Source of the DNA: Bacteroidales bacterium
Lineage (GTDB): Bacteria > Bacteroidota > Bacteroidia > Bacteroidales > JAADJA01
Length of the DNA: 64,000 bases
Assembly: GCA_016933115.1 (NCBI GenBank)
Contig: JAFGBL010000172.1
Span: 76 to 64,075, forward strand
Direction of reading: 5' to 3'
Below the pieces are notes generated by a model that made no database searches, was not told the DNA's origin, and saw only the letters and a program-made list of their open reading frames with translations. Both the position numbers and the translations under genes were made by a program. Of the stretch, positions 1 to 64,000 are shown one piece after another. How positions within the stretch are numbered: the first letter of the stretch is position 1; every line of letters begins with the position of its first letter.

Positions 1-1263
1 GGCATTGGAAACATTGGCCAGGCTACGATCCGTGAAATAAAAAAGCTGATTGACCAGATAGAAAGTGCAACCGGGCAAAAATTTATCAGGATGGAAATGG
101 GCATTCCGGGATTGCCACCTTCACAAATTGCCATTGAAGCCGAGATAGAAGCTTTGCATAAAGGGGTAGCTGCCATTTATCCGGATATTTATGGAATCCC
201 CGAATTAAAAACTGAAATTTCACGTTTTGTGAAGCTGTTTCTCGATATTAATGTGAGTACCGAAGGGTGTATCCCAACTGTTGGTTCGATGATGGGCGCA
301 TTTGCATCCTTCCTCACCATCAACCGGATGTATGCCGATCGGGAGGGCACATTGTTCATCGATCCCGGGTTCCCGGTTCAAAAGCAACAGGTCCGCATTT
401 TGGGCCAGGGCCATTATTCCTTCGACGTGTATGATTTCCGAGGTGATAAATTAAAGGATAAACTGGAATCCTACCTATCAACAGGCAAAATTTCTTCCAT
501 ATTATATTCAAATCCTAACAATCCTTCCTGGATTTGCTTTACCGATAAGGAATTGCGCATTATCGGAGAATTAGCCAATAAATACAATGCAGTGGTGATT
601 GAAGATCTGGCTTATTTCGGAATGGATTTCAGGAAAGATTACTCCAGGCCCGGGCAACCGCCTTACCAGCCCACTGTAGCTAAATACACTGACAATTACC
701 TTTTACTGATCTCAAGTTCTAAGGTATTTAGCTATGCAGGTCAACGGGTAGGCATGATGGTAATTTCGGACAAGCTTTTCAATACTACAGCACCCGATTT
801 GCTCCGTTATTACAAATTTGATAAAGTTGGTCAGGCCATGATCTTCGGAACCGTTTATGCCATGAGCTCAGGAACAGCCCATACACCTCAATATGCACTT
901 GCTGCTGTTTTGAAAGCCGTAAATGACGGGAAATACAACTTTATCGAAGTGGTGAAGGAATACGGTGAAAAAGCCCGGATCATGAAAAAAATATTTACCG
1001 ATAACGGATTCAAGATCGTTTATGATAAGGATGAGGATAATCCCATCGCCGACGGATTTTATTTCACATTTTCCTATCCTGGATTTTCGGGCGATGAACT
1101 GCTTCACGAACTTGTTTACTACGGAATCAGTGCCATTTCACTGGCCATTACCGGGAGCCAAAGACTTGAAGGAATCCGTGCATGCGTTTCATTGGTAAGG
1201 CGGGATCAGTTCCCCGAACTTGAGTTCAGGCTTAAAAAGTTTCATGAGAATCATCCTTTTTAG
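1..1263 (+). CDS. PLP-dependent class I/II aminotransferase, 5'-truncated by the window edge
   Basis: The frame is open from base 1 (GIGNIGQATIREIKK...) into ORF 91..1263. It has the NPNNP, EDLAY and SSSKVFSYAGQRVG (PLP lysine) motifs. Confidence 0.88.
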   Translation, partial: GIGNIGQATIREIKKLIDQIESATGQKFIRMEMGIPGLPPSQIAIEAEIEALHKGVAAIYPDIYGIPELKTEISRFVKLFLDINVSTEGCIPTVGSMMGAFASFLTINRMYADREGTLFIDPGFPVQKQQVRILGQGHYSFDVYDFRGDKLKDKLESYLSTGKISSILYSNPNNPSWICFTDKELRIIGELANKYNAVVIEDLAYFGMDFRKDYSRPGQPPYQPTVAKYTDNYLLLISSSKVFSYAGQRVGMMVISDKLFNTTAPDLLRYYKFDKVGQAMIFGTVYAMSSGTAHTPQYALAAVLKAVNDGKYNFIEVVKEYGEKARIMKKIFTDNGFKIVYDKDEDNPIADGFYFTFSYPGFSGDELLHELVYYGISAISLAITGSQRLEGIRACVSLVRRDQFPELEFRLKKFHENHPF

Positions 1264-1434
1264 AGGTGTTTAGAGCGATATCGATTTTTAGAACCATCCC
1301 TTTACTATTTATATTCTATTTAAATTGATTTCCAAATAAGGAAAATATCCATTAACTTTTCATTTGTTTCAACTAATTTTCTTTAATTTCGTCCGTTGTT
1401 ATTTAATAAACAATTTAAAATACGTGAAAAGCTT

Positions 1435-1656
1435 ATGGCTAAAGTAATAGGTGAAATAGTAGTGGATATCGAAAGGTGCAAGGGTTGCGAAGTTTGCCTG
1501 GATGCCTGTCCGACCCAGACCATTGCTATGGTCGATGAAGTAAATGGAAAGGGCTACCATTACATGCAGAATATTCACAATGCCTGTACAGGTTGCACCA
1601 ATTGTGCGATTGTTTGCCCCGACGGTGTAATAACGGTATATAGAGTTAAAGTTTAA
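1435..1656 (+). CDS. 2x[4Fe-4S] ferredoxin, delta subunit of 2-oxoacid:ferredoxin oxidoreductase
   Basis: CKGCEVCLDACP and CTGCTNCAIVCP motifs; first gene of the oxidoreductase operon. ATG 1435 preferred over TTG 1396. Confidence 0.9.
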   Translation: MAKVIGEIVVDIERCKGCEVCLDACPTQTIAMVDEVNGKGYHYMQNIHNACTGCTNCAIVCPDGVITVYRVKV

Positions 1657-1678
1657 TAAATCAGTAATTTGATCAGAT

Positions 1679-2764
1679 ATGAAAAAAGAGCTCAGATTAA
1701 TGAAGGGGAACGAAGCATTTGCTGAAGGAGCCATTCGGGCAGGAGTAGATGGTTATTTTGGGTACCCCATCACTCCGCAGTCCGAAGTGATGGAATACCT
1801 CACCGCAGAGAAACCGCATGAAAGAACCGGCATGGTTGTTTTACAGGCTGAGAGTGAAGTAGCCTCCATCAACATGCTTTATGGTGGCGCCGGTTGTGGA
1901 AAAAAAGTAATGACTTCCTCTTCTAGTCCGGGAATTAGTCTCATGCAGGAAGGAATATCATATATGGCCGGAGCCGAACTCCCCTGTATTGTATTAAATG
2001 TAGTCAGGGGCGGGCCGGGCCTTGGAACCATCCAGCCCGCACAATCCGACTATTTTCAGGCAACCAAAGGTGGCGGACATGGCGATTACAGATTGATCAC
2101 ACTGGCTCCGTCGTCCGTTCAGGAAATGTATGATTTTGTGAAACTGGGTTATGATCTGGCATTTAAATATCGTACACCGGTTATGGTTTTATCAGATGGT
2201 GCCATAGGACAGATGATGGAAAAGGTAGAAATCGATGAGCAAATACCCAGAACACAGGATGAAGAGATCCGGAGTAAATATCCCTGGGCAACCATGGGTA
2301 AAACCCCTGACCGCGAAAGGAACATCATCACTTCCCTCGACCTTGATCCTGCAAGGCATGAAAGGCACAACCTGAAATTGCAAGCCAAATACAGGGAAAT
2401 AGAAAAAGCAGAAATCCGATTTGAAACAATTCAATGTGAAGATGCAGATTTCCTTTTTGTCGCCTATGGCACAAGTTCCAGGATATGCCAGAAATCAATT
2501 CAATTGTGTCGTGAAAAGGGCATTAAAGTAGGATTGTTCCGGCCGATCACCCTTTTCCCGTTCCCTAAAAATGATTTAAAACAGGTGGCCCGGGGATGCA
2601 AGGGTATTTTATCGGTTGAAATGAGTGCCGGGCAAATGATCGAAGATATCCGACTGGCTATTGAAGGCAGCGTTAGGTCTGAACATTACGGCAGGATGGG
2701 AGGCATCATTCCCTCGCCCATTGAAGTGGCAGAGGCGTTGGAACAAAAATTTATTAAAAGTTAA
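1679..2764 (+). CDS. vorB: 2-oxoacid (3-methyl-2-oxobutanoate-type):ferredoxin oxidoreductase alpha subunit
   Basis: KGNEA, GYPITPQSE, QAESEVA, TSSSSPG and RGGPGLG motifs. Confidence 0.9.
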   Translation: MKKELRLMKGNEAFAEGAIRAGVDGYFGYPITPQSEVMEYLTAEKPHERTGMVVLQAESEVASINMLYGGAGCGKKVMTSSSSPGISLMQEGISYMAGAELPCIVLNVVRGGPGLGTIQPAQSDYFQATKGGGHGDYRLITLAPSSVQEMYDFVKLGYDLAFKYRTPVMVLSDGAIGQMMEKVEIDEQIPRTQDEEIRSKYPWATMGKTPDRERNIITSLDLDPARHERHNLKLQAKYREIEKAEIRFETIQCEDADFLFVAYGTSSRICQKSIQLCREKGIKVGLFRPITLFPFPKNDLKQVARGCKGILSVEMSAGQMIEDIRLAIEGSVRSEHYGRMGGIIPSPIEVAEALEQKFIKS

Positions 2765-2769
2765 TTATC

Positions 2770-3561
2770 ATGGAAGAAACAATCACGAAATCCGATATCA
2801 TTAAGCCCGAAAATCTGGTTTACAAAAAAACCGACCTGATGACGGATAATGTCTTAAGCTACTGTCCGGGTTGCGGTCATGGAACAACACACAGGATCAT
2901 TATGGAGACCATTGAAGAAATGGGTGTTCAAAAGGATACCATCGGCATTGCTCCTGTCGGATGTTCTGTTTTGGCTTATGAATTTATGAATATTGATATG
3001 CAGCAGGCTGCTCATGGAAGGGCACCGGCCCTGGCGACAGCAATAAAAAGATTATTACCGTATAAAACGGTTTTCACTTACCAGGGCGATGGAGATCTTG
3101 CAGCGATAGGAACTGCAGAAACCATCCATGCTGCTAACCGGGGTGAAAATATCACCATTATTTTCATCAATAATGGAATTTATGGAATGACAGGCGGGCA
3201 GATGGCTCCCACAACCCTTGAAGGAATGAAATCATCCACCACGCCTTACGGCAGGGATTGGGAAATGATGGGGCATCCTTTGAAAATTACCGAATTACTG
3301 GCACAACTTCCCGGAACATATTTCGTATCCAGGCAGGCGGTGCATACACCGGCCAATGTAAGAAAAACAAAAAAAGCCATCAGGAATGCATTTGAGTTGC
3401 AGAAATTAAACCGCGGGATGACATTTGTTGAAGTGGTTTCCAACTGTAACTCGGGCTGGAAAATGACCCCGGTTCAGGCCAACCAGTGGATGGTTGAAAA
3501 CATGTTTCCTTTTTATCCACTCGGCGACATTAAAGTGGATGGTGAATTAGTTAAGAAATAA
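2770..3561 (+). CDS. vorA: 2-oxoacid:ferredoxin oxidoreductase beta (TPP-binding) subunit
   Basis: YCPGCGHG, HGRAPA and the GDGD...NNGIYGMTGGQ TPP motif. Confidence 0.88.
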   Translation: MEETITKSDIIKPENLVYKKTDLMTDNVLSYCPGCGHGTTHRIIMETIEEMGVQKDTIGIAPVGCSVLAYEFMNIDMQQAAHGRAPALATAIKRLLPYKTVFTYQGDGDLAAIGTAETIHAANRGENITIIFINNGIYGMTGGQMAPTTLEGMKSSTTPYGRDWEMMGHPLKITELLAQLPGTYFVSRQAVHTPANVRKTKKAIRNAFELQKLNRGMTFVEVVSNCNSGWKMTPVQANQWMVENMFPFYPLGDIKVDGELVKK

Positions 3562-3575
3562 TAAACACAAATCGT

Positions 3576-4121
3576 ATGACTGAAGAAATTATCATAGCAG
3601 GTTTTGGTGGTCAGGGCGTACTTTCCATGGGTAAAATTTTAGCCTATTCCGGCATTATGCAGGATCAGGAAGTAAGCTGGATGCCATCCTACGGGCCCGA
3701 AATGCGCGGTGGAACAGCTAATGTAACCGTTATTCTGAGTGATGAGCGTATCAGTTCGCCGATCCTGACACAATATGACACGGCCATTATCCTCAATCAG
3801 CAATCCATGGATAAATTTGAACCCATGGTAAAGCCGGGTGGATTATTGCTATATGACCCCAATGGTATAACCCGACATCCTGAAAGAAAGGATATCAGGA
3901 TTGTAAGAATTGAAGCCAGCAAGGAAGCCGCAGCACTGGGCCTGCGAAAGATATTCAATATGATTGTATTGGGAGGCTATCTTAAAGTAAAACCACTGGT
4001 TGAATTTGAAAATGTAATCCTGGGTTTGAAGAAATCTTTACCGCCGAGATACCATCACATGATACCTGATAACGAGAAGGCAATTAAGCGCGGACTTGAA
4101 ATTGTAGAAGAGGTACAATAA
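3576..4121 (+). CDS. 2-oxoacid:ferredoxin oxidoreductase gamma subunit
   Basis: AGFGGQG and SYGPEMRGG motifs. Confidence 0.9.
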   Translation: MTEEIIIAGFGGQGVLSMGKILAYSGIMQDQEVSWMPSYGPEMRGGTANVTVILSDERISSPILTQYDTAIILNQQSMDKFEPMVKPGGLLLYDPNGITRHPERKDIRIVRIEASKEAAALGLRKIFNMIVLGGYLKVKPLVEFENVILGLKKSLPPRYHHMIPDNEKAIKRGLEIVEEVQ

Positions 4122-4145
4122 AAAAATGAGCCGCAACAATCATAG

Positions 4146-4180
4146 AGCCTTCAGAGTATAATAACCTGAAGGCTTTTTTT
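4146..4180 (+). terminator. Intrinsic terminator of the oxidoreductase operon
   Basis: Stem AGCCTTCAG/CTGAAGGCT followed by a T run, about 25 bp after the stop codon. Confidence 0.8.
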
Positions 4181-4265
4181 AAAATATTTTTTTTAATTGA
4201 CAACTGAAGATTTTTTTATTAAATTTATGAGATCAAATCAAAGAACGCAATAAAAACCTAAAACA

Positions 4266-4664
4266 ATGAATATAAACTATTTATGTCCGCATTGCAATGG
4301 GTACATCGCATTGAACGACTGCTTGATTTTCTCAGTCAGGACGCCTGATTCTAAATTTGGCTTAATTTCACTTCATCCTCAACTTGGAAATTATATGGTC
4401 AGTAAAAATCCCAAATTCAGTTATAAAGAAGGGGATGAACTCGATTTTTATTGTCCGATTTGTCATACCGAATTGGCGTCGGGAGTACATCGGAAATTGG
4501 CCAAAGTGATCATGATCGATGAAGAAGGTAACCATTTTGAAGTATTGTTTTCACGGGTGGCCGGCGAAAAAAGCACCTATAAAATCATCGGAGAAACCAT
4601 GGAAATATTTGGAGACGACTCTGCCGAATATCTCGACTTCATCAATCTGACTACCATTTTTTAA
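4266..4664 (+). CDS. Hypothetical protein with two CxxC motifs (possible Zn ribbon)
   Basis: 132 aa ORF with CPHC and CPIC, in AT-rich intergenic context. Confidence 0.7.
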   Translation: MNINYLCPHCNGYIALNDCLIFSVRTPDSKFGLISLHPQLGNYMVSKNPKFSYKEGDELDFYCPICHTELASGVHRKLAKVIMIDEEGNHFEVLFSRVAGEKSTYKIIGETMEIFGDDSAEYLDFINLTTIF

Positions 4665-4777
4665 AGAATAATCACTCATATTATTCTTTCAAATAGAGGT
4701 TTTGTTCTCCGATTTTACTTTTCTTTTTTTATTAATTTAGGACTTTCATTTTTAGCATTGAAACAAAAACAAATTTT

Positions 4778-5386
4778 ATGAAAAACCTGATATTGATATT
4801 CTCGGCTTCCATTTTGCTAATTATTACAGGATGCCGGAGTTCCGACTTTGAAATCTCAACTCCAACGAATGAGGAGAATGAAGAATTGGTAAAAATAGGT
4901 AATGCCGTTTCAAATGATTTGTTGGTTTCCCTGAAAGGAGAATTAAAAAAAGCCATCGAAGAGGGCGGATTTAAAAATGCCATCGCTGTTTGCAACCTGA
5001 AAGCCATCCCAATTACCGAAATTGTAGCCAATAAAACGGACAAGAAAGTTACAGTCAAACGGACCACCTTTCAATACAGGAATCCGGCCAACGCACCCAA
5101 TGAGGCTGAAAAGCAAGCCCTGGACTTTTACATTGGAAGATTCGAAGCCAATAAAGCCATTCCCGATATTTATACTCAGAAAGTTAGTGAAAAAGGTCAG
5201 GAATACTATTACTTCTACAAACCTTTGGTAATGGATAATCTATGCCTGATGTGCCATGGAACTTCCCAAACCATGCAATCCGAGATGATGGCATTTATCG
5301 ATGAACTCTATCCAGAAGATATGGCAGTTGGCTATAAAGAAGGCGATTTCAGGGCGTTGGTTAGTATTCGGATCGATGACTTATAA
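4778..5386 (+). CDS. DUF3365/Tll0287-like lipoprotein with a c-type heme motif
   Basis: Lipobox-like LIITGC; YRNPANAP; CLMCH (CxxCH); YPEDMAVGYKEGDFR tail typical of the family. Confidence 0.8.
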   Translation: MKNLILIFSASILLIITGCRSSDFEISTPTNEENEELVKIGNAVSNDLLVSLKGELKKAIEEGGFKNAIAVCNLKAIPITEIVANKTDKKVTVKRTTFQYRNPANAPNEAEKQALDFYIGRFEANKAIPDIYTQKVSEKGQEYYYFYKPLVMDNLCLMCHGTSQTMQSEMMAFIDELYPEDMAVGYKEGDFRALVSIRIDDL

Positions 5387-5971
5387 TTCATAAAACAGGA
5401 CAAAGCTCAACACTTCATTGTACTGCCCCTGGTTCCATTTATAGGTTTGACCACTGCTGTGCGGCCTGACCGCCAAAATGGAATTTGAATATCGCACGTT
5501 GATTCTTAATCTTTCAAAAATCGAATAAAATAACCCAATATTGAAGCTAAGGTCCAAATTGTTAAACTCACCCCCACTGACCCACTCATAACCGTTTGCT
5601 TCCTCATGGCTATAAACTAATACTCCAAGTGAAAGACCGGTTTCGAGGCTGGCCCGCTCGTGAAAATCATAATTATAATGAATCGGCATTTCCACATAAT
5701 TCAACCTCAGCAAATAAGTATCATAACTGGTGGAATCAGGATTTTTCCGGCTTCCTTTCTGGATGAAATCCAACTCCATCTGCACAGAAGATCTTGGGGA
5801 GAAATGCCTATTTACGAAACCACCCAGGTACATTCCCGCTTTATTCGGCCCCTGTAACCTGTCGCCTGATATTTCAGAAGTGCTTAATCCTCCGAGTATC
5901 CCACCATGAAAATCCTGGGCCGAAATTTGAAGCGTCAAAAAAATAAAAAAAGAAAAATATATATATTTCAT
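5381..5971 (-). CDS. Outer membrane beta-barrel protein (PorT/porin-family-like)
   Basis: Signal peptide, FIQKGS and LNYVEMP motifs, alternating beta strands, aromatic C-terminal strand. Confidence 0.75.
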   Translation of the reverse strand: MKYIYFSFFIFLTLQISAQDFHGGILGGLSTSEISGDRLQGPNKAGMYLGGFVNRHFSPRSSVQMELDFIQKGSRKNPDSTSYDTYLLRLNYVEMPIHYNYDFHERASLETGLSLGVLVYSHEEANGYEWVSGGEFNNLDLSFNIGLFYSIFERLRINVRYSNSILAVRPHSSGQTYKWNQGQYNEVLSFVLFYEL

Positions 5972-6018
5972 CCGATAGGAATTAAGGGTGGTAAAGATAA
6001 ATAAGATTTGATAAACTT

Positions 6019-7848
6019 TTAGCTCTGACTATTTAACTCTTTCTGAAAAAAATCGAAAACGATTTTTCCCTTTGATTTCCCAACAGTTTCCTGAAGAGCC
6101 TCCAACGGAGCCTTTCGGATATTCTTGATCGATTTGAACTTCCACAACAATTTCTGGGCATTGTTGTATCCGATCCCTTCAATTTCAGTGAGAACCGATT
6201 TGATGGTTCCTTTTTCCATTTTTTTTCGGTGGTGCGTGATCCCAAACCGGTGTGCCTCGTCGCGTAAATACTGGATAACCTTGAGCGTTTCCGATTTTTT
6301 ATCCAGGTACATAGGCAATGAATCGCCCGGATAATAAATTTCCTCCAATTTTTTGGCAATCCCGATAATGGTGATTTTCCCTCTTAAATCAAGCTTTTCA
6401 AGACTTTTAATAGCCGAACTTAGCTGCCCTTTTCCCCCATCAATCACAATTAAATGTGGCAAAGGTTTTTCCTCAACCAATAACCTTTTGTAACGCCGAT
6501 AAATCACCTCCTCCATCGAAGCAAAATCATTGGGCCCTTCTACCGTCTTGATATTGAAATGGCGGTATTCCTTTTTATCGGGTTTACCGTTTTTGAAACA
6601 TACCATGGCCGAAACCGGGTAATCTCCCTGAGTGTTTGAATTATCAAAACATTCAATATGCCTGGGCTCCTCCTTCATCCGCAAGTCCTTTTTCATTCGG
6701 GCCATGATCCGGTTGGTATGGCGATCGGGATCAACCAGTTCCAGTTGTTTTTCCTTTTCAAGTTTATAGTATTTGCAATTCCTTTCCGAAAGCTCAAGCA
6801 ACTGCTTTTTATCACCCCGCTGTGGCACGGTGTAAGTTATTCCCGGGATAATTTCATCGGGTTCAAAAGGAACGATGACCTCTTTGGCGGTGCTTTCAAA
6901 GCGTGTATGCAATTCGAAGACTGCATGGAAAAGCAATTCCTCCCGGGTTTCATCCAGTTTCTTTTTGATTTTAACAGTATGAGATTGCACAATAGCACCA
7001 TTCACCACCCTGATGTAATTGACGTAACCTGCTTCCGGATCAGTTATAATAGAAAAAACATCCACATTATCGATTTTCGGATTGACTACCGTCGACTTAC
7101 TTTGATATTTTTCAAGTAATTCGAGTCTTTCCTTTACCACCTGTGCACGCTCGAATTGAAGTGTTTCGGCATATTCCTTCATCAATTTTCGTAACTGTCC
7201 GATCACCGAACTGATGTTGCCCTTGATGATCTCCTTGATTTCCCTGATGGTTTTATTGTATTCATCTTCTGCCTGTAATGCTTCACATGGCCCAAGACAA
7301 TTGCCAAGATGATATTCCAGGCAAACCTTGAATTTCTTCTTTTTGATATTTTCCTGAGTCAGGCTCAATTTGCAGGTTCGCAAAGGATAAAGTTGACGGA
7401 TCAGATCAAGCAAGGTATTCATCATCCTTACGGATGCATAAGGACCAAAATATTCCGATCCGTCATGGAGGACATTTCGGGTTGGGAAAACGCGGGGAAA
7501 AGGTTCATTTTTTATACATATCCAGGGAAAGGTCTTGTCATCCTTCAGCATCACGTTGTAGCGGGGCTGGTATTTTTTGATCAGGTTATTTTCGAGCAAT
7601 AAAGCATCCAACTCGGTATCCACAATGATATGTCGGATCTCCGCAATTTTTTTTACCAACACATATAACTTCCCGCTTAGCGCCGTATCTTTATTGAAAT
7701 AGGAAGTAACTCTCTTTTTCAGGTCTTTTGCTTTACCAACATATAGAATTTTACCTTCCTTATCAAAAAACTGGTAAATGCCCGGTTTGCCCGGTAAAGT
7801 CTTGATTACCGGTTCCAATTGGTCATAATATTTGTTAACAGGATTCAA
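6019..7848 (-). CDS. uvrC: Excinuclease ABC subunit C
   Basis: GIY-YIG motif (PGIYQF..YVGKAK), IECFDNS, IDGGKGQ, RDEAHRF and a C-terminal HhH. Confidence 0.97.
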   Translation of the reverse strand: MNPVNKYYDQLEPVIKTLPGKPGIYQFFDKEGKILYVGKAKDLKKRVTSYFNKDTALSGKLYVLVKKIAEIRHIIVDTELDALLLENNLIKKYQPRYNVMLKDDKTFPWICIKNEPFPRVFPTRNVLHDGSEYFGPYASVRMMNTLLDLIRQLYPLRTCKLSLTQENIKKKKFKVCLEYHLGNCLGPCEALQAEDEYNKTIREIKEIIKGNISSVIGQLRKLMKEYAETLQFERAQVVKERLELLEKYQSKSTVVNPKIDNVDVFSIITDPEAGYVNYIRVVNGAIVQSHTVKIKKKLDETREELLFHAVFELHTRFESTAKEVIVPFEPDEIIPGITYTVPQRGDKKQLLELSERNCKYYKLEKEKQLELVDPDRHTNRIMARMKKDLRMKEEPRHIECFDNSNTQGDYPVSAMVCFKNGKPDKKEYRHFNIKTVEGPNDFASMEEVIYRRYKRLLVEEKPLPHLIVIDGGKGQLSSAIKSLEKLDLRGKITIIGIAKKLEEIYYPGDSLPMYLDKKSETLKVIQYLRDEAHRFGITHHRKKMEKGTIKSVLTEIEGIGYNNAQKLLWKFKSIKNIRKAPLEALQETVGKSKGKIVFDFFQKELNSQS

Positions 7849-7881
7849 AGGACCACGATTTAACCAGGACTATAATGATAT

Positions 7882-8955
7882 TTATTTCTTTTTTCTGACT
7901 ACAGACCGTTCTCTTTTTAAAAATGCATCCCAACCCTGCGCTGTCAAAGGCACTTGCGTATTGGAGCGGGTGATCATGTTTGTTCCGGAGCTTTCTTCCG
8001 TCATGTGGCCGATCACTGAAATTTCACTTAAATCCTTGATCAATTCATAATTTTTTTGCCGAATCGTAAAAAGCAATTCATAATCTTCACCGCCATGGAG
8101 AGCGCAGGTTGAAGGATCGATGGAAAATTCCCTGGCAACAATGGCTGTGGCAGTATCGACGGGAATTTTATCTTCGTAAATATTGCAACCCAGCTTCGAC
8201 TGCTTACAAATATGTAATACTTCCGAGGCCAACCCATCTGAAATATCGATCATGGCGGTAGGTTTCACCTTTAATTCTTTTAATTTCCTTAAAACCTCAG
8301 TTCTCAATTCGGGTTTCAGTTGCCTGCCCAGGATATAATCATGGCCTTGAAGTTCGGGTTGCATTTTGGGATCTGCTTTAAAAACCTGTTTTTCTCTTTC
8401 AAGTACCATCAATCCCATGTAAGCTGCACCCAAATCGCCGGTAACGCAAATAAGGTCACCTTTTTTGGCTGTATTTCTAAAAACCAGGTCTTTCCTGCTG
8501 ACATAACCGATAGCAGTAATAGACAGGACAAGTCCTGAATTACTTGAAACTGTGTCACCTCCTACCAGGTCGACATCGTAATTGGTACATGCCAAATAAA
8601 TCCCTTTATATATTTCTTCTATCGCTTCCACCGAAAAACGGTTTGAAACCCCGATGGAAACCACGATTTGTTGTGGAATGCCGTTCATGGCAAGGATATC
8701 GGAAAGATTCACGATTACTGCTTTATAACCTATATGCTTGAGCGGTGAATAGGTCAGGTCAAAATGGGACCCTTCAAGCAACAAGTCCGAAGTAACCAAT
8801 GTATCCCGTGTGTCAAAATTTAGCACTGCAGCATCATCGCCCACACCTTTAACGGTCGTCTTATTTTTTATTTTAATGGCACTGGTCAGGTAATCAATCA
8901 ACCCAAATTCTCCCAATTCTGCCAGTTCGGTTCGATGTTGTTTATTTTCAATCAT
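7882..8955 (-). CDS. thiL: Thiamine-monophosphate kinase
   Basis: GEFGLI, GVGDDAA, NLSDILAM, DISDGL and GGEDYELL motifs. Confidence 0.96.
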   Translation of the reverse strand: MIENKQHRTELAELGEFGLIDYLTSAIKIKNKTTVKGVGDDAAVLNFDTRDTLVTSDLLLEGSHFDLTYSPLKHIGYKAVIVNLSDILAMNGIPQQIVVSIGVSNRFSVEAIEEIYKGIYLACTNYDVDLVGGDTVSSNSGLVLSITAIGYVSRKDLVFRNTAKKGDLICVTGDLGAAYMGLMVLEREKQVFKADPKMQPELQGHDYILGRQLKPELRTEVLRKLKELKVKPTAMIDISDGLASEVLHICKQSKLGCNIYEDKIPVDTATAIVAREFSIDPSTCALHGGEDYELLFTIRQKNYELIKDLSEISVIGHMTEESSGTNMITRSNTQVPLTAQGWDAFLKRERSVVRKKK

Positions 8956-9100
8956 TTATTTGTATTTTATGCCGGTAAAATTAGTAAAATTCCTTCTCCC
9001 AAAAATTGCATCAAATCAAATGAACTAACGGGCAACAAATCCCTTTAACCTTTGTTATATCAAATAAGGCATAATATATTACAATTACAAGGTTAATTTG

Positions 9101-9108
9101 TAAATTTG
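9101..9108 (+). promoter_or_regulatory. Bacteroidota housekeeping promoter -7 box for the suf operon
   Basis: TAAATTTG(CA) matches TAnnTTTG, about 45 bp upstream of sufB. Confidence 0.6.
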
Positions 9109-9154
9109 CAGCCCTATTTAAAATTTATCTAAATAAGTAGATTGAGGAAAAAAA

Positions 9155-10600
9155 ATGGGAAACGAAAACAACATATTGGATCAGGTAACACAAGGTGAAT
9201 ATAAATATGGATTTTATACGGATATAGAAACCGATATAGCCCCGAAAGGACTCAATGAAGGGATTATCAGGTTGATTTCTCAAAAAAAGAACGAACCTGA
9301 ATTTATGCTGGAGTTCCGTTTAAAAGCCTTCGAGAAATGGAAAACCATGAAACAGCCCAATTGGGCGCACCTGAGTATTCCTCCTATCGATTACCAGGAT
9401 ATCAGTTATTATGCGGCTCCGAAAAAGAAAAAAGAGATCGGCAGTCTTGATGAGGTAGATCCTGAATTGCTTGATACATTTAACAAACTCGGTATTTCCC
9501 TGGAAGAGCAAAAAAGACTCACCGGAGTGGCAGTTGATGCTGTTTTTGATAGTGTTTCGGTAAAGACCACTTTCCGCGGTACATTAGAAAAGCATGGGAT
9601 CATTTTTTGTTCCTTCAGCGAAGCCGTTCAGAATCATCCTGATCTCATAAAAAAATATATGGGATCGGTAGTACCGGCCGGGGATAACTATTTTGCAGCA
9701 CTCAATTCAGCCGTTTTTACCGATGGATCGTTCTGCTACATCCCACCGGGAGTGAGATGCCCGGTTGAGCTTTCAACCTATTTCAGGATCAATACGGCTG
9801 GGACCGGACAATTTGAAAGAACGCTGATCGTTGCTGATGAAGGAAGCTACGTAAGTTACATGGAAGGCTGTACTGCACCCATGCGTGATGAAAATCAGTT
9901 GCATGCGGCCGTCGTCGAAATCGTTGCTTTAAAAGACGCTGTAGTAAAATATTCGACTGTTCAAAATTGGTATCCCGGAGATAAAAACGGTAAAGGGGGT
10001 GTTTACAATTTCGTCACCAAAAGAGGGATGTGCAAGGGAAGCCATTCCAAAATTTCATGGACACAGGTTGAAACGGGATCAGCCATTACCTGGAAATATC
10101 CAAGTTGTATTTTACTGGGGGATTATTCGGTAGGTGAGTTTTATTCCGTTGCTGTCACCAATAACCACCAGCAAGCCGATACCGGCTCAAAAATGACCCA
10201 CATCGGCAAGAATACTAAAAGTACGATCATATCAAAAGGTATTTCAGCTGGGGTGAGCAATAACAGTTACCGTGGATTGGTAAAAATCAGCCGCAGGGCA
10301 GAGAATTCAAGGAATTTCAGCCAGTGCGATTCGTTGTTGCTGGGGGATAAATGCGGTGCACATACCTTCCCATATATCGATACACAAAACAGTTCGTCCA
10401 TTGTAGAGCATGAAGCCACTACCTCAAAAATTTCGGATGATCAGTTGTTTTACTGCCTGCAAAGGGGAATTGACACGGAAAAAGCCATTGGCCTCATCGT
10501 CAACGGATACGCTAAGGAGGTATTAAAACAGCTTCCTATGGAATTTGCAGTTGAAGCGCAAAAATTGCTTTCAATCAGCCTTGAAGGAAGTGTTGGATAA
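9155..10600 (+). CDS. sufB: Fe-S cluster assembly protein SufB
   Basis: GQFERTL, EGCTAP, NFVTKRG and HEATTSKI motifs. Confidence 0.97.
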
Positions 10601-10636
10601 TTAATAAGATTTCGAATTAAAAAAATAGAATCAGTA

Positions 10637-11386
10637 ATGTTGAAAATAAAAAACTTGCATGTCTCCATTGAAGGGAAAGAAATTTTGAGGGGACTGAACC
10701 TGGAAGTTAATCCCGGGGAAGTGCATGCGGTAATGGGACCCAACGGAACCGGAAAAAGCACCCTGGCTCTGGTGATTACCGGGCGCGAAGGATACGAAAT
10801 AACCGAAGGTGAAATCACATATAAAGGAAAAGACCTGTTTGAACTATCCACAGAAGAAAGGGCACTTGAGGGCATTTTTCTCGGATTTCAATATCCGGTG
10901 GAAATTCCGGGAGTCAGCATGACCAACTTCATGCGTACGGCTCTGAACGAACACAGAAAATACAGAGGTCTGGATCCAATATCGGCAGCCGATTTCCTGG
11001 CAAGGATGGAAGAAAAGAGAAAACTGGTAGACATCCATGACAAGCTCACAAACAGGTCGGTAAACGAAGGGTTTTCGGGTGGTGAGAAGAAAAGGAATGA
11101 AATTTTCCAAATGGCTATTCTTGAACCATCGCTGGCTATTTTGGACGAAACCGATTCGGGCCTCGACATTGATGCTTTGAAGGTTGTGGCAAACGGAGTA
11201 AACAAATTACGTTCGAAAGATAATTCTACCATTATAATTACCCACTATCAGAGATTGCTTGAGCACATCATTCCTGATTTTGTGCATGTATTGTTCGACG
11301 GAAGGATAGTAAAATCTGGCGGTAAGGAACTGGCTCTTGAATTGGAACAGAAAGGATATGAGTGGCTTAAAGCAGAGGCAGTTTAA
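10637..11386 (+). CDS. sufC: Fe-S cluster assembly ATPase SufC
   Basis: GPNGTGKST, FQYPVEIPGV, GFSGGEKKR and LDETDSGLD motifs. Confidence 0.97.
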   Translation: MLKIKNLHVSIEGKEILRGLNLEVNPGEVHAVMGPNGTGKSTLALVITGREGYEITEGEITYKGKDLFELSTEERALEGIFLGFQYPVEIPGVSMTNFMRTALNEHRKYRGLDPISAADFLARMEEKRKLVDIHDKLTNRSVNEGFSGGEKKRNEIFQMAILEPSLAILDETDSGLDIDALKVVANGVNKLRSKDNSTIIITHYQRLLEHIIPDFVHVLFDGRIVKSGGKELALELEQKGYEWLKAEAV

Positions 11387-11407
11387 ATTTATAGGATTAA
11401 TTGTTTT

Positions 11408-12805
11408 ATGGAAACTGAATTGAAAGAAAAAATAACCGGACTTTTCGAAAAGAACAGGGAACGCATATTTTCAAACGATCCTCCTGAGATATCACATTTG
11501 CGGGAAGAATCATTCAACCGGTTCCTGGAACTGGATTTCCCTTCAACGCGACTGGAAGGGTGGAAAAATACTGATCTGAAGAAAGTGCTTGGGCGTGATT
11601 ATAATTTTTATTTCGAACCTTTGGATGAAAAAATCGATTTTGATAAAATTTTCCAGTGTGAGGTTCCCGACTTTGATACGCACATTATTTCATTATACAA
11701 CGGATGGTATATTTACCGCGACAAACCACTGGTGAAACTGCCAAATGGAACGATTATAGGGAGTTTTGCAAAGGCATTGAAAGAATATCCTGAAATCGTC
11801 CTTAAACATTTTAACAAATATGCCAAAAACCGGGTAAATGGTCTCAATGCACTGAACACCGCTTACGCGCAGGATGGAGTTTTTATTTATGTGCCTGATG
11901 GAGTTGAAGCCTATAAAACCATTCAGATGGTGAATGTGCTGAACCGGGAGGATGATCTTTTCGTTCAAAACAGAAACCTGGTGGTTTTAGGAAAAAACAG
12001 TAAGCTGACCCTTGTGCATTGCGATGATTCTCATAATTTCAAATCCAGCTTTACAAATTCGGTTACTGAAATTTATTTGGATGAGGGTTCATACCTTAAT
12101 CATTATAAACTCCAGAACCTGAATAACAATACCTCACTCATCAACTCAACTTTTTTCCAACAGGAAAAGGACAGTAATCTATCGACTTTTGCAATCTCCC
12201 TCAATGGCGGATTAATCCGGAACGACCTGAATATTACGTTGAATGGTTCTGGCAGTAATGCTGATGTTTTCGGTTTGTACCTGGTGGATAAGGAACAACA
12301 TGTCGATAACCAGGTATATATCGATCATGCCAAACCAAATTGTACTTCCAACGAATTGTTTAAAGGAATACTGGATGATCAGGGAAGCGCGGTTTTTAAC
12401 GGCCATATCCTGGTTAGGAAAGATGCTCAGAAAACCAATGCTTACCAAACGAACAGAAATATTCTGTTAACGGATAAAGCTACAGTGAATTCCAAACCAT
12501 TTCTGGAAATTTATGCTGATGATGTAAGATGTAGCCATGGTGCAACGGTAGGCCAGTTGGATGACAATGCCATGTTTTACATCAAATCGAGGGGTATCAG
12601 CGAATACAATGCAAAACTGCTGTTAATGTACGCTTTTGCAGCCGAAGTGATCAACCGGATTTCAATTGCACCCTTAAAGGACCGGATCGATGACCTCGTA
12701 AAGAAAAGGCTTCGGGGCGAACTGGCTGTTTGCGATCAATGTGTATTGCATTGCAAAAATCAGGAAAAGAAGTATGAGTTCAACATTGATATGAGTAAAA
12801 TATAA
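11408..12805 (+). CDS. sufD: Fe-S cluster assembly protein SufD
   Basis: KPFLEIYADDVRCSHGATVG motif; position in the suf operon. Confidence 0.95.
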   Translation: METELKEKITGLFEKNRERIFSNDPPEISHLREESFNRFLELDFPSTRLEGWKNTDLKKVLGRDYNFYFEPLDEKIDFDKIFQCEVPDFDTHIISLYNGWYIYRDKPLVKLPNGTIIGSFAKALKEYPEIVLKHFNKYAKNRVNGLNALNTAYAQDGVFIYVPDGVEAYKTIQMVNVLNREDDLFVQNRNLVVLGKNSKLTLVHCDDSHNFKSSFTNSVTEIYLDEGSYLNHYKLQNLNNNTSLINSTFFQQEKDSNLSTFAISLNGGLIRNDLNITLNGSGSNADVFGLYLVDKEQHVDNQVYIDHAKPNCTSNELFKGILDDQGSAVFNGHILVRKDAQKTNAYQTNRNILLTDKATVNSKPFLEIYADDVRCSHGATVGQLDDNAMFYIKSRGISEYNAKLLLMYAFAAEVINRISIAPLKDRIDDLVKKRLRGELAVCDQCVLHCKNQEKKYEFNIDMSKI

Positions 12806-12816
12806 AAAAACTTGAT

Positions 12817-14037
12817 TTGAACTTCGATGTAGAGAAAATCAGAAAAGATTTTCCGGCTTTGAACCAGGAAGTTTACGGAAAGCCGCTGGTTTATTTCGAT
12901 AACGCTGCAACATCGCAAAAACCAAGGGTTGTCATCGATACCCTGGTCAGTTATTATTCAGGCATCAACAGCAATGTTCACCGGGGTGTTCATTACCTGA
13001 GCCAGCAGGCGACCGAGGCATTTGAGCAAACTCGCGACCTAATCAGAGATTACATCCATGCAAAAAGTAACTCCGAAATCATCATCACCAAAGGGGCTAC
13101 CGATTCAATTAACCTGGTGGCCAACTCTTTCGGGAGGCATTTTTTTAAACCTGGAGATGAAGTTATTATTTCAGCAACCGAACATCACGCCAATATCGTT
13201 CCGTGGCAAGTGATCTGCAAGGATACAGGCTCAAAACTGAAAGTGATCCCCACCGATGAAAACGGAAATTTGAATTTGGATTCATTCAAAGGATTGATCT
13301 CACACAAAACGAAGATCATTTCAGTCGGTCATATTTCCAATGCACTGGGTGTCGTGAATCCTATCAGGGAAATTATTAGAATCGCACATCAAAATAACAT
13401 TCCGGTAATGATCGATGGTGCACAGGGCATTGTTCACAGGGAAGTGGATGTTCAGGAACTGGATTGCGATTTTTACTGTTTTTCGAGCCATAAGTTTTAT
13501 GGCCCCATGGGAGTCGGCATTTTGTACGGCAGGGAAAAATTCCTTGAGCAAATGCCTCCCTATCAAACCGGCGGTGAAATGATCAAAAGCGTAACATTTG
13601 AAAATACCACATTCAATGAACTGCCTTTTAAATTTGAAACAGGAACTCCCAATGTAGCCGGGGTGATCGGTTTTGGAGCTGCCCTGGAGTACATCAAAAA
13701 AATCGGGATGCCTGATATCATCAGCTATGAAGATGATCTGCTGAAGTATGCACTAAAGAAGCTCAACAATTTGGATTACTTGCAGATTTATGGTAATTCA
13801 CAGGAGCGTGCCGGAGTTATTTCCTTTAACCTGAAAGATATACACCCTTACGATGCAGGAACAATTATCGACAAATTCGGTATCGCGGTCAGAACCGGCA
13901 ACCATTGTGCTCAACCTGTTATGGACTTCCTTGGGACAACGGGTACTATCAGGGCTTCAATGGCGTTTTATAATACAAGGGAAGAGGTCGACCGCCTGTT
14001 GGTTGCCATCGAAAAGGTAAAGGAAATGTTCGGTTAA
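12817..14037 (+). CDS. sufS: Cysteine desulfurase SufS
   Basis: DNAATSQKP, EHHANIVPW, FSSHK and RTGNHCA motifs; TTG start. Confidence 0.95.
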   Translation: MNFDVEKIRKDFPALNQEVYGKPLVYFDNAATSQKPRVVIDTLVSYYSGINSNVHRGVHYLSQQATEAFEQTRDLIRDYIHAKSNSEIIITKGATDSINLVANSFGRHFFKPGDEVIISATEHHANIVPWQVICKDTGSKLKVIPTDENGNLNLDSFKGLISHKTKIISVGHISNALGVVNPIREIIRIAHQNNIPVMIDGAQGIVHREVDVQELDCDFYCFSSHKFYGPMGVGILYGREKFLEQMPPYQTGGEMIKSVTFENTTFNELPFKFETGTPNVAGVIGFGAALEYIKKIGMPDIISYEDDLLKYALKKLNNLDYLQIYGNSQERAGVISFNLKDIHPYDAGTIIDKFGIAVRTGNHCAQPVMDFLGTTGTIRASMAFYNTREEVDRLLVAIEKVKEMFG

Positions 14038-14061
14038 TGGTTAACTTTGTAAAAAAAAATT

Positions 14062-14493
14062 GTGACTATCACTGAAAAAGAACATCAAGTTATAGAGGAA
14101 TTCAGCCTGTTCGACGACTGGATGGATAAATACAACTACCTGATCGAAATGGGCAAAACGACACCAATAATCGATGAGAAGTTCAAAACTGAGCAGTATC
14201 TTATTTCCGGATGTCAGTCAAGGGTTTGGTTATCGGCGGAAATGGCAGACGGGAAAGTTATTTTTAAAGCCGATAGTGACGCCGTGATCACCAAAGGAAT
14301 AGTTAATCTGCTGATCCGGGTGCTTTCGAATCAAACACCAGAGGATATTCTGGCAACCGATATGGAATTCGTTGACAAAATCGGGTTAAAGGAACACCTG
14401 TCCCCTACCCGCTCCAACGGGCTGACTTCCATGATCAAACAAATGAAACTATATGCACTGGTTTATAAAACTAAAAAGGAACAACAAAACTAA
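14062..14493 (+). CDS. sufE: SufE sulfur acceptor
   Basis: GCQSRVW and LSPTRSNGL motifs. Confidence 0.95.
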   Translation: MTITEKEHQVIEEFSLFDDWMDKYNYLIEMGKTTPIIDEKFKTEQYLISGCQSRVWLSAEMADGKVIFKADSDAVITKGIVNLLIRVLSNQTPEDILATDMEFVDKIGLKEHLSPTRSNGLTSMIKQMKLYALVYKTKKEQQN

Positions 14494-14504
14494 ACGCTTA
14501 AACC

Positions 14505-14828
14505 ATGGCGACTGAAATAACAAAAAATATACTGGGTGATGCCATAGTCGAAGCATTGAAAGATGTTTACGATCCTGAAATACCTGTCAATATTTGGGAA
14601 CTGGGTATGATTTATGAAATAAAAGTGGACGACGAACTGAATGCACATATATTGATGACACTGACCACGCCCAACTGCCCGGTTGCCGAATCACTTCCCG
14701 AAGATGTCAAATATAAAGTCGAAGGTATTGATGGAATTAAAAATGTGAAAGTTGAAATTACCTTTGAACCGCCCTGGGATCAAAGTATGATGTCGGAAGC
14801 AGCTATGCTTGAGTTGGGTTTTCTATAG
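14505..14828 (+). CDS. sufT: DUF59 / SufT-like Fe-S assembly protein
   Basis: DPEIPVNIWELG, MTLTTPNCP and EPPW motifs. Confidence 0.88.
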   Translation: MATEITKNILGDAIVEALKDVYDPEIPVNIWELGMIYEIKVDDELNAHILMTLTTPNCPVAESLPEDVKYKVEGIDGIKNVKVEITFEPPWDQSMMSEAAMLELGFL

Positions 14829-14920
14829 CATTACAAAGCGGGATTTTCCAAAATAATATTAGTTTTGTTTGAAAGTTGCAGGTCGGATTTAATTTCAAAT
14901 TTTAGAGGATAAGAAACGAT

Positions 14921-16819
14921 ATGACCCCGGTAAAAGGTGAGTTATTGGCTAAAATTAATTTACCGGAAGACCTTAGAATGCTTCCGGAAGATGATTTGCC
15001 GCAATTGTGCGATGAGGTCAGGGAATTTATCATAGATGTTATATCGGCCAACCCTGGCCATTTGGCAGCCAGCCTGGGAGCAGTGGAACTGGCAGTCGCC
15101 ATCCATTACGTTTTCGACACTCCCAACGACAAACTTATCTGGGATGTGGGGCACCAGGCATATGCGCACAAAATACTCACCGGTCGGAAAGATGTTTTTT
15201 ATACCAACCGAAAACTTGGTGGGATCAGTGGGTTTCCAAAAATAAAGGAAAGCAAATACGATGCCTTCGGGACGGGCCATTCATCCACTTCCATTTCGGC
15301 GGCTCTTGGGATGGCCGTGGCCAGCTCGCTTCAGGATAAAAACGGCCAACAACACATAGCCGTGATCGGTGACGGTGCCATGACCGGTGGTATGGCCATG
15401 GAAGCCCTGAACAATGCAGGAGTTTCCAAAGCCAATTTGTTGGTGATTTTAAATGACAACCGGATTGCCATCGACACCAATGTGGGGGCCATGAAGGAAT
15501 ACCTCGTCGGGATAACCACTTCACGCTCCTACAACAGATTTAAAGATTTGGTATGGAAAATCATGGGTGGAAATACACAGTACGGAGCCAACTCCAGGGC
15601 AATCGTCAAACAACTTGGGAACGCCGTGAAGTCATCCATCCTAAAGAAAAGCAACCTGTTCGAAGCCTTTAATTTCAGGTATTTCGGGCCAACAGACGGT
15701 CATGATGTCGTTCGAATGGTTAAGCTGTTAAGAGATTTACAAAGGATACCGGGTCCCAAGTTGCTGCATGTCCTGACAAAAAAGGGGAAAGGCTTATCGA
15801 ATGCTGAAAACGAGCCGACGGCATACCATTCACCCGGGCTTTTCGACCGAAAAACCGGTGAAATCAAAAAAAGCGAATGCCCGGAAAAATTACCGCCAAA
15901 ATACCAGCACGTTTTTGGTAAAACAATGATCGAACTGGCGGAACAAAATGCACGGATTGTCGGCATAACGCCAGCCATGCCTACCGGTTCATCCATGAAT
16001 ATGATGATGCAGGTGATGCCTCACCGGGCTTTCGATGTAGGAATTGCTGAGCAACATGCAGTGACTTTCGCTGCCGGACTTGCAACCCAGGGGATGATCC
16101 CGTTTTGCAATATTTACTCAACCTTCATGCAGCGTGCATATGACCAGTTGATCCACGATGTGGCACTTCAAAACTTGCATGTAGTTTTTTGTCTCGACCG
16201 TGGCGGACTGGTCGGTGAGGACGGAGCAACACATCATGGTGCCTTTGACCTGGCCTACCTGAGAAGCATTCCGAACATTACCATTGCGTCACCTTTGAAC
16301 GAGATTGAATTGCGCAATATGATGTACACAGCCCAGTTGGAAGGTATGGGCACTTTTTCGATCCGTTATCCGCGGGGAAGGGGAGTAATTCCTGAATGGA
16401 GACAACCCTTTGAAAAAATGGAAATCGGAAAGGGCATCTGTATCCGGGAAGGAAAGGATATTGCAATCATAGCTATCGGGCATATCGGAAATGTCGCCCT
16501 GACAGCTGCAAAAGACCTGGAAAAGGAAGGAATATCAACGGGTGTTTACAACATGCGTTTTTTAAAACCCATCGATACGCAATTGCTTCATGATATTTTA
16601 AAGAAATTCAAAAAGATCATAACAATTGAGGACGGGACGGTAGTTGGCGGACTTGGAAGCGCAGTTCTTGAGTTTCAAAACGATCATGGATACAATGCGA
16701 AAATTACAAGGCTCGGCATTCCCGATAAATTCATTGAACAGGGCTCACCTGAAGAACTTTTCCGTCTCTGCGGATTTGATGCAGAAGGAATAAAATCCGA
16801 AGTGAAAAAATTGACCTAA
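14921..16819 (+). CDS. dxs: 1-deoxy-D-xylulose-5-phosphate synthase
   Basis: WDVGHQAY, GHSSTSIS, GDGAMTGG, GIAEQHA and DGATHHG motifs. Confidence 0.97.
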   Translation: MTPVKGELLAKINLPEDLRMLPEDDLPQLCDEVREFIIDVISANPGHLAASLGAVELAVAIHYVFDTPNDKLIWDVGHQAYAHKILTGRKDVFYTNRKLGGISGFPKIKESKYDAFGTGHSSTSISAALGMAVASSLQDKNGQQHIAVIGDGAMTGGMAMEALNNAGVSKANLLVILNDNRIAIDTNVGAMKEYLVGITTSRSYNRFKDLVWKIMGGNTQYGANSRAIVKQLGNAVKSSILKKSNLFEAFNFRYFGPTDGHDVVRMVKLLRDLQRIPGPKLLHVLTKKGKGLSNAENEPTAYHSPGLFDRKTGEIKKSECPEKLPPKYQHVFGKTMIELAEQNARIVGITPAMPTGSSMNMMMQVMPHRAFDVGIAEQHAVTFAAGLATQGMIPFCNIYSTFMQRAYDQLIHDVALQNLHVVFCLDRGGLVGEDGATHHGAFDLAYLRSIPNITIASPLNEIELRNMMYTAQLEGMGTFSIRYPRGRGVIPEWRQPFEKMEIGKGICIREGKDIAIIAIGHIGNVALTAAKDLEKEGISTGVYNMRFLKPIDTQLLHDILKKFKKIITIEDGTVVGGLGSAVLEFQNDHGYNAKITRLGIPDKFIEQGSPEELFRLCGFDAEGIKSEVKKLT

Positions 16820-16919
16820 CAGGTCGCCTCTGACCTGTTAAATTGAATTTTTACTGGCCACCCTCTTTTCGACCTAACAGGTCTCCACGCTGCAGGCCGG
16901 TTTCGACTTGTTAGGTCAA
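16811..16919. repeat. REP-like palindromic repeats (GACCTAACAGGTC...GACYTGTTA) between convergent genes
   Basis: Copies at 16813-16840 and 16871-16917. The outer ends TTGACCTAACA / TGTTAGGTCAA form an inverted repeat. Confidence 0.75.
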
Positions 16920-18122
16920 GGTTTCTTCAACCGATTCTACAACCACATTAATAACTATTTGTACCTGTTCATCTGTTAAATCGTAATAAACCGGCAGGCT
17001 GATCACCCTGGAATAATTGTCGTATGAACCCGGAAACTGCGCCATGTTGTATCCGGCATTTTTATAGTAGGTCATCATGGGCAGCGGAATGAAGTGGACA
17101 TTTACCGTAACCCCTTTTTCATATATCTTCTGTATCATGGCATCCCGGCGCCTCTCCGAAACATCCCTGATCCTTAATAGAAATACATGGTATGAAGATT
17201 TTTTATCGGAAGTTTCATATACCGGGAGCTCTGCCCAGCTATATTCGGCAAATGCACCGGAATAGGCATCGAAAATATGTTTCCGCCTGACCAGCATATC
17301 GCTGTCGTATCTCGCCAACTCAACCAAACCCATGGCTGCGGCAATATCTGTCATATTGAACTTATATCCGGGTTCTGTGATATCATATTTCCACCCGCCG
17401 ATCTGAACCTTTGAAAAAGCATCCTTCGACTGCCCATGGAGTGATTTTATCCGAAGATAGCTGTAGATAGCCGAATTATCAAACGGTTCCGGCAGGTTAA
17501 GGCAGACTGCGCCACCTTCAGCAGTTGTAAGGTTCTTAACAGCATGAAAAGAGTAAACCGTAATGTCTGTCAGGTTCCCGGTTCGTTTTCCCTTGTAAAT
17601 TCCACCGAGGGAATGCGCTGCATCGGACAGGATCAGAATCCTCCCCAATCGTTGCTGCTCTTCAGTTCGGGCACGGAATTTAGCTTTGACATCAAGTCGT
17701 TGAACCAATCGGTTCAAATCGTCATAATCACAGGGAAATCCGGCCAGGTCAACCGGCATGATCACTTTGGTTTTGTCGGTTATGGCTTTTTCAACGGCTT
17801 TTACATCTATGTTAAAATCCTTCCCGACATCTACAAAAACCACTTTCGCACCACAATGGACAACCACGTTTGCAGTTGCCGAATAGGTGTAAGCGGGAAC
17901 GATGACTTCATCACCTTCCTGAACCCCGAACCAACGCAGCATTAGTTCCAGACCTGACGATGCCGAGCTCACACACAAAGTAGCTTTTTGTCCACCAAAT
18001 TCGGTCAAATTCTCTTCAAATCGTTTGACTTTCGGGCCGGTTGTGATCCAGCCCGATTTCAGTGTGTCGATCACCTCATCGATGATCTTCTGGTCCATGC
18101 GGGGTGGGGAAAATGGAATCAT
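16911..18122 (-). CDS. DegT/DnrJ/EryC1/StrS family sugar aminotransferase
   Basis: SGWITTGP, DAAHSLG, SFHAVKNLTTAEGG and GYKFNM motifs. Confidence 0.93.
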   Translation of the reverse strand: MIPFSPPRMDQKIIDEVIDTLKSGWITTGPKVKRFEENLTEFGGQKATLCVSSASSGLELMLRWFGVQEGDEVIVPAYTYSATANVVVHCGAKVVFVDVGKDFNIDVKAVEKAITDKTKVIMPVDLAGFPCDYDDLNRLVQRLDVKAKFRARTEEQQRLGRILILSDAAHSLGGIYKGKRTGNLTDITVYSFHAVKNLTTAEGGAVCLNLPEPFDNSAIYSYLRIKSLHGQSKDAFSKVQIGGWKYDITEPGYKFNMTDIAAAMGLVELARYDSDMLVRRKHIFDAYSGAFAEYSWAELPVYETSDKKSSYHVFLLRIRDVSERRRDAMIQKIYEKGVTVNVHFIPLPMMTYYKNAGYNMAQFPGSYDNYSRVISLPVYYDLTDEQVQIVINVVVESVEETLT

Positions 18123-18127
18123 AAAGC

Positions 18128-18155
18128 AGTTTGATGTTTGAAGTTTGAAGTTTGA
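18128..18155. repeat. Short heptamer tandem array (AGTTTGA)x4
   Basis: AGTTTGA TGTTTGA AGTTTGA AGTTTGA fills most of the purC-degT gap. Confidence 0.7.
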
Positions 18156-18160
18156 AGTTA

Positions 18161-19111
18161 TTACAGGTTAGCATCCAGGAATGCCATGATATTTTTTTCG
18201 ATCCGGCTGTGAATGTCTGAAGTATCGGATTTTACAAATTTCTCTCCGGTAATTCCTTCGTACAATTCGATATAACGTTCCGAAACACTCTTTACAAAAT
18301 CGTCCGTCATGAAAGGCATTTTTTGCCCGGTTAATCCCTGGAAACCCTGTGTCATCAGCCATTCCCTGACAAACTCCTTGGAAAGCTGTTTTTGTTGCTC
18401 CCCTTTGGCAAAACGCTCCTCATAGCCGCTTTTGTAAAAATAACGTGAAGAATCAGGTGTATGAATTTCATCGATCAGGTAAATCTTACCATCCTTTTTC
18501 CCGAATTCATATTTTGTATCAACCAGGATTAATCCCTTCTCATCGGCTATTTCAGAGCCACGCTGAAACAACTCTTTGGTATATTTTTCAAGTAAATTAT
18601 AATCCTCCTGCGATACCAAACCCTGTTGAATGATCTCCTCCCTTGAAATATCCTCATCGTGACCTTCCTTGGCTTTGGTGGTCGGTGTTACGATGGGTTC
18701 AGGAAATTGCTGGTGTTCCTTCATCCCATCCGGGATAGGGACACCGCAAATCTCGCGTGCACCTTTTTTATAGGTTCTCCATGAACTCCCGGTCAAATAT
18801 CCGCGGATGATCATTTCAACAGGAAAAGGCTCACAGAAATGGCCGATTGTGACCATGGGATCGGGAGTGGCAATTTTCCAGTTGGGACAAATATCGTTTG
18901 TCATATCCAAAAATTTGGCTGCAATTTGATTCAACATCTGGCCCTTGTAAGGTATCCCTTTTGGTAAAACGACATCGAAAGCTGAAATCCGGTCCGTTGC
19001 GATCATCACCAGGAAACGGTTATCGATATTATAAACATCCCTCACTTTTCCCTTATAAACACTCTTTTGACGTGGAAAATTAAAATCGGTTTTTGTGATT
19101 GCATTACTCAT
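18161..19111 (-). CDS. purC: SAICAR synthetase
   Basis: GKVRDVY, DRISAFD, DTKYEFG and [10 protein letters not shown] motifs. Confidence 0.97.
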
Positions 19112-20069
19112 TTGTCTTCTTTGTATTTTGTTTGTTATAAGCTTGAATTATTTTCGTCACCAGTTTATGCCTGACTACATCCCTGTCATCGAGGTATATG
19201 AAATCGATACCATCAATCTCCTTTAAAATCCTTTCGGCCTGAAACAGTCCCGAAGCCTGGTTCCGAGGAAGATCGATCTGAGTGATGTCGCCTGTTACAA
19301 TAAACCTCGACGACCTCCCCATCCTGGTGGTAAACATCTTCAACTGCATTTCGGTTGCATTCTGCGCTTCATCGAGTATGGCAAATGCATGGTCCAGTGT
19401 CCTTCCGCGCATGAATGCCAATGGTGCGATCTCGATTGTCCCGTCTTCCAGGTATTTCAGCAATTTTTGCATCGGGATCATATCACGCAAAGCATCATAC
19501 AATGGCTGAAGGTAAGGATCCAGTTTATCCCGCAGATCGCCGGGCAAAAAACCCAGGTTCTCACCGGCTTCCACAGCAGGCCGCGTTAAAATGATCCTTT
19601 TCACTTCCTTTCTTTTCAACGCCCTCACTGCCAGTGCCACAGCGGTGTATGTTTTACCGGTTCCAGCAGGGCCGATGGCAAACACGAGGTCGTTTTTCTC
19701 AGAACTCTCGACCATTCGCTTTTGATTTGGAGTAAGGGGTTTAACCAACAAACCGCCCCTGCCGTGAACCAGTATTCCATTTGCAGTATAATCTGGTTCG
19801 GAGCGGGAATAACCTTCATCTTCACTAAAAATCTGATCAATCTCCAGTTCATCTATCTTCCCGAACTTCTCATAGTTTAATAACAACAAATTCATTTTTT
19901 GTTCAAAATCGTCCAATTCTTCATCATTACCGATGGCTTTAATAACCTCACCACGGCTGATGATCTTTAATTTTGGGAAGTAAGATTTAATGAGGTTGAT
20001 ATTTTTATCATTAACTCCTAGTATTTCAAGCGGGCTGTAGGATGCAAGGTTGATGCTGCGTTCGTTCAT
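19104..20069 (-). CDS. phoH: PhoH-family ATPase
   Basis: [27 protein letters not shown] and GDITQIDL motifs. ATG 20069 preferred over the upstream TTG. Confidence 0.93.
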
Positions 20070-20214
20070 AGTTTGGGGTTCAACGGTTTTAAACCTGATC
20101 AGCAAATAAAAACAAGCGGTTTAAAAATTTATTCATTGTGGTTTAATTACTACTTTTGACAGGCACAAAATTAATGAATTTCATCACTGAACAGGAAGCG
20201 GACCTTATAAATTT

Positions 20215-20988
20215 ATGCCTATTATAACTCTTACCAGCGACTGGGGTTTGAAAGATCATTATCTGGCTGCCGTAAAAGGCTCGATTTTGAAAAGATTGCC
20301 AGGTTGTACCATCGTCGACATTACACATAGTATTCCTCCCTTTAATATTGAGCAGGCTGCTTTTGTTGTTAAAAATGCCTATCCCTACTTTCCTGATGGA
20401 ACCATTCATATCCTCGGCATCAATACGGAAGAATCGGATAAGCTCCCACATACGGTAATTGAAATCAACAACCAGTTTTTTATCGGAACCGATAATGGTA
20501 TTTTTTCCTTGATTTTCGACAAACAACCCGATCGTATCCTGGAACTGAACATTCCGCAGGATTCTGATTTTTTCACTTTTTCGACACGCGACCGGTTCGT
20601 GAAAGCAGCCATTCACATCGCACAGAACAAACCCCTGAAAGAGTTGGGTGAACCGAAATCCAAACTGAATGAGAAAATGTTGTTCAAGCCGGTTACGGAT
20701 CAAAATAATATCAAAGGGCATGTGTTGTATATCGATGGTTACCAGAATATTATCACCAACATTGAAGAAAGCCTGTTTAAAGAAATCGGCCGTGGCCGTA
20801 AGTTCAGTATTCTTTTCCGCACTTACAGCATCACCAAAATCAGTAAATCTTACACCGATGTAGCCCCAGGTGAAATTGTTGCCTTGTTCGATTCGAACCG
20901 GTATCTCGAAATAGCCATGAACCAGGGAAATGCAGCAGGTTTGCTCGGAATGGACTATAAGGACATGGTCCGCATTGAGTTTATCTGA
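20215..20988 (+). CDS. SAM hydroxide adenosyltransferase / DUF62 family protein
   Basis: IITLTSDWG, DITHSIPPF, GTDNG, YIDGYQNIITN and LEIAMNQGNA motifs. Confidence 0.85.
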   Translation: MPIITLTSDWGLKDHYLAAVKGSILKRLPGCTIVDITHSIPPFNIEQAAFVVKNAYPYFPDGTIHILGINTEESDKLPHTVIEINNQFFIGTDNGIFSLIFDKQPDRILELNIPQDSDFFTFSTRDRFVKAAIHIAQNKPLKELGEPKSKLNEKMLFKPVTDQNNIKGHVLYIDGYQNIITNIEESLFKEIGRGRKFSILFRTYSITKISKSYTDVAPGEIVALFDSNRYLEIAMNQGNAAGLLGMDYKDMVRIEFI

Positions 20989-21043
20989 TAAACAAAAATC
21001 AATTGTTACTGTTAAATATTTCCAACCATTTAATCAATTGATT

Positions 21044-21460
21044 ATGGCAGAATTAAAAACCAAACAAAATGATGGAGATGTTTTTTCATTCCTTAATGGG
21101 ATTGAAGATGACCAAAAGCGGGAAGACAGCTTATCGGTTCTTAAACTGATGAAAAAAATCACCGGTGAAGAGCCCAAAATGTGGGGATCAAGCATCGTGG
21201 GATTCGGTGATTATCATTACAAATACGCGAGCGGAAGAGAAGGCGACTGGTTTTTTACCGGTTTTTCACCCCGTAAACAAGCACTTACCCTTTATATTAT
21301 GGATTATGTTGGAAAGCATCAAAATATACTGGAAAACCTGGGCAAGTTTAAACATGGAAAAGGTTGTTTGTATGTGAAAAAACTGGACGATATCAATTTA
21401 AAAGTGCTGGAGGAATTGATACGTGAATCGGTTAAAAAGTTGAAATCATTAAATCAATAG
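21044..21460 (+). CDS. DUF1801 (YdhG-like) protein
   Basis: KMWGSSIVGFG, GFSPRKQ and GKGCLYVKKL motifs. ATG 21044 avoids overlap with the upstream gene. Confidence 0.85.
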   Translation: MAELKTKQNDGDVFSFLNGIEDDQKREDSLSVLKLMKKITGEEPKMWGSSIVGFGDYHYKYASGREGDWFFTGFSPRKQALTLYIMDYVGKHQNILENLGKFKHGKGCLYVKKLDDINLKVLEELIRESVKKLKSLNQ

Positions 21461-21482
21461 AGGTGAAATATGTTACAAGGGT

Positions 21483-22715
21483 TTATTTGAAGAACAAATA
21501 AGCCATCAAAATAGCAGCGACAATTCCTGCGAAATCTGCGATCAGTCCGCAGGTTACTGCATATCTTGTATTTTTAATTCCAACCGATCCGAAATAAACT
21601 GCAATGATATAAAAGGTTGTATCGGTTGCTCCCTGTACCGTTGAAGCAACCCTTCCAACAAATGAATCAGCACCGAAGGTGTCCATCGCCTCCACCATCA
21701 TACCCCGTGCACCACTACCACTCAAAGGTTTCATCAATGCAGTCGGCAAGGCTTCCACGAAAGCTGTATCTATTCCAATCGACTGGAATACCCACCTTAC
21801 ACCATCCGTAAACATTTCCATAGCCCCCGATGCCCTGAATGCACCTATAGCAACTAAAATAGCCACCAGGAACGGGATGATCTTAATTGCAATTTGAAAA
21901 CCTTCTTTAGCTCCTTCAATAAATGTTTCGTAAATATTGATTTTTTTGCGGATGGCCAGGAGAATAAATGAAATAATAACCGAAAACAATATGAGTGAAC
22001 TGGCAATTGATGAGATATTCGTAATTTGTTCTTGTTCAAGTGTAGAAAAATAATAGATAACTCCAACTATCAGAACTGTCAATCCTCCCAGGTAGGCTAG
22101 GACAACTTTATTCAGCAGGTTAATTTTCTGATAAACTGCAACTGCCAATAGGCCGGCAATTGTTGAAAAATACGTCGCGAGCAGGATGGGGATAAAAATA
22201 TCAGCAGGGTTGGCTGCTCCCAGCTGTGCACGGTAAACCATGATACTGATAGGTAAAATAGTGAGGCCGGAAGTATTTAAAACAAGGAACATGATCATGG
22301 CATTTGAAGCTGTATCCTTTGCCATGTTTGTTTTTTGCATTTCCTCCATGGCTTTCAAACCCATTGGGGTAGCTGCATTATCCAATCCCAACATATTTGC
22401 GGAGATATTCAGCATCATTGGGCCATAAGCAGGATGGTCATTTGGTAAATCAGGGAACAACCTGTTAAAGAATGGGCCGACAGCCCTGGCAAAAATATTG
22501 ACAACACCTCCTTTTTCTCCAATTCGCATCAGCCCAAGCCACAGGGTAAGCACTCCTGTCAATCCCAATGAAATGGTAAACCCTGCATCAGCAGAATCAA
22601 ATACACTGTTTATCATAGCTGGGAAAACTTCAATATCTCCAAAAAACACCAACCTGGCCAATCCAATAACAAAGGCGATCAGAAAGAAAAAAATCCAGAT
22701 ATAATTTAAAGCCAT
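21483..22715 (-). CDS. SpmA/SpmB-fusion (nucleoside recognition gate domain) membrane protein
   Basis: ANMLGLDNAATPMG, KPLSGSGA and TDTTFYIIAVYFG motifs; many TM helices. Confidence 0.9.
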   Translation of the reverse strand: MALNYIWIFFFLIAFVIGLARLVFFGDIEVFPAMINSVFDSADAGFTISLGLTGVLTLWLGLMRIGEKGGVVNIFARAVGPFFNRLFPDLPNDHPAYGPMMLNISANMLGLDNAATPMGLKAMEEMQKTNMAKDTASNAMIMFLVLNTSGLTILPISIMVYRAQLGAANPADIFIPILLATYFSTIAGLLAVAVYQKINLLNKVVLAYLGGLTVLIVGVIYYFSTLEQEQITNISSIASSLILFSVIISFILLAIRKKINIYETFIEGAKEGFQIAIKIIPFLVAILVAIGAFRASGAMEMFTDGVRWVFQSIGIDTAFVEALPTALMKPLSGSGARGMMVEAMDTFGADSFVGRVASTVQGATDTTFYIIAVYFGSVGIKNTRYAVTCGLIADFAGIVAAILMAYLFFK

Positions 22716-22970
22716 ATTAATTTATCAACAGCAATGCCCGAAATTAATTTATTTATCTACACATTTAAAGCTTCAATCAAATTCTTTACTAAGAATTACC
22801 TGTTAATAATGAATCCTTTATCAAATTTTGTCAATGTTAACGATTATATGAAAGGAGGATGTAAAAAAAATTGTTATTTTTACGGCTTCTTAATAATGTG
22901 TTATTTTGAGTGTCTTTCATAGATATATCTTTATTTTCAACACACATCGAAAAGTTTAATCATACCATTT

Positions 22971-24479
22971 ATGATAAAAAAAATACTTGTAGCCAACAGG
23001 GGTGAGATTGCTGTAAGGGTAATGAGGACATGCCGGGAAATGGGCATTCATTCGGTTGCCGTTTTTTCGGATGCCGATCGCAATGCCATGCATGTAAGAT
23101 ATGCCGATGAAGCCTATCACATCGGGCCTTCCCCTTCCAGTGAAAGCTATCTGGATATCGACAAAATAATTGCTGCAGCTAAAAAATCAAAAGCCGATGC
23201 CATCCATCCGGGGTATGGTTTCTTGTCGGAAAATGCTGAATTCTCCAAAAGATGCAGTAAAGAAGGCATAAAGTTTATTGGGCCATCAGCCGATTCAATT
23301 GCTGCGATGGGGGATAAAATTACCGCCCGAAGAGCCATTACCAGGGCCGGAGTACCAATTGTTCCGGGAACAACAGATCCCCTCACTTCTGATGAAGATG
23401 CATTAAAAGTGATTAAAGGCATTGGCCTTCCTGTGATGATAAAAGCATCAGCAGGTGGGGGTGGAAAAGGTATGCGGCTGGTAAGCAATGAAAAGGATAT
23501 CATTCCTTCACTCAGGGCAGCCAAATCGGAAGCCAGGGCTTCATTTGGTAATGACGCTGTTTATGTTGAAAAATACATTTCATCACCGCACCACATCGAA
23601 TTTCAAATTCTGGCCGATCAATACGGGAACGTAATTCACTTGTTTGAGCGGGAATGTTCAGTTCAGCGAAGACATCAAAAAGTGATTGAAGAAACACCGA
23701 GTCCGCTCCTTACATCGGAAATCAGGGAAGAAATGGGTAGCCACGCCGTAGCTGTTGCCAAGGCTGCAAGTTACGAGGGAGCAGGCACCATTGAATTCAT
23801 CGTGGATGAGAACCTGAATTATTTTTTTCTCGAAATGAATACGAGGCTTCAGGTAGAGCATCCCATTACAGAAAGGGTCGTAGGTATAGATCTTGTGAGG
23901 GAACAAATCAATATTGCAAATGGATTTGAACTGACATATAAACAGAACGAAGTCACGCAAAATGGCCATGCCATTGAATGCCGTATTTACGCGGAAGACC
24001 CGGATAATAATTTTATTCCGAGTCCCGGAGTCATTCAGCATATTACTGAGCCCCTTGGTTTTGGCGTCAGGCATGATGGATATGTTTATGAAGGGTATGA
24101 AATACCAATGTATTATGACCCGCTTATTTCCAAGTTGATCATTTGGGGAAAAACCAGGGACGAAGCCATTGCCAGGATGAAAAGAGCCCTGTTCGCATAT
24201 AAAATAACCGGTGTTAAAACATCCATAAAATTCCTTGAGCGAATCATGAATACACCGGATTTTGTAAACGGGAATTATAACACTCATTTCATTGAAAAAA
24301 ACTGGAAGTTTTTGCAGGATGAAGATAAATGCACCGGAGATTGTAAAGCAATGGCCATCATAGCCGCATTTATTGACTATCAAAACAGGATTAAGGAAGT
24401 GAAGGGTAAAATGAACACTAAATCATCAGGCTCCAACTGGAAATCTTGTAATCGTAAGAAAAGCATGTTAAGATTATAA
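22971..24479 (+). CDS. accC: Biotin carboxylase subunit of an acyl-CoA carboxylase
   Basis: ANRGEIA, HPGYGFLSEN, GGGGKGMR, RECSVQRRHQK and EMNTRLQVEH motifs. Confidence 0.93.
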   Translation: MIKKILVANRGEIAVRVMRTCREMGIHSVAVFSDADRNAMHVRYADEAYHIGPSPSSESYLDIDKIIAAAKKSKADAIHPGYGFLSENAEFSKRCSKEGIKFIGPSADSIAAMGDKITARRAITRAGVPIVPGTTDPLTSDEDALKVIKGIGLPVMIKASAGGGGKGMRLVSNEKDIIPSLRAAKSEARASFGNDAVYVEKYISSPHHIEFQILADQYGNVIHLFERECSVQRRHQKVIEETPSPLLTSEIREEMGSHAVAVAKAASYEGAGTIEFIVDENLNYFFLEMNTRLQVEHPITERVVGIDLVREQINIANGFELTYKQNEVTQNGHAIECRIYAEDPDNNFIPSPGVIQHITEPLGFGVRHDGYVYEGYEIPMYYDPLISKLIIWGKTRDEAIARMKRALFAYKITGVKTSIKFLERIMNTPDFVNGNYNTHFIEKNWKFLQDEDKCTGDCKAMAIIAAFIDYQNRIKEVKGKMNTKSSGSNWKSCNRKKSMLRL

Positions 24480-24490
24480 TAAAAAGTATT

Positions 24491-24997
24491 ATGGCTTTAG
24501 AAATTAATATAGACGGAAAATCCGTCAGCGTTGAATTGATCGGACAGGTTGGCAACCGACATCAGATTTCCATCAATGGAAAGGTATATGATGTTGATCT
24601 GGTTCAGGTGGAGAAAGGTGTGTACTCAATTTTATACAAGAACAAATCTTACAATGTTGAACTGACACAGGGAAAAATACCCAAAACCTATACCATCAAT
24701 ACCCTATATAATTCATACGACATCAGTATAATGGATGCCGAAGCCAAGTACCTGAAAGGCCGATCGCATGACCACCTGGATGATGGAACTACCATCTCCT
24801 CACCCATGCCCGGAAAAGTGGTAAGGGTACTTGTGAATGAAGGAGAAAAGGTGGTTGCCGGTGATACGGTGATTATTATTTCAGCCATGAAAATGGAAAG
24901 CGAATATAAAGTAAAAAAAGACCGGACCATTAAAAAGATCCTGGTAAAAGAGGGAGATACCATTGATGGAAGCCAGCCATTGATAATCACCGAGTAA
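24491..24997 (+). CDS. Biotin carboxyl carrier protein
   Basis: SPMPGKV and AMKME biotinylation motif. Confidence 0.93.
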   Translation: MALEINIDGKSVSVELIGQVGNRHQISINGKVYDVDLVQVEKGVYSILYKNKSYNVELTQGKIPKTYTINTLYNSYDISIMDAEAKYLKGRSHDHLDDGTTISSPMPGKVVRVLVNEGEKVVAGDTVIIISAMKMESEYKVKKDRTIKKILVKEGDTIDGSQPLIITE

Positions 24998-25036
24998 TTA
25001 TTATTACATTCACGGAAAATATAAAGGAAAAATATT

Positions 25037-26572
25037 ATGGGGTTAGACGAAAAATACAATCAGTTTGAAGAAAGAAGCAAATTAGCTGAATTAGGTGGAG
25101 GAAAAGAACGAATTGACAAACAACATAATGCGGGTAGAAAAACTGCTCGGGAACGGATCAATGACTTGCTCGATCCGGATACTTTTGTTGAAACAGATAA
25201 ATTTGTAACTCACAGGGCTACTGATTTCGGAATCGACAAAAACAGAATTCTGGGCGATGGAGTTGTTGCCGGCCATGGGAAAATAGACGGACGCCTGGTA
25301 TTTGTTTTCGCACAGGATTTTACTGTTTTCGGCGGTACTTTAAGCCGGGCGAATGCAGATAAGATCACCAAGATCATGGATCTGGCCTTAAAAATGGGCG
25401 CTCCTGTTATCGGCCTTAATGATTCCGGAGGGGCTCGTATACAGGAAGGTGTGGAAAGCCTGGCCGGTTATGCCGATATTTTTTATCGAAATACAATCGC
25501 CTCTGGAGTTATACCACAGATTTCTGCTGTGTTGGGCCCTTGCGCCGGTGGTGCGGTTTATTCACCTGCCATTACCGATTTTATCATGATGGTAAAAGAT
25601 ACCAGCTACATGTTTGTAACCGGACCTGATGTCATTAAAACAGTAACCCATGAGGAGGTTACCAAAGAAGACCTCGGTGGTGCCATGACCCATAACTCCA
25701 AAAGTGGCGTAGCTCATTTCATTGCTGAAAATGATGAGAATGCTATGATGATGATACGGGAACTGATCAGTTTCATCCCCTCCAATAATCTGGAGGACCC
25801 ACCGATAAAGCCCTGTACTGATGATATCTACAGGGAGGATGAAAGACTTCAGACAATTGTACCTGATGATCCGAATAAACCTTATGACATGAAAGAAATT
25901 ATCACCACAGTAGTGGATGAGCATAATTTCTTTGAAGTGATGCCTTACTATGCTCAAAATATCATTGTCGGATTTGCCAGGTTTGGTGGAAGACCGGTTG
26001 GTATTGTAGCAAACCAGCCTGGCAATCTTGCAGGTGTTCTTGACATTAGTTCTTCGGTAAAAGGAGCTCGTTTTGTCAGATTTTGCGATGCATTCAACAT
26101 CCCATTGGTAACTTTTGTTGATGTTCCCGGATTTCTTCCCGGTACGGCCCAGGAATTCGGAGGAATTATAAAGCATGGGGCAAAATTGTTATTTGCTTTT
26201 GCCGAAGCTACTGTCCCAAAAATCACGCTCATTACTCGCAAAGCCTATGGCGGAGCTTATGACGTGATGTCGAGCAAACACATCGGCGCCGATGTTAACT
26301 TCGCATACCCAACTGCAGAGATTGCCGTTATGGGACCTGAAGGTGCAGTTAACATCATTTTTAGGGATAAACTAAGTGATGAAGATAAAAAGCAGGCTGT
26401 TGAAGAATATAAGAAAACTTTCGCCAGTCCCTATAAAGCTGCAGCTTTAGGTTATATAGACGAAATTATATATCCCAAACAGACGCGTTTTAAAATAATT
26501 CAGGCACTTGAAATGACACAGAACAAGGCGAAATCACATCCGCCCAAGAAACATGGAAATATACCATTGTAA
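25037..26572 (+). CDS. pccB: Acyl-CoA (propionyl/methylmalonyl-CoA type) carboxyltransferase subunit
   Basis: [27 protein letters not shown] and the C-terminal KKHGNIPL. Confidence 0.85.
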
Positions 26573-26965
26573 TTAAGCTTTGGGAGCTTTTTCGTTTTCG
26601 GTAAGTTGTTTGCTTAGGATTTCCTTTTCCTGTTTAACCTGTTCAATGGCATTGTTGAGGGTTGTATTGATACGCTCTACCAATTGAGGAACTTCATCCA
26701 GGTTAATGTTGTCCCTGGTATTATTCTCAAGCCTGCGAATATCTTGTTTTATCTCATTGATACAAAAAATATCAACAGAAGATTTAAGTTTATGGGCAAG
26801 CTTACTTACTCCATCCATATCGTTCTTCTCATAACAAATATTCAGTTCGGAAAGGCTTTCCGGAGTGGCTTGCAGAAAGATTTTTATCATTTGAAAAATG
26901 GCACTTCTATCGCCCCCGAGCATTTCATCAAGATTGGTAAGGTCAAACAATTTTTTAGCTTCCAT
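26573..26965 (-). CDS. Stand-alone Hpt (histidine phosphotransfer) protein
   Basis: LAHKLKSS motif in a helical 130 aa protein. Confidence 0.85.
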   Translation of the reverse strand: MEAKKLFDLTNLDEMLGGDRSAIFQMIKIFLQATPESLSELNICYEKNDMDGVSKLAHKLKSSVDIFCINEIKQDIRRLENNTRDNINLDEVPQLVERINTTLNNAIEQVKQEKEILSKQLTENEKAPKA

Positions 26966-27026
26966 TGATTGTAAGGTATTTTTATTTGAATTAAAATTTG
27001 TTTATAATAATTTGATATTTAGGTTT

Positions 27027-27042
27027 AGCAACTATTATACCA
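27027..27042 (-). promoter_or_regulatory. Putative sigma54 -24/-12 promoter for the Hpt gene
   Basis: The minus strand reads TGGTATA-ATAG-TTGCT, with exact GG-N10-GC spacing, about 60 bp upstream of the Hpt ATG. Confidence 0.65.
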
Positions 27043-27195
27043 CACATTCAAACACTTGTATTTAAAGCTTTTATAATAATTTTACAACTTCAATTATTTC
27101 CCCTTTTGATAATTCAATTTAAAAAATGGAAATTAATATAAATTGTCGATGATTATCAATTGATCTTATTAATATTCCAACAAAAACTGCCAAAA

Positions 27196-28539
27196 TCAGA
27201 TTTCGTTGTTTTTAAGCATTCTATAGATCGTCGACTTCCCGATATCCAGTTTCTTGGCTACGACCATTACATTGTTATTATATTTTTGAAGATAGTACTT
27301 TACAATCTTGTTGACATACCCTTGTAAGGTATCTTCTTCCAAAAGAAAATCACTTTTTGCATTTGTTGAATTGAAAGTTACGTGCTCGTCCTCAATGACG
27401 GCAGTGTTGGTCATAACACAGGCAAGTTCCATAACTGCTTTCAACTCCCTTACATTACCCGGAAATGGATACTTCATTAGTTTTTCCTGGGCTTTTGCCG
27501 AAATATCCAGCTTATTCATTTTATTTTCCCTGCAGAAATCATCTACAAAAAATTTGGCCAAAATCAGAATATCATTTCCCCGGTAACGAAGTGGCGGAAT
27601 TTCGATAGGTAATCCCAACAACCTGTAATAAAGATCTTCACGAAAATTGCCCTTTTGAACCTCCTTAGCTAAATTCCGGTTGGTAGCAACAATTACACGT
27701 GCATCAAATTTAACCGGCTTGTTACCGCCCACACGGTACAACTCCTTTTCCTGGATCACGCGCAATAACTTGGCTTGCATATTCAGATCCATTTCACCAA
27801 TCTCATCCAAAAAAATGGTTCCTTTGTTGGCCACCTCAAATTTTCCTATTTTCCGGGCGTTTGCACCCGTGAATGATCCTTTTTCATGGCCAAACATTTC
27901 ACTCTCGATCAATTCACTTGGAATCGCCGTAACATTAATTGGAACAAACGTATGTCTTGACCTTGGGGAATTATAGTGAATGGCTTTAGCGACCAGTTCT
28001 TTTCCTGTTCCGGTTTCACCGTAGAGAGAGACTGTTATATTTGTTTTAGTTGCTTTTTCAATTAGTCCGAATATTTGCTTGATAGCAGGACTATTCCCCT
28101 TTATGATCTTCTTAAATTCATATTTTTTCCCGATTTCTTCCTTCAGGACGTTGATCTCTTCCTTTAATTCCAGGCGTTCCTTGATGTTTTTCAAGGTGTT
28201 CCATAACCGTTCCTTGGTATCTTCATCCTTTACAAAATAGTCATAGGCTCCTTCCTTTAACAATTTAACGGCAGTTGCTACATCTTCCTGACCCGAAACA
28301 ATAACGATGGGTATTTCATTGCTGAATTCCCTAACCCTTCTAATCACCTCAAAGCCCGACATATCCGGGAGAGAATAATCCAAAGATATGAGTGAAGGAT
28401 TCAAATATAGATTTTTAAGGCATTCCGTCCCTGTCTCAAATTTAAAAACTTCATTGTCAGGATTTAACGACAAATGGTACTTGAGCATCTCACCATACAA
28501 CGGATCATCCTCCACAACGAATATCTTGAACGAACTCAT
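27196..28539 (-). CDS. NtrC-family sigma54-dependent response regulator (receiver-AAA+-HTH)
   Basis: Receiver VEDD/LDYSLPD, GETGTGKE, GHEKGSFTGA, FLDEIGE, FREDLYYRL, PGNVREL and a Fis-type HTH. Confidence 0.95.
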   Translation of the reverse strand: MSSFKIFVVEDDPLYGEMLKYHLSLNPDNEVFKFETGTECLKNLYLNPSLISLDYSLPDMSGFEVIRRVREFSNEIPIVIVSGQEDVATAVKLLKEGAYDYFVKDEDTKERLWNTLKNIKERLELKEEINVLKEEIGKKYEFKKIIKGNSPAIKQIFGLIEKATKTNITVSLYGETGTGKELVAKAIHYNSPRSRHTFVPINVTAIPSELIESEMFGHEKGSFTGANARKIGKFEVANKGTIFLDEIGEMDLNMQAKLLRVIQEKELYRVGGNKPVKFDARVIVATNRNLAKEVQKGNFREDLYYRLLGLPIEIPPLRYRGNDILILAKFFVDDFCRENKMNKLDISAKAQEKLMKYPFPGNVRELKAVMELACVMTNTAVIEDEHVTFNSTNAKSDFLLEEDTLQGYVNKIVKYYLQKYNNNVMVVAKKLDIGKSTIYRMLKNNEI

Positions 28540-28921
28540 ACAAGCAACGGTTTAAATTTTCGAATTTACTACAATTTTTTCAGAGTTTCCCAAAATGAGA
28601 ATGTTTTTTCAATTAATCCTATTTCCATGTTTTGAACTCATTGTGAAAACTCATATTAATCTTATTGATTTGTTTTTCTGATTATTATAAATTATTAAAT
28701 GCTTCCACATTCCAAATCCTGGGATATTACGAATATTAATAACTAATTGTTTCATAAATGATTTATTAAAGCCATGGTAAATGATTCCCAAAATGAAAAT
28801 CTTTCCAAATTAATTTTCACTTTCAAGTATTACTTTGATTTATTTCCTTTTCAATCTCATTAAAGTTGCTGATTTTTAATTCGTAATTTTGCAAATTCAA
28901 AATTTTCCAGATTCAGATAAA

Positions 28922-30139
28922 ATGGTCAAAATAATTCTGAAGTTGCTAAAGTCGGTTGCTAATCTTCTTTTGGGTACAATGGCCTTATTGATCCTGATAT
29001 TTACCATCAAATACATTACATGCCCGGTTTTTACCTTTGAGAAGGCGCAACCTTTTTCAGGGAATAAAATTTACAATCCTTATGATGGAATTAAAAGCAC
29101 CAATTGGCAAAAGGCTAATTTCCAGGTACAATCCTATGCCTGGTCAGGAATTACTTCTGGTAGGGGAAATACGAACCAGGAGATTTACGATGTATATAAA
29201 AGACTGGGATATGATGTAATAGCCACCTCAGATTACCAAAAAATAAACCGGTTCAGAGAAGGTGACCCTTCTTATATTCCGGTATATGAACATGGTTATG
29301 GGATCAGGAAAAATCACCAGGTTCTGATCGGGGCAAAAAAAGTAATGTGGAAGGATTATCCTATATTTCAAACGATCCACAACAAACAAAACATACTCAA
29401 CAATCTCAGGGAACAAAATGAGTTGGTTTATATCGCACATCCCAAACTGCGTGAAGGTTACCAACCTGAAGACATGGAACTGTTGTCAAATTATGATGGA
29501 ATCGAGGTCCTGAATAATTACCGAACTTCACTTGAGCACTGGGATGCTGCCTTATCTTCAGGGAAATATGTTACCATCCTTGGTAACGATGACGCGCATG
29601 ATATTTCCAATCCCGACGAAATCGGCCATCACTGTACCTTCATCAATGCCCCAACCAATCGCCGTGAAGATGTTATTTCTGCCTTGAAAGCCGGAAGGTC
29701 GTTCGGTGCAAAGATTTACAGGCCCAATGGTGAATCGTTTGCTGATAAAATAGACCGTATCCGGATTTTACCCATAATCCAAAGTGTTGAAGTTAAAAAC
29801 GATACTTTATTTATTGAATGTGATTCCGTAGCAACAGCGTTCAGGTTCTTAGGTCAAAATGGTAGGATATTGAAAACATCCGGACCATCTGCCTCAGCAT
29901 CTTACCACATACAAGCAGAAGATCACTATGTCAGGGCCGAAATCGAATTTCCGGGAAAATCCATTTTTTACCTGAATCCAATTGCACGATATGACAATAA
30001 ATTCCCACATAACAATAACATCCCGGTGATCGACACCTTTAAAACATCTATCCTTCGCATTATCGGATTTGCTTCCCTGGTATTTATTTTCCTGAATATT
30101 CTTTTCCTTCGAAAAAGGATAAAATCAGACAAGAAATGA
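28922..30139 (+). CDS. Membrane-anchored PHP-fold (metallo-phosphoesterase-like) protein
   Basis: N- and C-terminal TM helices; SDYQ, YEHG, AHP, IEVLN and GNDDAH motifs. A TAATTTTG -7 box at 28884-28891 supports ATG 28922. Confidence 0.65.
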   Translation: MVKIILKLLKSVANLLLGTMALLILIFTIKYITCPVFTFEKAQPFSGNKIYNPYDGIKSTNWQKANFQVQSYAWSGITSGRGNTNQEIYDVYKRLGYDVIATSDYQKINRFREGDPSYIPVYEHGYGIRKNHQVLIGAKKVMWKDYPIFQTIHNKQNILNNLREQNELVYIAHPKLREGYQPEDMELLSNYDGIEVLNNYRTSLEHWDAALSSGKYVTILGNDDAHDISNPDEIGHHCTFINAPTNRREDVISALKAGRSFGAKIYRPNGESFADKIDRIRILPIIQSVEVKNDTLFIECDSVATAFRFLGQNGRILKTSGPSASASYHIQAEDHYVRAEIEFPGKSIFYLNPIARYDNKFPHNNNIPVIDTFKTSILRIIGFASLVFIFLNILFLRKRIKSDKK

Positions 30140-31698
30140 TTTCGGAACATTACAAGAAGAAGATATTCATTTTGATATCCGTTTCGGTTATTGTAAGAAT
30201 TTTCCTTGCAAATTTTACCGAACTTGGAAATGACGAAGTATATTACTGGACCTATGCGCTTTATCCTGACCTGAGCCATTTTGATCATCCACCTATGGTT
30301 GGGTTTATGATCCAATTATTTTCGTTTAACCTGTTTTTCGAAAGCGAACTCTGGATCAGGTTGAGTTCCATCGTTTTGGGTTCGGTCAATATCTGGCTGA
30401 TTTATCTGATCGGATCCAGAATTAATGGAAACAGGACCGGGTTTTATTCGGCTGTTCTTTATGTTTCTTCGCTATATGGATCGGTCATTACCGGAATTTT
30501 CATTTTGCCCGATACGCCGCAAATGTTTTTTTGGGTGCTCAGCCTCTTCTATATTATTCAAATGGTCGAACCAAATAACCAAATAAAACAGTCAAATTTC
30601 CTGTTCATAGCTTTTGGGATTACCGCTGGCCTCGCCCTCCTATCGAAATACACTTCTATATTCCTATGGATTGGCGTCTTCATCTATGTGTTAATCTACA
30701 ACCGGCAGAAACTGAAAACAGGCATCCTTTATTTATCGGTCATGATATCGATATTAATCTTTCTACCTGTTATTTTGTGGAATTTTCAGAACGACTTCAT
30801 CAGCTTTACCTTTCAGGGTGGCCGTGTTGCTATTTCTGATAAGAGTTTTTTCAGACCCGATTATTTTTTACTGGAAATCCTGGGTGAGTTCTTTTATAAC
30901 AATCCAATTAACGTTGTAATTGTCATTTTATCACTTTTTTCAATTGCAAAAAGAAGAATTCCAATAAATCCCCAAATTAAGATTTTACTTTCCATTGGAT
31001 TGCCGTTGATTATAACTTTTCTGGTTATTTCCCTTTTCAAAAGAACCTTACCCCACTGGACGGCTCCGGGATACACCACACTTTTAATTGTAGCGGCTTA
31101 TTATCTTGATATCAGCTACCAGGAAATAACGAAAAAAGGAATTCTTCCTTCAATATTAAAATACTCCCTGTTGCTATTGGGTTTTGTGGTCATCCTCAGT
31201 TTTCTCCAGATTAATTTTGGTTTGATCAGATTTGAAAATCCCAACAAAGTATCTGCCCAATCGCTTGGAAAAATGGACATCTCGTTGGATATTTATGGTT
31301 GGAGGCAAATCGGAACAAAATTCACTTCAATTCACCAGCGGGATCAACAAAATGGAACATTTAAATCCAATACAATTATCAGCCACCGGTGGTTCCCTGC
31401 TGCCAATCTCGACTATTATGCGGCCAAACCAAACCAAATGAATGTGCTGGCGATCGGGTACATCAGTGCTATTCATAAGTATTACTGGATCAACTGGCAA
31501 AGGGGTGGGTTCCACCTGGGTATGGATGCCTATTGTATCACCACAAGCCACGATTATTCGGATCCTGTGGTGGATTTCTCACAATTTTTTACGACAGTAG
31601 AGCCCTCGGATACCATCCGCATTGAGAGAGGTGGCAAACATGTGATGAATGCCTTTGTTTACCGGCTTACAGATATGAAAAGGCTTCCAAAATGGTAA
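30136..31698 (+). CDS. GT-C glycosyltransferase (family 39 / ArnT-like)
   Basis: DEVYYW, FDHPPM, PDTP and LSKYT motifs; many TM helices. Confidence 0.88.
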   Translation: MISEHYKKKIFILISVSVIVRIFLANFTELGNDEVYYWTYALYPDLSHFDHPPMVGFMIQLFSFNLFFESELWIRLSSIVLGSVNIWLIYLIGSRINGNRTGFYSAVLYVSSLYGSVITGIFILPDTPQMFFWVLSLFYIIQMVEPNNQIKQSNFLFIAFGITAGLALLSKYTSIFLWIGVFIYVLIYNRQKLKTGILYLSVMISILIFLPVILWNFQNDFISFTFQGGRVAISDKSFFRPDYFLLEILGEFFYNNPINVVIVILSLFSIAKRRIPINPQIKILLSIGLPLIITFLVISLFKRTLPHWTAPGYTTLLIVAAYYLDISYQEITKKGILPSILKYSLLLLGFVVILSFLQINFGLIRFENPNKVSAQSLGKMDISLDIYGWRQIGTKFTSIHQRDQQNGTFKSNTIISHRWFPAANLDYYAAKPNQMNVLAIGYISAIHKYYWINWQRGGFHLGMDAYCITTSHDYSDPVVDFSQFFTTVEPSDTIRIERGGKHVMNAFVYRLTDMKRLPKW

Positions 31699-31826
31699 TC
31701 CAACCAAAAATCTCCATTGTTAAAATGGCGGTGATTACATATACTTCAACGGATACCAACTTTAGTCGATTTCCTCTTCAAGTCATTTAAAATGTTAATT
31801 GGGTGTTTTGAAATGTGAGGTAAAGC

Positions 31827-34784
31827 CTACAATTTTTTCTTCACTTCCACTTCTTCGTAGCCTTCAATAATGTCGCCAACCTTGATATCATTGTAATTTT
31901 CAATATTCAAACCACATTCATAACCAGACTTCACCTCCTTCACGTCGTCCTTAAATCGTTTAAGCGAGCCGAGCATTCCGGTATACACTACGATACCATC
32001 ACGAATAACACGTACTTTTGTGTTTCGGGTAATGGTGCCGTCAAGAACCATACAACCTGCAATGGTACCAACTTTTGTTATCTTAAAAGTTTCACGCACC
32101 TCTATATTACAAACGATCTTCTCCTCGATCACCGGAGACAACATACCTTCGATAGCGGCTTTGATCTCTTCAATTGCCTGGTAAATAATGGAGTATAGCC
32201 GAATATCGATCTGCTCCTGCTCGGCCAGTTTCCGGGCTCCAACAGAGGGCCTTACCTCGAAAGCAATAATAATGGCATCGGAGGCAGAAGCAAGCATAAC
32301 ATCTGTTTCAGTTACCTGACCTACCGACTTATGAATAATATTGACCTGAACCTGTTCATTGGATAATTTTAACAGTGAATCGGATAAAGCTTCCACCGAA
32401 CCGTCTACATCGCCTTTAACAATGATGTTCAGCTCTTTAAAATCCCCAATAGCGATCCTACGCCCGATTTCATCCAGTGTAATGTGTTTTTGGGTTCGGA
32501 TACCCTGCTCCCGCTGAAGTTGTTGTCTTTTGGTAGAAATCGCCTTGGCTTCCCTTTCATCGGACATAACCTTGAAACTGTCACCAGCTTGCGGAGCACC
32601 ATTTAAACCGAGCAACAACAATGGAGTTGATGGCCCAGCGATGGTAATCCTTTGATTTCTTTCATTGTACATGGCTTTCACTTTTCCGTATGTAGAGCCG
32701 GCCAAAACCACATCTCCCATATTCAAAGTTCCCTCCTGAACAAGGATCTTGGCAACATATCCACGGCCTTTATCGAGTGAACTTTCGATTACCGTACCAT
32801 AGGCCGGTTTATCCGGATTTGCTTTCAGATCGAGCATTTCCGCTTCGAGCAAAACCTTCTCCAGTAATTCGTCGATATTGATTCCCTGCTTGGCAGAGAT
32901 TTCCTGGCTTTGATACTTTCCGCCCCAATCTTCCACCAAAATATTCATCTTTGAAAGTTCTTCTTTAATCTTTTCCGGGTTAGCGGAAGGTTTATCAATT
33001 TTATTGATGGCAAAAACGATGGGGACACCCGCTGCCTGAGCGTGGTTGATGGCTTCTTTGGTCTGTGGCATTACATTATCATCCGCAGCGACCACAATAA
33101 TAGCCACATCAGTAACTTTAGCACCCCTTGCACGCATGGCCGTAAATGCCTCATGACCCGGAGTATCCAGGAATGTAATTTTACGTTCATCGGGTAACTG
33201 TACTTCGTAAGCACCGATGTGCTGCGTGATACCTCCTGCTTCCCCTGCTACAATGTTACTTTTTCTGATATGATCGAGCAACTTGGTTTTTCCATGATCC
33301 ACATGACCCATCACAGTTACAATCGGAGCCCTGGGTTGCAATTTACTTTCATCCTCTTCTATCATTTCCTCCTCTTCCGTATGAACAACTTCGGCACTCA
33401 CAAATTCGACGGTATAACCGAACTCTTCGGCCAACAATGAAAGTGTTTCTGCATCAAGCCTTTGGTTGATTGAAACGAAAAGGCCCAATGACATACATGT
33501 TGAAATAATTTCATTGACCGGAACATTCATCATATTTGCCAACTCATTGGCAGTGACAAATTCCGTGACTTTCAGGACACTTTTATCCTGTTCGATTTTT
33601 TCAAGCTCTTTTTGCCTTTGCTGACTGATGGTTTGCCGTTTTTCCCTTCTGTACTTGGATGTTTTCGATTTGCCTGTACCAGTCAGTTTGGCAAGGGTTT
33701 CCTTTATCTGTTGCTGAACATCTTCTTCTGAAATTTCAGGTCTTTCTCTTTCTTTCCGACCCTTTTTATCCCTGAACTTGGGTTTTTGCTTATCGGTTTT
33801 TTCTTCCTTTTCTTTTGCTTCAGGAGCATCCTGCTTTTTATGTATCCGCTTGCGTTTTCTCCTTTTACTGGATATATCCTCATCCTTGGATGATGCGACC
33901 GGTTTTTTCTCCGTCTTTTTCCTATCGGGAGGCAATTCAATTTTATCGAGGATTTTGGGGCCTTCCAGTTTTGTCACTTCTGTTTTGATGAAATTTTCTC
34001 TGGTTGCCTCTTGTTCCTTAGGTTTTTCTTTCGGTTTTTCAGGTTCTTTTGCAACTACTTCCTTTTCGGGAGTTTTTTCTAGCACAGTTTTTTCTTCTTT
34101 CTTTTCTGGCCTGGTCTTTTGTTCTGTTGAACCCTTTTCCTTTTTACGCCTATCTTCCCTTTCTCTTTTCTTTTGCTCTGATGTTTTCCTCGGAGGCTTG
34201 GTCCGCATATTGATCTTATTCAAATCAATTTTCCCAATAACTCTGGGTTGTGTAATATCACCCTCTGCTTCTGCTGGTTCTTTTTCTTCTGTTGCTTCTT
34301 TTTCTTCTTTTACTGCTTCAATTACCTGCTCCGACCCGGGTTTCTCCGGTATTTCCTTTTCTTCAACTTTTTCAGGATCAGGTTTTGCAGCTTTCATCTT
34401 TTCAGCTTCAACTTCTTCCTTCTGCTCCTTTAATTCTTTTTCTTTGGCCCTGAGTTCTTCTTTGGACAGAGAAATTTCCTTGATAAAGACTTCGTCAAAT
34501 TCGTCTTCGGAATCAATATCCTTATTCTGATCAATTTTATCTTCAATGGAAATAGTATGATGGTCAGAATAATCGAGGCCTATTTTTTTTGCTTCTTCCT
34601 TTACTGTTTTCTGAGATTGAAATTCACGATCAAGCAAATCATACATTTCCGGTGAAAGTTTTGCATTTGGACTGTTGGAAATCTCAATCCCTTTTTTCAT
34701 GAGAAATTCAACTATCGTTGTGAGTCCGACATTGAATTCCCGGGCTGCTTTACTAAGTCTTATAGGTCTTCCCGTTTCTGCCAT
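31827..34784 (-). CDS. infB: Translation initiation factor IF-2
   Basis: [16 protein letters not shown] and NKID motifs; long charged N-terminus. Confidence 0.98.
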
Positions 34785-34851
34785 TAAACTATTAAAGTTT
34801 ATATATGTATTTAAAATTAAGGGGCTAAAATACTATTTATTTGGTTCCCCA

Positions 34852-36087
34852 TTATTCAAATTCTTCTCTTAAAATTCTGACCACCTCTTTGACCGTTTCT
34901 TCTTCCAGGTCGGTTCGCTTAACCAAATCTCCGATACTCAAATCCAAAACACTTTTAGCTGTATCGCAGCCAATAGCCTTGAACTCATCAATGATCCACT
35001 GATCGATTTCATCAGAAAACTCCTGTATATCCACATCTTCAGAATCAACATCAGTCTCGCGGTAGACATCAATTTCATAACCCGTCAGTTTTCCAGCAAG
35101 CTTAATATTGAAGCCTCCTTTCCCGATAGCCAGTGAAACCTGATCCGGTTTCAGATAAACTTCGGCCTTTTTTTCAGCCTCAAGGATATTAATGGATGAA
35201 ATTTTGGCCGGGCTAAGTGCACGTGTAATATACAACGAAGAATTATTCGTAAAATTGATCACATCAATGTTTTCATTCTTCAATTCCCTGACAATACCGT
35301 GAATACGTGACCCTTTCATCCCAACGCATGCACCTACGGGGTCGATCCTGTCGTCGTAGGATTCTACGGCTATTTTTGCCCTTTCACCAGGTACCCTGAC
35401 GATATTCTTTATCGTGATCAAACCGTCGAATACCTCAGGAACTTCTGATTCGAACAACCTTTCGAGGAAAACCGGGGATGTTCTGGATAAAATAATGGCC
35501 GGCGTATTGTTTCTCATTTCTACCTTCGAGACTACGGCTCTGATGGTATCACCTTTCCTGTAAAAATCGGTCGGAATTTGTTCCGATTTTGGTAAAACAA
35601 GTTCAATTCCTTCATCGTCCAATACCAGGATTTCCTTTTTCCAAACCTGGTAAACCTCACCGGTAATGATTTCCCCGATCTTTTCCTTGTATTTCTTATA
35701 AACGTTATCCTTTTCGTACTCCTGTATTTTCGACATCAGGTTTTGCCTGATGGTTAATATTTCACGCCTTCCAAAATCAATCATTTTGATCTCTTCCGAA
35801 ACCTCTTCACCCACTTCAAAATCCGGTTCAATTTTTATAGCCTCGGAATAAGCAATCTGCAAATTCTCATCCTCAATGGCCCCATCTTCCACTATCTCCC
35901 TGTTCCTCCAGATTTCCAAATCTCCTTTATCAATATTTACAATGATGTCGAAGTTGTCGGCACTACCATATTTTTTCGACAGCATATGCCTGAATACATC
36001 CTCCAGGATGCGCATCATTGTTTCTCTTTCGATATTTTTGAATTCCTTGAATTCTGAAAATGTTTCGACAAGATTAATATGTTCCAT
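34852..36087 (-). CDS. nusA: Transcription factor NusA
   Basis: DPVGACVGMKGSR and SLAIGKGG motifs; rimP-nusA-infB order. Confidence 0.98.
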   Translation of the reverse strand: MEHINLVETFSEFKEFKNIERETMMRILEDVFRHMLSKKYGSADNFDIIVNIDKGDLEIWRNREIVEDGAIEDENLQIAYSEAIKIEPDFEVGEEVSEEIKMIDFGRREILTIRQNLMSKIQEYEKDNVYKKYKEKIGEIITGEVYQVWKKEILVLDDEGIELVLPKSEQIPTDFYRKGDTIRAVVSKVEMRNNTPAIILSRTSPVFLERLFESEVPEVFDGLITIKNIVRVPGERAKIAVESYDDRIDPVGACVGMKGSRIHGIVRELKNENIDVINFTNNSSLYITRALSPAKISSINILEAEKKAEVYLKPDQVSLAIGKGGFNIKLAGKLTGYEIDVYRETDVDSEDVDIQEFSDEIDQWIIDEFKAIGCDTAKSVLDLSIGDLVKRTDLEEETVKEVVRILREEFE

Positions 36088-36108
36088 TTTATTTAATAGG
36101 TTAATTTT

Positions 36109-36555
36109 TCATTTAAATAATATTTCGGGCTTCGCGGCCTTTATCAGGTCATATGGAATAACTGCTTTCATAACCTCTTTCGATTTCCTGCCCTGGCTAC
36201 GCTCAATTTCAATCTCCGTATCATTAACCGCTAAAAGTTTCCCTTTAAATTTCTCTCCATCAGCAAGCTCCACCTTAATGTCCCGATTTATGTATTTTTT
36301 ATATTGCCTGAGCATTTTAAAAGGTTTATCCAATCCAGGCGAACTTACACGTAATTCAAAGTCCTCAGCCTCCCTGTCGAAGTTCGATTCGATGAACCTG
36401 CTGATCCTCACGCACTCACCAATACTGATGCCCTGATCTCCATCCACAAAAACATCAATAATGTTTACAGAGGATACATCCACATCTACCAGGAACTTAT
36501 CTGTCCCGGCAAGATGCTCATTCAACATATTTTCAATTTTCTCTTTATTTAACAT
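36109..36555 (-). CDS. rimP: Ribosome maturation factor RimP
   Basis: ELRVSSPGLDKP motif; operon position. Confidence 0.95.
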   Translation of the reverse strand: MLNKEKIENMLNEHLAGTDKFLVDVDVSSVNIIDVFVDGDQGISIGECVRISRFIESNFDREAEDFELRVSSPGLDKPFKMLRQYKKYINRDIKVELADGEKFKGKLLAVNDTEIEIERSQGRKSKEVMKAVIPYDLIKAAKPEILFK

Positions 36556-36560
36556 GTTAT

Positions 36561-36588
36561 CAAAGAAAGAGGGGACTTATGCCCCCTC
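36561..36588 (-). promoter_or_regulatory. rimP leader hairpin (terminator/attenuator-like)
   Basis: Minus strand GAGGGGGCATAAGTCCCCTC followed by TTTCTTTG just before the rimP ATG. A TATCTTTG -7 box lies upstream at 36649-36656. Confidence 0.65.
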
Positions 36589-37067
36589 AACTTTAATTTC
36601 CTATCTATGGCCGCCGTTTGCGTAAAGATTTCTTTTTAAAATGCGGTGCAAAGATAATATTTTTCTTTAACCTACAAATCTTTTACAGCAATATTTCGGA
36701 AATAAAAGAATCTTTTAAGAAGAATTTTAAATTGACTCCTAAAATTCACTCAAGTAGAATTAAAAATTAAATGCACCCAATGGATTGTAAACTACTTACA
36801 ACTAAATATTTGTAGAAATCATAATGTATCTGCACCCAGGCAAGCGAAATTGTGATCGGTCAAAAAAAAAGGCCATTGGCTTATTAAAATTGGTTCATCC
36901 AAATTACGCATGCGGAACAGCGTTACTTGTAAAACGATCGCTTTAACTGTGTTATAGCTGATTCGCTTTCGCGTAACTTAAGAGGAGCAAAGGATTAACC
37001 CTGATTCTATCTCAATGGCTATCGACCAAAGCATTAGTACGTGCCTTTTCTAATGTTAAATCCGGGT

Positions 37068-37637
37068 TTAAGGTAATTTAAAGCTTGCACCAATGGTCAA
37101 ATAACCAAGACCATATCCCAATTCTCCAAAGACTCCGAAATTATCCGAAAAGAAGTAACGGCATCCTGCATAAACACCAATTAATGGATTGGTATTATTA
37201 TCAGTATATTGGGTAGGTTCTGCATTGAAGTTGGGCGAATAATACTTATAGGTTTCAAATCGAAGTCCGAGAGCAAGACCTGCATACAAATCAACCTTTT
37301 CATTTTCTATTAAGCGGGGATGAAGTGTACCACGGGCAGCGACTATAAAATCGGACCAGGACCATTCATAGTTATAATTGGAATATGACCAATCATATTT
37401 CGCTGATTTCCACCCCACTGTTCCTCCCAGTGAAATTACACCAACATCCTCAATATCCCAAACTCCCTTTTCAGCACTCAAAGTTATAGCAGGGAACGAA
37501 GAAACATTGTATCCATAGCTGTACCAACCGAATCCAAGTCCGAGATTGGCAGCAAATGTTTCTTTTTTAAATGCCTGGGCATAAATTAGTGAAGATAACA
37601 TAACAGCAATAAAGGCAACAGCAATATTCTTTTTCAT
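37068..37637 (-). CDS. Small outer membrane beta-barrel protein
   Basis: Signal peptide, aromatic-rich amphipathic strands, C-terminal GELGYGLGYLTIGASFKL. Confidence 0.8.
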   Translation of the reverse strand: MKKNIAVAFIAVMLSSLIYAQAFKKETFAANLGLGFGWYSYGYNVSSFPAITLSAEKGVWDIEDVGVISLGGTVGWKSAKYDWSYSNYNYEWSWSDFIVAARGTLHPRLIENEKVDLYAGLALGLRFETYKYYSPNFNAEPTQYTDNNTNPLIGVYAGCRYFFSDNFGVFGELGYGLGYLTIGASFKLP

Positions 37638-37761
37638 AGGGTCAATTTTTAGAAATTTTCCAATCTACAAATACAAAATTAACCTTTAGTGATATAAATA
37701 ACCTTTAAAAGCAAAAGGTTAACATATATTTAACACCTGTAATTTTGCATGTGAATATTGC

Positions 37762-39801
37762 CTACACGAATTTCTCAAGAAACTTAACCACCTCTGCTTT
37801 AACGGATTCTCCGTAAAATCCGAATTGCACATCAAGTATTTTGTATGGCGCCGAAAAACCGAAATGATCCAGGCCAAAAACGGTACCGTTTTTACCTGCC
37901 AGCCCTTCCATGGTAACTGGTAAACCTGCAGTAAGTGCAAAAACCGGAATATCAGAAGGGATTACATTTTCCTGGTATGATCTATCCTGCAACCTGAACA
38001 ATCCCTCCGATATCGCTGAAGTTACCTGCACTTTATAACCCATATTCTGTAATAATTCTGCTGCTTCCACCAGGGTGCTGACTTCAGAACCACTTGCAAC
38101 CAGAATTACATCAGGTTTGCCTTCTGCTTTCTGAACGATGTAACCGCCATTTTCTGCTTGTTTCGCTATCTCAAAACGATCAGCCGTAGATGATGCCGGC
38201 AGGTCATTTATATTCTGGCGTGAAAGAATTAAACCGGTGGGTGTATCGTGGTTCTCAACCGCTATTTTCCAGGCTATAGCTGTTTCGGCTGAGTCCGCCG
38301 GACGAAGCACCAGCATGCTGTTTTTGCCTTTGTGGTTTTTAAGTTTTTCCATCAAACGGATCTGTGCCTCCTGTTCAACAGGCTGATGTGTCGGGCCGTC
38401 CTCTCCTACCCTGAAGGAGTCGTGGGTCCAAACATACTTAACAGGCAACTGCATGAGGGCAGCCAAACGGATGGCCGGTTTCATAAAATCAGAAAAGGCG
38501 AAGAATGTTCCGCAAACCGGGATGAGGTTGGTTAATGCCATGCCATTGGCAATTGAAGCCATGGTGAGCTCCGAAACGCCGGCATGCAAAAAGGCACCGC
38601 TGAAATCACCTTTGACAATGGGTTTGTTCTTTTTGAGGAAACCGTCGGTTTTATCGCTATTGGCAAGGTCGGCCGACATCACCAGCATGTTATCAAATGT
38701 CGTTGCAAATTCGCCCAAAACCTTGGAGGAAGCAGTACGTGTTGCAATGTTCGATTTGAATTCGATCTTACTGTAATCGATCGCCGGAATTTGGCATGAT
38801 AATATATTTTCCAGTTTCGTCGCTAAGCCTGGGTTTTCCTTTTTCCAGATTTCAAATTCCTCCTTTTTTACTTTCACCTTTTCTCTTTTCCGGTCCAGGG
38901 CAGCCTGGTAAACTTCCTTTGTCTCAGGAAAAACAGCAAACGGGTCAATTGGATCGCCACCCAAATTCATTATGGTTTTTTCAACCGATCCCCCTGCCGC
39001 ACTTAAAGGCTGTCCATGCGTCGACACTTGCCCTTCGAAACTTTCGTTGTTTTTTTTCAGGGCACCTTTTCCCATAGTGGTTTGCCCGATGATCAACACC
39101 GGTTTTTCCTTTTCCTGCTCAGCTTTTATAAGAGCACCGCGGATTTCATCTGGATTATTGCCGTTTATGGCAATCACCCGCCAGCCCCATGCTTCATATT
39201 TAGCTGCAGTGTTTTCATGCGTCACAGCATCCACTTTCGTTGACAACTGTACTTCATTGGCATCATAGAACATCACAAGATTATTAAGCCCCAGGTAACC
39301 TGCGATTCGTCCCGTTCCCTGTGAAACTTCCTCCTGAATACCGCCATCAGAAATAAAAGCATAAGTTTTGTGTGCCATCCATTCACCGAATCGGGCAACC
39401 AGAAACCTTTCAGCAATGGCTGATCCAACAGCCATGGCATGTCCCTGACCCAAAGGGCCTGAAGTATTTTCAATACCCCGCTCTGCATCAAGCTCAGGAT
39501 GTCCCGGAGTAGGGCTTTGCCACTGACGGAAATTCATCAGATCGTCTGTTGTGTATGTACCAACCAGATGTAATACCGAATACAACATGGGTGACATGTG
39601 TCCAGGATCCAAAAAGAACCGGTCGCGGAACGGCCAGTTCATATCATCGGGATTGAAATTTAAAAATTCCGTGTAAAGTAAATTGATAAAATCGGCTCCG
39701 CCCATGGCACCACCGGGATGGCCTGATTTAGCTTTCTCAACCATCGCTAGGGCCAGTACCCTGATATTGTTTGCAGCTTTTGTTAAAATGGCATTGTCCA
39801 T
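37762..39801 (-). CDS. tkt: Transketolase
   Basis: SGHPGGAMG, TPGHPE, GPLGQG and THDSFRVGEDGPTHQP motifs. ATG 39801 avoids overlap with pdxB. Confidence 0.96.
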   Translation of the reverse strand: MDNAILTKAANNIRVLALAMVEKAKSGHPGGAMGGADFINLLYTEFLNFNPDDMNWPFRDRFFLDPGHMSPMLYSVLHLVGTYTTDDLMNFRQWQSPTPGHPELDAERGIENTSGPLGQGHAMAVGSAIAERFLVARFGEWMAHKTYAFISDGGIQEEVSQGTGRIAGYLGLNNLVMFYDANEVQLSTKVDAVTHENTAAKYEAWGWRVIAINGNNPDEIRGALIKAEQEKEKPVLIIGQTTMGKGALKKNNESFEGQVSTHGQPLSAAGGSVEKTIMNLGGDPIDPFAVFPETKEVYQAALDRKREKVKVKKEEFEIWKKENPGLATKLENILSCQIPAIDYSKIEFKSNIATRTASSKVLGEFATTFDNMLVMSADLANSDKTDGFLKKNKPIVKGDFSGAFLHAGVSELTMASIANGMALTNLIPVCGTFFAFSDFMKPAIRLAALMQLPVKYVWTHDSFRVGEDGPTHQPVEQEAQIRLMEKLKNHKGKNSMLVLRPADSAETAIAWKIAVENHDTPTGLILSRQNINDLPASSTADRFEIAKQAENGGYIVQKAEGKPDVILVASGSEVSTLVEAAELLQNMGYKVQVTSAISEGLFRLQDRSYQENVIPSDIPVFALTAGLPVTMEGLAGKNGTVFGLDHFGFSAPYKILDVQFGFYGESVKAEVVKFLEKFV

Positions 39802-39820
39802 TTGCAATCTCTTTGAATTA

Positions 39821-40942
39821 TTATTGATTGACTTGAAATCCAAATGACCTCAAGGTTGATTTTACTTTTTCATCCGCATGATGCATGGTCAGTTCCCAGG
39901 CTGAATTTTCATGCCTGAAGACATAATTCCCTCTCAAATCGGCAAAATGTTCTGGTGATGCTTTTAAAGTCACTGAATCCAAATGAATGGGATAAACAGC
40001 ATTGAATACCATACTGTAAATTTCCTGTACCGGCATGTCATTACATTCCAGGTCAATTTTTTGTGGATCAGCCGGAATTTCAGGATACCAGGCATCAAGG
40101 CCCAATCCATAAATACGGCCTACGGACTGCACCGTCATCGCAGTTGCGTTGGCCTTCCCTTCGATGGAATAGCCGGCAATATGCGGTGTGGCAATTTCGG
40201 TTATTTCCAGCAATTCAGAATCGATATGGGGTTCGTTTTCCCAAACATCAATCACCAGTCTTTTAATTTTTTCATTTCTGACCGCCAGTTTTAGAACGTC
40301 CGAATCTAAAACCGCCCCTCGGGACGTATTGATCAGCACGACAGGTTTCACCAATCCTTCAAAGAATTCTTCATTTAAAAGATGAAATGTTTTATGCTCA
40401 CCGCCAAAGGTAAGTGGCACATGCAAGGTAATAAAATCGGCATTTTGCTGAATTTCCGTTAAACCAGCAAAACCTTCCGCTCCTTCTGCCTTAGCCCTGG
40501 GTGGGTCATTGAGCAGGGTTTTCATTCCCAGCAATTCAGCCACCCTGGCAACCCTCGAACCGATTACTCCAACACCGATAATTCCAATCGTTTTACCGGC
40601 CAGATCTATTTTTACTTTAGCTGCAATCTCCAGCAGTGCTGCCGTAACATATTGTTCTACAGCACCGGCATTGCAGCCTTTGGCGGATGACCAGCGGATG
40701 TCATTAGCCTGACAGAATTGTTTGTCGATGTGATCATCACCAATAGTTGCAGTTGCAATGAAAGTGACAGATGAATTTTTCAGTAAATCTTCATTGCAAA
40801 TTGTAATTGATCGCGTGAGCAGGACATCTGCATTTTTAAGCGAGGAAGGATCGATTTGATCACCGGGAAGGTAGTCAATTTCAGCAAAAGGTTCGAAAAC
40901 TCCCTTTAAAAAAGGAATTTTATCATCCGCAACTATTTTCAT
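39821..40942 (-). CDS. pdxB: 4-phosphoerythronate dehydrogenase
   Basis: MKIVADDKIP, ATIGDDHID, GCNA, DVWENEP and TPHIAGYS motifs. Confidence 0.93.
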   Translation of the reverse strand: MKIVADDKIPFLKGVFEPFAEIDYLPGDQIDPSSLKNADVLLTRSITICNEDLLKNSSVTFIATATIGDDHIDKQFCQANDIRWSSAKGCNAGAVEQYVTAALLEIAAKVKIDLAGKTIGIIGVGVIGSRVARVAELLGMKTLLNDPPRAKAEGAEGFAGLTEIQQNADFITLHVPLTFGGEHKTFHLLNEEFFEGLVKPVVLINTSRGAVLDSDVLKLAVRNEKIKRLVIDVWENEPHIDSELLEITEIATPHIAGYSIEGKANATAMTVQSVGRIYGLGLDAWYPEIPADPQKIDLECNDMPVQEIYSMVFNAVYPIHLDSVTLKASPEHFADLRGNYVFRHENSAWELTMHHADEKVKSTLRSFGFQVNQ

Positions 40943-41328
40943 TTATTGCTTCATATCAGTTTAATTGTCTTTCTGCTCCATGGATTTTCATTCCAACAGA
41001 TTCATTCTCTTCCTGATTTTCGGGCAAAAATAAAAAAATAGTGCAGTGGTATTTGGGGTGTTGAAAAATGTTGAAAAATATCGAACCATTTTTTGCAGAC
41101 TTGCAGCGCTTTCGCCTACCTGTCCGTCAGATTATGCAGGGTTTCAATGCAGCAAAACAGCTTACAAATTTTCCATAATAATTATTCTACCAATATTCAG
41201 TACCTCGCCAAGACAAAATCGAAAGTTTAAATTCTCATTATCCTATTTGCAATTTCAACAAAAATTTTGGTACGGGGCAACCAATTTCTATCTTTGAAAC
41301 ACTAACCAATAAATGGCAAAGCAAATAG

Positions 41329-41850
41329 ATGCCCGATTTCATAGAAGAAAAAATAATTGAAGGCTGTCTGAAAAACGACAGGGTAGCTCAAAAAGCTTTG
41401 TACGATCAATACAAAACAAAAATGTACACCCTCGCTTTCAGGATCACAAACAACTTTGAAGACGCTGCAGATGCGGTACAGGAGGGATTTTTACAAGTGT
41501 TTGAAAGCCTGCCGACCTTTAATGGAGATTCGAAGCTTGGTACCTGGATACACACCATCATTGCCAGGGCAGCACTCAAAAAGGTCAAAAGTCAAATGCA
41601 CTTTGAGGAAATTTCTGAAAATAATCAAGATATATTCATCGACTGGGGTTCGGATATTGATGTGCAACAACTTGAAAAAGCCATTGCCGGGCTTCCGGCC
41701 GGCTATCGCTCAATATTTACATTGTACGAAGTTGAAGGATTTAAACACCGTGAAATAGCAGAAATGCTTGATATTTCCGTGAACACTTCAAAAACACAAT
41801 TGCTGAAGGCCAAACGAATGCTCATTTCCAGACTTAACAACGGTGGATGA
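41329..41850 (+). CDS. ECF-type RNA polymerase sigma factor
   Basis: Region 2 (DAADAVQEGF..LGTWI) and region 4 (LPAGYRSIF..EIAEMLDISVNTSKTQL). Confidence 0.93.
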   Translation: MPDFIEEKIIEGCLKNDRVAQKALYDQYKTKMYTLAFRITNNFEDAADAVQEGFLQVFESLPTFNGDSKLGTWIHTIIARAALKKVKSQMHFEEISENNQDIFIDWGSDIDVQQLEKAIAGLPAGYRSIFTLYEVEGFKHREIAEMLDISVNTSKTQLLKAKRMLISRLNNGG

Positions 41851-42518
41851 TGGAAAAAAATCGTAAAATATTGCTTAGTGCACTGAAAAGGTTAACTCAA
41901 CTTAAACCTGAGGATAAGATTTGGGAAAGCATTGATGAAAATATAAACCGCAAACATTTAACCGGGAAATTGCTTCGGTTCACACCTCCGGATTCAGTGT
42001 GGGAAAGCATTGAAGAAGACCTCCATATCAGGAAATTGACCAGAAATCTGAATAATTTTGATCCACCTTCGGATGTTTGGCAAAATATCGAATACCAATT
42101 AAATACTGATCCATCCAGAAAAAATACAAGTACGATCGGTTTATGGTTAAGATGGTCAATAGCCGCAGCAGCAGTCCTTACTATTGGCTTGATTGTTTAC
42201 CTGACGCTGATTGATTTCGACAAGGAAATCTCCTTCTCGGAAGAATGGATTGAAAAACAGGATTCACAAGAGTGGACTTCGGATGAGGAATTATTGGAGA
42301 AAACAATCTTTCTTATTTGTCAGGAAAAACCCGATGTATGCCGATCACCCAAGTTTAAAAAAATGGAAGACGAGCTCGTTTTTCTTACCCAAACCAAAGA
42401 AGATATAATCAGCCGTATGAATCCCTATGAAAATGATAGTGAAATGGCCCTGATGTTAACAAAAATCGAATTGGAACGAACCGATATCATTAACCAAATG
42501 GTAGCTTTGATCAACTGA
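41847..42518 (+). CDS. Putative membrane-spanning anti-sigma factor
   Basis: Overlaps the sigma stop codon; three repeats of (P)PxxxWxxIE; one TM helix (WSIAAAAVLTIGLIVYL). Confidence 0.65.
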   Translation: MMEKNRKILLSALKRLTQLKPEDKIWESIDENINRKHLTGKLLRFTPPDSVWESIEEDLHIRKLTRNLNNFDPPSDVWQNIEYQLNTDPSRKNTSTIGLWLRWSIAAAAVLTIGLIVYLTLIDFDKEISFSEEWIEKQDSQEWTSDEELLEKTIFLICQEKPDVCRSPKFKKMEDELVFLTQTKEDIISRMNPYENDSEMALMLTKIELERTDIINQMVALIN

Positions 42519-42522
42519 AAGT

Positions 42523-43422
42523 ATGAAATACCCCGGAAAAATATGGGTCTTACTGGTTTTTATCTCGCTCATAGCAGGGCCACCTACACTGTCGCAGGTT
42601 AAGGTGCAGGTAGTCACGCAAAAGATCAGTAAAACATTTGATTGGAATAAAGGCATGTCATTGCAAATGAATGCCGAACATGCAGAGATCATTTGTACAA
42701 CACATCCTTCAAACACCATCATACTCGAACTCACCATTACCTCCAAACATGAAAATAAAAATACGGCTGAAGGAGATTTAAAAAAGATGAAATGGCTGGC
42801 CGAAATGAAGGGAGATAAATTCTACCTGCGGAACTATGTGGAATTGGCACGTGGCGAAACCCGTCCCGAATCGGCGCTCAAGGTTACTTACAACCTGAAG
42901 GTTCCGGAAGATTGTCCACTGGATATCCGCAATTATTTCGGCAGCATCGACATAAAAAACGTGAAAGCCGGGCTAAAGATCAACAGCGAGTTCAGTAAAA
43001 TCAGCCTTGGAAAAGTGGGTGGCAACGTCAACATACAAACACTTTTCGGAGATATCGACTGCACGCAGGTTGACGGAGAAACAGCCATCATATCCAACCG
43101 ATCGGATATAAGCATGGCAGAAATGAGCGGAAATATCGACATTGATGCATCGGTTGCTGAAATTAACCTCGGCAGTTTTGGGAAAGTTAAACAACTTAAG
43201 ATCAAAGCGGAAAAGTCGGTAATTGATCTGAAAATGCCACAATTCGATCAATTCGCTTTTAGTCTGGATCTTTCGGACTGTGAATTCAAAAAACCGGAAA
43301 ACATGATGGTTGATATTTCCCTGTCTGATCCGTCAAACATCAAAGCCAAATTCCAGGTAAATTCAAATAAGCCCCTTGTTACTATCAATCTAAATTTTGG
43401 ATCATTAGCAATAAACCCATAA
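42523..43422 (+). CDS. Exported beta-strand repeat protein (DUF4097/adhesin-like)
   Basis: Signal peptide; repeated FGSIDI/FGDIDC-type strands; typical position after an ECF/anti-sigma pair. Confidence 0.65.
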   Translation: MKYPGKIWVLLVFISLIAGPPTLSQVKVQVVTQKISKTFDWNKGMSLQMNAEHAEIICTTHPSNTIILELTITSKHENKNTAEGDLKKMKWLAEMKGDKFYLRNYVELARGETRPESALKVTYNLKVPEDCPLDIRNYFGSIDIKNVKAGLKINSEFSKISLGKVGGNVNIQTLFGDIDCTQVDGETAIISNRSDISMAEMSGNIDIDASVAEINLGSFGKVKQLKIKAEKSVIDLKMPQFDQFAFSLDLSDCEFKKPENMMVDISLSDPSNIKAKFQVNSNKPLVTINLNFGSLAINP

Positions 43423-43423
43423 A

Positions 43424-44692
43424 ATGAATATGAAAAAAGGTCACAAATTGATGAAGTTAATGCAGATCATATTATTGATTGGGTGCATTTCGTTTCAACT
43501 AAAATCAAATGCCCAAAGCGGTTTAAAATCCGACACGGTGTCAAAATTGCCCGACAGCATCATGCAATACATTACACCCCTGGATTATGCATTTATGATG
43601 CACGAGGAAACATCGTGGTTGTTAAAGGGATTTATCTCAACAGACCCCCGGTATGATGACCGACTGCATTTGAAAGTTGCTTTTGAAAAAAGAATCACTC
43701 CAGTTTTTACCTTAAATTTTTCAGCTGATAATTCATCTTCAGATCTATTTCTTTGGGCTCCTGAAAATGATGTATTCAAATTATCAATGGATACACGGTG
43801 GTATTATTCACAAAACAAAAAGGTAAACCAAAGTAAAGTTGCCAGAAGCATGTCAGATAATTATATTTCCCTGGGACTAGAATATATACACTTCTATGAG
43901 TACTATCCTGAACATTTTGATTACGATCAAAATTATTTTTCAATAAATTCAAAATGGGGATTACAAAGAAGATTGTTAAAGCATGGCATTGTTGATATAG
44001 GGTTCAAAACCGGGATCGTATTTGGGGCACAGAACTACAGTACACCCTCATTTACCTTTAACACATATATTGATCTGGGACTTGCTCTAACCAAAGATAA
44101 ATACACCCTGGACCGGGAAAAACTATGTCCTGTCCTCAGGTGTTATGAATCGCAGAAATATCTGCTAAAAACTGATTTCAGTCAACTTATTAATTTTTCG
44201 TTTTTACAAAAAGATATTTATTTCGAGATATCACCTAAAATTGCATTTGAATATAAAATCGGGAGCAGTCCTTTCTCACTTAATACGGAATTGGGAGGTG
44301 GTTTTATGTTTTATAATCATAAAAATCCATCTAATCAAAAAGGATTTACGCAAAGTATTTTGCATAATGAATACAAGAACTGGAGAATATATATTGAACT
44401 TGAAAGCAGGTGGTATTATAACCTTCATCGCAGAATTCTGAAGGGCAAATCGGGGAATGGGCTATCTGCCAGTTATATTGCCATTGGGGGGAGCTATAAG
44501 TATTTCAAAGAGAACTGGGTACCTGAAGGATACTATTACCCTAAAGCATATGTTGTTGGCGGTTGGCAAAGACTTTTTACGAAACATTTATATTTCGATA
44601 TTCAGCTGGGATTTGAACAAACATTTCAAACTGAATATACCCAGGGTGGTTTGGATCCCCGCATTAAAATCACCCTGGGTTACAGATTCTAA
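43424..44692 (+). CDS. Predicted outer membrane protein with two tandem beta-barrel-like repeats (paralog 1)
   Basis: Signal peptide; RWYY..SxxY..xQRxx motifs occur twice; terminal LGYRF. Confidence 0.7.
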   Translation: MNMKKGHKLMKLMQIILLIGCISFQLKSNAQSGLKSDTVSKLPDSIMQYITPLDYAFMMHEETSWLLKGFISTDPRYDDRLHLKVAFEKRITPVFTLNFSADNSSSDLFLWAPENDVFKLSMDTRWYYSQNKKVNQSKVARSMSDNYISLGLEYIHFYEYYPEHFDYDQNYFSINSKWGLQRRLLKHGIVDIGFKTGIVFGAQNYSTPSFTFNTYIDLGLALTKDKYTLDREKLCPVLRCYESQKYLLKTDFSQLINFSFLQKDIYFEISPKIAFEYKIGSSPFSLNTELGGGFMFYNHKNPSNQKGFTQSILHNEYKNWRIYIELESRWYYNLHRRILKGKSGNGLSASYIAIGGSYKYFKENWVPEGYYYPKAYVVGGWQRLFTKHLYFDIQLGFEQTFQTEYTQGGLDPRIKITLGYRF

Positions 44693-44727
44693 TTTCTTAA
44701 CAAAACCATGCAAAAAGAATAATAAAT

Positions 44728-46026
44728 ATGGTCAAACCCTGCAATTTGATATTGAAAGCCACGATTGCGATGATCATCGTTTTAATGAACTCATACTATA
44801 TTTACCCTCAGAACACTTTAGTCAGCGATACCTTAATACAACCACCTGACAGCATCATGCAATACATCACACCACTGGAGTACGCTTTTATGATGCACGA
44901 GGAGACGAATTGGATCATCAAGGCAAATGCCCTGGTGAATACACAATTCGGTAATCTATTGAATTATAAACTGGGCCTGGAACAACGGTTAACACCGAGT
45001 TTTACATTAAACATCAGTTTGGCCGGGTCCGTAGCATGGATATCAGAGAAACTTTACCATTCCGATTATATTAATGCAGCTATGGAGGCCAGGTGGTATT
45101 ACCGTTTAAAACAAAGGAGAATTCAGAATAAACTGGCGATGAGTATGTCGGATAATTACATTGCACTCGGAATTAGTGATGCGCATTTGATGAATAAAGC
45201 TGTTACAGAAAATGTTATTATTCCGCAGTATCATGATTACCTGAATTTTTATCTGAAATGGGGATTTCAGAGACGATTTTTAAAATCAGGACATGCCGAT
45301 TTCGGCATAAGTGCAGGAGTTATTAAACCTATGGCAAAAAATTCAAATTATTCTTTAAGTCTCAGCACTTATGTTGATTTAGGTTTTGCACTTGCAAGAG
45401 ACAAATATAACCTTAAACAGGAATTCATTTGTCCTGTGATGAAGTGTTATGAAAACAGGAACTATGTCCTGAAATCAAATTTGAGCCATTTAGTAACTAT
45501 TGTTATTGATGAATGGATTAGCGGTTTTGGACTGGATCCAAATATCTCCTTTGAACATAAAATCAATCAATCATCTTTTTCTGTTAATTCCGAATTGAGT
45601 GCACAATTTTCTTTTTCACGGTTCAAATTAACGGAAAATTCAGCCTATTTATCCGACTCGGCTGTTAGGACAGGATACAGAACGGATAATGAGAAAAACT
45701 ATTCAACAGACATAAACATAGTATTTTTGGCAGAAGGAAGATGGTATTACAACCTGAAAAGCCGGATGTTTAAAGGCAAATGCGGAAACAGCTTATCGGC
45801 TGATTATGCTGCATTTGGTGCAGTCTACCAATTTACAAGTGATGAATTGTATAACCGTTTCGGATATAATCGGCCCTTTATTTTCCTTAAAGCCGGATGG
45901 CAGAGGTTATTTAGCGAACATCTCTACTACGACATCCGCTTAGGAGCGGAGTATTATTTTAAAGATGATAAATATAAGGGAGAAATTAAACCATTAATCA
46001 GCATTGCTGTAGGTTTCCAGTTATAA
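44728..46026 (+). CDS. Predicted outer membrane protein with two tandem beta-barrel-like repeats (paralog 2)
   Basis: Same architecture as paralog 1; shares PDSIMQYITPL(D/E)YAFMMHEET. Confidence 0.7.
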   Translation: MVKPCNLILKATIAMIIVLMNSYYIYPQNTLVSDTLIQPPDSIMQYITPLEYAFMMHEETNWIIKANALVNTQFGNLLNYKLGLEQRLTPSFTLNISLAGSVAWISEKLYHSDYINAAMEARWYYRLKQRRIQNKLAMSMSDNYIALGISDAHLMNKAVTENVIIPQYHDYLNFYLKWGFQRRFLKSGHADFGISAGVIKPMAKNSNYSLSLSTYVDLGFALARDKYNLKQEFICPVMKCYENRNYVLKSNLSHLVTIVIDEWISGFGLDPNISFEHKINQSSFSVNSELSAQFSFSRFKLTENSAYLSDSAVRTGYRTDNEKNYSTDINIVFLAEGRWYYNLKSRMFKGKCGNSLSADYAAFGAVYQFTSDELYNRFGYNRPFIFLKAGWQRLFSEHLYYDIRLGAEYYFKDDKYKGEIKPLISIAVGFQL

Positions 46027-46235
46027 CCTTAACAATTTCACCTGCATGGTAAATTGTAATATCTGAATCTTGAATTTAAGTCAACCAACTTTGCGATTTG
46101 AAATTTCCATTTTTCAATTTGCATTTCAAATCCCTGCTATGTGGAAGCCAAATGTTTATTGAAAACGCTGTCAAAAATTGAAAATGCGCACCATAAGTGT
46201 TCAACGTAATAGTAGAAGACCATTTTAAAAATTCC

Positions 46236-46316
46236 TTCATCCTTTTCACAAAATGCTTTGAATCATCCCACTCACCCAACCTGATCCTGTATCCTTTAAA
46301 ATTCCCGGATTCATTG
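46236..46316 (-). pseudogene. Diverged remnant copy of the hydE 3' end
   Basis: Ungapped 81 bp match to 46585-46665 (57/81 identical by hand count). GYRIRLGEWDDSKHF versus GYKIKLGEWGDSRHF. Confidence 0.75.
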
Positions 46317-46359
46317 TCCTTATGGATTATCAAGGTACAAAATCGTTAATTTTAACATT

Positions 46360-46552
46360 GTGCACCTACGGAGCACCGAAAAGGTATTGATGTATTTTTC
46401 TACCAACATTAAGCCCCTCCGGGGCTACAGGAAATTTGCAGTTTGCACATTATTTTTTGCAATTTGAAATTTTAAAACCAAGGCACCGTAGGTGCCAAAT
46501 ATGGGTAGAAAAATTTGGTGGAAGGAGAAATGGCGCGCCGTAGGTGCGCCAT
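46360..46552. repeat. Inverted pair of REP-like doublets (REPIN/BIME-like)
   Basis: Hairpins GTGCACCTACGGAGCAC, AGCCCCTCCGGGGCT, GGCACCGTAGGTGCC and ATGGCGCGCCGTAGGTGCGCCAT, with inverted linkers TTTTCTACCAACATT / AATATGGGTAGAAAA. Confidence 0.75.
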
Positions 46553-46580
46553 ATCTGAAATGAAAACCAATGCTAATAAA

Positions 46581-47663
46581 TCAATTCACCCGCCTCGCAA
46601 AATGCCTTGAATCCCCCCATTCCCCCAATTTAATCTTATAACCATTCAGCATATCCGATTCATTGATCTTCCGGATCAGATCATCCGCTTCGGTGAGGTA
46701 AGGTTTGTTTTCATAGAGGAAATAGTTCTCCCGGTATTTTAAGGGCGTTAGGTTCGGCATTAATACATTGGCACCGGCACGAATGGCTTGCAGCCGGCCA
46801 TCATCCACAAGGGAATCGAGTGCGGTGGCGGCGGCAATGTTGATGTCGGGCATCAAGATTCGTAAAACTGAAATCGTTAGCAGGGAAAGCTCCAGCCTTT
46901 CTTTTTTTGGCAATAATTGGTCCCTGGATTCAAATAACGGCGTATCCTTATGTTCGATATAGGGCCCCATGCCCACCATGTCGACATTGAGGGTTTTCAG
47001 CATCAGAAGGTCATCGACAAGGTTTCCGATGGTTTGGCCGGGCAGTCCGATCATCATGCCTGAGCCTACCTGATAACCGGTTTCTTTTAAATATTGCAAT
47101 GAATTCAACCGGTTAAGCAGGAAATGTTTTTTGTTGTTGGGATGGATCTTATAATACAACTCCGGATCTGAGGCTTCGAACCGCAACAGGTAACGATGGG
47201 CTCCGCTGTCGAACCACCTCTTATAAGTTTCTTTGGTTTGATCTCCGCAGGAAAGGGTGATCCCGAGTTTGCCTTTCGATAGCATTTTAATCTTTTGAAC
47301 CAGGTTACTGATGATTTCGATAAATTCCTGATCCGTCCGTTCTCCCGACTGTATCACCACTGAACCATAGTTGTTCTCAAAAGCATATTCGGCACAACGA
47401 AGCACTTCCTCTTCCTCGATACAGTAGCGTTCCACGTTTTTATTCCCCGCACGGATACCGCAATAGAAGCAGTTTTTTTCGCAGATATTCGAAAACTCGA
47501 TCAGTCCGCGGAGGTAAATTTCATTCCCGACTAATTCCGCTCTGACTTCCATAGCTTTTTGAAAGATCAAATCCCGCTCATTCTGATTTTGCACCGAAAG
47601 CAACCGGATCAGGTCTTCGCGCGAAAGCGATTCTTTTTCCAATATATGGGTTATGTCAGGCAT
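46581..47663 (-). CDS. hydE: [FeFe]-hydrogenase maturase HydE (radical SAM)
   Basis: RGLIEFSNICEKNCFYC, RYLLRFE, GANVLMPN and YFLYENK motifs; adjacent to hydF and hydG. Confidence 0.95.
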   Translation of the reverse strand: MPDITHILEKESLSREDLIRLLSVQNQNERDLIFQKAMEVRAELVGNEIYLRGLIEFSNICEKNCFYCGIRAGNKNVERYCIEEEEVLRCAEYAFENNYGSVVIQSGERTDQEFIEIISNLVQKIKMLSKGKLGITLSCGDQTKETYKRWFDSGAHRYLLRFEASDPELYYKIHPNNKKHFLLNRLNSLQYLKETGYQVGSGMMIGLPGQTIGNLVDDLLMLKTLNVDMVGMGPYIEHKDTPLFESRDQLLPKKERLELSLLTISVLRILMPDINIAAATALDSLVDDGRLQAIRAGANVLMPNLTPLKYRENYFLYENKPYLTEADDLIRKINESDMLNGYKIKLGEWGDSRHFARRVN

Positions 47664-48867
47664 ACACTTTCCGGAAAGGTTCCGTTACACGATCAAACAT
47701 ACCATTCACCCAGGCAATGGCCATACCGTAGTTGGAGATGGCAATTTCGGCATCTTTGGCAGGTTTCAGGCGGCTCCACAATTGTTTTCTTGTCACCATG
47801 CAGCCACCGCACTGGATCAGAAGTTTGTAGTCTTCCGGGTCACGGGTGATCTTGTCCAGACCGGCCACGATGTCGAAATCTATTTTTTTCCCGGTATATT
47901 CACTGATCCATTTCGGAAGTTTATAACGCCCGATATCGTCGCAGTTCACCTGGTGCGTGCATGATTCGAGGATCAGTACCCGGTCCCCATCCTGCAATTC
48001 CCCGATCTTCGGGGTTCCTTTCAGATAAGCCTCAAAATCGCCCCTGAACCGGGCCAGCATTATGCTGAAGCTCGTAAACGGAACAAAAGCCGGCACAATG
48101 TCTTTCATTTTTCCAAACACCTGGCTGTCGGTAATAGCGAGCTTGGGTTTGATGCCTGAAGTTTTGAAAAAATTCTCCACCTGGTCTTCCTTCAGCACAA
48201 TGTTGATGGCGTCGTTATCGAGCACATCGCGGATGGCCATCACCTGAGGCAGGATCATCCGTCCATCGGGCGCTTCATTGTCGATGGGGGTGATGAGCAG
48301 CACGTAATCGCCTTTTCCGATAAGATCGCCCAGTAATTTTGGTTTTTGAAAAACCGATTCGGGTATGGTGTTTTTTAAAGATGCAATTACCTTTTCCAGG
48401 TTATGTTTTTCTCTGGCGCTGAAATCGGTGAGTTCAGCCTTTGTGATCGTCTCAACACGGATCCGGGTTTTATCTTCCAGCGGTTGTTCGTCTGATTTAT
48501 TATGAACAAGGATATACGGAACTTCAAAATTATCAAAGGTTTTGATCAAATCTTCTTCAAACCCTTCGAACGTATTTTCTGAGATCATCAACACGGCACA
48601 ATCCACGGTTTTGAGAACCTGCAGTGATTTTTCAATCCGCTTTTCCCCGAGTTCCCCCACGTCATCAATTCCGGCAGTATCCACCACGATAGCCGGCCCG
48701 ATCCCGAATATCTCGATGGATTTTTTCACCGGGTCCGTAGTCGTGCCAGCCTGTTCGGAAACAATGGCGATCTCTTGTCCGACCAGCGCATTGATGAATG
48801 AGCTTTTGCCGGTGTTTCGCCTTCCGAATATGCCGATGTGGGGTTTGTTGTCGCGGGTTCTGTTCAT
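47656..48867 (-). CDS. hydF: [FeFe]-hydrogenase maturation GTPase HydF
   Basis: GRRNTGKSS, GTTTDPV, GRMILPQ, ESCTH..DIG and CGGCM motifs. Confidence 0.96.
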   Translation of the reverse strand: MNRTRDNKPHIGIFGRRNTGKSSFINALVGQEIAIVSEQAGTTTDPVKKSIEIFGIGPAIVVDTAGIDDVGELGEKRIEKSLQVLKTVDCAVLMISENTFEGFEEDLIKTFDNFEVPYILVHNKSDEQPLEDKTRIRVETITKAELTDFSAREKHNLEKVIASLKNTIPESVFQKPKLLGDLIGKGDYVLLITPIDNEAPDGRMILPQVMAIRDVLDNDAINIVLKEDQVENFFKTSGIKPKLAITDSQVFGKMKDIVPAFVPFTSFSIMLARFRGDFEAYLKGTPKIGELQDGDRVLILESCTHQVNCDDIGRYKLPKWISEYTGKKIDFDIVAGLDKITRDPEDYKLLIQCGGCMVTRKQLWSRLKPAKDAEIAISNYGMAIAWVNGMFDRVTEPFRKVYA

Positions 48868-48951
48868 TGTAGTTTGATTTAGTAAAAAATGGTCAGCAGT
48901 CCTTTCGGGCCGCCGACCTTGCTACGACAAATTAAATTTAAAAGTGTGTGT

Positions 48952-49029
48952 ATCGTTATTACCCTTACTACTGGGGAAGATTGCTTCGCTCCTGCGCACA
49001 AGCCAACTGTACTGGCTCGCAATGACGAT
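48952..49029. repeat. Partial copy of a palindromic intergenic element
   Basis: AGATTGCTTCG...CTCGCAATGACG matches the right arm of the element at 51736-51814; the left arm is mostly lost. Confidence 0.6.
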
Positions 49030-49053
49030 CGGATATGTGTGTTGTTTTTCATA

Positions 49054-50481
49054 TTAAAAATAAATATCCCGTTCACCCTGTTTGATCTTCTCAATGCGGT
49101 TGAGTAACTCATCCTTCCTTCCAAAACCATTCAGTTTTTCGATGTTTTCATGAACCACCTTCCAGCCTTTGATCCGGGTTTCGACCGGTGCATAATCGAG
49201 CAGGTACTCCACCAGCGTGAGGATGGCATTTGGGGTGCAATATCTTTTGATGAATCCCGGCACTGAAAACTCCATAAAATGCTGGCCTGTTCTGCCTTTC
49301 CGGTAACAGGCCGTGCAAAACGAAGGCAGGTATCCATGATCCAGCAACTCATCTATCACCTCATTCAAACTCCGGTCATCGCGGATCAGAAATTGCTCTT
49401 TGTCGAGATTCTGAGCCTTGTTGAATTCTTCTGCATAAGCGCCCAGTTCGATCTTTGTTCCGGCATCTATTTGCGAACAACCGAATTGCAGCACCTCATC
49501 CCTCACCTCCTTCGGCTCTCTTGCTGTCAGTATCATACCGGTGTAAGGAACGGCCAGCCTTAGAATAGCAATGATCCTGACAAACTCCTCATCCGAAACC
49601 AGGTAATCCTCATCAATGTCAATATCCGAAGCATTTTGCAAACGCGGAAATGAAATGGTATGGGGACCCACATTATAACAGGCTTCCAGATGGTTCACAT
49701 GCCTTACCAACCCCATCACCTCGTATCGCCAGTCGTATAATCCAAATAAAGCCCCGATTCCCACATCATCAATTCCGGCTTCAAAAGCAGTATCGAGCGA
49801 AGTGAGCCGGTATTCATAATCTGCCTTTTTCCCACCCTGATGGTATTTCCGGTATGTATCCGGATGATAGGTTTCCTGAAAAATCTGGTAAGTCCCGATG
49901 CCGGCTTCATGTACTTTTTTAAATCCATCCAGGTCCATGGGGGCCGCATTGATGTTTACCCGCCTGATCTCGCCGTTTCCTTTTTTCACCTGGTAAACCG
50001 TTCGAACCGTTTCAGCAATATAATCAGCCGAATAATTTTTGTGTTCCCCAAAAACCAGGATCAAACGTTTTTGCCCGTTTTCTTCCAGCGCTTCCACATT
50101 TTTCACGATCTCATCATGACTCAAAGTTCTTCGTTCAGCATGGGGATTAGACGCTCTGAACCCGCAGTATTTGCAGTTGTTTGAGCAGAAATTCCCGATA
50201 TAAAGCGGGGCAAACAATACAATTCGGTTTCCGTAAACATTTTCCTTCAGCGTTTTTGCTCCCTCTTTGATCAGTTCAATCAGTTCGGGGTCGGTGGTAT
50301 TTACCAGCACCGCCACATCCTGAAGGCTCAGCCTTTGTTTGCTGAGTGATTTTTCAATGATCTTTCCAACCACTTTACGGTCGGAAACAGCCGTTCCCAG
50401 CATCTTTTCAATTTCATCTGCATCTATGAACGGAATCCCGGGACGGTCTTCTATGTTATATTTTTCTGGTGTGAACTTCAT
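49054..50481 (-). CDS. hydG: [FeFe]-hydrogenase maturase HydG (radical SAM)
   Basis: FAPLYIGNFCSNNCKYC, FQETY, GPHTISFPR and the C-terminal CTACYR...CTPNA cluster. Confidence 0.97.
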   Translation of the reverse strand: MKFTPEKYNIEDRPGIPFIDADEIEKMLGTAVSDRKVVGKIIEKSLSKQRLSLQDVAVLVNTTDPELIELIKEGAKTLKENVYGNRIVLFAPLYIGNFCSNNCKYCGFRASNPHAERRTLSHDEIVKNVEALEENGQKRLILVFGEHKNYSADYIAETVRTVYQVKKGNGEIRRVNINAAPMDLDGFKKVHEAGIGTYQIFQETYHPDTYRKYHQGGKKADYEYRLTSLDTAFEAGIDDVGIGALFGLYDWRYEVMGLVRHVNHLEACYNVGPHTISFPRLQNASDIDIDEDYLVSDEEFVRIIAILRLAVPYTGMILTAREPKEVRDEVLQFGCSQIDAGTKIELGAYAEEFNKAQNLDKEQFLIRDDRSLNEVIDELLDHGYLPSFCTACYRKGRTGQHFMEFSVPGFIKRYCTPNAILTLVEYLLDYAPVETRIKGWKVVHENIEKLNGFGRKDELLNRIEKIKQGERDIYF

Positions 50482-50504
50482 TGTCGTAGTCTTTTGTAGC
50501 TTTT

Positions 50505-51623
50505 TTAGTCCGGAATGGTCACCGTAAACTTTGAACCCACATCGGGCTGACTTTCCACCCTGATCTCCCCATCGTACAATTCCACCAGTTTTTTCACGAT
50601 GGAAAGCCCTAACCCGCTGCCGGTTATATTTTTTGTTTTCATGTTTTTGATCCTCACAAATTCACCGAAAAGTTTGGAAACCTCCTCTTCGGTCATCCCG
50701 ATGCCGGTGTCTGCCACCGTAATCTCCAGTTTGCCGTTTTGTTTTTTCAGCCCCACAATCACTTCTCCGCCATCGCGGTTGTATTTCACAGCGTTGGAAA
50801 GCAGGTTGTTGAAGATAATCTCGATTTCCCCGCGATCGGCATTGATATAAATCTCCTCTTCCTGAACCGGCTGAATTTTAACATTTCTCTGATTTGCCAA
50901 TGGTTCAATTGTGTCTCTGGCAATTCTAAAAACTTCAGTTATATCCACTGGTCTGAAATCGCGGGTTTTAACTCCAGATTCGATCTTCGTAAGGTCGAGC
51001 AAATCAGAGATAAGCGTTCTCATGCCTTTCAGCCTTTCAAGCGACCGTTCGATCATCATTTTGTAATCCCCGATGTTATCACCGACTTGTTTGTCTTTCA
51101 TGATCTGCAGGTATCCTTCGATTGCATTCACCGGGCTTTTTAACTCATGCGACAGCACCGACAGGAACTGGAAGCGCAATTGTTGTCCTTCCTCATTCAT
51201 TTTCCTGGAGATCCTTTTCAGGAAAAGGTGTTTGGTGATGTTTTCCATCGCGCTCTTCAACTCCTGCGGGGTGAAAGGTTTCGGGACAAAGTTAAAAGCC
51301 CCGTTGTTGGTTGCTTTCACTGCCAGATCGAGAGAAGCATAAGAAGTGATCATCATCACCTCGGCATCATAATTTTTTTTGTTGATATATTCCAGCACCT
51401 CGATGCCGTGGATGCCGGGAAGTTTATTGTCCAGCAAAACGATGTCGATCTGTTGGTTGTCGATGGTCTCAATGGCTTTTTCGCCGGTTTCGGCTTCAAT
51501 GATGCTGAAATCGAAATCTTCATCCATGAATGGGTAGCCCACCGTAAAGTTCTGAAGAATGCGGTTTATTCCTGAGCGGATACCTGGCTCATCGTCGACT
51601 ACAAGTACTTTTAGTGTTGCCAT
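50505..51623 (-). CDS. Hybrid receiver-histidine kinase
   Basis: Receiver (VVDDE, LLDNKLP, PKP), HisKA (SHELKSP) and HATPase (NAVKYN, DTGIG, GSGLGL). Confidence 0.93.
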   Translation of the reverse strand: MATLKVLVVDDEPGIRSGINRILQNFTVGYPFMDEDFDFSIIEAETGEKAIETIDNQQIDIVLLDNKLPGIHGIEVLEYINKKNYDAEVMMITSYASLDLAVKATNNGAFNFVPKPFTPQELKSAMENITKHLFLKRISRKMNEEGQQLRFQFLSVLSHELKSPVNAIEGYLQIMKDKQVGDNIGDYKMMIERSLERLKGMRTLISDLLDLTKIESGVKTRDFRPVDITEVFRIARDTIEPLANQRNVKIQPVQEEEIYINADRGEIEIIFNNLLSNAVKYNRDGGEVIVGLKKQNGKLEITVADTGIGMTEEEVSKLFGEFVRIKNMKTKNITGSGLGLSIVKKLVELYDGEIRVESQPDVGSKFTVTIPD

Positions 51624-51647
51624 TTCAATCGATTTTTGTTTTAAAAA

Positions 51648-51688
51648 GACATGCAGGTATTCAAATCCACAGGTCGAACCTGCATGTC
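51648..51688. repeat. REP-like hairpin
   Basis: GACATGCAGGT / ACCTGCATGTC, an 11 bp perfect inverted repeat. Confidence 0.6.
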
Positions 51689-51735
51689 GTACTAACCAAG
51701 TTACTAATCCATATATTGTGAAAATTTGAAACCGA

Positions 51736-51814
51736 CGTTATTGCGAGGAGGCACGACGAAGCAATCTGTCGGATATTACCACAAGCAGATTGCTTTCCTG
51801 CGCTCGCAATAACG
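51736..51814. repeat. Palindromic intergenic element
   Basis: Outer IR CGTTATTGCGAG/CTCGCAATAACG and inner IR AAGCAATCTG/CAGATTGCTT. Confidence 0.75.
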
Positions 51815-51850
51815 GTGACCAATACTTCTGAGGAGTTCATCATTATTTTA

Positions 51851-52252
51851 CTAAATCTTCAACAATTTATTGATCTCCCTTTGCAACTGATCCGGCCGGA
51901 TGCCTTTTTCGAGGTACTGATCGGCTTTGATCCAATTTCGCTCTTCTTCGGTGTCGAGACCGAAGATCATCCCTGTTTCGGCAGTCACGGCTGTGGCAAT
52001 GATCACCGGTACATCGGGATATTTCTTTTTTATTTTGAAACTGAGGATAAATCCGCTGTCCTGGTTTTCCATCATCAGATCGAAAATGGCCAGGTTGGGC
52101 TTTTCGGTCTCCAGTAACTTTTCTCCTTCTTTCTGGCTTTCGGCTGTGATCGTATCAAATCCGAATCGCTCCACCTGCATCTTCATCTGCGTGAGGCTGT
52201 CGATATCATCGTCAACGATCATGATCTTTTTTCTTGCTTCCATTGCTATCAA
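51851..52252 (-). CDS. Single-domain response regulator
   Basis: IVDDD, FDLMM, AT and EK motifs; no output domain. Confidence 0.9.
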   Translation of the reverse strand: MIAMEARKKIMIVDDDIDSLTQMKMQVERFGFDTITAESQKEGEKLLETEKPNLAIFDLMMENQDSGFILSFKIKKKYPDVPVIIATAVTAETGMIFGLDTEEERNWIKADQYLEKGIRPDQLQREINKLLKI

Positions 52253-52254
52253 AT

Positions 52255-54243
52255 TTATAGTTCCCGTTTTCGCGGTATTGTAATTTTAAATGTTGTTCCT
52301 GTTGCCCCTTTTTCGGGATCAGCATTGGATTGTACCGTCACCTGGCCTTTGTGCATCTTCACAATGCCATAGATCAGCGGAAGGCCCAGGCCGGTTCCTT
52401 TACCCATTTCTTTTGTTGTAAAAAACGGAGTAAACAATTTATCCATATTTTCTTCGGGAATCCCGATACCTGTATCACTCACATCAATTTCAACTGTACT
52501 TCCGTTTCCTGAAAGAGCTACTGTCAATACTCCTCCGGCAGGCATGGCTTCCACGGCATTTTTTTCAAGATTGGTCAAAACCTGCATCATCTGGTCCTGA
52601 TCGAGCTCCAGCAACGGGTTGCTGAGTTCTGAAATAAATTCGATCTTCACACTTTCGGATTTGATCACCGTTTCCAGGCTATGCTTTACAAAAGATTCGA
52701 TGTTGGTTTCCTGCAGTCTCACCTGGTTTTTCCGGGCAAAGTTAAGGAGTCCGCCAACGATGCCCTTGCAGCGGTCGGCCTGTTCAACGATCAGTTGGAG
52801 GTCTTTACGGATCGGACTGTCTTCCGGTGCTTCATCTTTCAGGATGTTGGAATACATGGTGATCACTCCCAGCGGATTATTAAGTTCGTGCGCTATCCCT
52901 GCCGAAAGTTGTCCCATGCTCGCCAGCTTCTCCGATTGTTTAAGTGCCAATTGCGTAGTTGCCAGCTTATCATTCGATTCATTCAGTTCCTCGATGGATT
53001 TATGGAGTTTTTCGATGGTAAAAGGCAGGCACATTTCCGTTTCGGCCAATCCTTCCACAATGGCAATGGCATGATCCACACAGGTTTCATACCCGCAGGC
53101 ACCGCAATTCAGATGATCTTTAAGGGTATATTTTCCCATCTTAAGCAGTGCTTCTTCAATTTTCTTTTCATCGGGCAATGGAATGCGACGGTCGGCTGGT
53201 TTAAAATGCTGGCTCAGATCTACATCACCGAAGGTTTCCACCTGTTGTTGCCACTGCTCATTGTCCAGCCTGTTAAGCTTTTCACGAACATAATTGCTGA
53301 TTTGCGTGCGACGGGTGTACCGTTTTCCACCTTTCGACATACCCGGACCCATGATACACCCCTCGCAGCAAAGCAGTTCCAGGTGATGCGACTGCAACAA
53401 ACCGCTCTCAAACTCCTTTACGGCATCCCTGAAATTAACCCTTCCTTCCGCCACTACAATATTTCCTTCAGCAATATCGTCCGATCGGTTCACCGTTTGC
53501 AACATTCCCCGGCAAACCGGGAAAATAGCGCCTTTCCCGGCAAACGGCGGATCGAATTCCGATTCTTCGGCCTCTTCGGCAACAATACCTTCCGAAGCCA
53601 GCAGGTATCTTAATTCGGTAAATGTTATAGCGGCATCCACTTCGTCCGATTCTGCTTTTTTTGCAATACACGGCCCTATGAAAACCACTTTCAGGTTTTC
53701 GCCGTGTTTCTTCCGCAAAATCCTTGTAATGGCAACCATCGGTGAGGCAACAGGTGCCAGGTAAGGCACCAGCCCCGGATGATATTGCCGGATGTAATAC
53801 ACAATAGCAGGGCAATCGGAGGAGATATGGGGCTTCTCTCCATTCAAATCCATCAGCTTCTCATACTCACGCGCCACCATATCCGCTCCAAAAGCCACTT
53901 CATTCACCAAATCAAACCCTAATGAGCGAATCATGCCCACCAGTTTCTTAAAGTTCTTTATATCCGAAAATTCGGCTGCAAAACTCGGTGCCAGCAAGGC
54001 TGCTACCTTATGCTCCGAAGCCACCAAAGCCTTCACTTCCGGATTTGAGTTGTAATATACTTTCGCACCCTGACTGCATACTTTCACGCAGTTTCCACAT
54101 CCGATACACCGTTCGATCATCACCTCAGCCTGTCCGTTCATGATGCGGATCGCCTTCACCGGGCACTCTCTGACGCAGGTATAGCAAACCTTACACAGAT
54201 CTTTCTGCGTGTAAACGAGGTTGGTATGTGGGGTGTTGGACAT
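52255..54243 (-). CDS. Sensory [FeFe]-hydrogenase-like domain fused to a histidine kinase (group C1-like)
   Basis: Two N-terminal ferredoxin motifs; APSF; H-cluster-like motifs SSDCP, GPCIAKKAE and ELLCCEGCIMGPG; Cx2Cx4Cx16C FeS motif; HisKA (AHELNNP); HATPase (TTKEMGKGTGLGL). Confidence 0.88.
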   Translation of the reverse strand: MSNTPHTNLVYTQKDLCKVCYTCVRECPVKAIRIMNGQAEVMIERCIGCGNCVKVCSQGAKVYYNSNPEVKALVASEHKVAALLAPSFAAEFSDIKNFKKLVGMIRSLGFDLVNEVAFGADMVAREYEKLMDLNGEKPHISSDCPAIVYYIRQYHPGLVPYLAPVASPMVAITRILRKKHGENLKVVFIGPCIAKKAESDEVDAAITFTELRYLLASEGIVAEEAEESEFDPPFAGKGAIFPVCRGMLQTVNRSDDIAEGNIVVAEGRVNFRDAVKEFESGLLQSHHLELLCCEGCIMGPGMSKGGKRYTRRTQISNYVREKLNRLDNEQWQQQVETFGDVDLSQHFKPADRRIPLPDEKKIEEALLKMGKYTLKDHLNCGACGYETCVDHAIAIVEGLAETEMCLPFTIEKLHKSIEELNESNDKLATTQLALKQSEKLASMGQLSAGIAHELNNPLGVITMYSNILKDEAPEDSPIRKDLQLIVEQADRCKGIVGGLLNFARKNQVRLQETNIESFVKHSLETVIKSESVKIEFISELSNPLLELDQDQMMQVLTNLEKNAVEAMPAGGVLTVALSGNGSTVEIDVSDTGIGIPEENMDKLFTPFFTTKEMGKGTGLGLPLIYGIVKMHKGQVTVQSNADPEKGATGTTFKITIPRKREL

Positions 54244-54252
54244 TGTTTTTTT

Positions 54253-54456
54253 GCTCTTAGTTTTTGGCTTTTAGCTATTGGCCTTTATAAGACCACTAAC
54301 CTATGCCCATTTTTATATTTTTTTCAGTATTTATCTTTGATCTAATTTTGTCCCTATTTGCTTAGTGCTTAGTGCTTAGTGCTTAGTGCTTAGTGCTTAC
54401 TGCTTAGTGCTTAGTGCTTACTGCTCCACGCTCCCTGCTCCCAGCTCCACGCACCA
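54253..54456. repeat. Heptamer tandem arrays between hydA and the sensory kinase
   Basis: (TGCTTAS)x9 at 54359-54421, continued in register by five GCTCC-like heptamers to 54456. Five GCTTTTA-like heptamers lie at 54253-54287. Confidence 0.9.
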
Positions 54457-56175
54457 TCACAACGGCACATCCCGCTTCTTATACTCCGTGTGCAACAGGT
54501 CATGACTCTTATGCCCGAGGGGTTCGCCAAGGAATTTTTCATAGAGTTCGATCACTTCCGGATTCTTGTGAGAAACCTTGATGGAATCACGGTCATCAAT
54601 ATCATACAAGGATTTTAACCTTGACATAATTGCACTTTCATCGGCACCGATGTGCTGTCCGCCGCCGGCAATACAGCCGCCCGGACAAGCCATGATCTCG
54701 ATGAAATGAATGTCATTTCTTCCATCCCTGATCTCGTCCAGCAATATTTTTGCATTTTGTAATCCACTCACTACGGCAATTCCCAACTGCAGGTCACCAA
54801 TCCGGATCTGTGTTTCTTTTCTTCCGGTTAATCCACGAACAGCATGAATTTTGAATTCCGTCAGTTCTTTGCCGGTGAGTTTAAAATAGGCTGTGCGCAA
54901 GGCTGCTTCCATCACTCCACCCGAACCGCCGAACAGTTTACCTGCAGAACTGCGGATGCCATGCGGTGAATCGGTCATTTCAGGATCGATGTTGTGCATA
55001 TCCACACCGTAAAGCCTGATCAACTGGGCCAGTTCGCGGGTTGTCATCACGGCATCCACATCCGTGATACCCTGATGGGTCATATCTTCGCGCTGAGCCT
55101 CGAATTTTTTTGCCGTACAAGGCATGATCGACACAGAATAAATATCCTCAGGTTTTGTCGCGATTTTTTCAGCGAAATAAGATTTGATAATAGCTCCCAG
55201 CATTTGCTGCGGTGATTTGCAACTCGAAACATTGGGCAGAAAATCAACAGAAAATTCTTCGGCATATTTTACCCAGGCGGGACAGCAACTGGTGATCAGC
55301 GGCAAAGGTCCGTTATTGGTAATCCGGTGGATCAGTTCAGCCGATTCTTCCATGATCGTGAGGTCAGCCGAAAAACTGGTGTCGAAAACGTAGTCGAATC
55401 CGATCTTTCGCAAAGCGGCGTTCATGATGCCGTTTACATCCCTTCCGGGTTCCATGCCGAATTCTTCAGCCAGTGAAACCGAAATAGCGGGAGCATATTG
55501 AATCACAACCTTTTTGGAAGGATTGTTCAACGCCATCTGGATTTCATTCAAATGACATTTTTCGCTCAAAGCGCCGGTCGGGCAAACCATGATACATTGG
55601 CCGCAATTCACACAACTCGAAGTATTCAATCCTTTGTTGAATGAAGTCCCGATCAGGGTTTTGCTTCCGCGATTAATATAGTCAATGGCCGAAACACCCA
55701 TCACTTCCTCACACACCCTCACACAACGTCCGCAAAGGATACATTTGTCCGGATCGCGGGTAATACTTGGACTTGAAAGATCCTTGTTGAAATTATTTTT
55801 CACACCTGAAACCCTTCGTTCGGTCACATGGTGTTCGACTGCCAGATCCTGCAGGGTACAATTCCCGTTCCGGACACAGTAAAGACAATCATCGGGGTGA
55901 TTTGAAAGCAGCAGTTCCACAATCATCTTTCGGGCCTCAATAACCCGTGTCGTATGCGTTTTGACCTTCATGCCCTCTTCCACCGGATAGGAGCAGGATG
56001 TAACCAACCTCCCCGTATTTTCGTGTTCAACCACACACATCCTGCACGCTCCCGACGGAAAATAATTTTTCATGTGGCAAAGCGTAGGCACCTTGATCCC
56101 GTTGCGATTCATCACATCCAGGATGGTTTCGCCCGCTTTGGCCTCAAATATCTTATTATTGACTTCAATATTCAT
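54457..56175 (-). CDS. hydA: [FeFe]-hydrogenase catalytic subunit, group A3
   Basis: 2Fe-2S, His-ligated 4Fe-4S and 2x4Fe-4S domains; TSCCPAW, MPCTAKKFE and EIMACPGGCIAGGG motifs; SHDLLHT tail. Confidence 0.97.
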   Translation of the reverse strand: MNIEVNNKIFEAKAGETILDVMNRNGIKVPTLCHMKNYFPSGACRMCVVEHENTGRLVTSCSYPVEEGMKVKTHTTRVIEARKMIVELLLSNHPDDCLYCVRNGNCTLQDLAVEHHVTERRVSGVKNNFNKDLSSPSITRDPDKCILCGRCVRVCEEVMGVSAIDYINRGSKTLIGTSFNKGLNTSSCVNCGQCIMVCPTGALSEKCHLNEIQMALNNPSKKVVIQYAPAISVSLAEEFGMEPGRDVNGIMNAALRKIGFDYVFDTSFSADLTIMEESAELIHRITNNGPLPLITSCCPAWVKYAEEFSVDFLPNVSSCKSPQQMLGAIIKSYFAEKIATKPEDIYSVSIMPCTAKKFEAQREDMTHQGITDVDAVMTTRELAQLIRLYGVDMHNIDPEMTDSPHGIRSSAGKLFGGSGGVMEAALRTAYFKLTGKELTEFKIHAVRGLTGRKETQIRIGDLQLGIAVVSGLQNAKILLDEIRDGRNDIHFIEIMACPGGCIAGGGQHIGADESAIMSRLKSLYDIDDRDSIKVSHKNPEVIELYEKFLGEPLGHKSHDLLHTEYKKRDVPL

Positions 56176-56192
56176 TTTCGTACTTTCAAATG

Positions 56193-58145
56193 TTAAGCAA
56201 CCACACTGATCGCATCAAATTTACAGGCTTCTTCGCAGGAACCGCAACCGATGCATTTATCTTCCACGATGAAATGCGGTGCTTTTTTGGTTCCGATGAT
56301 GGCTCCGGTAGGGCATTTTCTTGCACATACCGTGCAACCTGTACATTTATCCACATTTATCCTGAAAGTCCTCAATTCAGTGCAAACTCCCGGCTGACAT
56401 TTCCTTTCGTAGATATGCGATTCGTATTCATCGCGGAACCACTTGATCGTGCTGAGCACCGGGTTTGGAGCTGTTTGTCCGAGTCCGCAAAGCGAAGTTT
56501 CTTTGATCACCTTTCCGAGTTTTTCAAGTTGTATGATCCCTTTGAACCGTTGCAGCGCTTCTTTTTCGCTGTTTCCGTTGGGTTTATGGGTGATGCTTTC
56601 CAAAATCTCAAGCATCCTTCTTGTACCTTCACGACAGGGAATACATTTCCCGCAGCTTTCGCGCTGGATGAAATCCATGAAAAATTTGGCTACATCCACC
56701 ATGCAGGTGTCTTCATCCATCACCACCAGGCCACCGGAACCCATCATGGCTCCAACACTGATCAGTGATTCATAATCAATCTGGATGTCGAGGTTTTGTT
56801 CGGTGATACAGCCGCCCGAAGGACCGCCGATCTGCACCGATTTGAATTTTTTGTTGTTGGGAATTCCACCGGCAATATCAAAAATGATCTCGCGCACCGT
56901 CGTTCCCATCGGGATTTCCACAAGACCCGTCAGGTTGATTTTCCCGGAAAGGGCAAAAACCTTGGTTCCTTTGCTTTTTTCAGTCCCGATTGAAGCAAAC
57001 CATTCTTCTCCACGAGCCAATATTTCCGGCACATTCGACAGGGTTTCCACATTGTTGATGATGGTCGGTTTGCCGAACAATCCGCTGATGGCAGGAAACG
57101 GTGGCCTCGGTCTCGGCATTCCGCGCATTCCTTCGATACTGTGGATCAAAGCCGTTTCTTCACCACAAACAAATGCTCCGGCTCCCATCTTGATAATGAT
57201 GTCGAAACTAAAACCGCTATCGAAAATGTTTTTCCCAAGCAAACCATAATCTCTGGCCAGGTTCAGGGCAATTTTTAACCGTTCGATGGCCAACGGATAT
57301 TCGGCACGGATGTAAACATAGCCTTTGGTAGCGCCGATTCCGTAGGCAGAGATCGCCATGCCTTCGATGAGTCTGTGCGGATCGCCTTCGATCACAGCCC
57401 GATCCATGAATGCTCCCGGATCTCCCTCATCGGCATTGCAAATCAGGTATTTTTGATCGGCTTCGGCGCCATTGGCAAACTTCCATTTTTTCCCGGTTGG
57501 GAACCCTCCGCCGCCACGGCCGCGTAATCCGCTCTTTTCAATCTTGTCGCATACTTCAATGGAAGTATAGGTTTTCAGTGTATCCAGGAAACTTTTGTAG
57601 CCGCCCCTAGCAATGTATTCATTAATATCGATGGGGTCAACAATTCCGCAGTTTTTCAGAACGATCCGCTTTTGCGGTGCAAAAAACGGGTGTTCATCAA
57701 TAAAAGGTACATTCTCCCAGGCTTCCAGTTTTTCGGAACGGAATTGTCCCAGTATGTTCGGATTGGTTGAATCAAGTGAGAAAACGCTCTCAAGGACTTC
57801 ATTCACCTTATCGCCGGTTACATTTTTAAAAGAGATACGGTTTTTCCCCGGAAGCCGCACATCGAGCAGAGGTTCAGCAGCACAAAAACCGATACAGCCC
57901 ACCTTGATCACTTCTACATCCAGCTCATGATCTTCGATGAACCGCTGCGTTTCGAGCCAGGTCTTTTCAGCCCCGGCGCCCAGTCCGCAGGTTCCGGTTC
58001 CGATGAAGATCACCGGTTTGCTGACAATATCACGCCTCAGGTCTGACAATTCCCCGATCACGAACGGATCCACTTCATGAGCCGGGCCGTTCAGCACCTT
58101 TTCGATCAGGAATTCCTTCATATTCATTGTTCTTGCCGTTTCCAT
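56193..58145 (-). CDS. hydB: Diaphorase (NuoF-like) subunit of the trimeric [FeFe]-hydrogenase
   Basis: N-terminal thioredoxin-like Cys domain, GLRGRGGGGFP, NADEGDPGAFMD, CGEETAL, ESCGKCIPCREG and C-terminal 2x4Fe-4S. Confidence 0.95.
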   Translation of the reverse strand: METARTMNMKEFLIEKVLNGPAHEVDPFVIGELSDLRRDIVSKPVIFIGTGTCGLGAGAEKTWLETQRFIEDHELDVEVIKVGCIGFCAAEPLLDVRLPGKNRISFKNVTGDKVNEVLESVFSLDSTNPNILGQFRSEKLEAWENVPFIDEHPFFAPQKRIVLKNCGIVDPIDINEYIARGGYKSFLDTLKTYTSIEVCDKIEKSGLRGRGGGGFPTGKKWKFANGAEADQKYLICNADEGDPGAFMDRAVIEGDPHRLIEGMAISAYGIGATKGYVYIRAEYPLAIERLKIALNLARDYGLLGKNIFDSGFSFDIIIKMGAGAFVCGEETALIHSIEGMRGMPRPRPPFPAISGLFGKPTIINNVETLSNVPEILARGEEWFASIGTEKSKGTKVFALSGKINLTGLVEIPMGTTVREIIFDIAGGIPNNKKFKSVQIGGPSGGCITEQNLDIQIDYESLISVGAMMGSGGLVVMDEDTCMVDVAKFFMDFIQRESCGKCIPCREGTRRMLEILESITHKPNGNSEKEALQRFKGIIQLEKLGKVIKETSLCGLGQTAPNPVLSTIKWFRDEYESHIYERKCQPGVCTELRTFRINVDKCTGCTVCARKCPTGAIIGTKKAPHFIVEDKCIGCGSCEEACKFDAISVVA

Positions 58146-58609
58146 TACACTTCCTTGTTTTTCAGATTTTCGATGATCTCAACCAGCGACTGTTCGGTGA
58201 CCTTTGCATGAAAATTCCCATTGATGTTGATAACGGGAGCCAATCCGCAGGCCCCGATACAAGCCACCACTTCGATGCTGAACATACCGTCGCGGGTCGT
58301 TTGACCTGCCTTTGCTTTGAGTAATTTTTCGAGTTTATCCAGTACGGTTGCCGATCCAAGCACATGACATGCTGTTCCGCGGCACACCTGGATGTGGTAT
58401 TTACCTTTGGGTTCGAACCTGAACTGGTTGTAAAAGGTCGCAACGCCATAGATCTTGCTGGTTGGGATACCCAGCCTCCTACCCACTTCAGCAATCGCAC
58501 GCTGAGAGAGAAACCCTTCATTTTCCTGTATTTCCTGAAGAATGGGTATCAGGCTGTCGCGTTTTGCGTCTCCTCTTGCTTCCAGTATTTCCGCTATCCC
58601 TTTTTTCAT
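58145..58609 (-). CDS. hydC: 2Fe-2S (NuoE-like) subunit of the trimeric [FeFe]-hydrogenase
   Basis: GVATFY, CRGTAC and CIGAC motifs; TAATG overlap with hydB. Confidence 0.95.
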   Translation of the reverse strand: MKKGIAEILEARGDAKRDSLIPILQEIQENEGFLSQRAIAEVGRRLGIPTSKIYGVATFYNQFRFEPKGKYHIQVCRGTACHVLGSATVLDKLEKLLKAKAGQTTRDGMFSIEVVACIGACGLAPVININGNFHAKVTEQSLVEIIENLKNKEV

Positions 58610-58650
58610 TTTTAATGGTTTTTTGTCTTTAACCCCGGGGTTCCGATCCC

Positions 58651-59169
58651 TTAATTTGAGTGGAAACTTACCTTTTTGCCAAGCAGTTCTTTGATCTCGG
58701 GTAAAAGTTTTTTCGAGTCAACGGGCTTTTTCAGGAATCCATCCACCGGCAGCCAGATGGTTTTGCCATCGTCGTTGCGATAATCAATGCCTGCTTTTCC
58801 GCTTACGATATCCTTCATGAGGATCACCTGCAATTCCTTGTATTTGGGATCCTGACGGAATTCACGTGCCATTTCCCTTACACTTTCCTTGGTGGTGGTG
58901 AAAACTTCGATGGAGGTTTGCATCAGAATAGGCATGTTTCTAAAAGCCTGTTCGTTCACCAGCGCTTCAGCCAGTTCGAAACCTTCGTAATGGGTTGTCA
59001 TCATCACGTCGAGGATGGCCAGGTCGGGATGGATTTCACGGGCCAGTTGCAGGCCTTCATCCTTATTGTTTGCCGAAAATACCTCGTAACCTTCATTCTC
59101 AAGAATGGTGCTGATTACATTGATGATATCGATGTCGTCGTCTACGATTAAAATTTTTTGTGTGTTCAT
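58651..59169 (-). CDS. Single-domain response regulator with an internal insertion
   Basis: IVDDD, LDVMM, QT and KKP motifs, with an unusually long segment between QT and KKP. Confidence 0.88.
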   Translation of the reverse strand: MNTQKILIVDDDIDIINVISTILENEGYEVFSANNKDEGLQLAREIHPDLAILDVMMTTHYEGFELAEALVNEQAFRNMPILMQTSIEVFTTTKESVREMAREFRQDPKYKELQVILMKDIVSGKAGIDYRNDDGKTIWLPVDGFLKKPVDSKKLLPEIKELLGKKVSFHSN

Positions 59170-59194
59170 GATACTGTTTTTTCAGGGTTCATAT

Positions 59195-59632
59195 TTAATT
59201 AACTAATGAATGATTATCGAATCTGAGATTCACTGTTTGCAGGCCGGGCGACAGGTAAAACCTTTCTTCCTTGCTGTTCACGATCTCATGCAACAGGTCA
59301 TAATTATCGTTTGATTTTGCGAGATAACCGCTCACACCGGCTGTGATCATTTTATTGATATAACGCTGGTTTTCGAGTGAAGAAAAAGCGATAAACCGGA
59401 TGTTTGGAAATTTCCGGTGGCCGATCAGTGTAGCTTCAAAGCCGCCCATTCCAGTCATAGCCACATCCAGGAAAACGATGTCGGCTTTTTCATTTTCAAG
59501 CAGTTCGAGCAGTTGCAGACCATTTTCCACCTCTCCAATAATTTTAACATTCCCGATGTTGAGAAGAATTCTTTTCAATCCTTCGCGGAAATATTTATTA
59601 TTGTCGGCGATTATGATCTTCTGTTTTTTCAC
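59195..59632 (-). CDS. NarL-type receiver-only protein (no HTH)
   Basis: Similar to the N-terminal half of 59996..60631; FLDVAM retained; GTG start; ends before any HTH. Confidence 0.8.
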   Translation of the reverse strand: MKKQKIIIADNNKYFREGLKRILLNIGNVKIIGEVENGLQLLELLENEKADIVFLDVAMTGMGGFEATLIGHRKFPNIRFIAFSSLENQRYINKMITAGVSGYLAKSNDNYDLLHEIVNSKEERFYLSPGLQTVNLRFDNHSLVN

Positions 59633-59648
59633 TTTATCAATTTTGATC

Positions 59649-59718
59649 CAAAAGTAGCATCTGACCCCCCCCTACACAAGAGCGAAAGACGCAAAGGGAA
59701 AACAGGTGAAAATACCTG
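59649..59718 (-). promoter_or_regulatory. Putative promoter of the hydrogenase operon with an upstream palindrome
   Basis: Minus-strand -7 box TACTTTTG (59649-59656); CTTG 20 bp upstream; palindrome CAGGT-N6-ACCTG at 59703-59718. Confidence 0.5.
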
Positions 59719-59995
59719 AGATGAAATTCCAATTTTCGTTGTTTCAATTAGTTATATGTGATAATTTGTTAATTGTAAAGCTTTGAATGGGTATTGATAA
59801 AATTCCAAAATCCAATAAAAGGGTTGTTGTTATTCAAATAACAGCAAGGGTGAAATTTTGTATTTTATTTGAAAAAAATGAAAATAAATTTTTAGCAGGT
59901 GTTTTACACGGGTGGATGGTTTTGGAGTTTTACGAAGTAATCGGAAAAACCTATTATCCCCGGTCTGTGGCGAACGCGAACCTAACTGGTCAATT

Positions 59996-60631
59996 TTAGT
60001 TCACCAACCCATTCTTTATCGCAAACATCACCAAATTGGGTGCATTTTTAGCGCCGGTCTTTTCAAACAAGCGGGCACGAAAGCCATCCACAGTGCGGCT
60101 GCTGACGCCGAGAAAATTGGCAATCTCAACATTGGAGTAGCCTTTGCAGATCAACTCCAACACTTCCTGTTCGCGGTCGGTAAGGTTAATTGATGTGTCC
60201 TTGTGTTTGGGCTTGAGGTACATATTGACAGAACTCATGAACTCTTCGGAAAAATAACTTTCATCTTCGAGCACAAGGTTTATGGCACGCTCAAGTTCTT
60301 CTGAAGTAGTTTTTTTAAGGAGAAATCCAGATGCGCCCGCTTCGATCATTTTATTGAAATAACTGATCTCCTCGAACATGGTAAGGGCAATGACCTTGAT
60401 TCCGGGATATTTGGCCGACACTTTTTTGGTAGCTTCGATGCCGTCCATCACGGGCATTTTGATGTCCATCAAAATTACATCGGCGGGTTGTTTTTTGAGA
60501 AGTTCGAGCAATTCATTGCCATTGGAGGCTTCCCCAACAACTTTTACAAAATCGATCTCATTAAGAATCGTATACAATCCTTTCCTGAAAATAACGTGGT
60601 CGTCGACGATGATTATTTTAGCTATTTCCAT
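59996..60631 (-). CDS. NarL/FixJ (LuxR-HTH) response regulator
   Basis: VDDH, MDIKMP and LTDREQEVLELICKGYSNVEIA motifs. Confidence 0.95.
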   Translation of the reverse strand: MEIAKIIIVDDHVIFRKGLYTILNEIDFVKVVGEASNGNELLELLKKQPADVILMDIKMPVMDGIEATKKVSAKYPGIKVIALTMFEEISYFNKMIEAGASGFLLKKTTSEELERAINLVLEDESYFSEEFMSSVNMYLKPKHKDTSINLTDREQEVLELICKGYSNVEIANFLGVSSRTVDGFRARLFEKTGAKNAPNLVMFAIKNGLVN

Positions 60632-62744
60632 TGTTTAGTTGTTTTGGTTTCAGTTTTAAAGATGCGATCAAAAACATCCCTTCGCCCGGTTTGGTGTTGA
60701 TGTCCACCGTTCCCTTCACCGATTTGATCTTGTTTACTATATTATTCAATCCCAATCCCGAATTTTGCTTCATCGCTTCTTCCAAGTCAAAACCGATACC
60801 GTCATCGCGGTAATACAAAATTATTTGATTTTCATAACTTTTCAGTTCAATCTTGATGTTTTTGGCCGATGCATGCCGAATCGTATTGTTGATCAACTCC
60901 TTTACTGACTGATAGAGCACAGTCTCCTCAATACCCCGCTGCTCAATGGTATACTGATAAGTAAACACCTCAATGTTGATCGACTCCGTTTTTTTTATAA
61001 AGTTGCAAAAATCATTGACTGCAGCGGCCAATCCGAAATCCTGCAGAATATTGGGCCGGATGTTGCGTGAGATCGTCCGGGTAGAAGTAATTGCCATATC
61101 AACCAGTTCTTCAATGTTTCGCACAGCTTCTTCTTCATCGATCTTTTTGAAATTTTTCTTTTTCAGAAGATCGGTGTACAATTTAACGGTTGAAAGAATT
61201 GGTGCAAGATCATCGTGGAGATCAGCCGCAAAACGCTTTCTTTCGTTTTCCTCGGTTTGAATAATGGTAGTCAGGATGCGGTCTTCCACTTCCTTGCGCT
61301 CGGAAATATCACGGGCAATAGTAAGAATCATTTTTTCACCTTTGTAGTCAAACACACGGCTTTTCATTTCAACCGGAATGGTTAAACCACTTTTGGATAT
61401 GATCTCAGATTCATACTGATGTTGGCCAAATTTTCGGATCCTATTGATGTAAGTATCTACCTTTTGTTTTAACAGCTCAGGTTTGATTTGCCTGATATTC
61501 ATCTTCATAAATTCCTCACGCGAATATCCAAGGTCATCACAAGCGACCTGGTTCACTTCGATAAAGTTGCCTTCAAAATCGATCACAAAAATATCATCGG
61601 AACTATTGTTGAACAGGGTCTGAAAATGGCGTTCGGATTGTTCGAGTGCCTGCTGCGTTTGTTTAAGCTTTTTGGAGGAACGTTCAAGTTGCGATAGGAA
61701 TTTCCTTACATTCTCAGCCGTAATAAAATATACAAAAACCGATAAGGCAAGAATAATAAAACCTGCAATTATCAGTGAATTATAGATCACCTCGCGAACA
61801 AGTGAACCCGTTTCGTCTTTCAGGGGAACTGCGGCAGCAATGTAGACCTTGAAATCGGGATAATAATCCCATGCAGCGATTTTTTTAATCCTGTCGCGTT
61901 TCAAAGTATAAGTCGCTACTCCTGAAGGTTTTGAAAGAATGGTTTCGATGATCGCCTCATCAGTCCACAATTCGCCGGTAGCGTAGGGATGCACTATGAA
62001 ACGCCCGGTTTCATCCAACACAAATGGGAATCCTTTTTTTCCGATTTTCAGGGAAATGATTTTCTGATGTAACTCTTCAATATCTTTTTCCCTGTCACCT
62101 ACATATAACATTCCAATAATTTCATTTCCTCTATAAATGGGTTCATATGCTGTAATATACCAACTATCAACCACAAAGGCCCTTCCAATGTAGGTTTGAC
62201 CTTTTTCCACAGTTTTTACAACGGGTGAATCATTGGGGATAAAAGTGCCAACCGCACGATTGCCATCAGTTTTCATCACGTTGGTCGAAATCCTCATGTA
62301 TCCGATGTCGATCTTCTGGAAAATAGTAGCCGTACCTCCCACCAGTTTGTGAATATCATCGACGAAATTATAATTTTGGTATAGAGATTTCCCATTGTAT
62401 TTCCATACTTTTACCGTTGCGCTGTGGGTTGAACCCGTGACCTGGTTCAGGACGGGAATCCTTACTGTTTCATTTCCAATGGTGAGTTCTCCGTTATAAA
62501 ACAACCGGTGGGCGACTTTCAGGTCTGATTTCACCTTGGCCAGTTTCAGGTCGCGCTCCCGCTCAAACATCTTTTTCAGAGTTTGGACTTCCAGGGTCAA
62601 ATGCCTTTCAAGTGAGTCATTGATATTTTTTTTCAGGTTATTGACAGAAAAAAGTGTTACCGCACTTATTGCTACAACAATTCCAGTTATAATTGGAAGA
62701 TATAAACGAAACTTTGGTGACAACCATTTTTTCTCTTTAAACAT
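60618..62744 (-). CDS. Membrane sensor histidine kinase (Cache-type periplasmic domain, PAS, HisKA_3)
   Basis: Two TM helices flank GGTATIFQ..RISTNV..RAVGT..GRAFVV..YITAYEP (Cache_3/Cache_2-like). PAS domain, EENERKRFAADLHD, DDGIGF and GLGL follow. Confidence 0.92.
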   Translation of the reverse strand: MFKEKKWLSPKFRLYLPIITGIVVAISAVTLFSVNNLKKNINDSLERHLTLEVQTLKKMFERERDLKLAKVKSDLKVAHRLFYNGELTIGNETVRIPVLNQVTGSTHSATVKVWKYNGKSLYQNYNFVDDIHKLVGGTATIFQKIDIGYMRISTNVMKTDGNRAVGTFIPNDSPVVKTVEKGQTYIGRAFVVDSWYITAYEPIYRGNEIIGMLYVGDREKDIEELHQKIISLKIGKKGFPFVLDETGRFIVHPYATGELWTDEAIIETILSKPSGVATYTLKRDRIKKIAAWDYYPDFKVYIAAAVPLKDETGSLVREVIYNSLIIAGFIILALSVFVYFITAENVRKFLSQLERSSKKLKQTQQALEQSERHFQTLFNNSSDDIFVIDFEGNFIEVNQVACDDLGYSREEFMKMNIRQIKPELLKQKVDTYINRIRKFGQHQYESEIISKSGLTIPVEMKSRVFDYKGEKMILTIARDISERKEVEDRILTTIIQTEENERKRFAADLHDDLAPILSTVKLYTDLLKKKNFKKIDEEEAVRNIEELVDMAITSTRTISRNIRPNILQDFGLAAAVNDFCNFIKKTESINIEVFTYQYTIEQRGIEETVLYQSVKELINNTIRHASAKNIKIELKSYENQIILYYRDDGIGFDLEEAMKQNSGLGLNNIVNKIKSVKGTVDINTKPGEGMFLIASLKLKPKQLNNGNS

Positions 62745-63167
62745 TCTACCTGGTATATTTTCAACAAAACTAAAGGAAATTAGAAAGAAATAATAAATAT
62801 CGGTAGTAAATTAGACCCTTAATGCACAGTAAACAATTATTACGGCACTTTAAAATGGCCTGCATTTAAATGATTGTAACCATAGAATCAATAACTCCAA
62901 TTATTCCCTCGCTAAAAAAGAAAGCCCAGGCCATTTAGTCATCCACAAACGGGGCTCCCTAATGCCCTGAATTTTTATTCAGGACCAGGTATCCGACACA
63001 TGGAGCCGGTTATTTACAACTGAAAAAAATTCAGACTGTGGGTTATGTTGGATAAGGTTGTTGCATCAATGAACACAAAACCATTTAAAATTTCCGGGAA
63101 TTGTCTTACCAGAGGGCTTCATTCAAATCACGGGACAACTGGTCATTACTTCTGTGCCGACCGTCAG

Positions 63168-63210
63168 TAAAACAATGGCCGAACAGAAAAAATTTTTCCG
63201 TCCGGCCATT
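63168..63210 (-). terminator. Intrinsic terminator downstream of 63237..63704
   Basis: Minus-strand stem AATGGCCGGACGGAAAA/TTTTCTGTTCGGCCATT (with G-U pairs) followed by GTTTT. Confidence 0.6.
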
Positions 63211-63236
63211 TATAATTATATTTTCCTTTTCGGAGA

Positions 63237-63704
63237 TTACTTATTTTCTTGAACAAAGGGTATTCCTTCCAGGACTTCCATTCTGATACCAGTTAGTATA
63301 TAGCCTTCAATTTGGTAAAATTGCGTGGCAACAATGGCATTGGTAGCCTTTTTGATTTTTTTGTAGTACGTCACAATCAGTTTGTCGGTTGCATTACTCA
63401 GCTTGATCACTTCGGCAGTCCATGCATCTGCCTGTTCGGCGGTCATGGTATTGTACTGGGTTGCATACTGTTCGAGTAAAGAGATTCGTTTCTTTCCGTT
63501 TTCTTTGCGTTCTGCTTCATATTCATCGTAGAGGGTCCAGAAAGCTTCATTCTGGGATTCATCAAGGGTAATAAAGTTAGCAACGATGGCCTTTTTTTCC
63601 ATTCCAAAGGCAGCCTGCATCAGGTCTACTTCTTCTTTAGCTGATTGCGCAAAACTGCTAAAAGCGATGGCTACCAGAGCCAGTAAAATTGTGATTTTTT
63701 TCAT
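63237..63704 (-). CDS. Exported helical hypothetical protein
   Basis: Signal peptide MKKITILLALVAIAFSSFAQ; FWTLYDEYE and FYQIE motifs. Confidence 0.8.
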   Translation of the reverse strand: MKKITILLALVAIAFSSFAQSAKEEVDLMQAAFGMEKKAIVANFITLDESQNEAFWTLYDEYEAERKENGKKRISLLEQYATQYNTMTAEQADAWTAEVIKLSNATDKLIVTYYKKIKKATNAIVATQFYQIEGYILTGIRMEVLEGIPFVQENK

Positions 63705-63748
63705 TTGTAAGAATTTAAAGTTATTGATGATTTATTATTTGGTTTCAT

Positions 63749-64000
63749 TTATTTGACAACCGAATCCTGCCCTTTTATAAACCCTTCCTTAATAAGTTCC
63801 GATTTGATAACATACAGAATATCGTCAAGGGTCTTATCGAGTTGTTCTGGATTGAGTGATGCCGTAGTCCCCGACCACAACAATTTATCCGACTCCAGGG
63901 AATAGATGCTTGTTTCAACGTAAAAAGTTCTGTCCTCCGATACATAACCGGGAGAAGCATGCCGGTAGCCGTAAAATCCGCCATAATACGATGCTGGCTG
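63749..64000 (-). CDS. C-terminal part of a probable lipoprotein (DUF4136-like), 5' end outside the window
   Basis: The frame is open from the window edge: QPASYYGGFYGY...VETSIYSLESDKLLWSG...VVK*. It is absent from the ORF track because it has no start codon in the window. Confidence 0.65.
   Translation of the reverse strand, partial: QPASYYGGFYGYRHASPGYVSEDRTFYVETSIYSLESDKLLWSGTTASLNPEQLDKTLDDILYVIKSELIKEGFIKGQDSVVK

Follow-up and report, generated by a model that had tools for sequence, protein, structure and literature searches.

Sensory [FeFe]-hydrogenases of groups C and D are described, in passages of two earlier papers, in terms that fit the Asp143, Gly190 and Leu291 of the hydrogenase-like kinase analyzed here (PMC8163306, PMC10407848). 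Our literature search found no paper that resolves the signalling pathway of a kinase-fused [FeFe] sensor, and so nothing contrary to the preliminary description of this DNA, which had held that signalling in the kinase-linked group lacks experimental resolution. The window that we analyzed is a stretch of 64,000 nucleotides from an uncultured Bacteroidales bacterium. It contains a row of 13 genes, all on the minus strand (46581-62744), for which three kinases, five receiver domains and a single DNA-binding output had been reported; the open reading frame listing and Pfam searches agree with both the coordinates and this tally. We consider it probable that the row serves fermentative hydrogen metabolism and that its signalling genes fall into two separable modules.

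The enzyme itself is encoded by three consecutive genes. HydC (58609-58145) is a NuoE-like [2Fe-2S] thioredoxin-like subunit (Pfam 3e-51, NCBIfam), and HydB (58145-56193) is a NuoF-like FMN/NADH subunit with a Nuo51 FMN domain, an NADH_4Fe-4S domain and two Fer4 domains (Pfam), arranged as an N-terminal domain, an FMN/NADH part and a C-terminal 2x[4Fe-4S] domain. HydA (56175-54457) combines Fe_hyd_lg_C (1e-92) with a small-subunit domain (Pfam) and carries the canonical TSCCP, MPCxxK and CPGGC motifs. It scores 803 bits against the NCBIfam model NF040763 for NADH-dependent [FeFe] hydrogenase of group A6 (cut-off 765) and matches 8a6t_A over its full length (2e-170). HydB likewise has full-length matches in solved [FeFe]-hydrogenase complexes (7q4v_B, 8e-220; 8a6t_B, 1e-202; 7p5h_B, 4e-184). 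One of these matched HydB complexes was deposited as electron-bifurcating. The strings GAFMD and SGG are present in HydB and fall in the FMN/NADH domain; no literature test of them as diagnostic of bifurcation was found. The full-length matches to solved electron-bifurcating enzymes and the group A6 score above cut-off bear out the earlier assignment of hydABC to the bifurcating type, and hydCBA is predicted to encode a three-subunit [FeFe]-hydrogenase of this type, linked to NADH and ferredoxin. The maturase genes hydG (50481-49054), hydF (48867-47656) and hydE (47663-46581), identified with Pfam, are the only H-cluster maturase genes that tblastn found in the 88%-complete genome.

The gene that follows hydA encodes a 662-residue H-cluster sensor kinase (54243-52255). 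Its domains run from two [4Fe-4S] clusters through an H-cluster domain (Fe_hyd_lg_C, 7e-46), a C-terminal Cx2Cx4Cx16C cluster motif (PF04060) and a signalling helix to HisKA and HATPase_c. Across 81 sequences of 62-100% identity, the eight N-terminal cluster cysteines, the four H-cluster cysteines and Lys195 are invariant, as are the four C-terminal cysteines with their exact Cx2Cx4Cx16C spacing. In the kinase part, His452, the N box and the G2 box are invariant and Asp590 of the G1 box is kept in 80/81. The position of the proton-relay cysteine is occupied by an invariant Asp143, and the two methionine positions are filled by Gly190 and Leu291. Glu126 (69/81) and Ser167 (81/81) are retained, and together with the aspartate at the relay position they suggest that the protein could still turn over H2 instead of being a pure sensor. 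In the AlphaFold2 model (pLDDT 79.4), Cys405 is immediately followed by helix 406-423. We assign the protein to the non-prototypical [FeFe]-hydrogenases of the group C1 type, with a histidine kinase as its fusion partner.

To place the locus among its relatives, we compared its gene content with that of the 80 most similar loci in other genomes, using the assessable loci as denominators. HydC was present in 68/71, HydB in 69/71, HydA in 73/75, the 133-residue receiver (REC133) in 77/78 and the receiver-kinase hybrid (RECHK) in 71/71. The conserved unit is thus hydC-hydB-hydA plus sensor kinase, receiver and receiver-kinase, and the recurrence of this order in nearly all 80 related loci places the arrangement far beyond chance. 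The sensor gene lies straight after hydA, with a median gap of 25.5 nt (at most 30 nt in 42/76 loci) and an overlap in many relatives. The maturase genes are found downstream of the relay less regularly (hydG 40/67, hydF 30/62, hydE 25/58). The core comprises two kinases and two receiver domains, to which type I loci add the 172-residue receiver REC172, and lacks a DNA-binding domain throughout the 80 loci. Around this constant core the neighbouring DNA-binding partner changes, being of NarL type, Rex or absent; in relatives lacking REC172, rex lies directly behind the receiver-kinase gene (19/23 and 8/9). Synteny of the signalling genes with hydABC, on which the preliminary description had made its reading depend, therefore holds for the sensor kinase, REC133 and RECHK. 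Three others stand beside the cluster in a minority of loci: the Cache-PAS kinase (14/55), the NarL-type regulator (23/59) and the 145-residue receiver REC145 (19/65).

Among the core signalling proteins, the single-domain receiver REC133 (52252-51851, Pfam) is encoded from 2 nt after the stop codon of the sensor kinase. Its Asp14, Asp15, Asp58 and Lys116 are kept in 78/78 sequences, and it is the likely first phospho-acceptor. RECHK (51623-50505, 372 residues) consists of a receiver, HisKA and HATPase_c with no sensor domain (Pfam), and its Asp65, His159 and ATP-binding motifs are kept in 73/73. Of the three kinases, the two of HisKA type show mutual similarity (E 1e-25) and none to the HisKA_3 kinase. 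The RECHK receiver is closest to that of the NarL regulator (29% identity, E 5e-14). REC172 (59169-58651), whose gene ends 41 nt before hydC, was found in 38/69 loci, none of which carries the divergent PP2C-linked sensor. Its Pfam receiver match ends at profile position 90 of 111, and the insertion responsible is real: a conserved segment of about 50 residues between beta4 and beta5. The phosphorylation residues are all intact (Asp10, Asp11, Asp54 and Lys148 in 41/41). In the AlphaFold2 model (pLDDT 84.7), the insertion forms a strongly conserved subdomain at the alpha4-beta5 signalling face, and a PDB fold search for a counterpart among solved receivers returned only ordinary receivers of about 120 residues.

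The remaining signalling genes lie at the upstream end of the row. The Cache-PAS kinase (62744-60618, 708 residues) has a periplasmic Cache_3-Cache_2 region (4e-67) between two hydrophobic stretches, followed by PAS_9, HisKA_3 and HATPase_c (Pfam), and its His510 is kept in 16/16 sequences. Its gene overlaps by 14 nt that of the NarL/LuxR-family response regulator (60631-59996, 211 residues, receiver plus GerE/LuxR HTH by Pfam), the sole DNA-binding protein of the row, in which the acidic pocket, phospho-Asp56, Thr84 and Lys106 are kept in 24/24. Of 39 other type I genomes searched, 24 encode an orthologue with 68% identity or more. In the four genomes where kinase and regulator are detached from the cluster, the pair is intact in every case, at a distance of a few kb upstream within the contig in two genomes and on a separate contig in the other two. 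The two proteins are accordingly predicted to be cognate partners, transcribed as a unit of their own. For some loci no NarL orthologue was found anywhere in the genome (at L032 the best match has 49% identity), and the regulator is therefore not the universal output of the H2 sensor. REC145 (59632-59195), a receiver with no HTH, resembles the NarL receiver (45% identity, E 9e-24). Its active site is degenerate: 18/23 sequences have Asn in place of the second acidic residue, and the phospho-Asp position is Asp in 17, Glu in 3 and Asn in 3. This makes doubtful the role as relay or phosphate sink that had been proposed for the stand-alone receivers; REC145 is probably a pseudo-receiver modulating the NarL module. 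Together, the Cache kinase, the NarL regulator and REC145 form an accessory module outside the conserved core.

Terminator-like hairpins flank the row at both ends (63210-63174 and 46496-46482). A gap of 364 nt with promoter-like elements separates the NarL-type gene from the REC145 gene, and further gaps measure 213, 227 and 186 nt; the row is for these reasons probably not a single transcript. Behind the NarL-type gene, 23/23 loci have a gap of 319 nt or more, and most other junctions are short. The 213-nt gap between hydA and the sensor gene holds a heptanucleotide tandem repeat (54359-54425; 9.6 copies of TGCTTAG on the plus strand). The 227-nt spacer between REC133 and RECHK (51624-51850, minus strand) occurs once in the genome and is strongly structured (MFE -66.7 kcal/mol, z -4.15, with 0/200 shuffles equally stable). 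It forms two strong hairpins, the second of which is followed by a U-run and may be an attenuator or terminator.

The 364-nt gap contains four elements on the minus strand. At 59649-59656, 24 nt before the start codon of REC145, TACTTTTG matches TAnnTTTG, which we take to be the Bacteroidetes-type -7 element and which is aligned in all 13 upstream sequences compared. A perfect CAGGT-N6-ACCTG palindrome, the candidate NarL operator, lies 62 nt upstream of this box (59703-59718, CAGGTATTTTCACCTG), and a weaker distal copy (59896-59911, CCGTGTAAAACACCTG) is a conserved block in the 13-region alignment. CAGGT-N6-ACCTG has eight exact sites in the 4.47-Mb genome. With up to two mismatches, the palindrome occurs at -80 to -120 in 19/37 upstream regions, and in 14/14 loci it stands 62-63 nt away from the -7 box. 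The proximal palindrome was present in 18/23 upstream regions from genomes with a NarL orthologue (at least 68% identity) versus 1/14 from genomes without, an association confounded by phylogeny, as the orthologue-bearing loci form one clade. The exceptions are five of the 23 orthologue-bearing loci, which have no proximal site, and one locus with the site and no orthologue. The palindrome and the T's behind it also score as a weak terminator-like hairpin. Between the two copies lies a Rex-like box, TGTTA-N6-TAACA (59828-59843, TGTTATTTGAATAACA). Its exact form has 20 sites in the genome, five of them at rex or hydrogenase-like operons: two just upstream of rex (contig C65), one each before two other HydC/HydB-like operons (C65 and C78) and one here. 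It was found in 11/37 related upstream regions versus 8/5000 random 400-nt windows. About 170 nt separate it from the -7 element downstream, an unusual placement for a repressor site, and it differs at 5/14 specified positions from the Rex consensus as given in an excerpt of PMC6391272. The presence of the box suggests additional NADH/NAD+ control by the unlinked Rex.

The genes, domains, conserved residues, synteny and DNA motifs observed here are, in our view, on balance best explained by a hydrogen unit with a conserved H2-sensor module, an accessory NarL transcription module and Rex control. H2 reacting at the sensor H-cluster would alter the redox state of the sensor clusters, and the last of these (Cx2Cx4Cx16C), which immediately adjoins the first residues of the signalling helix, could thereby govern autophosphorylation at His452. 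The phosphoryl group would then pass to REC133, to the RECHK receiver or to both, with the kinase or phosphatase activity of RECHK shaping the signal and REC172 as a likely further acceptor. The H2-sensor module brings no DNA-binding domain of its own. Transcription would be activated by the NarL regulator bound at the proximal palindrome, driving REC145, REC172, hydCBA and the downstream genes; REC145 would modulate the Cache kinase-NarL pair, Rex may act at its box, and the Cache signal and H2 could possibly be integrated at the promoter.

The hydrogenase-like kinase might instead use its three accessory [4Fe-4S] clusters to respond to the redox poise of HydABC or of the whole cell (electron pressure), and not to H2 as such; it may be attached to HydABC as an additional subunit. 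This would suit the 12 invariant accessory-cluster cysteines and a gene directly behind hydA that often overlaps it; moreover, in parts of PMC11406978 group C3 proteins count as the 'T subunit' that belongs to some bifurcating complexes, and H-cluster motifs are reported to be hard to find in some C1 proteins. We nevertheless regard it as unlikely, as the invariance of the four H-cluster cysteines, Lys195 and the pocket residues in 81 sequences is hard to square with a dispensable di-iron site, and the genome's only hydGFE genes sit in the same row. A somewhat slimmer chance is given to a sensor module that acts post-translationally, with phosphorylated REC133 and REC172 binding HydABC, the maturases or another enzyme and so tuning H2 production. 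A constant core devoid of DNA-binding domains among changing DNA-binding neighbours would suit such a scheme, as would the REC172 subdomain without solved counterpart, encoded so close to hydC. However, an unlinked DNA-binding regulator is an alternative output, and many systems employ single-domain receivers as shuttles or sinks.

The preliminary description had cross-wired all three kinases and five receivers into one operon phosphorelay, merging the Cache signal with H2 and leaving the NarL regulator as single final output. The genes do stand in one row between two terminator-like sites, a HisKA_3 kinase and NarL-type pair, with or without Cache, recurs beside type I clusters (23/59), and the RECHK receiver most resembles that of NarL; NarL-family regulators are also fed by HisKA kinases elsewhere, as in FixL-FixJ. 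We find this wiring improbable all the same: 36/59 loci, including the whole Rex-linked type, have no nearby NarL-type gene, the kinases come from different DHp families, the NarL pair is predicted to be transcribed on its own and REC145 is degenerate. The Cache kinase, NarL regulator and REC145 are better seen as a separate HisKA_3-type module than as part of one relay.

Compared with known systems, the locus is not of a new kind: the HydDB group C1 class is widespread and already catalogued, including in Bacteroidales. New here are the two conserved palindromes upstream of the operon, and the locus provides a good experimental handle on a catalogued class of sensors.

The region between positions 46581 and 62744 contains 13 contiguous ORFs in the ORF listing, all on the minus strand, and their Pfam content matches exactly the domain list of the preliminary description. 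The row encodes a Cache_3-Cache_2/PAS/HisKA_3/HATPase_c protein (the Cache kinase, 60618–62744), a NarL-type regulator with receiver and GerE domains (59996–60631), a 145-residue receiver (59195–59632), a 172-residue receiver (58651–59169) whose receiver-profile match stops at position 90 of 111, HydC, HydB and HydA, a 662-residue sensor kinase (52255–54243), a 133-residue receiver (51851–52252), a receiver-HisKA-HATPase protein (the receiver-kinase, 50505–51623), and HydG, HydF and HydE. The sensor kinase combines two ferredoxin-type cluster motifs, an [FeFe]-hydrogenase H-domain, a PF04060 Fe-S domain, HisKA and HATPase_c. Strong terminator-like hairpins lie directly outside the two ends of the row (63210–63174 and 46496–46482). 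The public records nearest to the window are MAGs labelled Bacteroidales or Bacteroidetes. An Rfam scan of 44000–64000 (E up to 0.1) gave zero matches, and no copies of the three long intergenic spacers were found elsewhere in the genome, which argues against repeat elements. A comparison with two metatranscriptome runs from the same study and with the probable source DNA run gave a single exact RNA-library contig, 139 nt within hydG (49860–49998); the remaining RNA pieces, 35–53 nt long and matching at 90–95%, belong to other organisms, too little to judge operon structure or transcript level. Just past hydE, two adjacent plus-strand ORFs of 422 and 432 residues (43424–46026) have no Pfam match at E up to 0.001.

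The hydC, hydB and hydA genes are adjacent, and HydA is of the M3 type. HydA scores 803 bits on the NCBIfam model NF040763, ‘NADH-dependent [FeFe] hydrogenase, group A6’ (cut-off 765), and it aligns over its whole length (residues 5–568) with 8a6t_A, the HydA1 chain of an electron-bifurcating hydrogenase of known structure (2e-170). HydB aligns with the solved HydB chains 7q4v_B (8e-220), 8a6t_B (1e-202) and 7p5h_B (4e-184), with alignments that start at residues 48–77 and end at 646–649, spanning the N-terminal region through the C-terminal di-cluster domain. All eight cysteines of the C-terminal 2x[4Fe-4S] domain (residues 594–647) are invariant among 36 orthologues, and Cys53, Cys84 and Cys88 of the N-terminal region are likewise invariant. 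According to a figure legend in PMC11406978, bifurcation is abolished on loss of these extra N- and C-terminal iron–sulfur domains of HydB. We predict that the HydABC of the row is of the trimeric electron-bifurcating type, group A3/A6, and would form H2 from NADH and reduced ferredoxin. The strings GAFMD and SGG, which had been taken as signs of bifurcation, are present in HydB, where they form part of the general FMN/NADH domain and may not be specific to bifurcating enzymes.

In the source assembly (88% complete, 314 contigs), hydG, hydF and hydE were found in this row only. As the operon holds the only maturase genes found in the genome, whatever regulates it would gate every [FeFe]-hydrogenase in the cell. 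Three further HydC/HydB-like sets occur in the same genome, on contigs C155 (about 5888–10344), C78 (about 81–3958) and C65 (about 742–18498), all of them with neither sensor nor maturases. The C155 set includes a full-length HydA homologue, the C78 set a partial one at the contig end, and the C65 set an N-terminal HydA-like stretch only.

We aligned the sensor kinase with the window’s HydA and with 80 orthologues of 62–87% identity (81 sequences). In the H-domain (Fe_hyd_lg_C, 7e-46), the H-cluster residues Cys144, Cys192, Cys293 and Cys296 as well as Lys195 are invariant in 81/81. The two N-terminal [4Fe-4S] motifs keep their eight cluster cysteines in 80–81 of the 81 sequences, and Cys380, Cys383, Cys388 and Cys405 at the C-terminal side, which match PF04060, show the exact Cx2Cx4Cx16C spacing in 81/81. 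The HisKA (1e-13) and HATPase_c (5e-25) domains reside in the same polypeptide as the H-domain; His452 and the N and G2 boxes of the ATP site are conserved in all 81, and the G1-box Asp590 in 80.

With CpI numbering from excerpts of PMC8163306 and PMC10407848, carried over via one pairwise alignment of the sensor with the window’s HydA, from which we infer the residue equivalences, three group A-defining positions are changed in every one of the 81 sequences: Cys299 to Asp143, Met353 to Gly190, and Met497 to Leu291. By the same alignment, Glu126 (69/81) is located at position 279 and Ser167 (81/81) at position 319. Position 299 is described in excerpts of PMC10407848 as mostly Ala in groups C and D; here it is an invariant, protonatable Asp, which we therefore regard as a trait of this lineage. 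In the AlphaFold model of the sensor kinase (pLDDT 79.4, with the H-domain blocks mostly at 84–96), a helix starts one residue past Cys405 and runs toward the DHp helices. Judging from this model, the redox state of the last cluster, that of the Cx2Cx4Cx16C motif, would gate the kinase via the helix directly after Cys405. The domain features, along with a published C1 call in Bacteroidales, suggest that the sensor kinase belongs to the histidine kinase-linked group C1 of [FeFe]-hydrogenases. Its gene carries an internal stop in 2 of the 80 orthologous loci (L030 and L071) and in one same-genus genome (G013:C33:221855-223834), a sign of gene decay or of an error in assembly.

A near-perfect heptanucleotide tandem repeat (54359–54425; 9.6 copies, 95% matches) occupies part of the 213 nt that separate hydA from the sensor kinase gene, and in many relatives the two genes overlap or abut. 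A change in copy number could alter the coupling of hydA to the sensor kinase. Further downstream, the 227-nt spacer between the 133-residue receiver and the receiver-kinase (51624–51850) folds into a pair of long hairpins (z −4.15), with UUUUU after the second. This spacer is single-copy in the genome, and close relatives keep only parts of it. It is a possible attenuator, by which the receiver-kinase and hydGFE would be uncoupled from the genes before them.

A protein-guided scan using one genome per species yielded at least 565 relatives, of which the best 80 loci were kept. The 13 window proteins were mapped on these loci by tblastn (E up to 1e-10, at least 50% query coverage), and a gene was scored in a locus only if the locus reaches far enough to show it. 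In these best 80 of at least 565 loci, which as nearest relatives of one protein are a biased sample, the expected synteny of the signalling core with hydCBA was borne out for the 133-residue receiver (77/78 assessable loci) and the receiver-kinase (71/71), next to HydC (68/71), HydB (69/71) and HydA (73/75). The counts for the other genes, again among assessable loci of the best 80 of at least 565, were 38/69 for the 172-residue receiver, 19/65 for the 145-residue receiver, 23/59 for the NarL-type regulator (8 of them only 43–49% identical), 14/55 for the Cache kinase (3 of them 40–45% identical), 40/67 for HydG, 30/62 for HydF and 25/58 for HydE. Whole-genome searches identified a full-length sensor kinase orthologue in 10 of 24 same-genus genomes, with one more in pieces with stop codons, and in 4 of 16 genomes from other families of the order (55–61% identity); many of these MAGs are incomplete, so that absence from the others is unproven. 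Among anaerobic Bacteroidales from sediments, digesters and guts, the kinase-fused sensor family is very common.

The 80 loci also reveal two types of neighbourhood. In 38 loci the 172-residue receiver lies upstream of hydC, 26 loci have a divergently transcribed second hydrogenase-like sensor, and no locus has both. In the second type, a SpoIIE/PP2C phosphatase adjoins the divergent sensor in 26/26 loci. A rex gene directly follows the receiver-kinase in 19/23 loci of this second type and in 8/9 loci of neither type, versus 0/37 of the window’s type. The PP2C-linked sensor has Asn at the 299 position in 23/25 cases and no equivalent of Lys358, while the kinase-fused sensor of the same loci keeps both the Asp and the Lys. 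Second-type loci such as L044 (L044:166-5718 and L044:13715-14356) contain an extra HydA-HydC pair and have rex as the last gene, and a conserved box of the TTCACATTGCTAAATATTTCACAA type precedes hydC. In 6 of the 26 Rex-linked loci, the presumed catalytic HydA itself has lost the proton-relay Cys, which is replaced by Asp in 4 and by Asn in 2.

The kinases and receivers of the row had been interpreted as a single phosphorelay; our comparison argues instead for two signalling modules, on the basis of receiver paralogy, kinase families, gene spacing and detached gene pairs. At 45% identity (E 9e-24), the 145-residue receiver and the receiver of the NarL-type regulator are clearly paralogous. 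Of the three kinases, the two with HisKA domains are alike (E 1e-25), and neither resembles the HisKA_3 kinase. The Cache kinase and NarL-type genes overlap by 14 nt. At least 319 nt separate the NarL-type gene from the one that follows it in 23/23 loci, in contrast to the junctions within the operon, which are mostly much shorter (medians 1–51 nt). Some relatives have, as the adjacent kinase, a PAS-HisKA_3 protein of ~440 residues that lacks the Cache domain, and in others unrelated genes (ABC-F, DEAD helicase, TonB receptor) lie upstream of the cluster. Four genomes with unrelated upstream genes still encode a NarL orthologue (70–86% identity), which in 4/4 is preceded by a Cache-kinase orthologue; two of these pairs are located a few kb upstream on the same contig. 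The NarL-type regulator thus combines a receiver with a GerE-type HTH, and the HisKA_3 kinase is its cognate partner by gene overlap and by the detached pairs. Among the best 80 of at least 565 loci, none contains a DNA-binding domain inside the conserved sensor module, and the regulators neighbouring that module vary between the NarL type, Rex and none.

The phospho-accepting His is conserved in all three kinases. Four receivers keep the acidic pocket, the phospho-Asp, the Thr/Ser and the Lys, namely the 133-residue receiver (78/78), the receiver-kinase (73/73), the 172-residue receiver (41/41) and the NarL-type regulator (24/24). In the 145-residue receiver, the second Mg-binding Asp is Asn in 18/23 sequences, and at the phospho-acceptor position 17 of the 23 have Asp, 3 have Glu and 3 have Asn; the window’s own copy retains Asp56 and has Asn11 at the second acidic residue. 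It looks like a pseudo-receiver. We rejected the possibility that it is a frame-shifted NarL-type gene, as it lies 25 nt from the next gene and its orthologues are all 91–151 residues long. The insertion in the 172-residue receiver (about residues 88–140) belongs to the most strongly conserved stretches of the protein and includes motifs such as MAREFR. Its AlphaFold model (pLDDT 84.7) shows a normal receiver core to which a helix and three strands are added before beta5. A fold search of the PDB with this protein returned only ordinary receivers of ~120 residues (TM about 0.6 on the query and 0.85 on the targets), and its more than 1000 close homologues in metagenomes all have generic names. 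A complex prediction with HydB and HydC (score 0.02, mark 0.32) speaks neither for nor against an interaction. Possible roles of the single-domain receivers are those of a shuttle, a sink or a direct effector.

When 13 upstream regions were aligned, four conserved blocks emerged, which in the window lie on the minus strand: a TAnnTTTG element (59656–59649), 17–33 nt before the start codon of the first receiver across the aligned regions; a perfect CAGGT-N6-ACCTG palindrome (59718–59703); a Rex-like palindrome, TGTTA-N6-TAACA (59843–59828); and a weaker distal copy of the CAGGT-N6-ACCTG palindrome (59911–59896). The TAnnTTTG element matches the Bacteroidetes −7 promoter consensus. A sigma-70-type promoter scan found 38 sites versus 29 expected, this model being uninformative for a Bacteroidota genome.

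Where the match is strict (14/14 loci), the CAGGT-N6-ACCTG palindrome begins 62–63 nt before the −7 element does, and the 4.47-Mb assembly has just 8 occurrences of it. When up to 2 mismatches are allowed, it is found at −80 to −120 in 19/37 upstream regions. The site is present in 18/23 regions from genomes with a NarL orthologue of at least 68% identity, versus 1/14 without one, a co-occurrence that is confounded by shared ancestry. Loci with more distant NarL-like regulators have a different palindrome, of the CCAGTA-N6-TACTGG type, in the same architecture. The 16-bp palindrome is thus far a plausible candidate for a GerE-family dimer site, as judged from its form and distribution. In four genomes, no copy was found within the 1.5-kb flanks of the detached NarL genes. 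We also considered whether the palindrome is a mere terminator of the NarL-type gene and rejected this: the stem is 5 bp long, the half-sites are conserved and the spacers variable, the distance to the −7 box is fixed, and the palindrome is present where the upstream gene is an unrelated helicase.

The Rex-like box was detected through its conservation and not by a consensus search; matches to the canonical Rex consensus TTGTGAANNNNTTCACAA with up to 3 mismatches number 7 in the window versus 7.7 expected, with none in the relevant gap. Exact TGTTA-N6-TAACA sites are found in 11/37 related upstream regions versus 8/5000 random 400-nt windows of this genome. Among the 20 occurrences in the genome, two directly precede rex on C65, one is placed 33 nt ahead of a HydC-like gene on C65, one is upstream of the C78 HydC-like gene, and one is at this operon. 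The copies before the C78 and C65 sets and before the C65 rex suggest a small Rex regulon.

The row is a real, well-conserved member of the known C1 class and not a new kind of system, given that HydDB lists C1, that a C1 call has been published for Bacteroidales, and that group C genes are reported beside A3 operons in other phyla. New in the window are the accessory NarL module (Cache kinase, NarL-type regulator and the 145-residue likely pseudo-receiver), the receiver with the insertion, the two types of neighbourhood and the two candidate operators; to the C1 picture are added the conserved receiver and receiver-kinase partners and the invariant Asp. We found no biochemical or genetic resolution of signalling by kinase-linked [FeFe] sensors in the open-access literature. 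One speculative reading, which we consider unlikely, is that the core of hydrogenase-kinase, receiver and receiver-kinase forms an H2-adaptation circuit without a transcriptional output of its own. Phosphorylated single-domain receivers, including in this lineage the 172-residue one with its unique conserved subdomain on the signalling face, would act on HydABC, on H-cluster maturation or on NarL-type/Rex regulators, and the Cache/NarL pair and Rex would separately set transcription at one promoter with two operators. If true, this H2-adaptation circuit would provide fast feedback of H2 partial pressure on the bifurcating hydrogenase. In anaerobic sediments, digesters and guts, H2 partial pressure governs fermentation and syntrophy with methanogens. 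The row bears on whether and how ‘sensory’ [FeFe]-hydrogenases signal, and our analysis narrows the experimental approach, in the first place, to one kinase versus three receiver domains, with the Cache/NarL pair as a separate input and two concrete DNA sites.

The closest known counterpart is HydDB group C1, ‘histidine kinase-linked (putative)’ (excerpt of Sondergaard et al. 2016, PMC5037454). Both tie an H-cluster domain to a histidine kinase beside a group A3-type multimeric hydrogenase, with a proposed role in H2 sensing. Nothing essential differs, and the row is the common Bacteroidales form of this group. In the cultured Bacteroidales Petrimonas mucosa, ING2E5A_0849 has a C1 call and adjoins a Hnd-type bifurcating hydrogenase (excerpt of PMC7768429), a likeness by published call and not by sequence. 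Group C genes beside A3 operons are also reported in other phyla.

In anaerobic Firmicutes, Rex is an NADH/NAD+-sensing repressor of hydrogenase and hydG genes (excerpt of PMC6391272). As there, a palindromic box lies upstream of the hydrogenase operon and of rex itself, and related Bacteroidales loci have rex at the end of the operon. The candidate site here differs from the consensus published in that excerpt, being TGTTA-N6-TAACA and not TTGTGAANNNNTTCACAA, and it lies unusually far upstream of the −7 box. The [NiFe] H2-sensing system likewise leads from a low-activity hydrogenase through a histidine kinase to hydrogenase genes, H2 sensing being a proposal for the row. Its metal site is [NiFe], unrelated to the [FeFe] site here; its sensor and kinase are separate proteins with a known DNA-binding regulator, whereas here sensor and kinase are fused.

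The characterised putative sensory [FeFe]-hydrogenases are TmHydS of Thermotoga maritima (group C/M2f) and TamHydS of Thermoanaerobacter mathranii (group D/M2e), as described in excerpts of PMC8163306 and PMC10407848. The sensor kinase shares with them the two N-terminal [4Fe-4S] motifs, the H-domain and the C-terminal Cx2Cx4Cx16C motif, the first and last of which PMC8163306 describes for M2e and M2f sensory hydrogenases. Also shared are the loss of the Cys299 proton relay, the replacement of Met353 (by Gly, as in TmHydS) and Met497 (by Leu, as in TamHydS), and a gene that adjoins a trimeric group A hydrogenase. Compared with both, the sensor kinase retains Glu at 279, Ser at 319 and Lys358, and it has the invariant protonatable Asp at 299 in contrast to the Ala usual for groups C and D. 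The output differs as well, being a fused HisKA/HATPase kinase here and a PAS domain in TmHydS, with no output domain fused to TamHydS. TmHydS and TamHydS offer no easily measured output, whereas the kinase fusion provides a simple read-out, namely autophosphorylation and phosphotransfer with or without H2.

Follow-up and report, generated by a model that had tools for sequence, protein, structure and literature searches.

What is the role of a gene that joins an [FeFe]-hydrogenase domain to a histidine kinase beside a bifurcating hydrogenase, and what does an aspartate do at the position of its proton-transfer cysteine? Both questions are raised by a gene for a protein of 662 aa with an ATG start (52255..54243; ORF, Pfam domains, and fold matches), found in the window, i.e., the whole stretch of 64,000 nucleotides that was analyzed. 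This gene and all features described below are on the minus strand.

Domain layout and known relatives

In the product, an [FeFe]-hydrogenase of the sensory type is joined to a histidine kinase with HisKA and HATPase domains. Its N-terminal domain (residues 10-60; 54064..54216) is ferredoxin-like with two [4Fe-4S] sites and matches the Pfam Fer4 families; the cysteines C17/20/23/27 and C46/49/52/56 are near-invariant in alignment A1. The H-domain (Pfam Fe_hyd_lg_C, E 7.3e-46; residues 79-300; 53344..54009) contains P86-S87 and the motifs L1 and L2, and scored 157 bits against PF02906 (cut-off 22.1). When the AlphaFold2 model was searched with Foldseek, the best PDB match was CbA5H (8zqd_A, E 3.9e-22), followed by DdH, HydABC, and CpI. 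No sensory (group C or D) hydrogenase was named among the PDB sequence and fold matches listed, so these matches offered no template for the pocket. An accessory [4Fe-4S] site with the motif Cx2Cx4Cx16C (C380, C383, C388, and C405; 53029..53106) was found toward the C-terminus (PF04060, residues 378-407). This motif is present in 120 of 120 close homologs, is invariant in alignment A1, and is typical of sensory [FeFe]-hydrogenases (PMC8163306, part of text).

According to DSSP of the AlphaFold2 model (mean pLDDT 88.6), residues 406-471 (52831..53028) form a single predicted helix that begins directly after C405, the last cluster ligand, leads into the DHp, and spans the phospho-acceptor H452 (codon 52888-52890, near-invariant in alignment A1). 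The kinase core (52267..52917) consists of HisKA (residues 443-506, 51.6 bits) and HATPase_c (residues 548-659, 88.5 bits) with N, G1, F, and G2 boxes, and the residues H452, N558/N562, D590/G592/G594, F607/F608, and G616/G618/G620 are at least 90% conserved in alignment A1. In the fold search, this domain resembled ZraS (9jfj_A; 34% identity, TM 0.77 normalized by target), and its scores were below the NCBIfam equivalog cut-offs for AtoS (193.5 against 646) and ZraS (177.5 against 479). With the H, N, G1, F, and G2 boxes and the DHp/CA fold all present, the C-terminal half is a HisKA-type (NtrB/ZraS-like) histidine kinase. No PAS family was found by Pfam in the 662 aa at E ≤ 0.001, and in the model the single helix would leave no room for a PAS fold. 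A sequence-only reading of this DNA had proposed a fusion that lacks PAS, with the FeS domain joined directly to an NtrB-type HisKA-HATPase, and the domain searches and the model agree with it on both points.

The fusion itself is not a novelty. HydDB group C1, "histidine kinase-linked (putative)," was defined in 2016 (Sondergaard, Pedersen, Greening; PMC5037454, Table 1), and a Bacteroidales example that adjoins an Hnd hydrogenase, Petrimonas mucosa ING2E5A_0849, is in print (PMC7768429). Group C1 resembles our sensor in the linkage of an H-domain to a histidine kinase, the location beside a bifurcating group A hydrogenase, and the Bacteroidales host. The sensor matches this group by an assignment that rests on architecture, namely kinase domains in the same polypeptide; H-cluster motifs and kinase domains are described as inconsistent within C1 (PMC11406978, part of text). 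No biochemical study of any C1 member was found in the literature searched, and the titles and abstract openings of the literature on Bacteroidales HydABC and sensory kinases pointed to none on this protein.

Two types of characterized sensors are closely similar. TmHydS and RaHydS, which are PAS-containing putative H2 sensors of the M2f subclass (group C), share with our sensor two N-terminal [4Fe-4S] sites, the lack of the relay Cys, Met353->Gly, the Cx2Cx4Cx16C cluster, and a gene position beside hydABC (PMC8163306, part of text). In characterized M2f HydS, however, the Cys299 site is Ala and the Met497 site is Ser, whereas our sensor has Asp and Leu, respectively. Moreover, the C-terminal cluster is followed by PAS in M2f HydS and by one helix straight into the kinase here. 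Membership in M2f was thus rejected on the PAS domain, although the FeS motifs agree. TamHydS (M2e, group D) also lacks PAS and has Met497->Leu and a C-terminal [4Fe-4S] site (PMC8163306, part of text), and its gene is likewise near (upstream of) a bifurcating hydrogenase. In contrast to our sensor, it has no kinase fusion, and its residues at L1 and Met353 are Ala137 and Ser, respectively. The hallmarks of group D/M2e are a hydroxyl residue at Met353 and a conserved Glu252/Glu289 proton path (PMC8163306 and PMC10407848, both in part), of which E252 is an important carboxylate near the adt amine (PMC10407848, part of text). That carboxylate lies on another loop, whereas the carboxylate of our sensor is at the L1 position itself. 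Through CpI Val423, we infer that Glu252 corresponds to position 247 of the sensor, which is Leu or Met in 182 of the 191 rows. Group D/M2e was also rejected, given Gly190 at the Met353 site and Leu/Met at 247; the L3 residue Glu289 is present.

The regulatory [NiFe]-hydrogenase with HoxJ/HupT (HydDB [NiFe] group 2b, "histidine kinase-linked"; PMC5037454, Table 1) has a similar outline, in that a slow hydrogenase is the H2 receptor of a two-component system controlling hydrogenase genes. Its metal site and fold are unrelated to those of our sensor, and sensor and kinase are separate proteins joined via a PAS-like domain in HoxJ (PMC8163306, part of text), whereas here they are one polypeptide.

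H-cluster motifs and the aspartate at L1

The L1 motif of the sensor is S141-S-D143-C144-P, and the minus strand at this site reads atc tcc tcc gat tgc cct, with gat (53815..53817) encoding Asp143. The neighboring HydA (54457..56175) has the motifs TSCCP, MPCTAKKFE, and EIMACPGGC. Asp143 aligns with the first Cys of TSCCP both in HMMER (against PDB chain 8a6t_A) and in MAFFT, and thus occupies the site of the proton-transfer Cys (Cys299 in CpI). The L2 motif GPCIAKKAE (residues 190-198; 53650..53676) reads G190-P-C192-I-A-K195-K-A-E198; Met353 is replaced by Gly190, the residues Cys192, Lys195, and Glu198 are kept, and the clade-specific Ser199 and Glu201 come next. The L3 motif ELLCCEGC (residues 289-296; 53356..53379) reads E289-L-L-C292-C293-E-G-C296, with Leu291 at the Met497 site and an extra Cys292 where the neighboring HydA has Ala. 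Between its two ligand candidates (C293-x-x-C296), this motif lacks one residue relative to group A. The Gly is as in TmHydS and the Leu as in TamHydS (PMC8163306, part of text). The equivalents of CpI Cys300/355/499/503, Lys358, and Glu361 are C144, C192, C293, C296, K195, and E198, respectively; C192, C293, and C296 are invariant in alignment A1, and C144 and E198 are at least 90% conserved. The sequence-only reading had described all of these features from the letters (SSDCP with its Asp codon at the Cys299 position, TSCCP in HydA, Met to Gly in L2, Met to Leu in L3, and retention of four candidate Cys ligands and the L2 Lys), and the alignments bear it out and add the Glu361 equivalent.

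Judged by profile, fold, the four Cys ligands, and the Lys358/Glu361 equivalents, the sensor has an [FeFe]-hydrogenase H-domain. A catalytic group A identity was rejected: the canonical L1 Cys, Met353, and Met497 are missing, the relay is lost, and the NCBIfam group A model gave 102.5 bits (cut-off 405.95). It may also be asked if the protein is an FeS-only redox sensor (Nar1/Narf-like), which would have [4Fe-4S] clusters and no [2Fe] subsite and would report the ferredoxin/NADH redox state instead of H2. The four Cys ligands, Lys195 (Lys358), Glu198 (Glu361), and Pro86-Ser87 are all kept and near-invariant, the gene lies between hydA and hydGFE in most relatives, and TmHydS and TamHydS form an H-cluster despite comparable changes (PMC8163306, part of text). 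These observations make such a sensor unlikely, even though the three residues that frame [2Fe] in group A are all changed (Cys299->Asp, Met353->Gly, and Met497->Leu), L3 is shorter by one residue, and the C-terminal cluster of TamHydS is unresponsive to H2, remaining unreduced under 1 atm H2 (PMC13104023, part of text).

Alignment of kinase-fused homologs at L1, which the sequence-only reading had called for, indicated that the Asp is not the peculiarity of a single protein. Among 191 distinct close-relative rows, all 190 that cover the site have Asp, encoded by GAT in 53 and by GAC in 26 of 79 loci. These sequences form one clade with a single origin on the tree (support 99). Other 50%-identity clusters were represented by 44 kinase-fused sequences, and Asp was found in 0 of these. 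Among 401 genomes drawn at random from the phylum, a set that is informative on distribution and too sparse for more, 24 had a kinase-fused relative at E ≤ 1e-90. The L1 residue was counted in 23 of these (leaving out L097) and was Pro in 12, Ala in 5, Ser in 4, and Asp in 2, the latter being the genome studied here and G131. Among 596 matched stretches in one-genome-per-species contigs, 565 encode a relative of the sensor, and nearly all of the 80 related genomes examined are labeled as Bacteroidales or Bacteroidota MAGs. From these alignments, Asp at the proton-transfer Cys site is a fixed trait of a whole Bacteroidales lineage.

The characterized PAS-linked HydS do have Ala at this position, as had been stated (TmHydS Ala131; PMC10407848, part of text). 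No mention of a natural Asp together with Arg245 and Ser199 was found in the texts searched, which included descriptions of HydDB C1. A search of the literature for the motif strings had no hydrogenase paper among the matches listed. The class and the general idea are already known, and the lineage-wide Asp is the part that was not found in the literature searched.

Partners of Asp143 and the proton relay

The residue Arg245 (codon 53509..53511) is a candidate ion-pair partner of Asp143, and both the Asp clade and the Thr clade conserve it. It is present in 189 of the 191 clade rows and is encoded by five Arg codons from both codon families. At the same position, Gly is present in 73% of the other representatives and is also the residue of most sensors and of group A. 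A hydroxyl residue, Ser or Thr, occupies position 199 in 190 of the 191 rows. Arg245 and this hydroxyl may be partners of Asp143, and Asp143 is probably charge-paired with the co-conserved Arg245.

The pairing could be purely structural, with a buried salt bridge shaping the pocket without proton handling, much as the sister clade has Thr with Arg. Arg245 is older than the Asp, being present in the sister Thr clade and paired in 10 of 21 Thr-type representatives, whereas the Ala and Pro types have Gly (A/G 46 and P/G 24). However, Thr is incapable of a salt bridge, so Arg245 needs no carboxylate partner, and the switch to Asp was accompanied by the clade-specific hydroxyl at 199 and Glu201 beside the L2 glutamate. 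That these residues appear together with Asp is a hint of a polar network rather than a lone ion pair, and we regard the purely structural role as possible but doubtful.

The sequence-only reading further suggested that the sensor may keep a working proton path. Asp143 would then head a functional pathway with appreciable H2 turnover, and the working relay would be the main difference from HydS. As had been noted there, engineered Cys-to-Asp hydrogenases with the same change at the same site (CpI C299D, CaI C298D, and CrHydA1 C169D) assemble the cofactor and keep part of their activity; CaI C298D and CrHydA1 C169D retain 10-58% of H2 evolution (PMC9563086, Table 3), and CpI C299D has been crystallized (6glz). 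The strong purifying selection on Asp143 (190/190 rows, both codons) also speaks for a pathway. However, those point mutants were made in enzymes that still have both methionines and the entire relay, whereas the natural, lineage-wide Asp shares its pocket with Gly353, Leu497, and Arg245 and has no such relay behind it. The Ser319 of the group A relay aligns with Ala163 (Ala in 174 of 191 rows), and Arg286 aligns with Leu. The pairing of E126 differs among HMMER, MAFFT, and an ungapped reading (Glu279, the Glu before Glu279, or Glu282), such that at most one of Glu279/Glu282 falls on Glu in each of the three alignments; E126 itself is conserved in only 160 of 191 rows and is Lys in 19. The remainder of the group A relay is thus lost and both Met353 and Met497 are gone, which weakens the idea of a working path and leaves it without sequence support beyond Asp143. 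We do not think that Asp143 heads a group-A-like relay for fast turnover, and find appreciable turnover through such a pathway very unlikely. From the sequences, we instead infer that Asp143 may accept a proton locally or form a hydrogen bond with the adt amine.

Gene neighborhood and proposed role

The local gene order is hydCBA, sensor, REC, REC-kinase, and hydGFE. The upstream genes encode the NuoE-like [2Fe-2S] subunit HydC (58145..58609), the NuoF-like flavin/FeS subunit HydB (56193..58145; both by Pfam and NCBIfam), and the catalytic [FeFe]-hydrogenase HydA with the canonical TSCCP (NF040763, 803 bits, cut-off 765). A stand-alone receiver of 133 aa (51851..52252; ORF and Pfam) starts 2 bp past the stop codon of the sensor and is likely its cognate phospho-acceptor. 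It is followed by a REC-HisKA-HATPase hybrid kinase of 372 aa (50505..51623; Pfam), which would form the second tier of the cascade, and by the H-cluster maturase genes hydG (49054-50481), hydF (47656-48867), and hydE (46581-47663), a block (46581..50481) in which each gene matched its NCBIfam equivalog above the cut-off.

This order is largely shared among related genomes at the species level. A REC homolog is directly downstream of the sensor in 78 of 80, and REC followed by REC-kinase in 75. On the other side, hydA is directly upstream in 71 and hydCBA in 64, and hydG comes after REC-kinase in 55; several loci without the full order end at contig edges. No DNA-binding output protein was found within the conserved gene core of these 80 loci, and the regulated target is therefore inferred from adjacency only. 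Sigma-70-like sites numbered 38 against 29.9 ± 5.8 in shuffled sequences, under a consensus that may not suit the host, as Bacteroidota promoters deviate from it. Terminator-like sites numbered 19 against 19.8 ± 3.8, and a hairpin after hydE (46496-46482) was the sole suggestive terminator candidate.

On balance, we consider it probable that the protein is a soluble, H-cluster-based H2/redox sensor kinase (putative, group C1) that controls the adjacent bifurcating hydrogenase in the following manner. The HydEFG of the same cluster would install the [2Fe] subsite in the sensor. H2 binding or its heterolytic cleavage, or else the redox poise that H2 sets, would alter the state of the H-cluster and FeS clusters, and this change would travel along the C-terminal cluster domain and then the helix, where it would switch autophosphorylation. 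The phosphate would be transferred first to the receiver, which is translationally coupled to the sensor, and then to the REC-kinase, and the cascade would tune the expression or activity of HydABC and the maturases. TmHydS and TamHydS, which have similar substitutions, bind the H-cluster and react with H2 (PMC8163306 and PMC10407848, both in part), and H2 sensing is still termed putative even for HydS (PMC8924675, part of text). Given that H2 leaves the C-terminal cluster of TamHydS unreduced, a redox relay through such a cluster is doubtful.

In a more specific and unlikely version, Asp143/Arg245, Ser/Thr199, and Glu201 would form a closed proton-parking site beside the adt amine, acting as a direct switch from H2 to phosphorylation. 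One H2 would be split stoichiometrically; the carboxylate would hold the proton and the clusters the electron, and His452 would receive the charge shift by mechanical transmission along the C-terminal cluster domain and the helix of 66 residues. If true, this would be a single-polypeptide switch with a chemistry unlike that of the Ala-type HydS sensors.

Protons are coupled to the cofactor through this one residue, which enzymologists have so far probed through mutagenesis only (PMC9563086), and for the family the Asp lineage offers a natural experiment there. The kinase fusion also provides a built-in biochemical read-out for signal transfer, namely autophosphorylation with and without H2. 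As the sensor adjoins a bifurcating hydrogenase, it probably bears on how H2 output is set in these fermenters.

Domain architecture and active-site motifs of the sensor

The open reading frame at 52255-54243 on the minus strand encodes a protein of 662 residues, in which Pfam identified a ferredoxin-type dicluster domain (residues 10-60), an [FeFe]-hydrogenase H-domain (residues 79-300; E 7e-46), a small PF04060 FeS domain (residues 378-407), HisKA (residues 443-506), and HATPase_c (residues 548-659). No PAS family was found in the whole protein at E <= 0.001, which bears out the sequence-only reading of a hydrogenase-kinase fusion without PAS. Because the minus strand reads tcc tcc gat tgc cct, the Asp codon (gat) is at 53815-53817, where that reading had placed it. 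The translated motifs also agree with it, namely, S141-S-D143-C144-P for L1, G190-P-C192-I-A-K195-K-A-E198 for L2, and E289-L-L-C292-C293-E-G-C296 for L3, next to a HydA with TSCCP, MPCTAKKFE, and EIMACPGGC. The first Cys of TSCCP pairs with D143 in both the HMMER (PDB chain 8a6t_A) and MAFFT alignments. L3 is one residue shorter than in group A (catalytic) hydrogenases between two candidate ligand cysteines.

The AlphaFold2 model, built from a 62-sequence alignment (A1), has a mean pLDDT of 88.6 and a pTM of 0.67. In this model, one helix (residues 406-471) bears H452 and starts directly past C405, the fourth cysteine of a Cx2Cx4Cx16C motif; the other DHp helix spans 477-504 and is followed by an ATP-binding domain of alpha/beta fold. 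Foldseek comparison with the PDB matched the first ~430 residues to [FeFe]-hydrogenases (8zqd_A, E 3.9e-22; also DdH, the HydABC HydA, and CpI, including its C299D variant 6glz) and the kinase part to the cytoplasmic domain of ZraS (9jfj_A; 34% identity, TM 0.77 by target length). Among the matches listed by the PDB sequence and Foldseek fold searches, none is named as the structure of a sensory hydrogenase. The sensor passes no NCBIfam model, the best being AtoS (193.5 of 646 bits), with FeFe_hydrog_B1 at 171 of 450.

By its architecture, the fusion belongs to a catalogued, uncharacterised class, the histidine kinase-linked (putative) group C1 of HydDB. Petrimonas mucosa provides a Bacteroidales example of this class adjoining an Hnd hydrogenase (PMC7768429); in Hydrogenedentota, 21 of 53 cases had C1 genes adjoining A3 hydrogenases, and H-cluster motifs could hardly be recognised in the C1 genes (2024; PMC11406978). 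The open-access main text searched yielded no biochemical work on the kinase-fused form and no description of a natural Asp at the L1 site. The characterised sensors differ: TmHydS has Ala131, Met353Gly, Met497Ser, and a PAS domain, and TamHydS has Ala137, Met353Ser, and Met497Leu without PAS (PMC8163306, PMC10407848). The Ala that the sequence-only reading attributed to HydS sensors is thus documented for TmHydS, and its statement that engineered Cys-to-Asp hydrogenases keep partial activity also holds, with H2 evolution retained at 10-58% and H2 oxidation at 0.02-4% (PMC9563086, Table 3).

Conservation and origin of the aspartate

A word-index search, in which either half of the query suffices for a match, scored 8000 candidates, of which 7923 proteins reached E <= 1e-10. 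The best 120 of these are 64-100% identical to the sensor, and all have the H-domain, PF04060, HisKA, and HATPase in precomputed Pfam annotation. Among them, xSDCP was matched in 117 (the other three fall outside the pattern), GPCxxKKxE and Cx2Cx4Cx16C in all 120, and ExxCCxxC in 105. A scan of one-genome-per-species contigs matched at least 596 stretches, at least 565 of which encode a relative; the best 80 of these loci are 56-87% identical to the sensor and are labelled nearly always as Bacteroidales, Bacteroidota, Lentimicrobium, Rikenellaceae, or Prolixibacteraceae MAGs, with one labelled Sphingobacteriia and one Omnitrophica. The latter (L034, 'Omnitrophica WOR_2 bacterium') has a Bacteroidales-type locus with 61% identity, the same gene order, and a divergent paralog, which may reflect mis-binning of the contig or a transfer.

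All 79 loci that span L1 have Asp (L061 is cut by a contig end), encoded by GAT in 53 and GAC in 26. Merging the homologs and loci and removing eight duplicates gave 191 distinct rows, of which 190 have Asp and one a gap. Since Asp is near-universal and both codons are used, its retention reflects selection, beyond recent common descent alone.

To cover the wider family, residues 1-420 were compared exhaustively by HMMER with one representative sequence per cluster at 50% identity, giving 963 matches at E <= 1e-30. The best 150 have at L1 Ala (52), Pro (24), Thr (21), Ser (17), Cys (14), Asn (8), His (4), Asp (2), Phe (2), a gap (2), or Tyr, Leu, Ile, or Val (1 each); the two with Asp are short fragments of 283 and 273 aa, 65% and 56% identical to the query. 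A kinase was detectable in 44 of these 150 (phmmer with the query kinase half, E <= 1e-3), with Pro in 15, Thr in 11, Ala in 8, Ser in 4, Asn and His in 2 each, and Phe and Leu in 1 each. Aligning homologs at L1, as the sequence-only reading had proposed, shows the aspartate in all close relatives that cover the site and in none of the 44 kinase-bearing representatives of other clusters. Of 401 genomes sampled at random from the phylum, 24 encode a relative at E <= 1e-90; among the 23 parsed, Asp occurs only in the genome studied here and one of the same class, and the rest, all of other classes, have Pro (12), Ala (5), or Ser (4).

A FastTree phylogeny was built on 160 rows: the query, the adjacent HydA as outgroup, the 144 representatives whose sequence covers 300 residues or more of the region, and 14 of the 80 loci, hand-picked across the range of identities; it omits six short representatives and the other 66 loci. 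All 15 Asp rows are on one side of a single branch (support 99) and require one change; they are nested in a 40-row clade (support 98) that otherwise consists largely of Thr-type and Asn-type rows. The phylogeny, a quick one whose supports are all local and whose outgroup branch is long, gives a single origin of Asp at L1. Members of the Asn-type sister clade often have Ala, Asn, His, or Gln in place of the first lysine of L2, the Lys358 equivalent (e.g., representatives P0130, P0133, P0139, P0150, and P0162), and some lack a Pro or Cys of L1/L2, for example P0158. Given these replacements and losses, some wider-family members may not bind the [2Fe] subsite.

Co-conserved residues and the proton path

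When the 190 Asp rows were set against 146 other representatives, the positions at which one residue fills at least 90% of the clade and at most 15% of the others included D143, S199, E201, R245, C292, M298, and H391. Arg occupies position 245 in 189 of 191 rows, and the five codons used for it span the two Arg codon families; this position is Gly in group A and in 73% of the other representatives. Because the Thr-type sister clade also carries Arg245, along with the CC doublet, M298, and H391, Asp arose on an Arg-bearing background. Two features are particular to the Asp clade, a hydroxyl residue at 199 (Ser in 180 and Thr in 10 of 191) and Glu201 (187/191), both directly past the universal L2 glutamate E198. 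The Cys-Cys doublet of L3 common to the Asp and Thr clades includes Cys292 (codon 53365-53367), found in 184 of 191 rows; in other sensors this position is Phe, Ala, or Tyr. With the loop read by eye, IFPVCRGM pairs with group A IFGxxGGVM, which puts Arg245 two residues before the CpI Val423 position. The latter would correspond to Glu252 of TamHydS, a proposed hydrogen-bond partner of the adt amine (PMC10407848).

The alignment is gap-free from L1 to the conserved Ser-Pro (S167-P168), so CpI Ser319 corresponds to Ala163, which is Ala in 174 of 191 rows. In the helix ahead of L1 the alignments differ: E126 is placed at the Glu279 position by HMMER (with K129 at Glu282), at the Glu preceding Glu279 by MAFFT (with Y127 at Glu279 and K129 at Glu282), and at Glu282 by an ungapped reading (with V123 at Glu279). 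In all three, no more than one relay glutamate (Glu279 or Glu282) is matched by a Glu, Arg286 is matched by Leu, and E126 itself varies (Glu in 160 of 191 rows, Lys in 19). Considering these mismatches, the group A relay is kept at its first residue at most, as is likewise reported for TmHydS and TamHydS (PMC10407848). The working proton path suggested by the sequence-only reading thus finds sequence support at Asp143 and not in the rest of the relay.

Gene neighborhood and proposed regulatory role

Every gene from 62744 down to 46581 is on the minus strand. A Cache-PAS-HisKA_3 kinase, a LuxR-type regulator, and two receivers (58651-62744) lie directly upstream of hydC, which is followed by hydB, hydA, and the sensor kinase. 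A 133-aa receiver starts 2 bp past the sensor stop, and next come a REC-HisKA-HATPase protein and then hydG, hydF, and hydE. The maturases reach NCBIfam equivalog level (HydG 503 of 312, HydF 478 of 326, and HydE 330 of 255), and HydA passes NF040763, "NADH-dependent [FeFe] hydrogenase, group A6" (803 of 765). The Cache kinase, LuxR regulator, and one or two receivers recur upstream of hydC in the closest relatives (e.g., loci L005, L006, L009, L010, L057, and L081), so a second two-component system may feed the same hydrogenase cluster.

The assembly (4.47 Mb, 88% complete) encodes one further hydrogenase. This cluster, on contig C155 (locus L084, 5861-11360, minus strand), contains a 584-aa HydA, a 597-aa HydB-like protein, a 188-aa HydC, and a small, stand-alone HATPase_c protein of 182 aa, with no sensory hydrogenase. 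A second sensory-type hydrogenase paralog occurs in 26 of the 80 related loci. In 25 it is upstream of hydC on the opposite strand and divergently transcribed from hydCBA (L024, L027, L029, L034-L041, L043-L045, L047, L049-L051, L056, L058, L065, L069, L074, L078, and L083), and in L059 it is downstream on the same strand. The paralogs are mostly ~620 aa (that of L058 is a 148-aa fragment), with Cx2Cx4Cx16C in 25 of 26 and with TSMCPV, TANCPA, TTVCPV, or similar at L1, or a sequence outside the search pattern. The window has no such paralog; the two receivers, LuxR regulator, and Cache kinase take its place upstream of hydC.

The protein is most likely an H-cluster-based H2 or redox sensor kinase, in which cofactor binding and H2 response are predicted; it would signal through the REC/REC-kinase cascade to control the adjacent bifurcating hydrogenase, the presumed target. 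For TamHydS, PMC13104023 reports a C-terminal cluster that is oxidised at 1 atm H2 and leaves open how the signal is passed on. Asp143 most likely acts as a local proton acceptor or hydrogen-bond partner, rather than as the head of a fast relay, and may contact Arg245. The aspartate is real and fixed across a large Bacteroidales lineage, is accompanied by co-conserved polar residues of its own, and concerns the mechanistically central residue.
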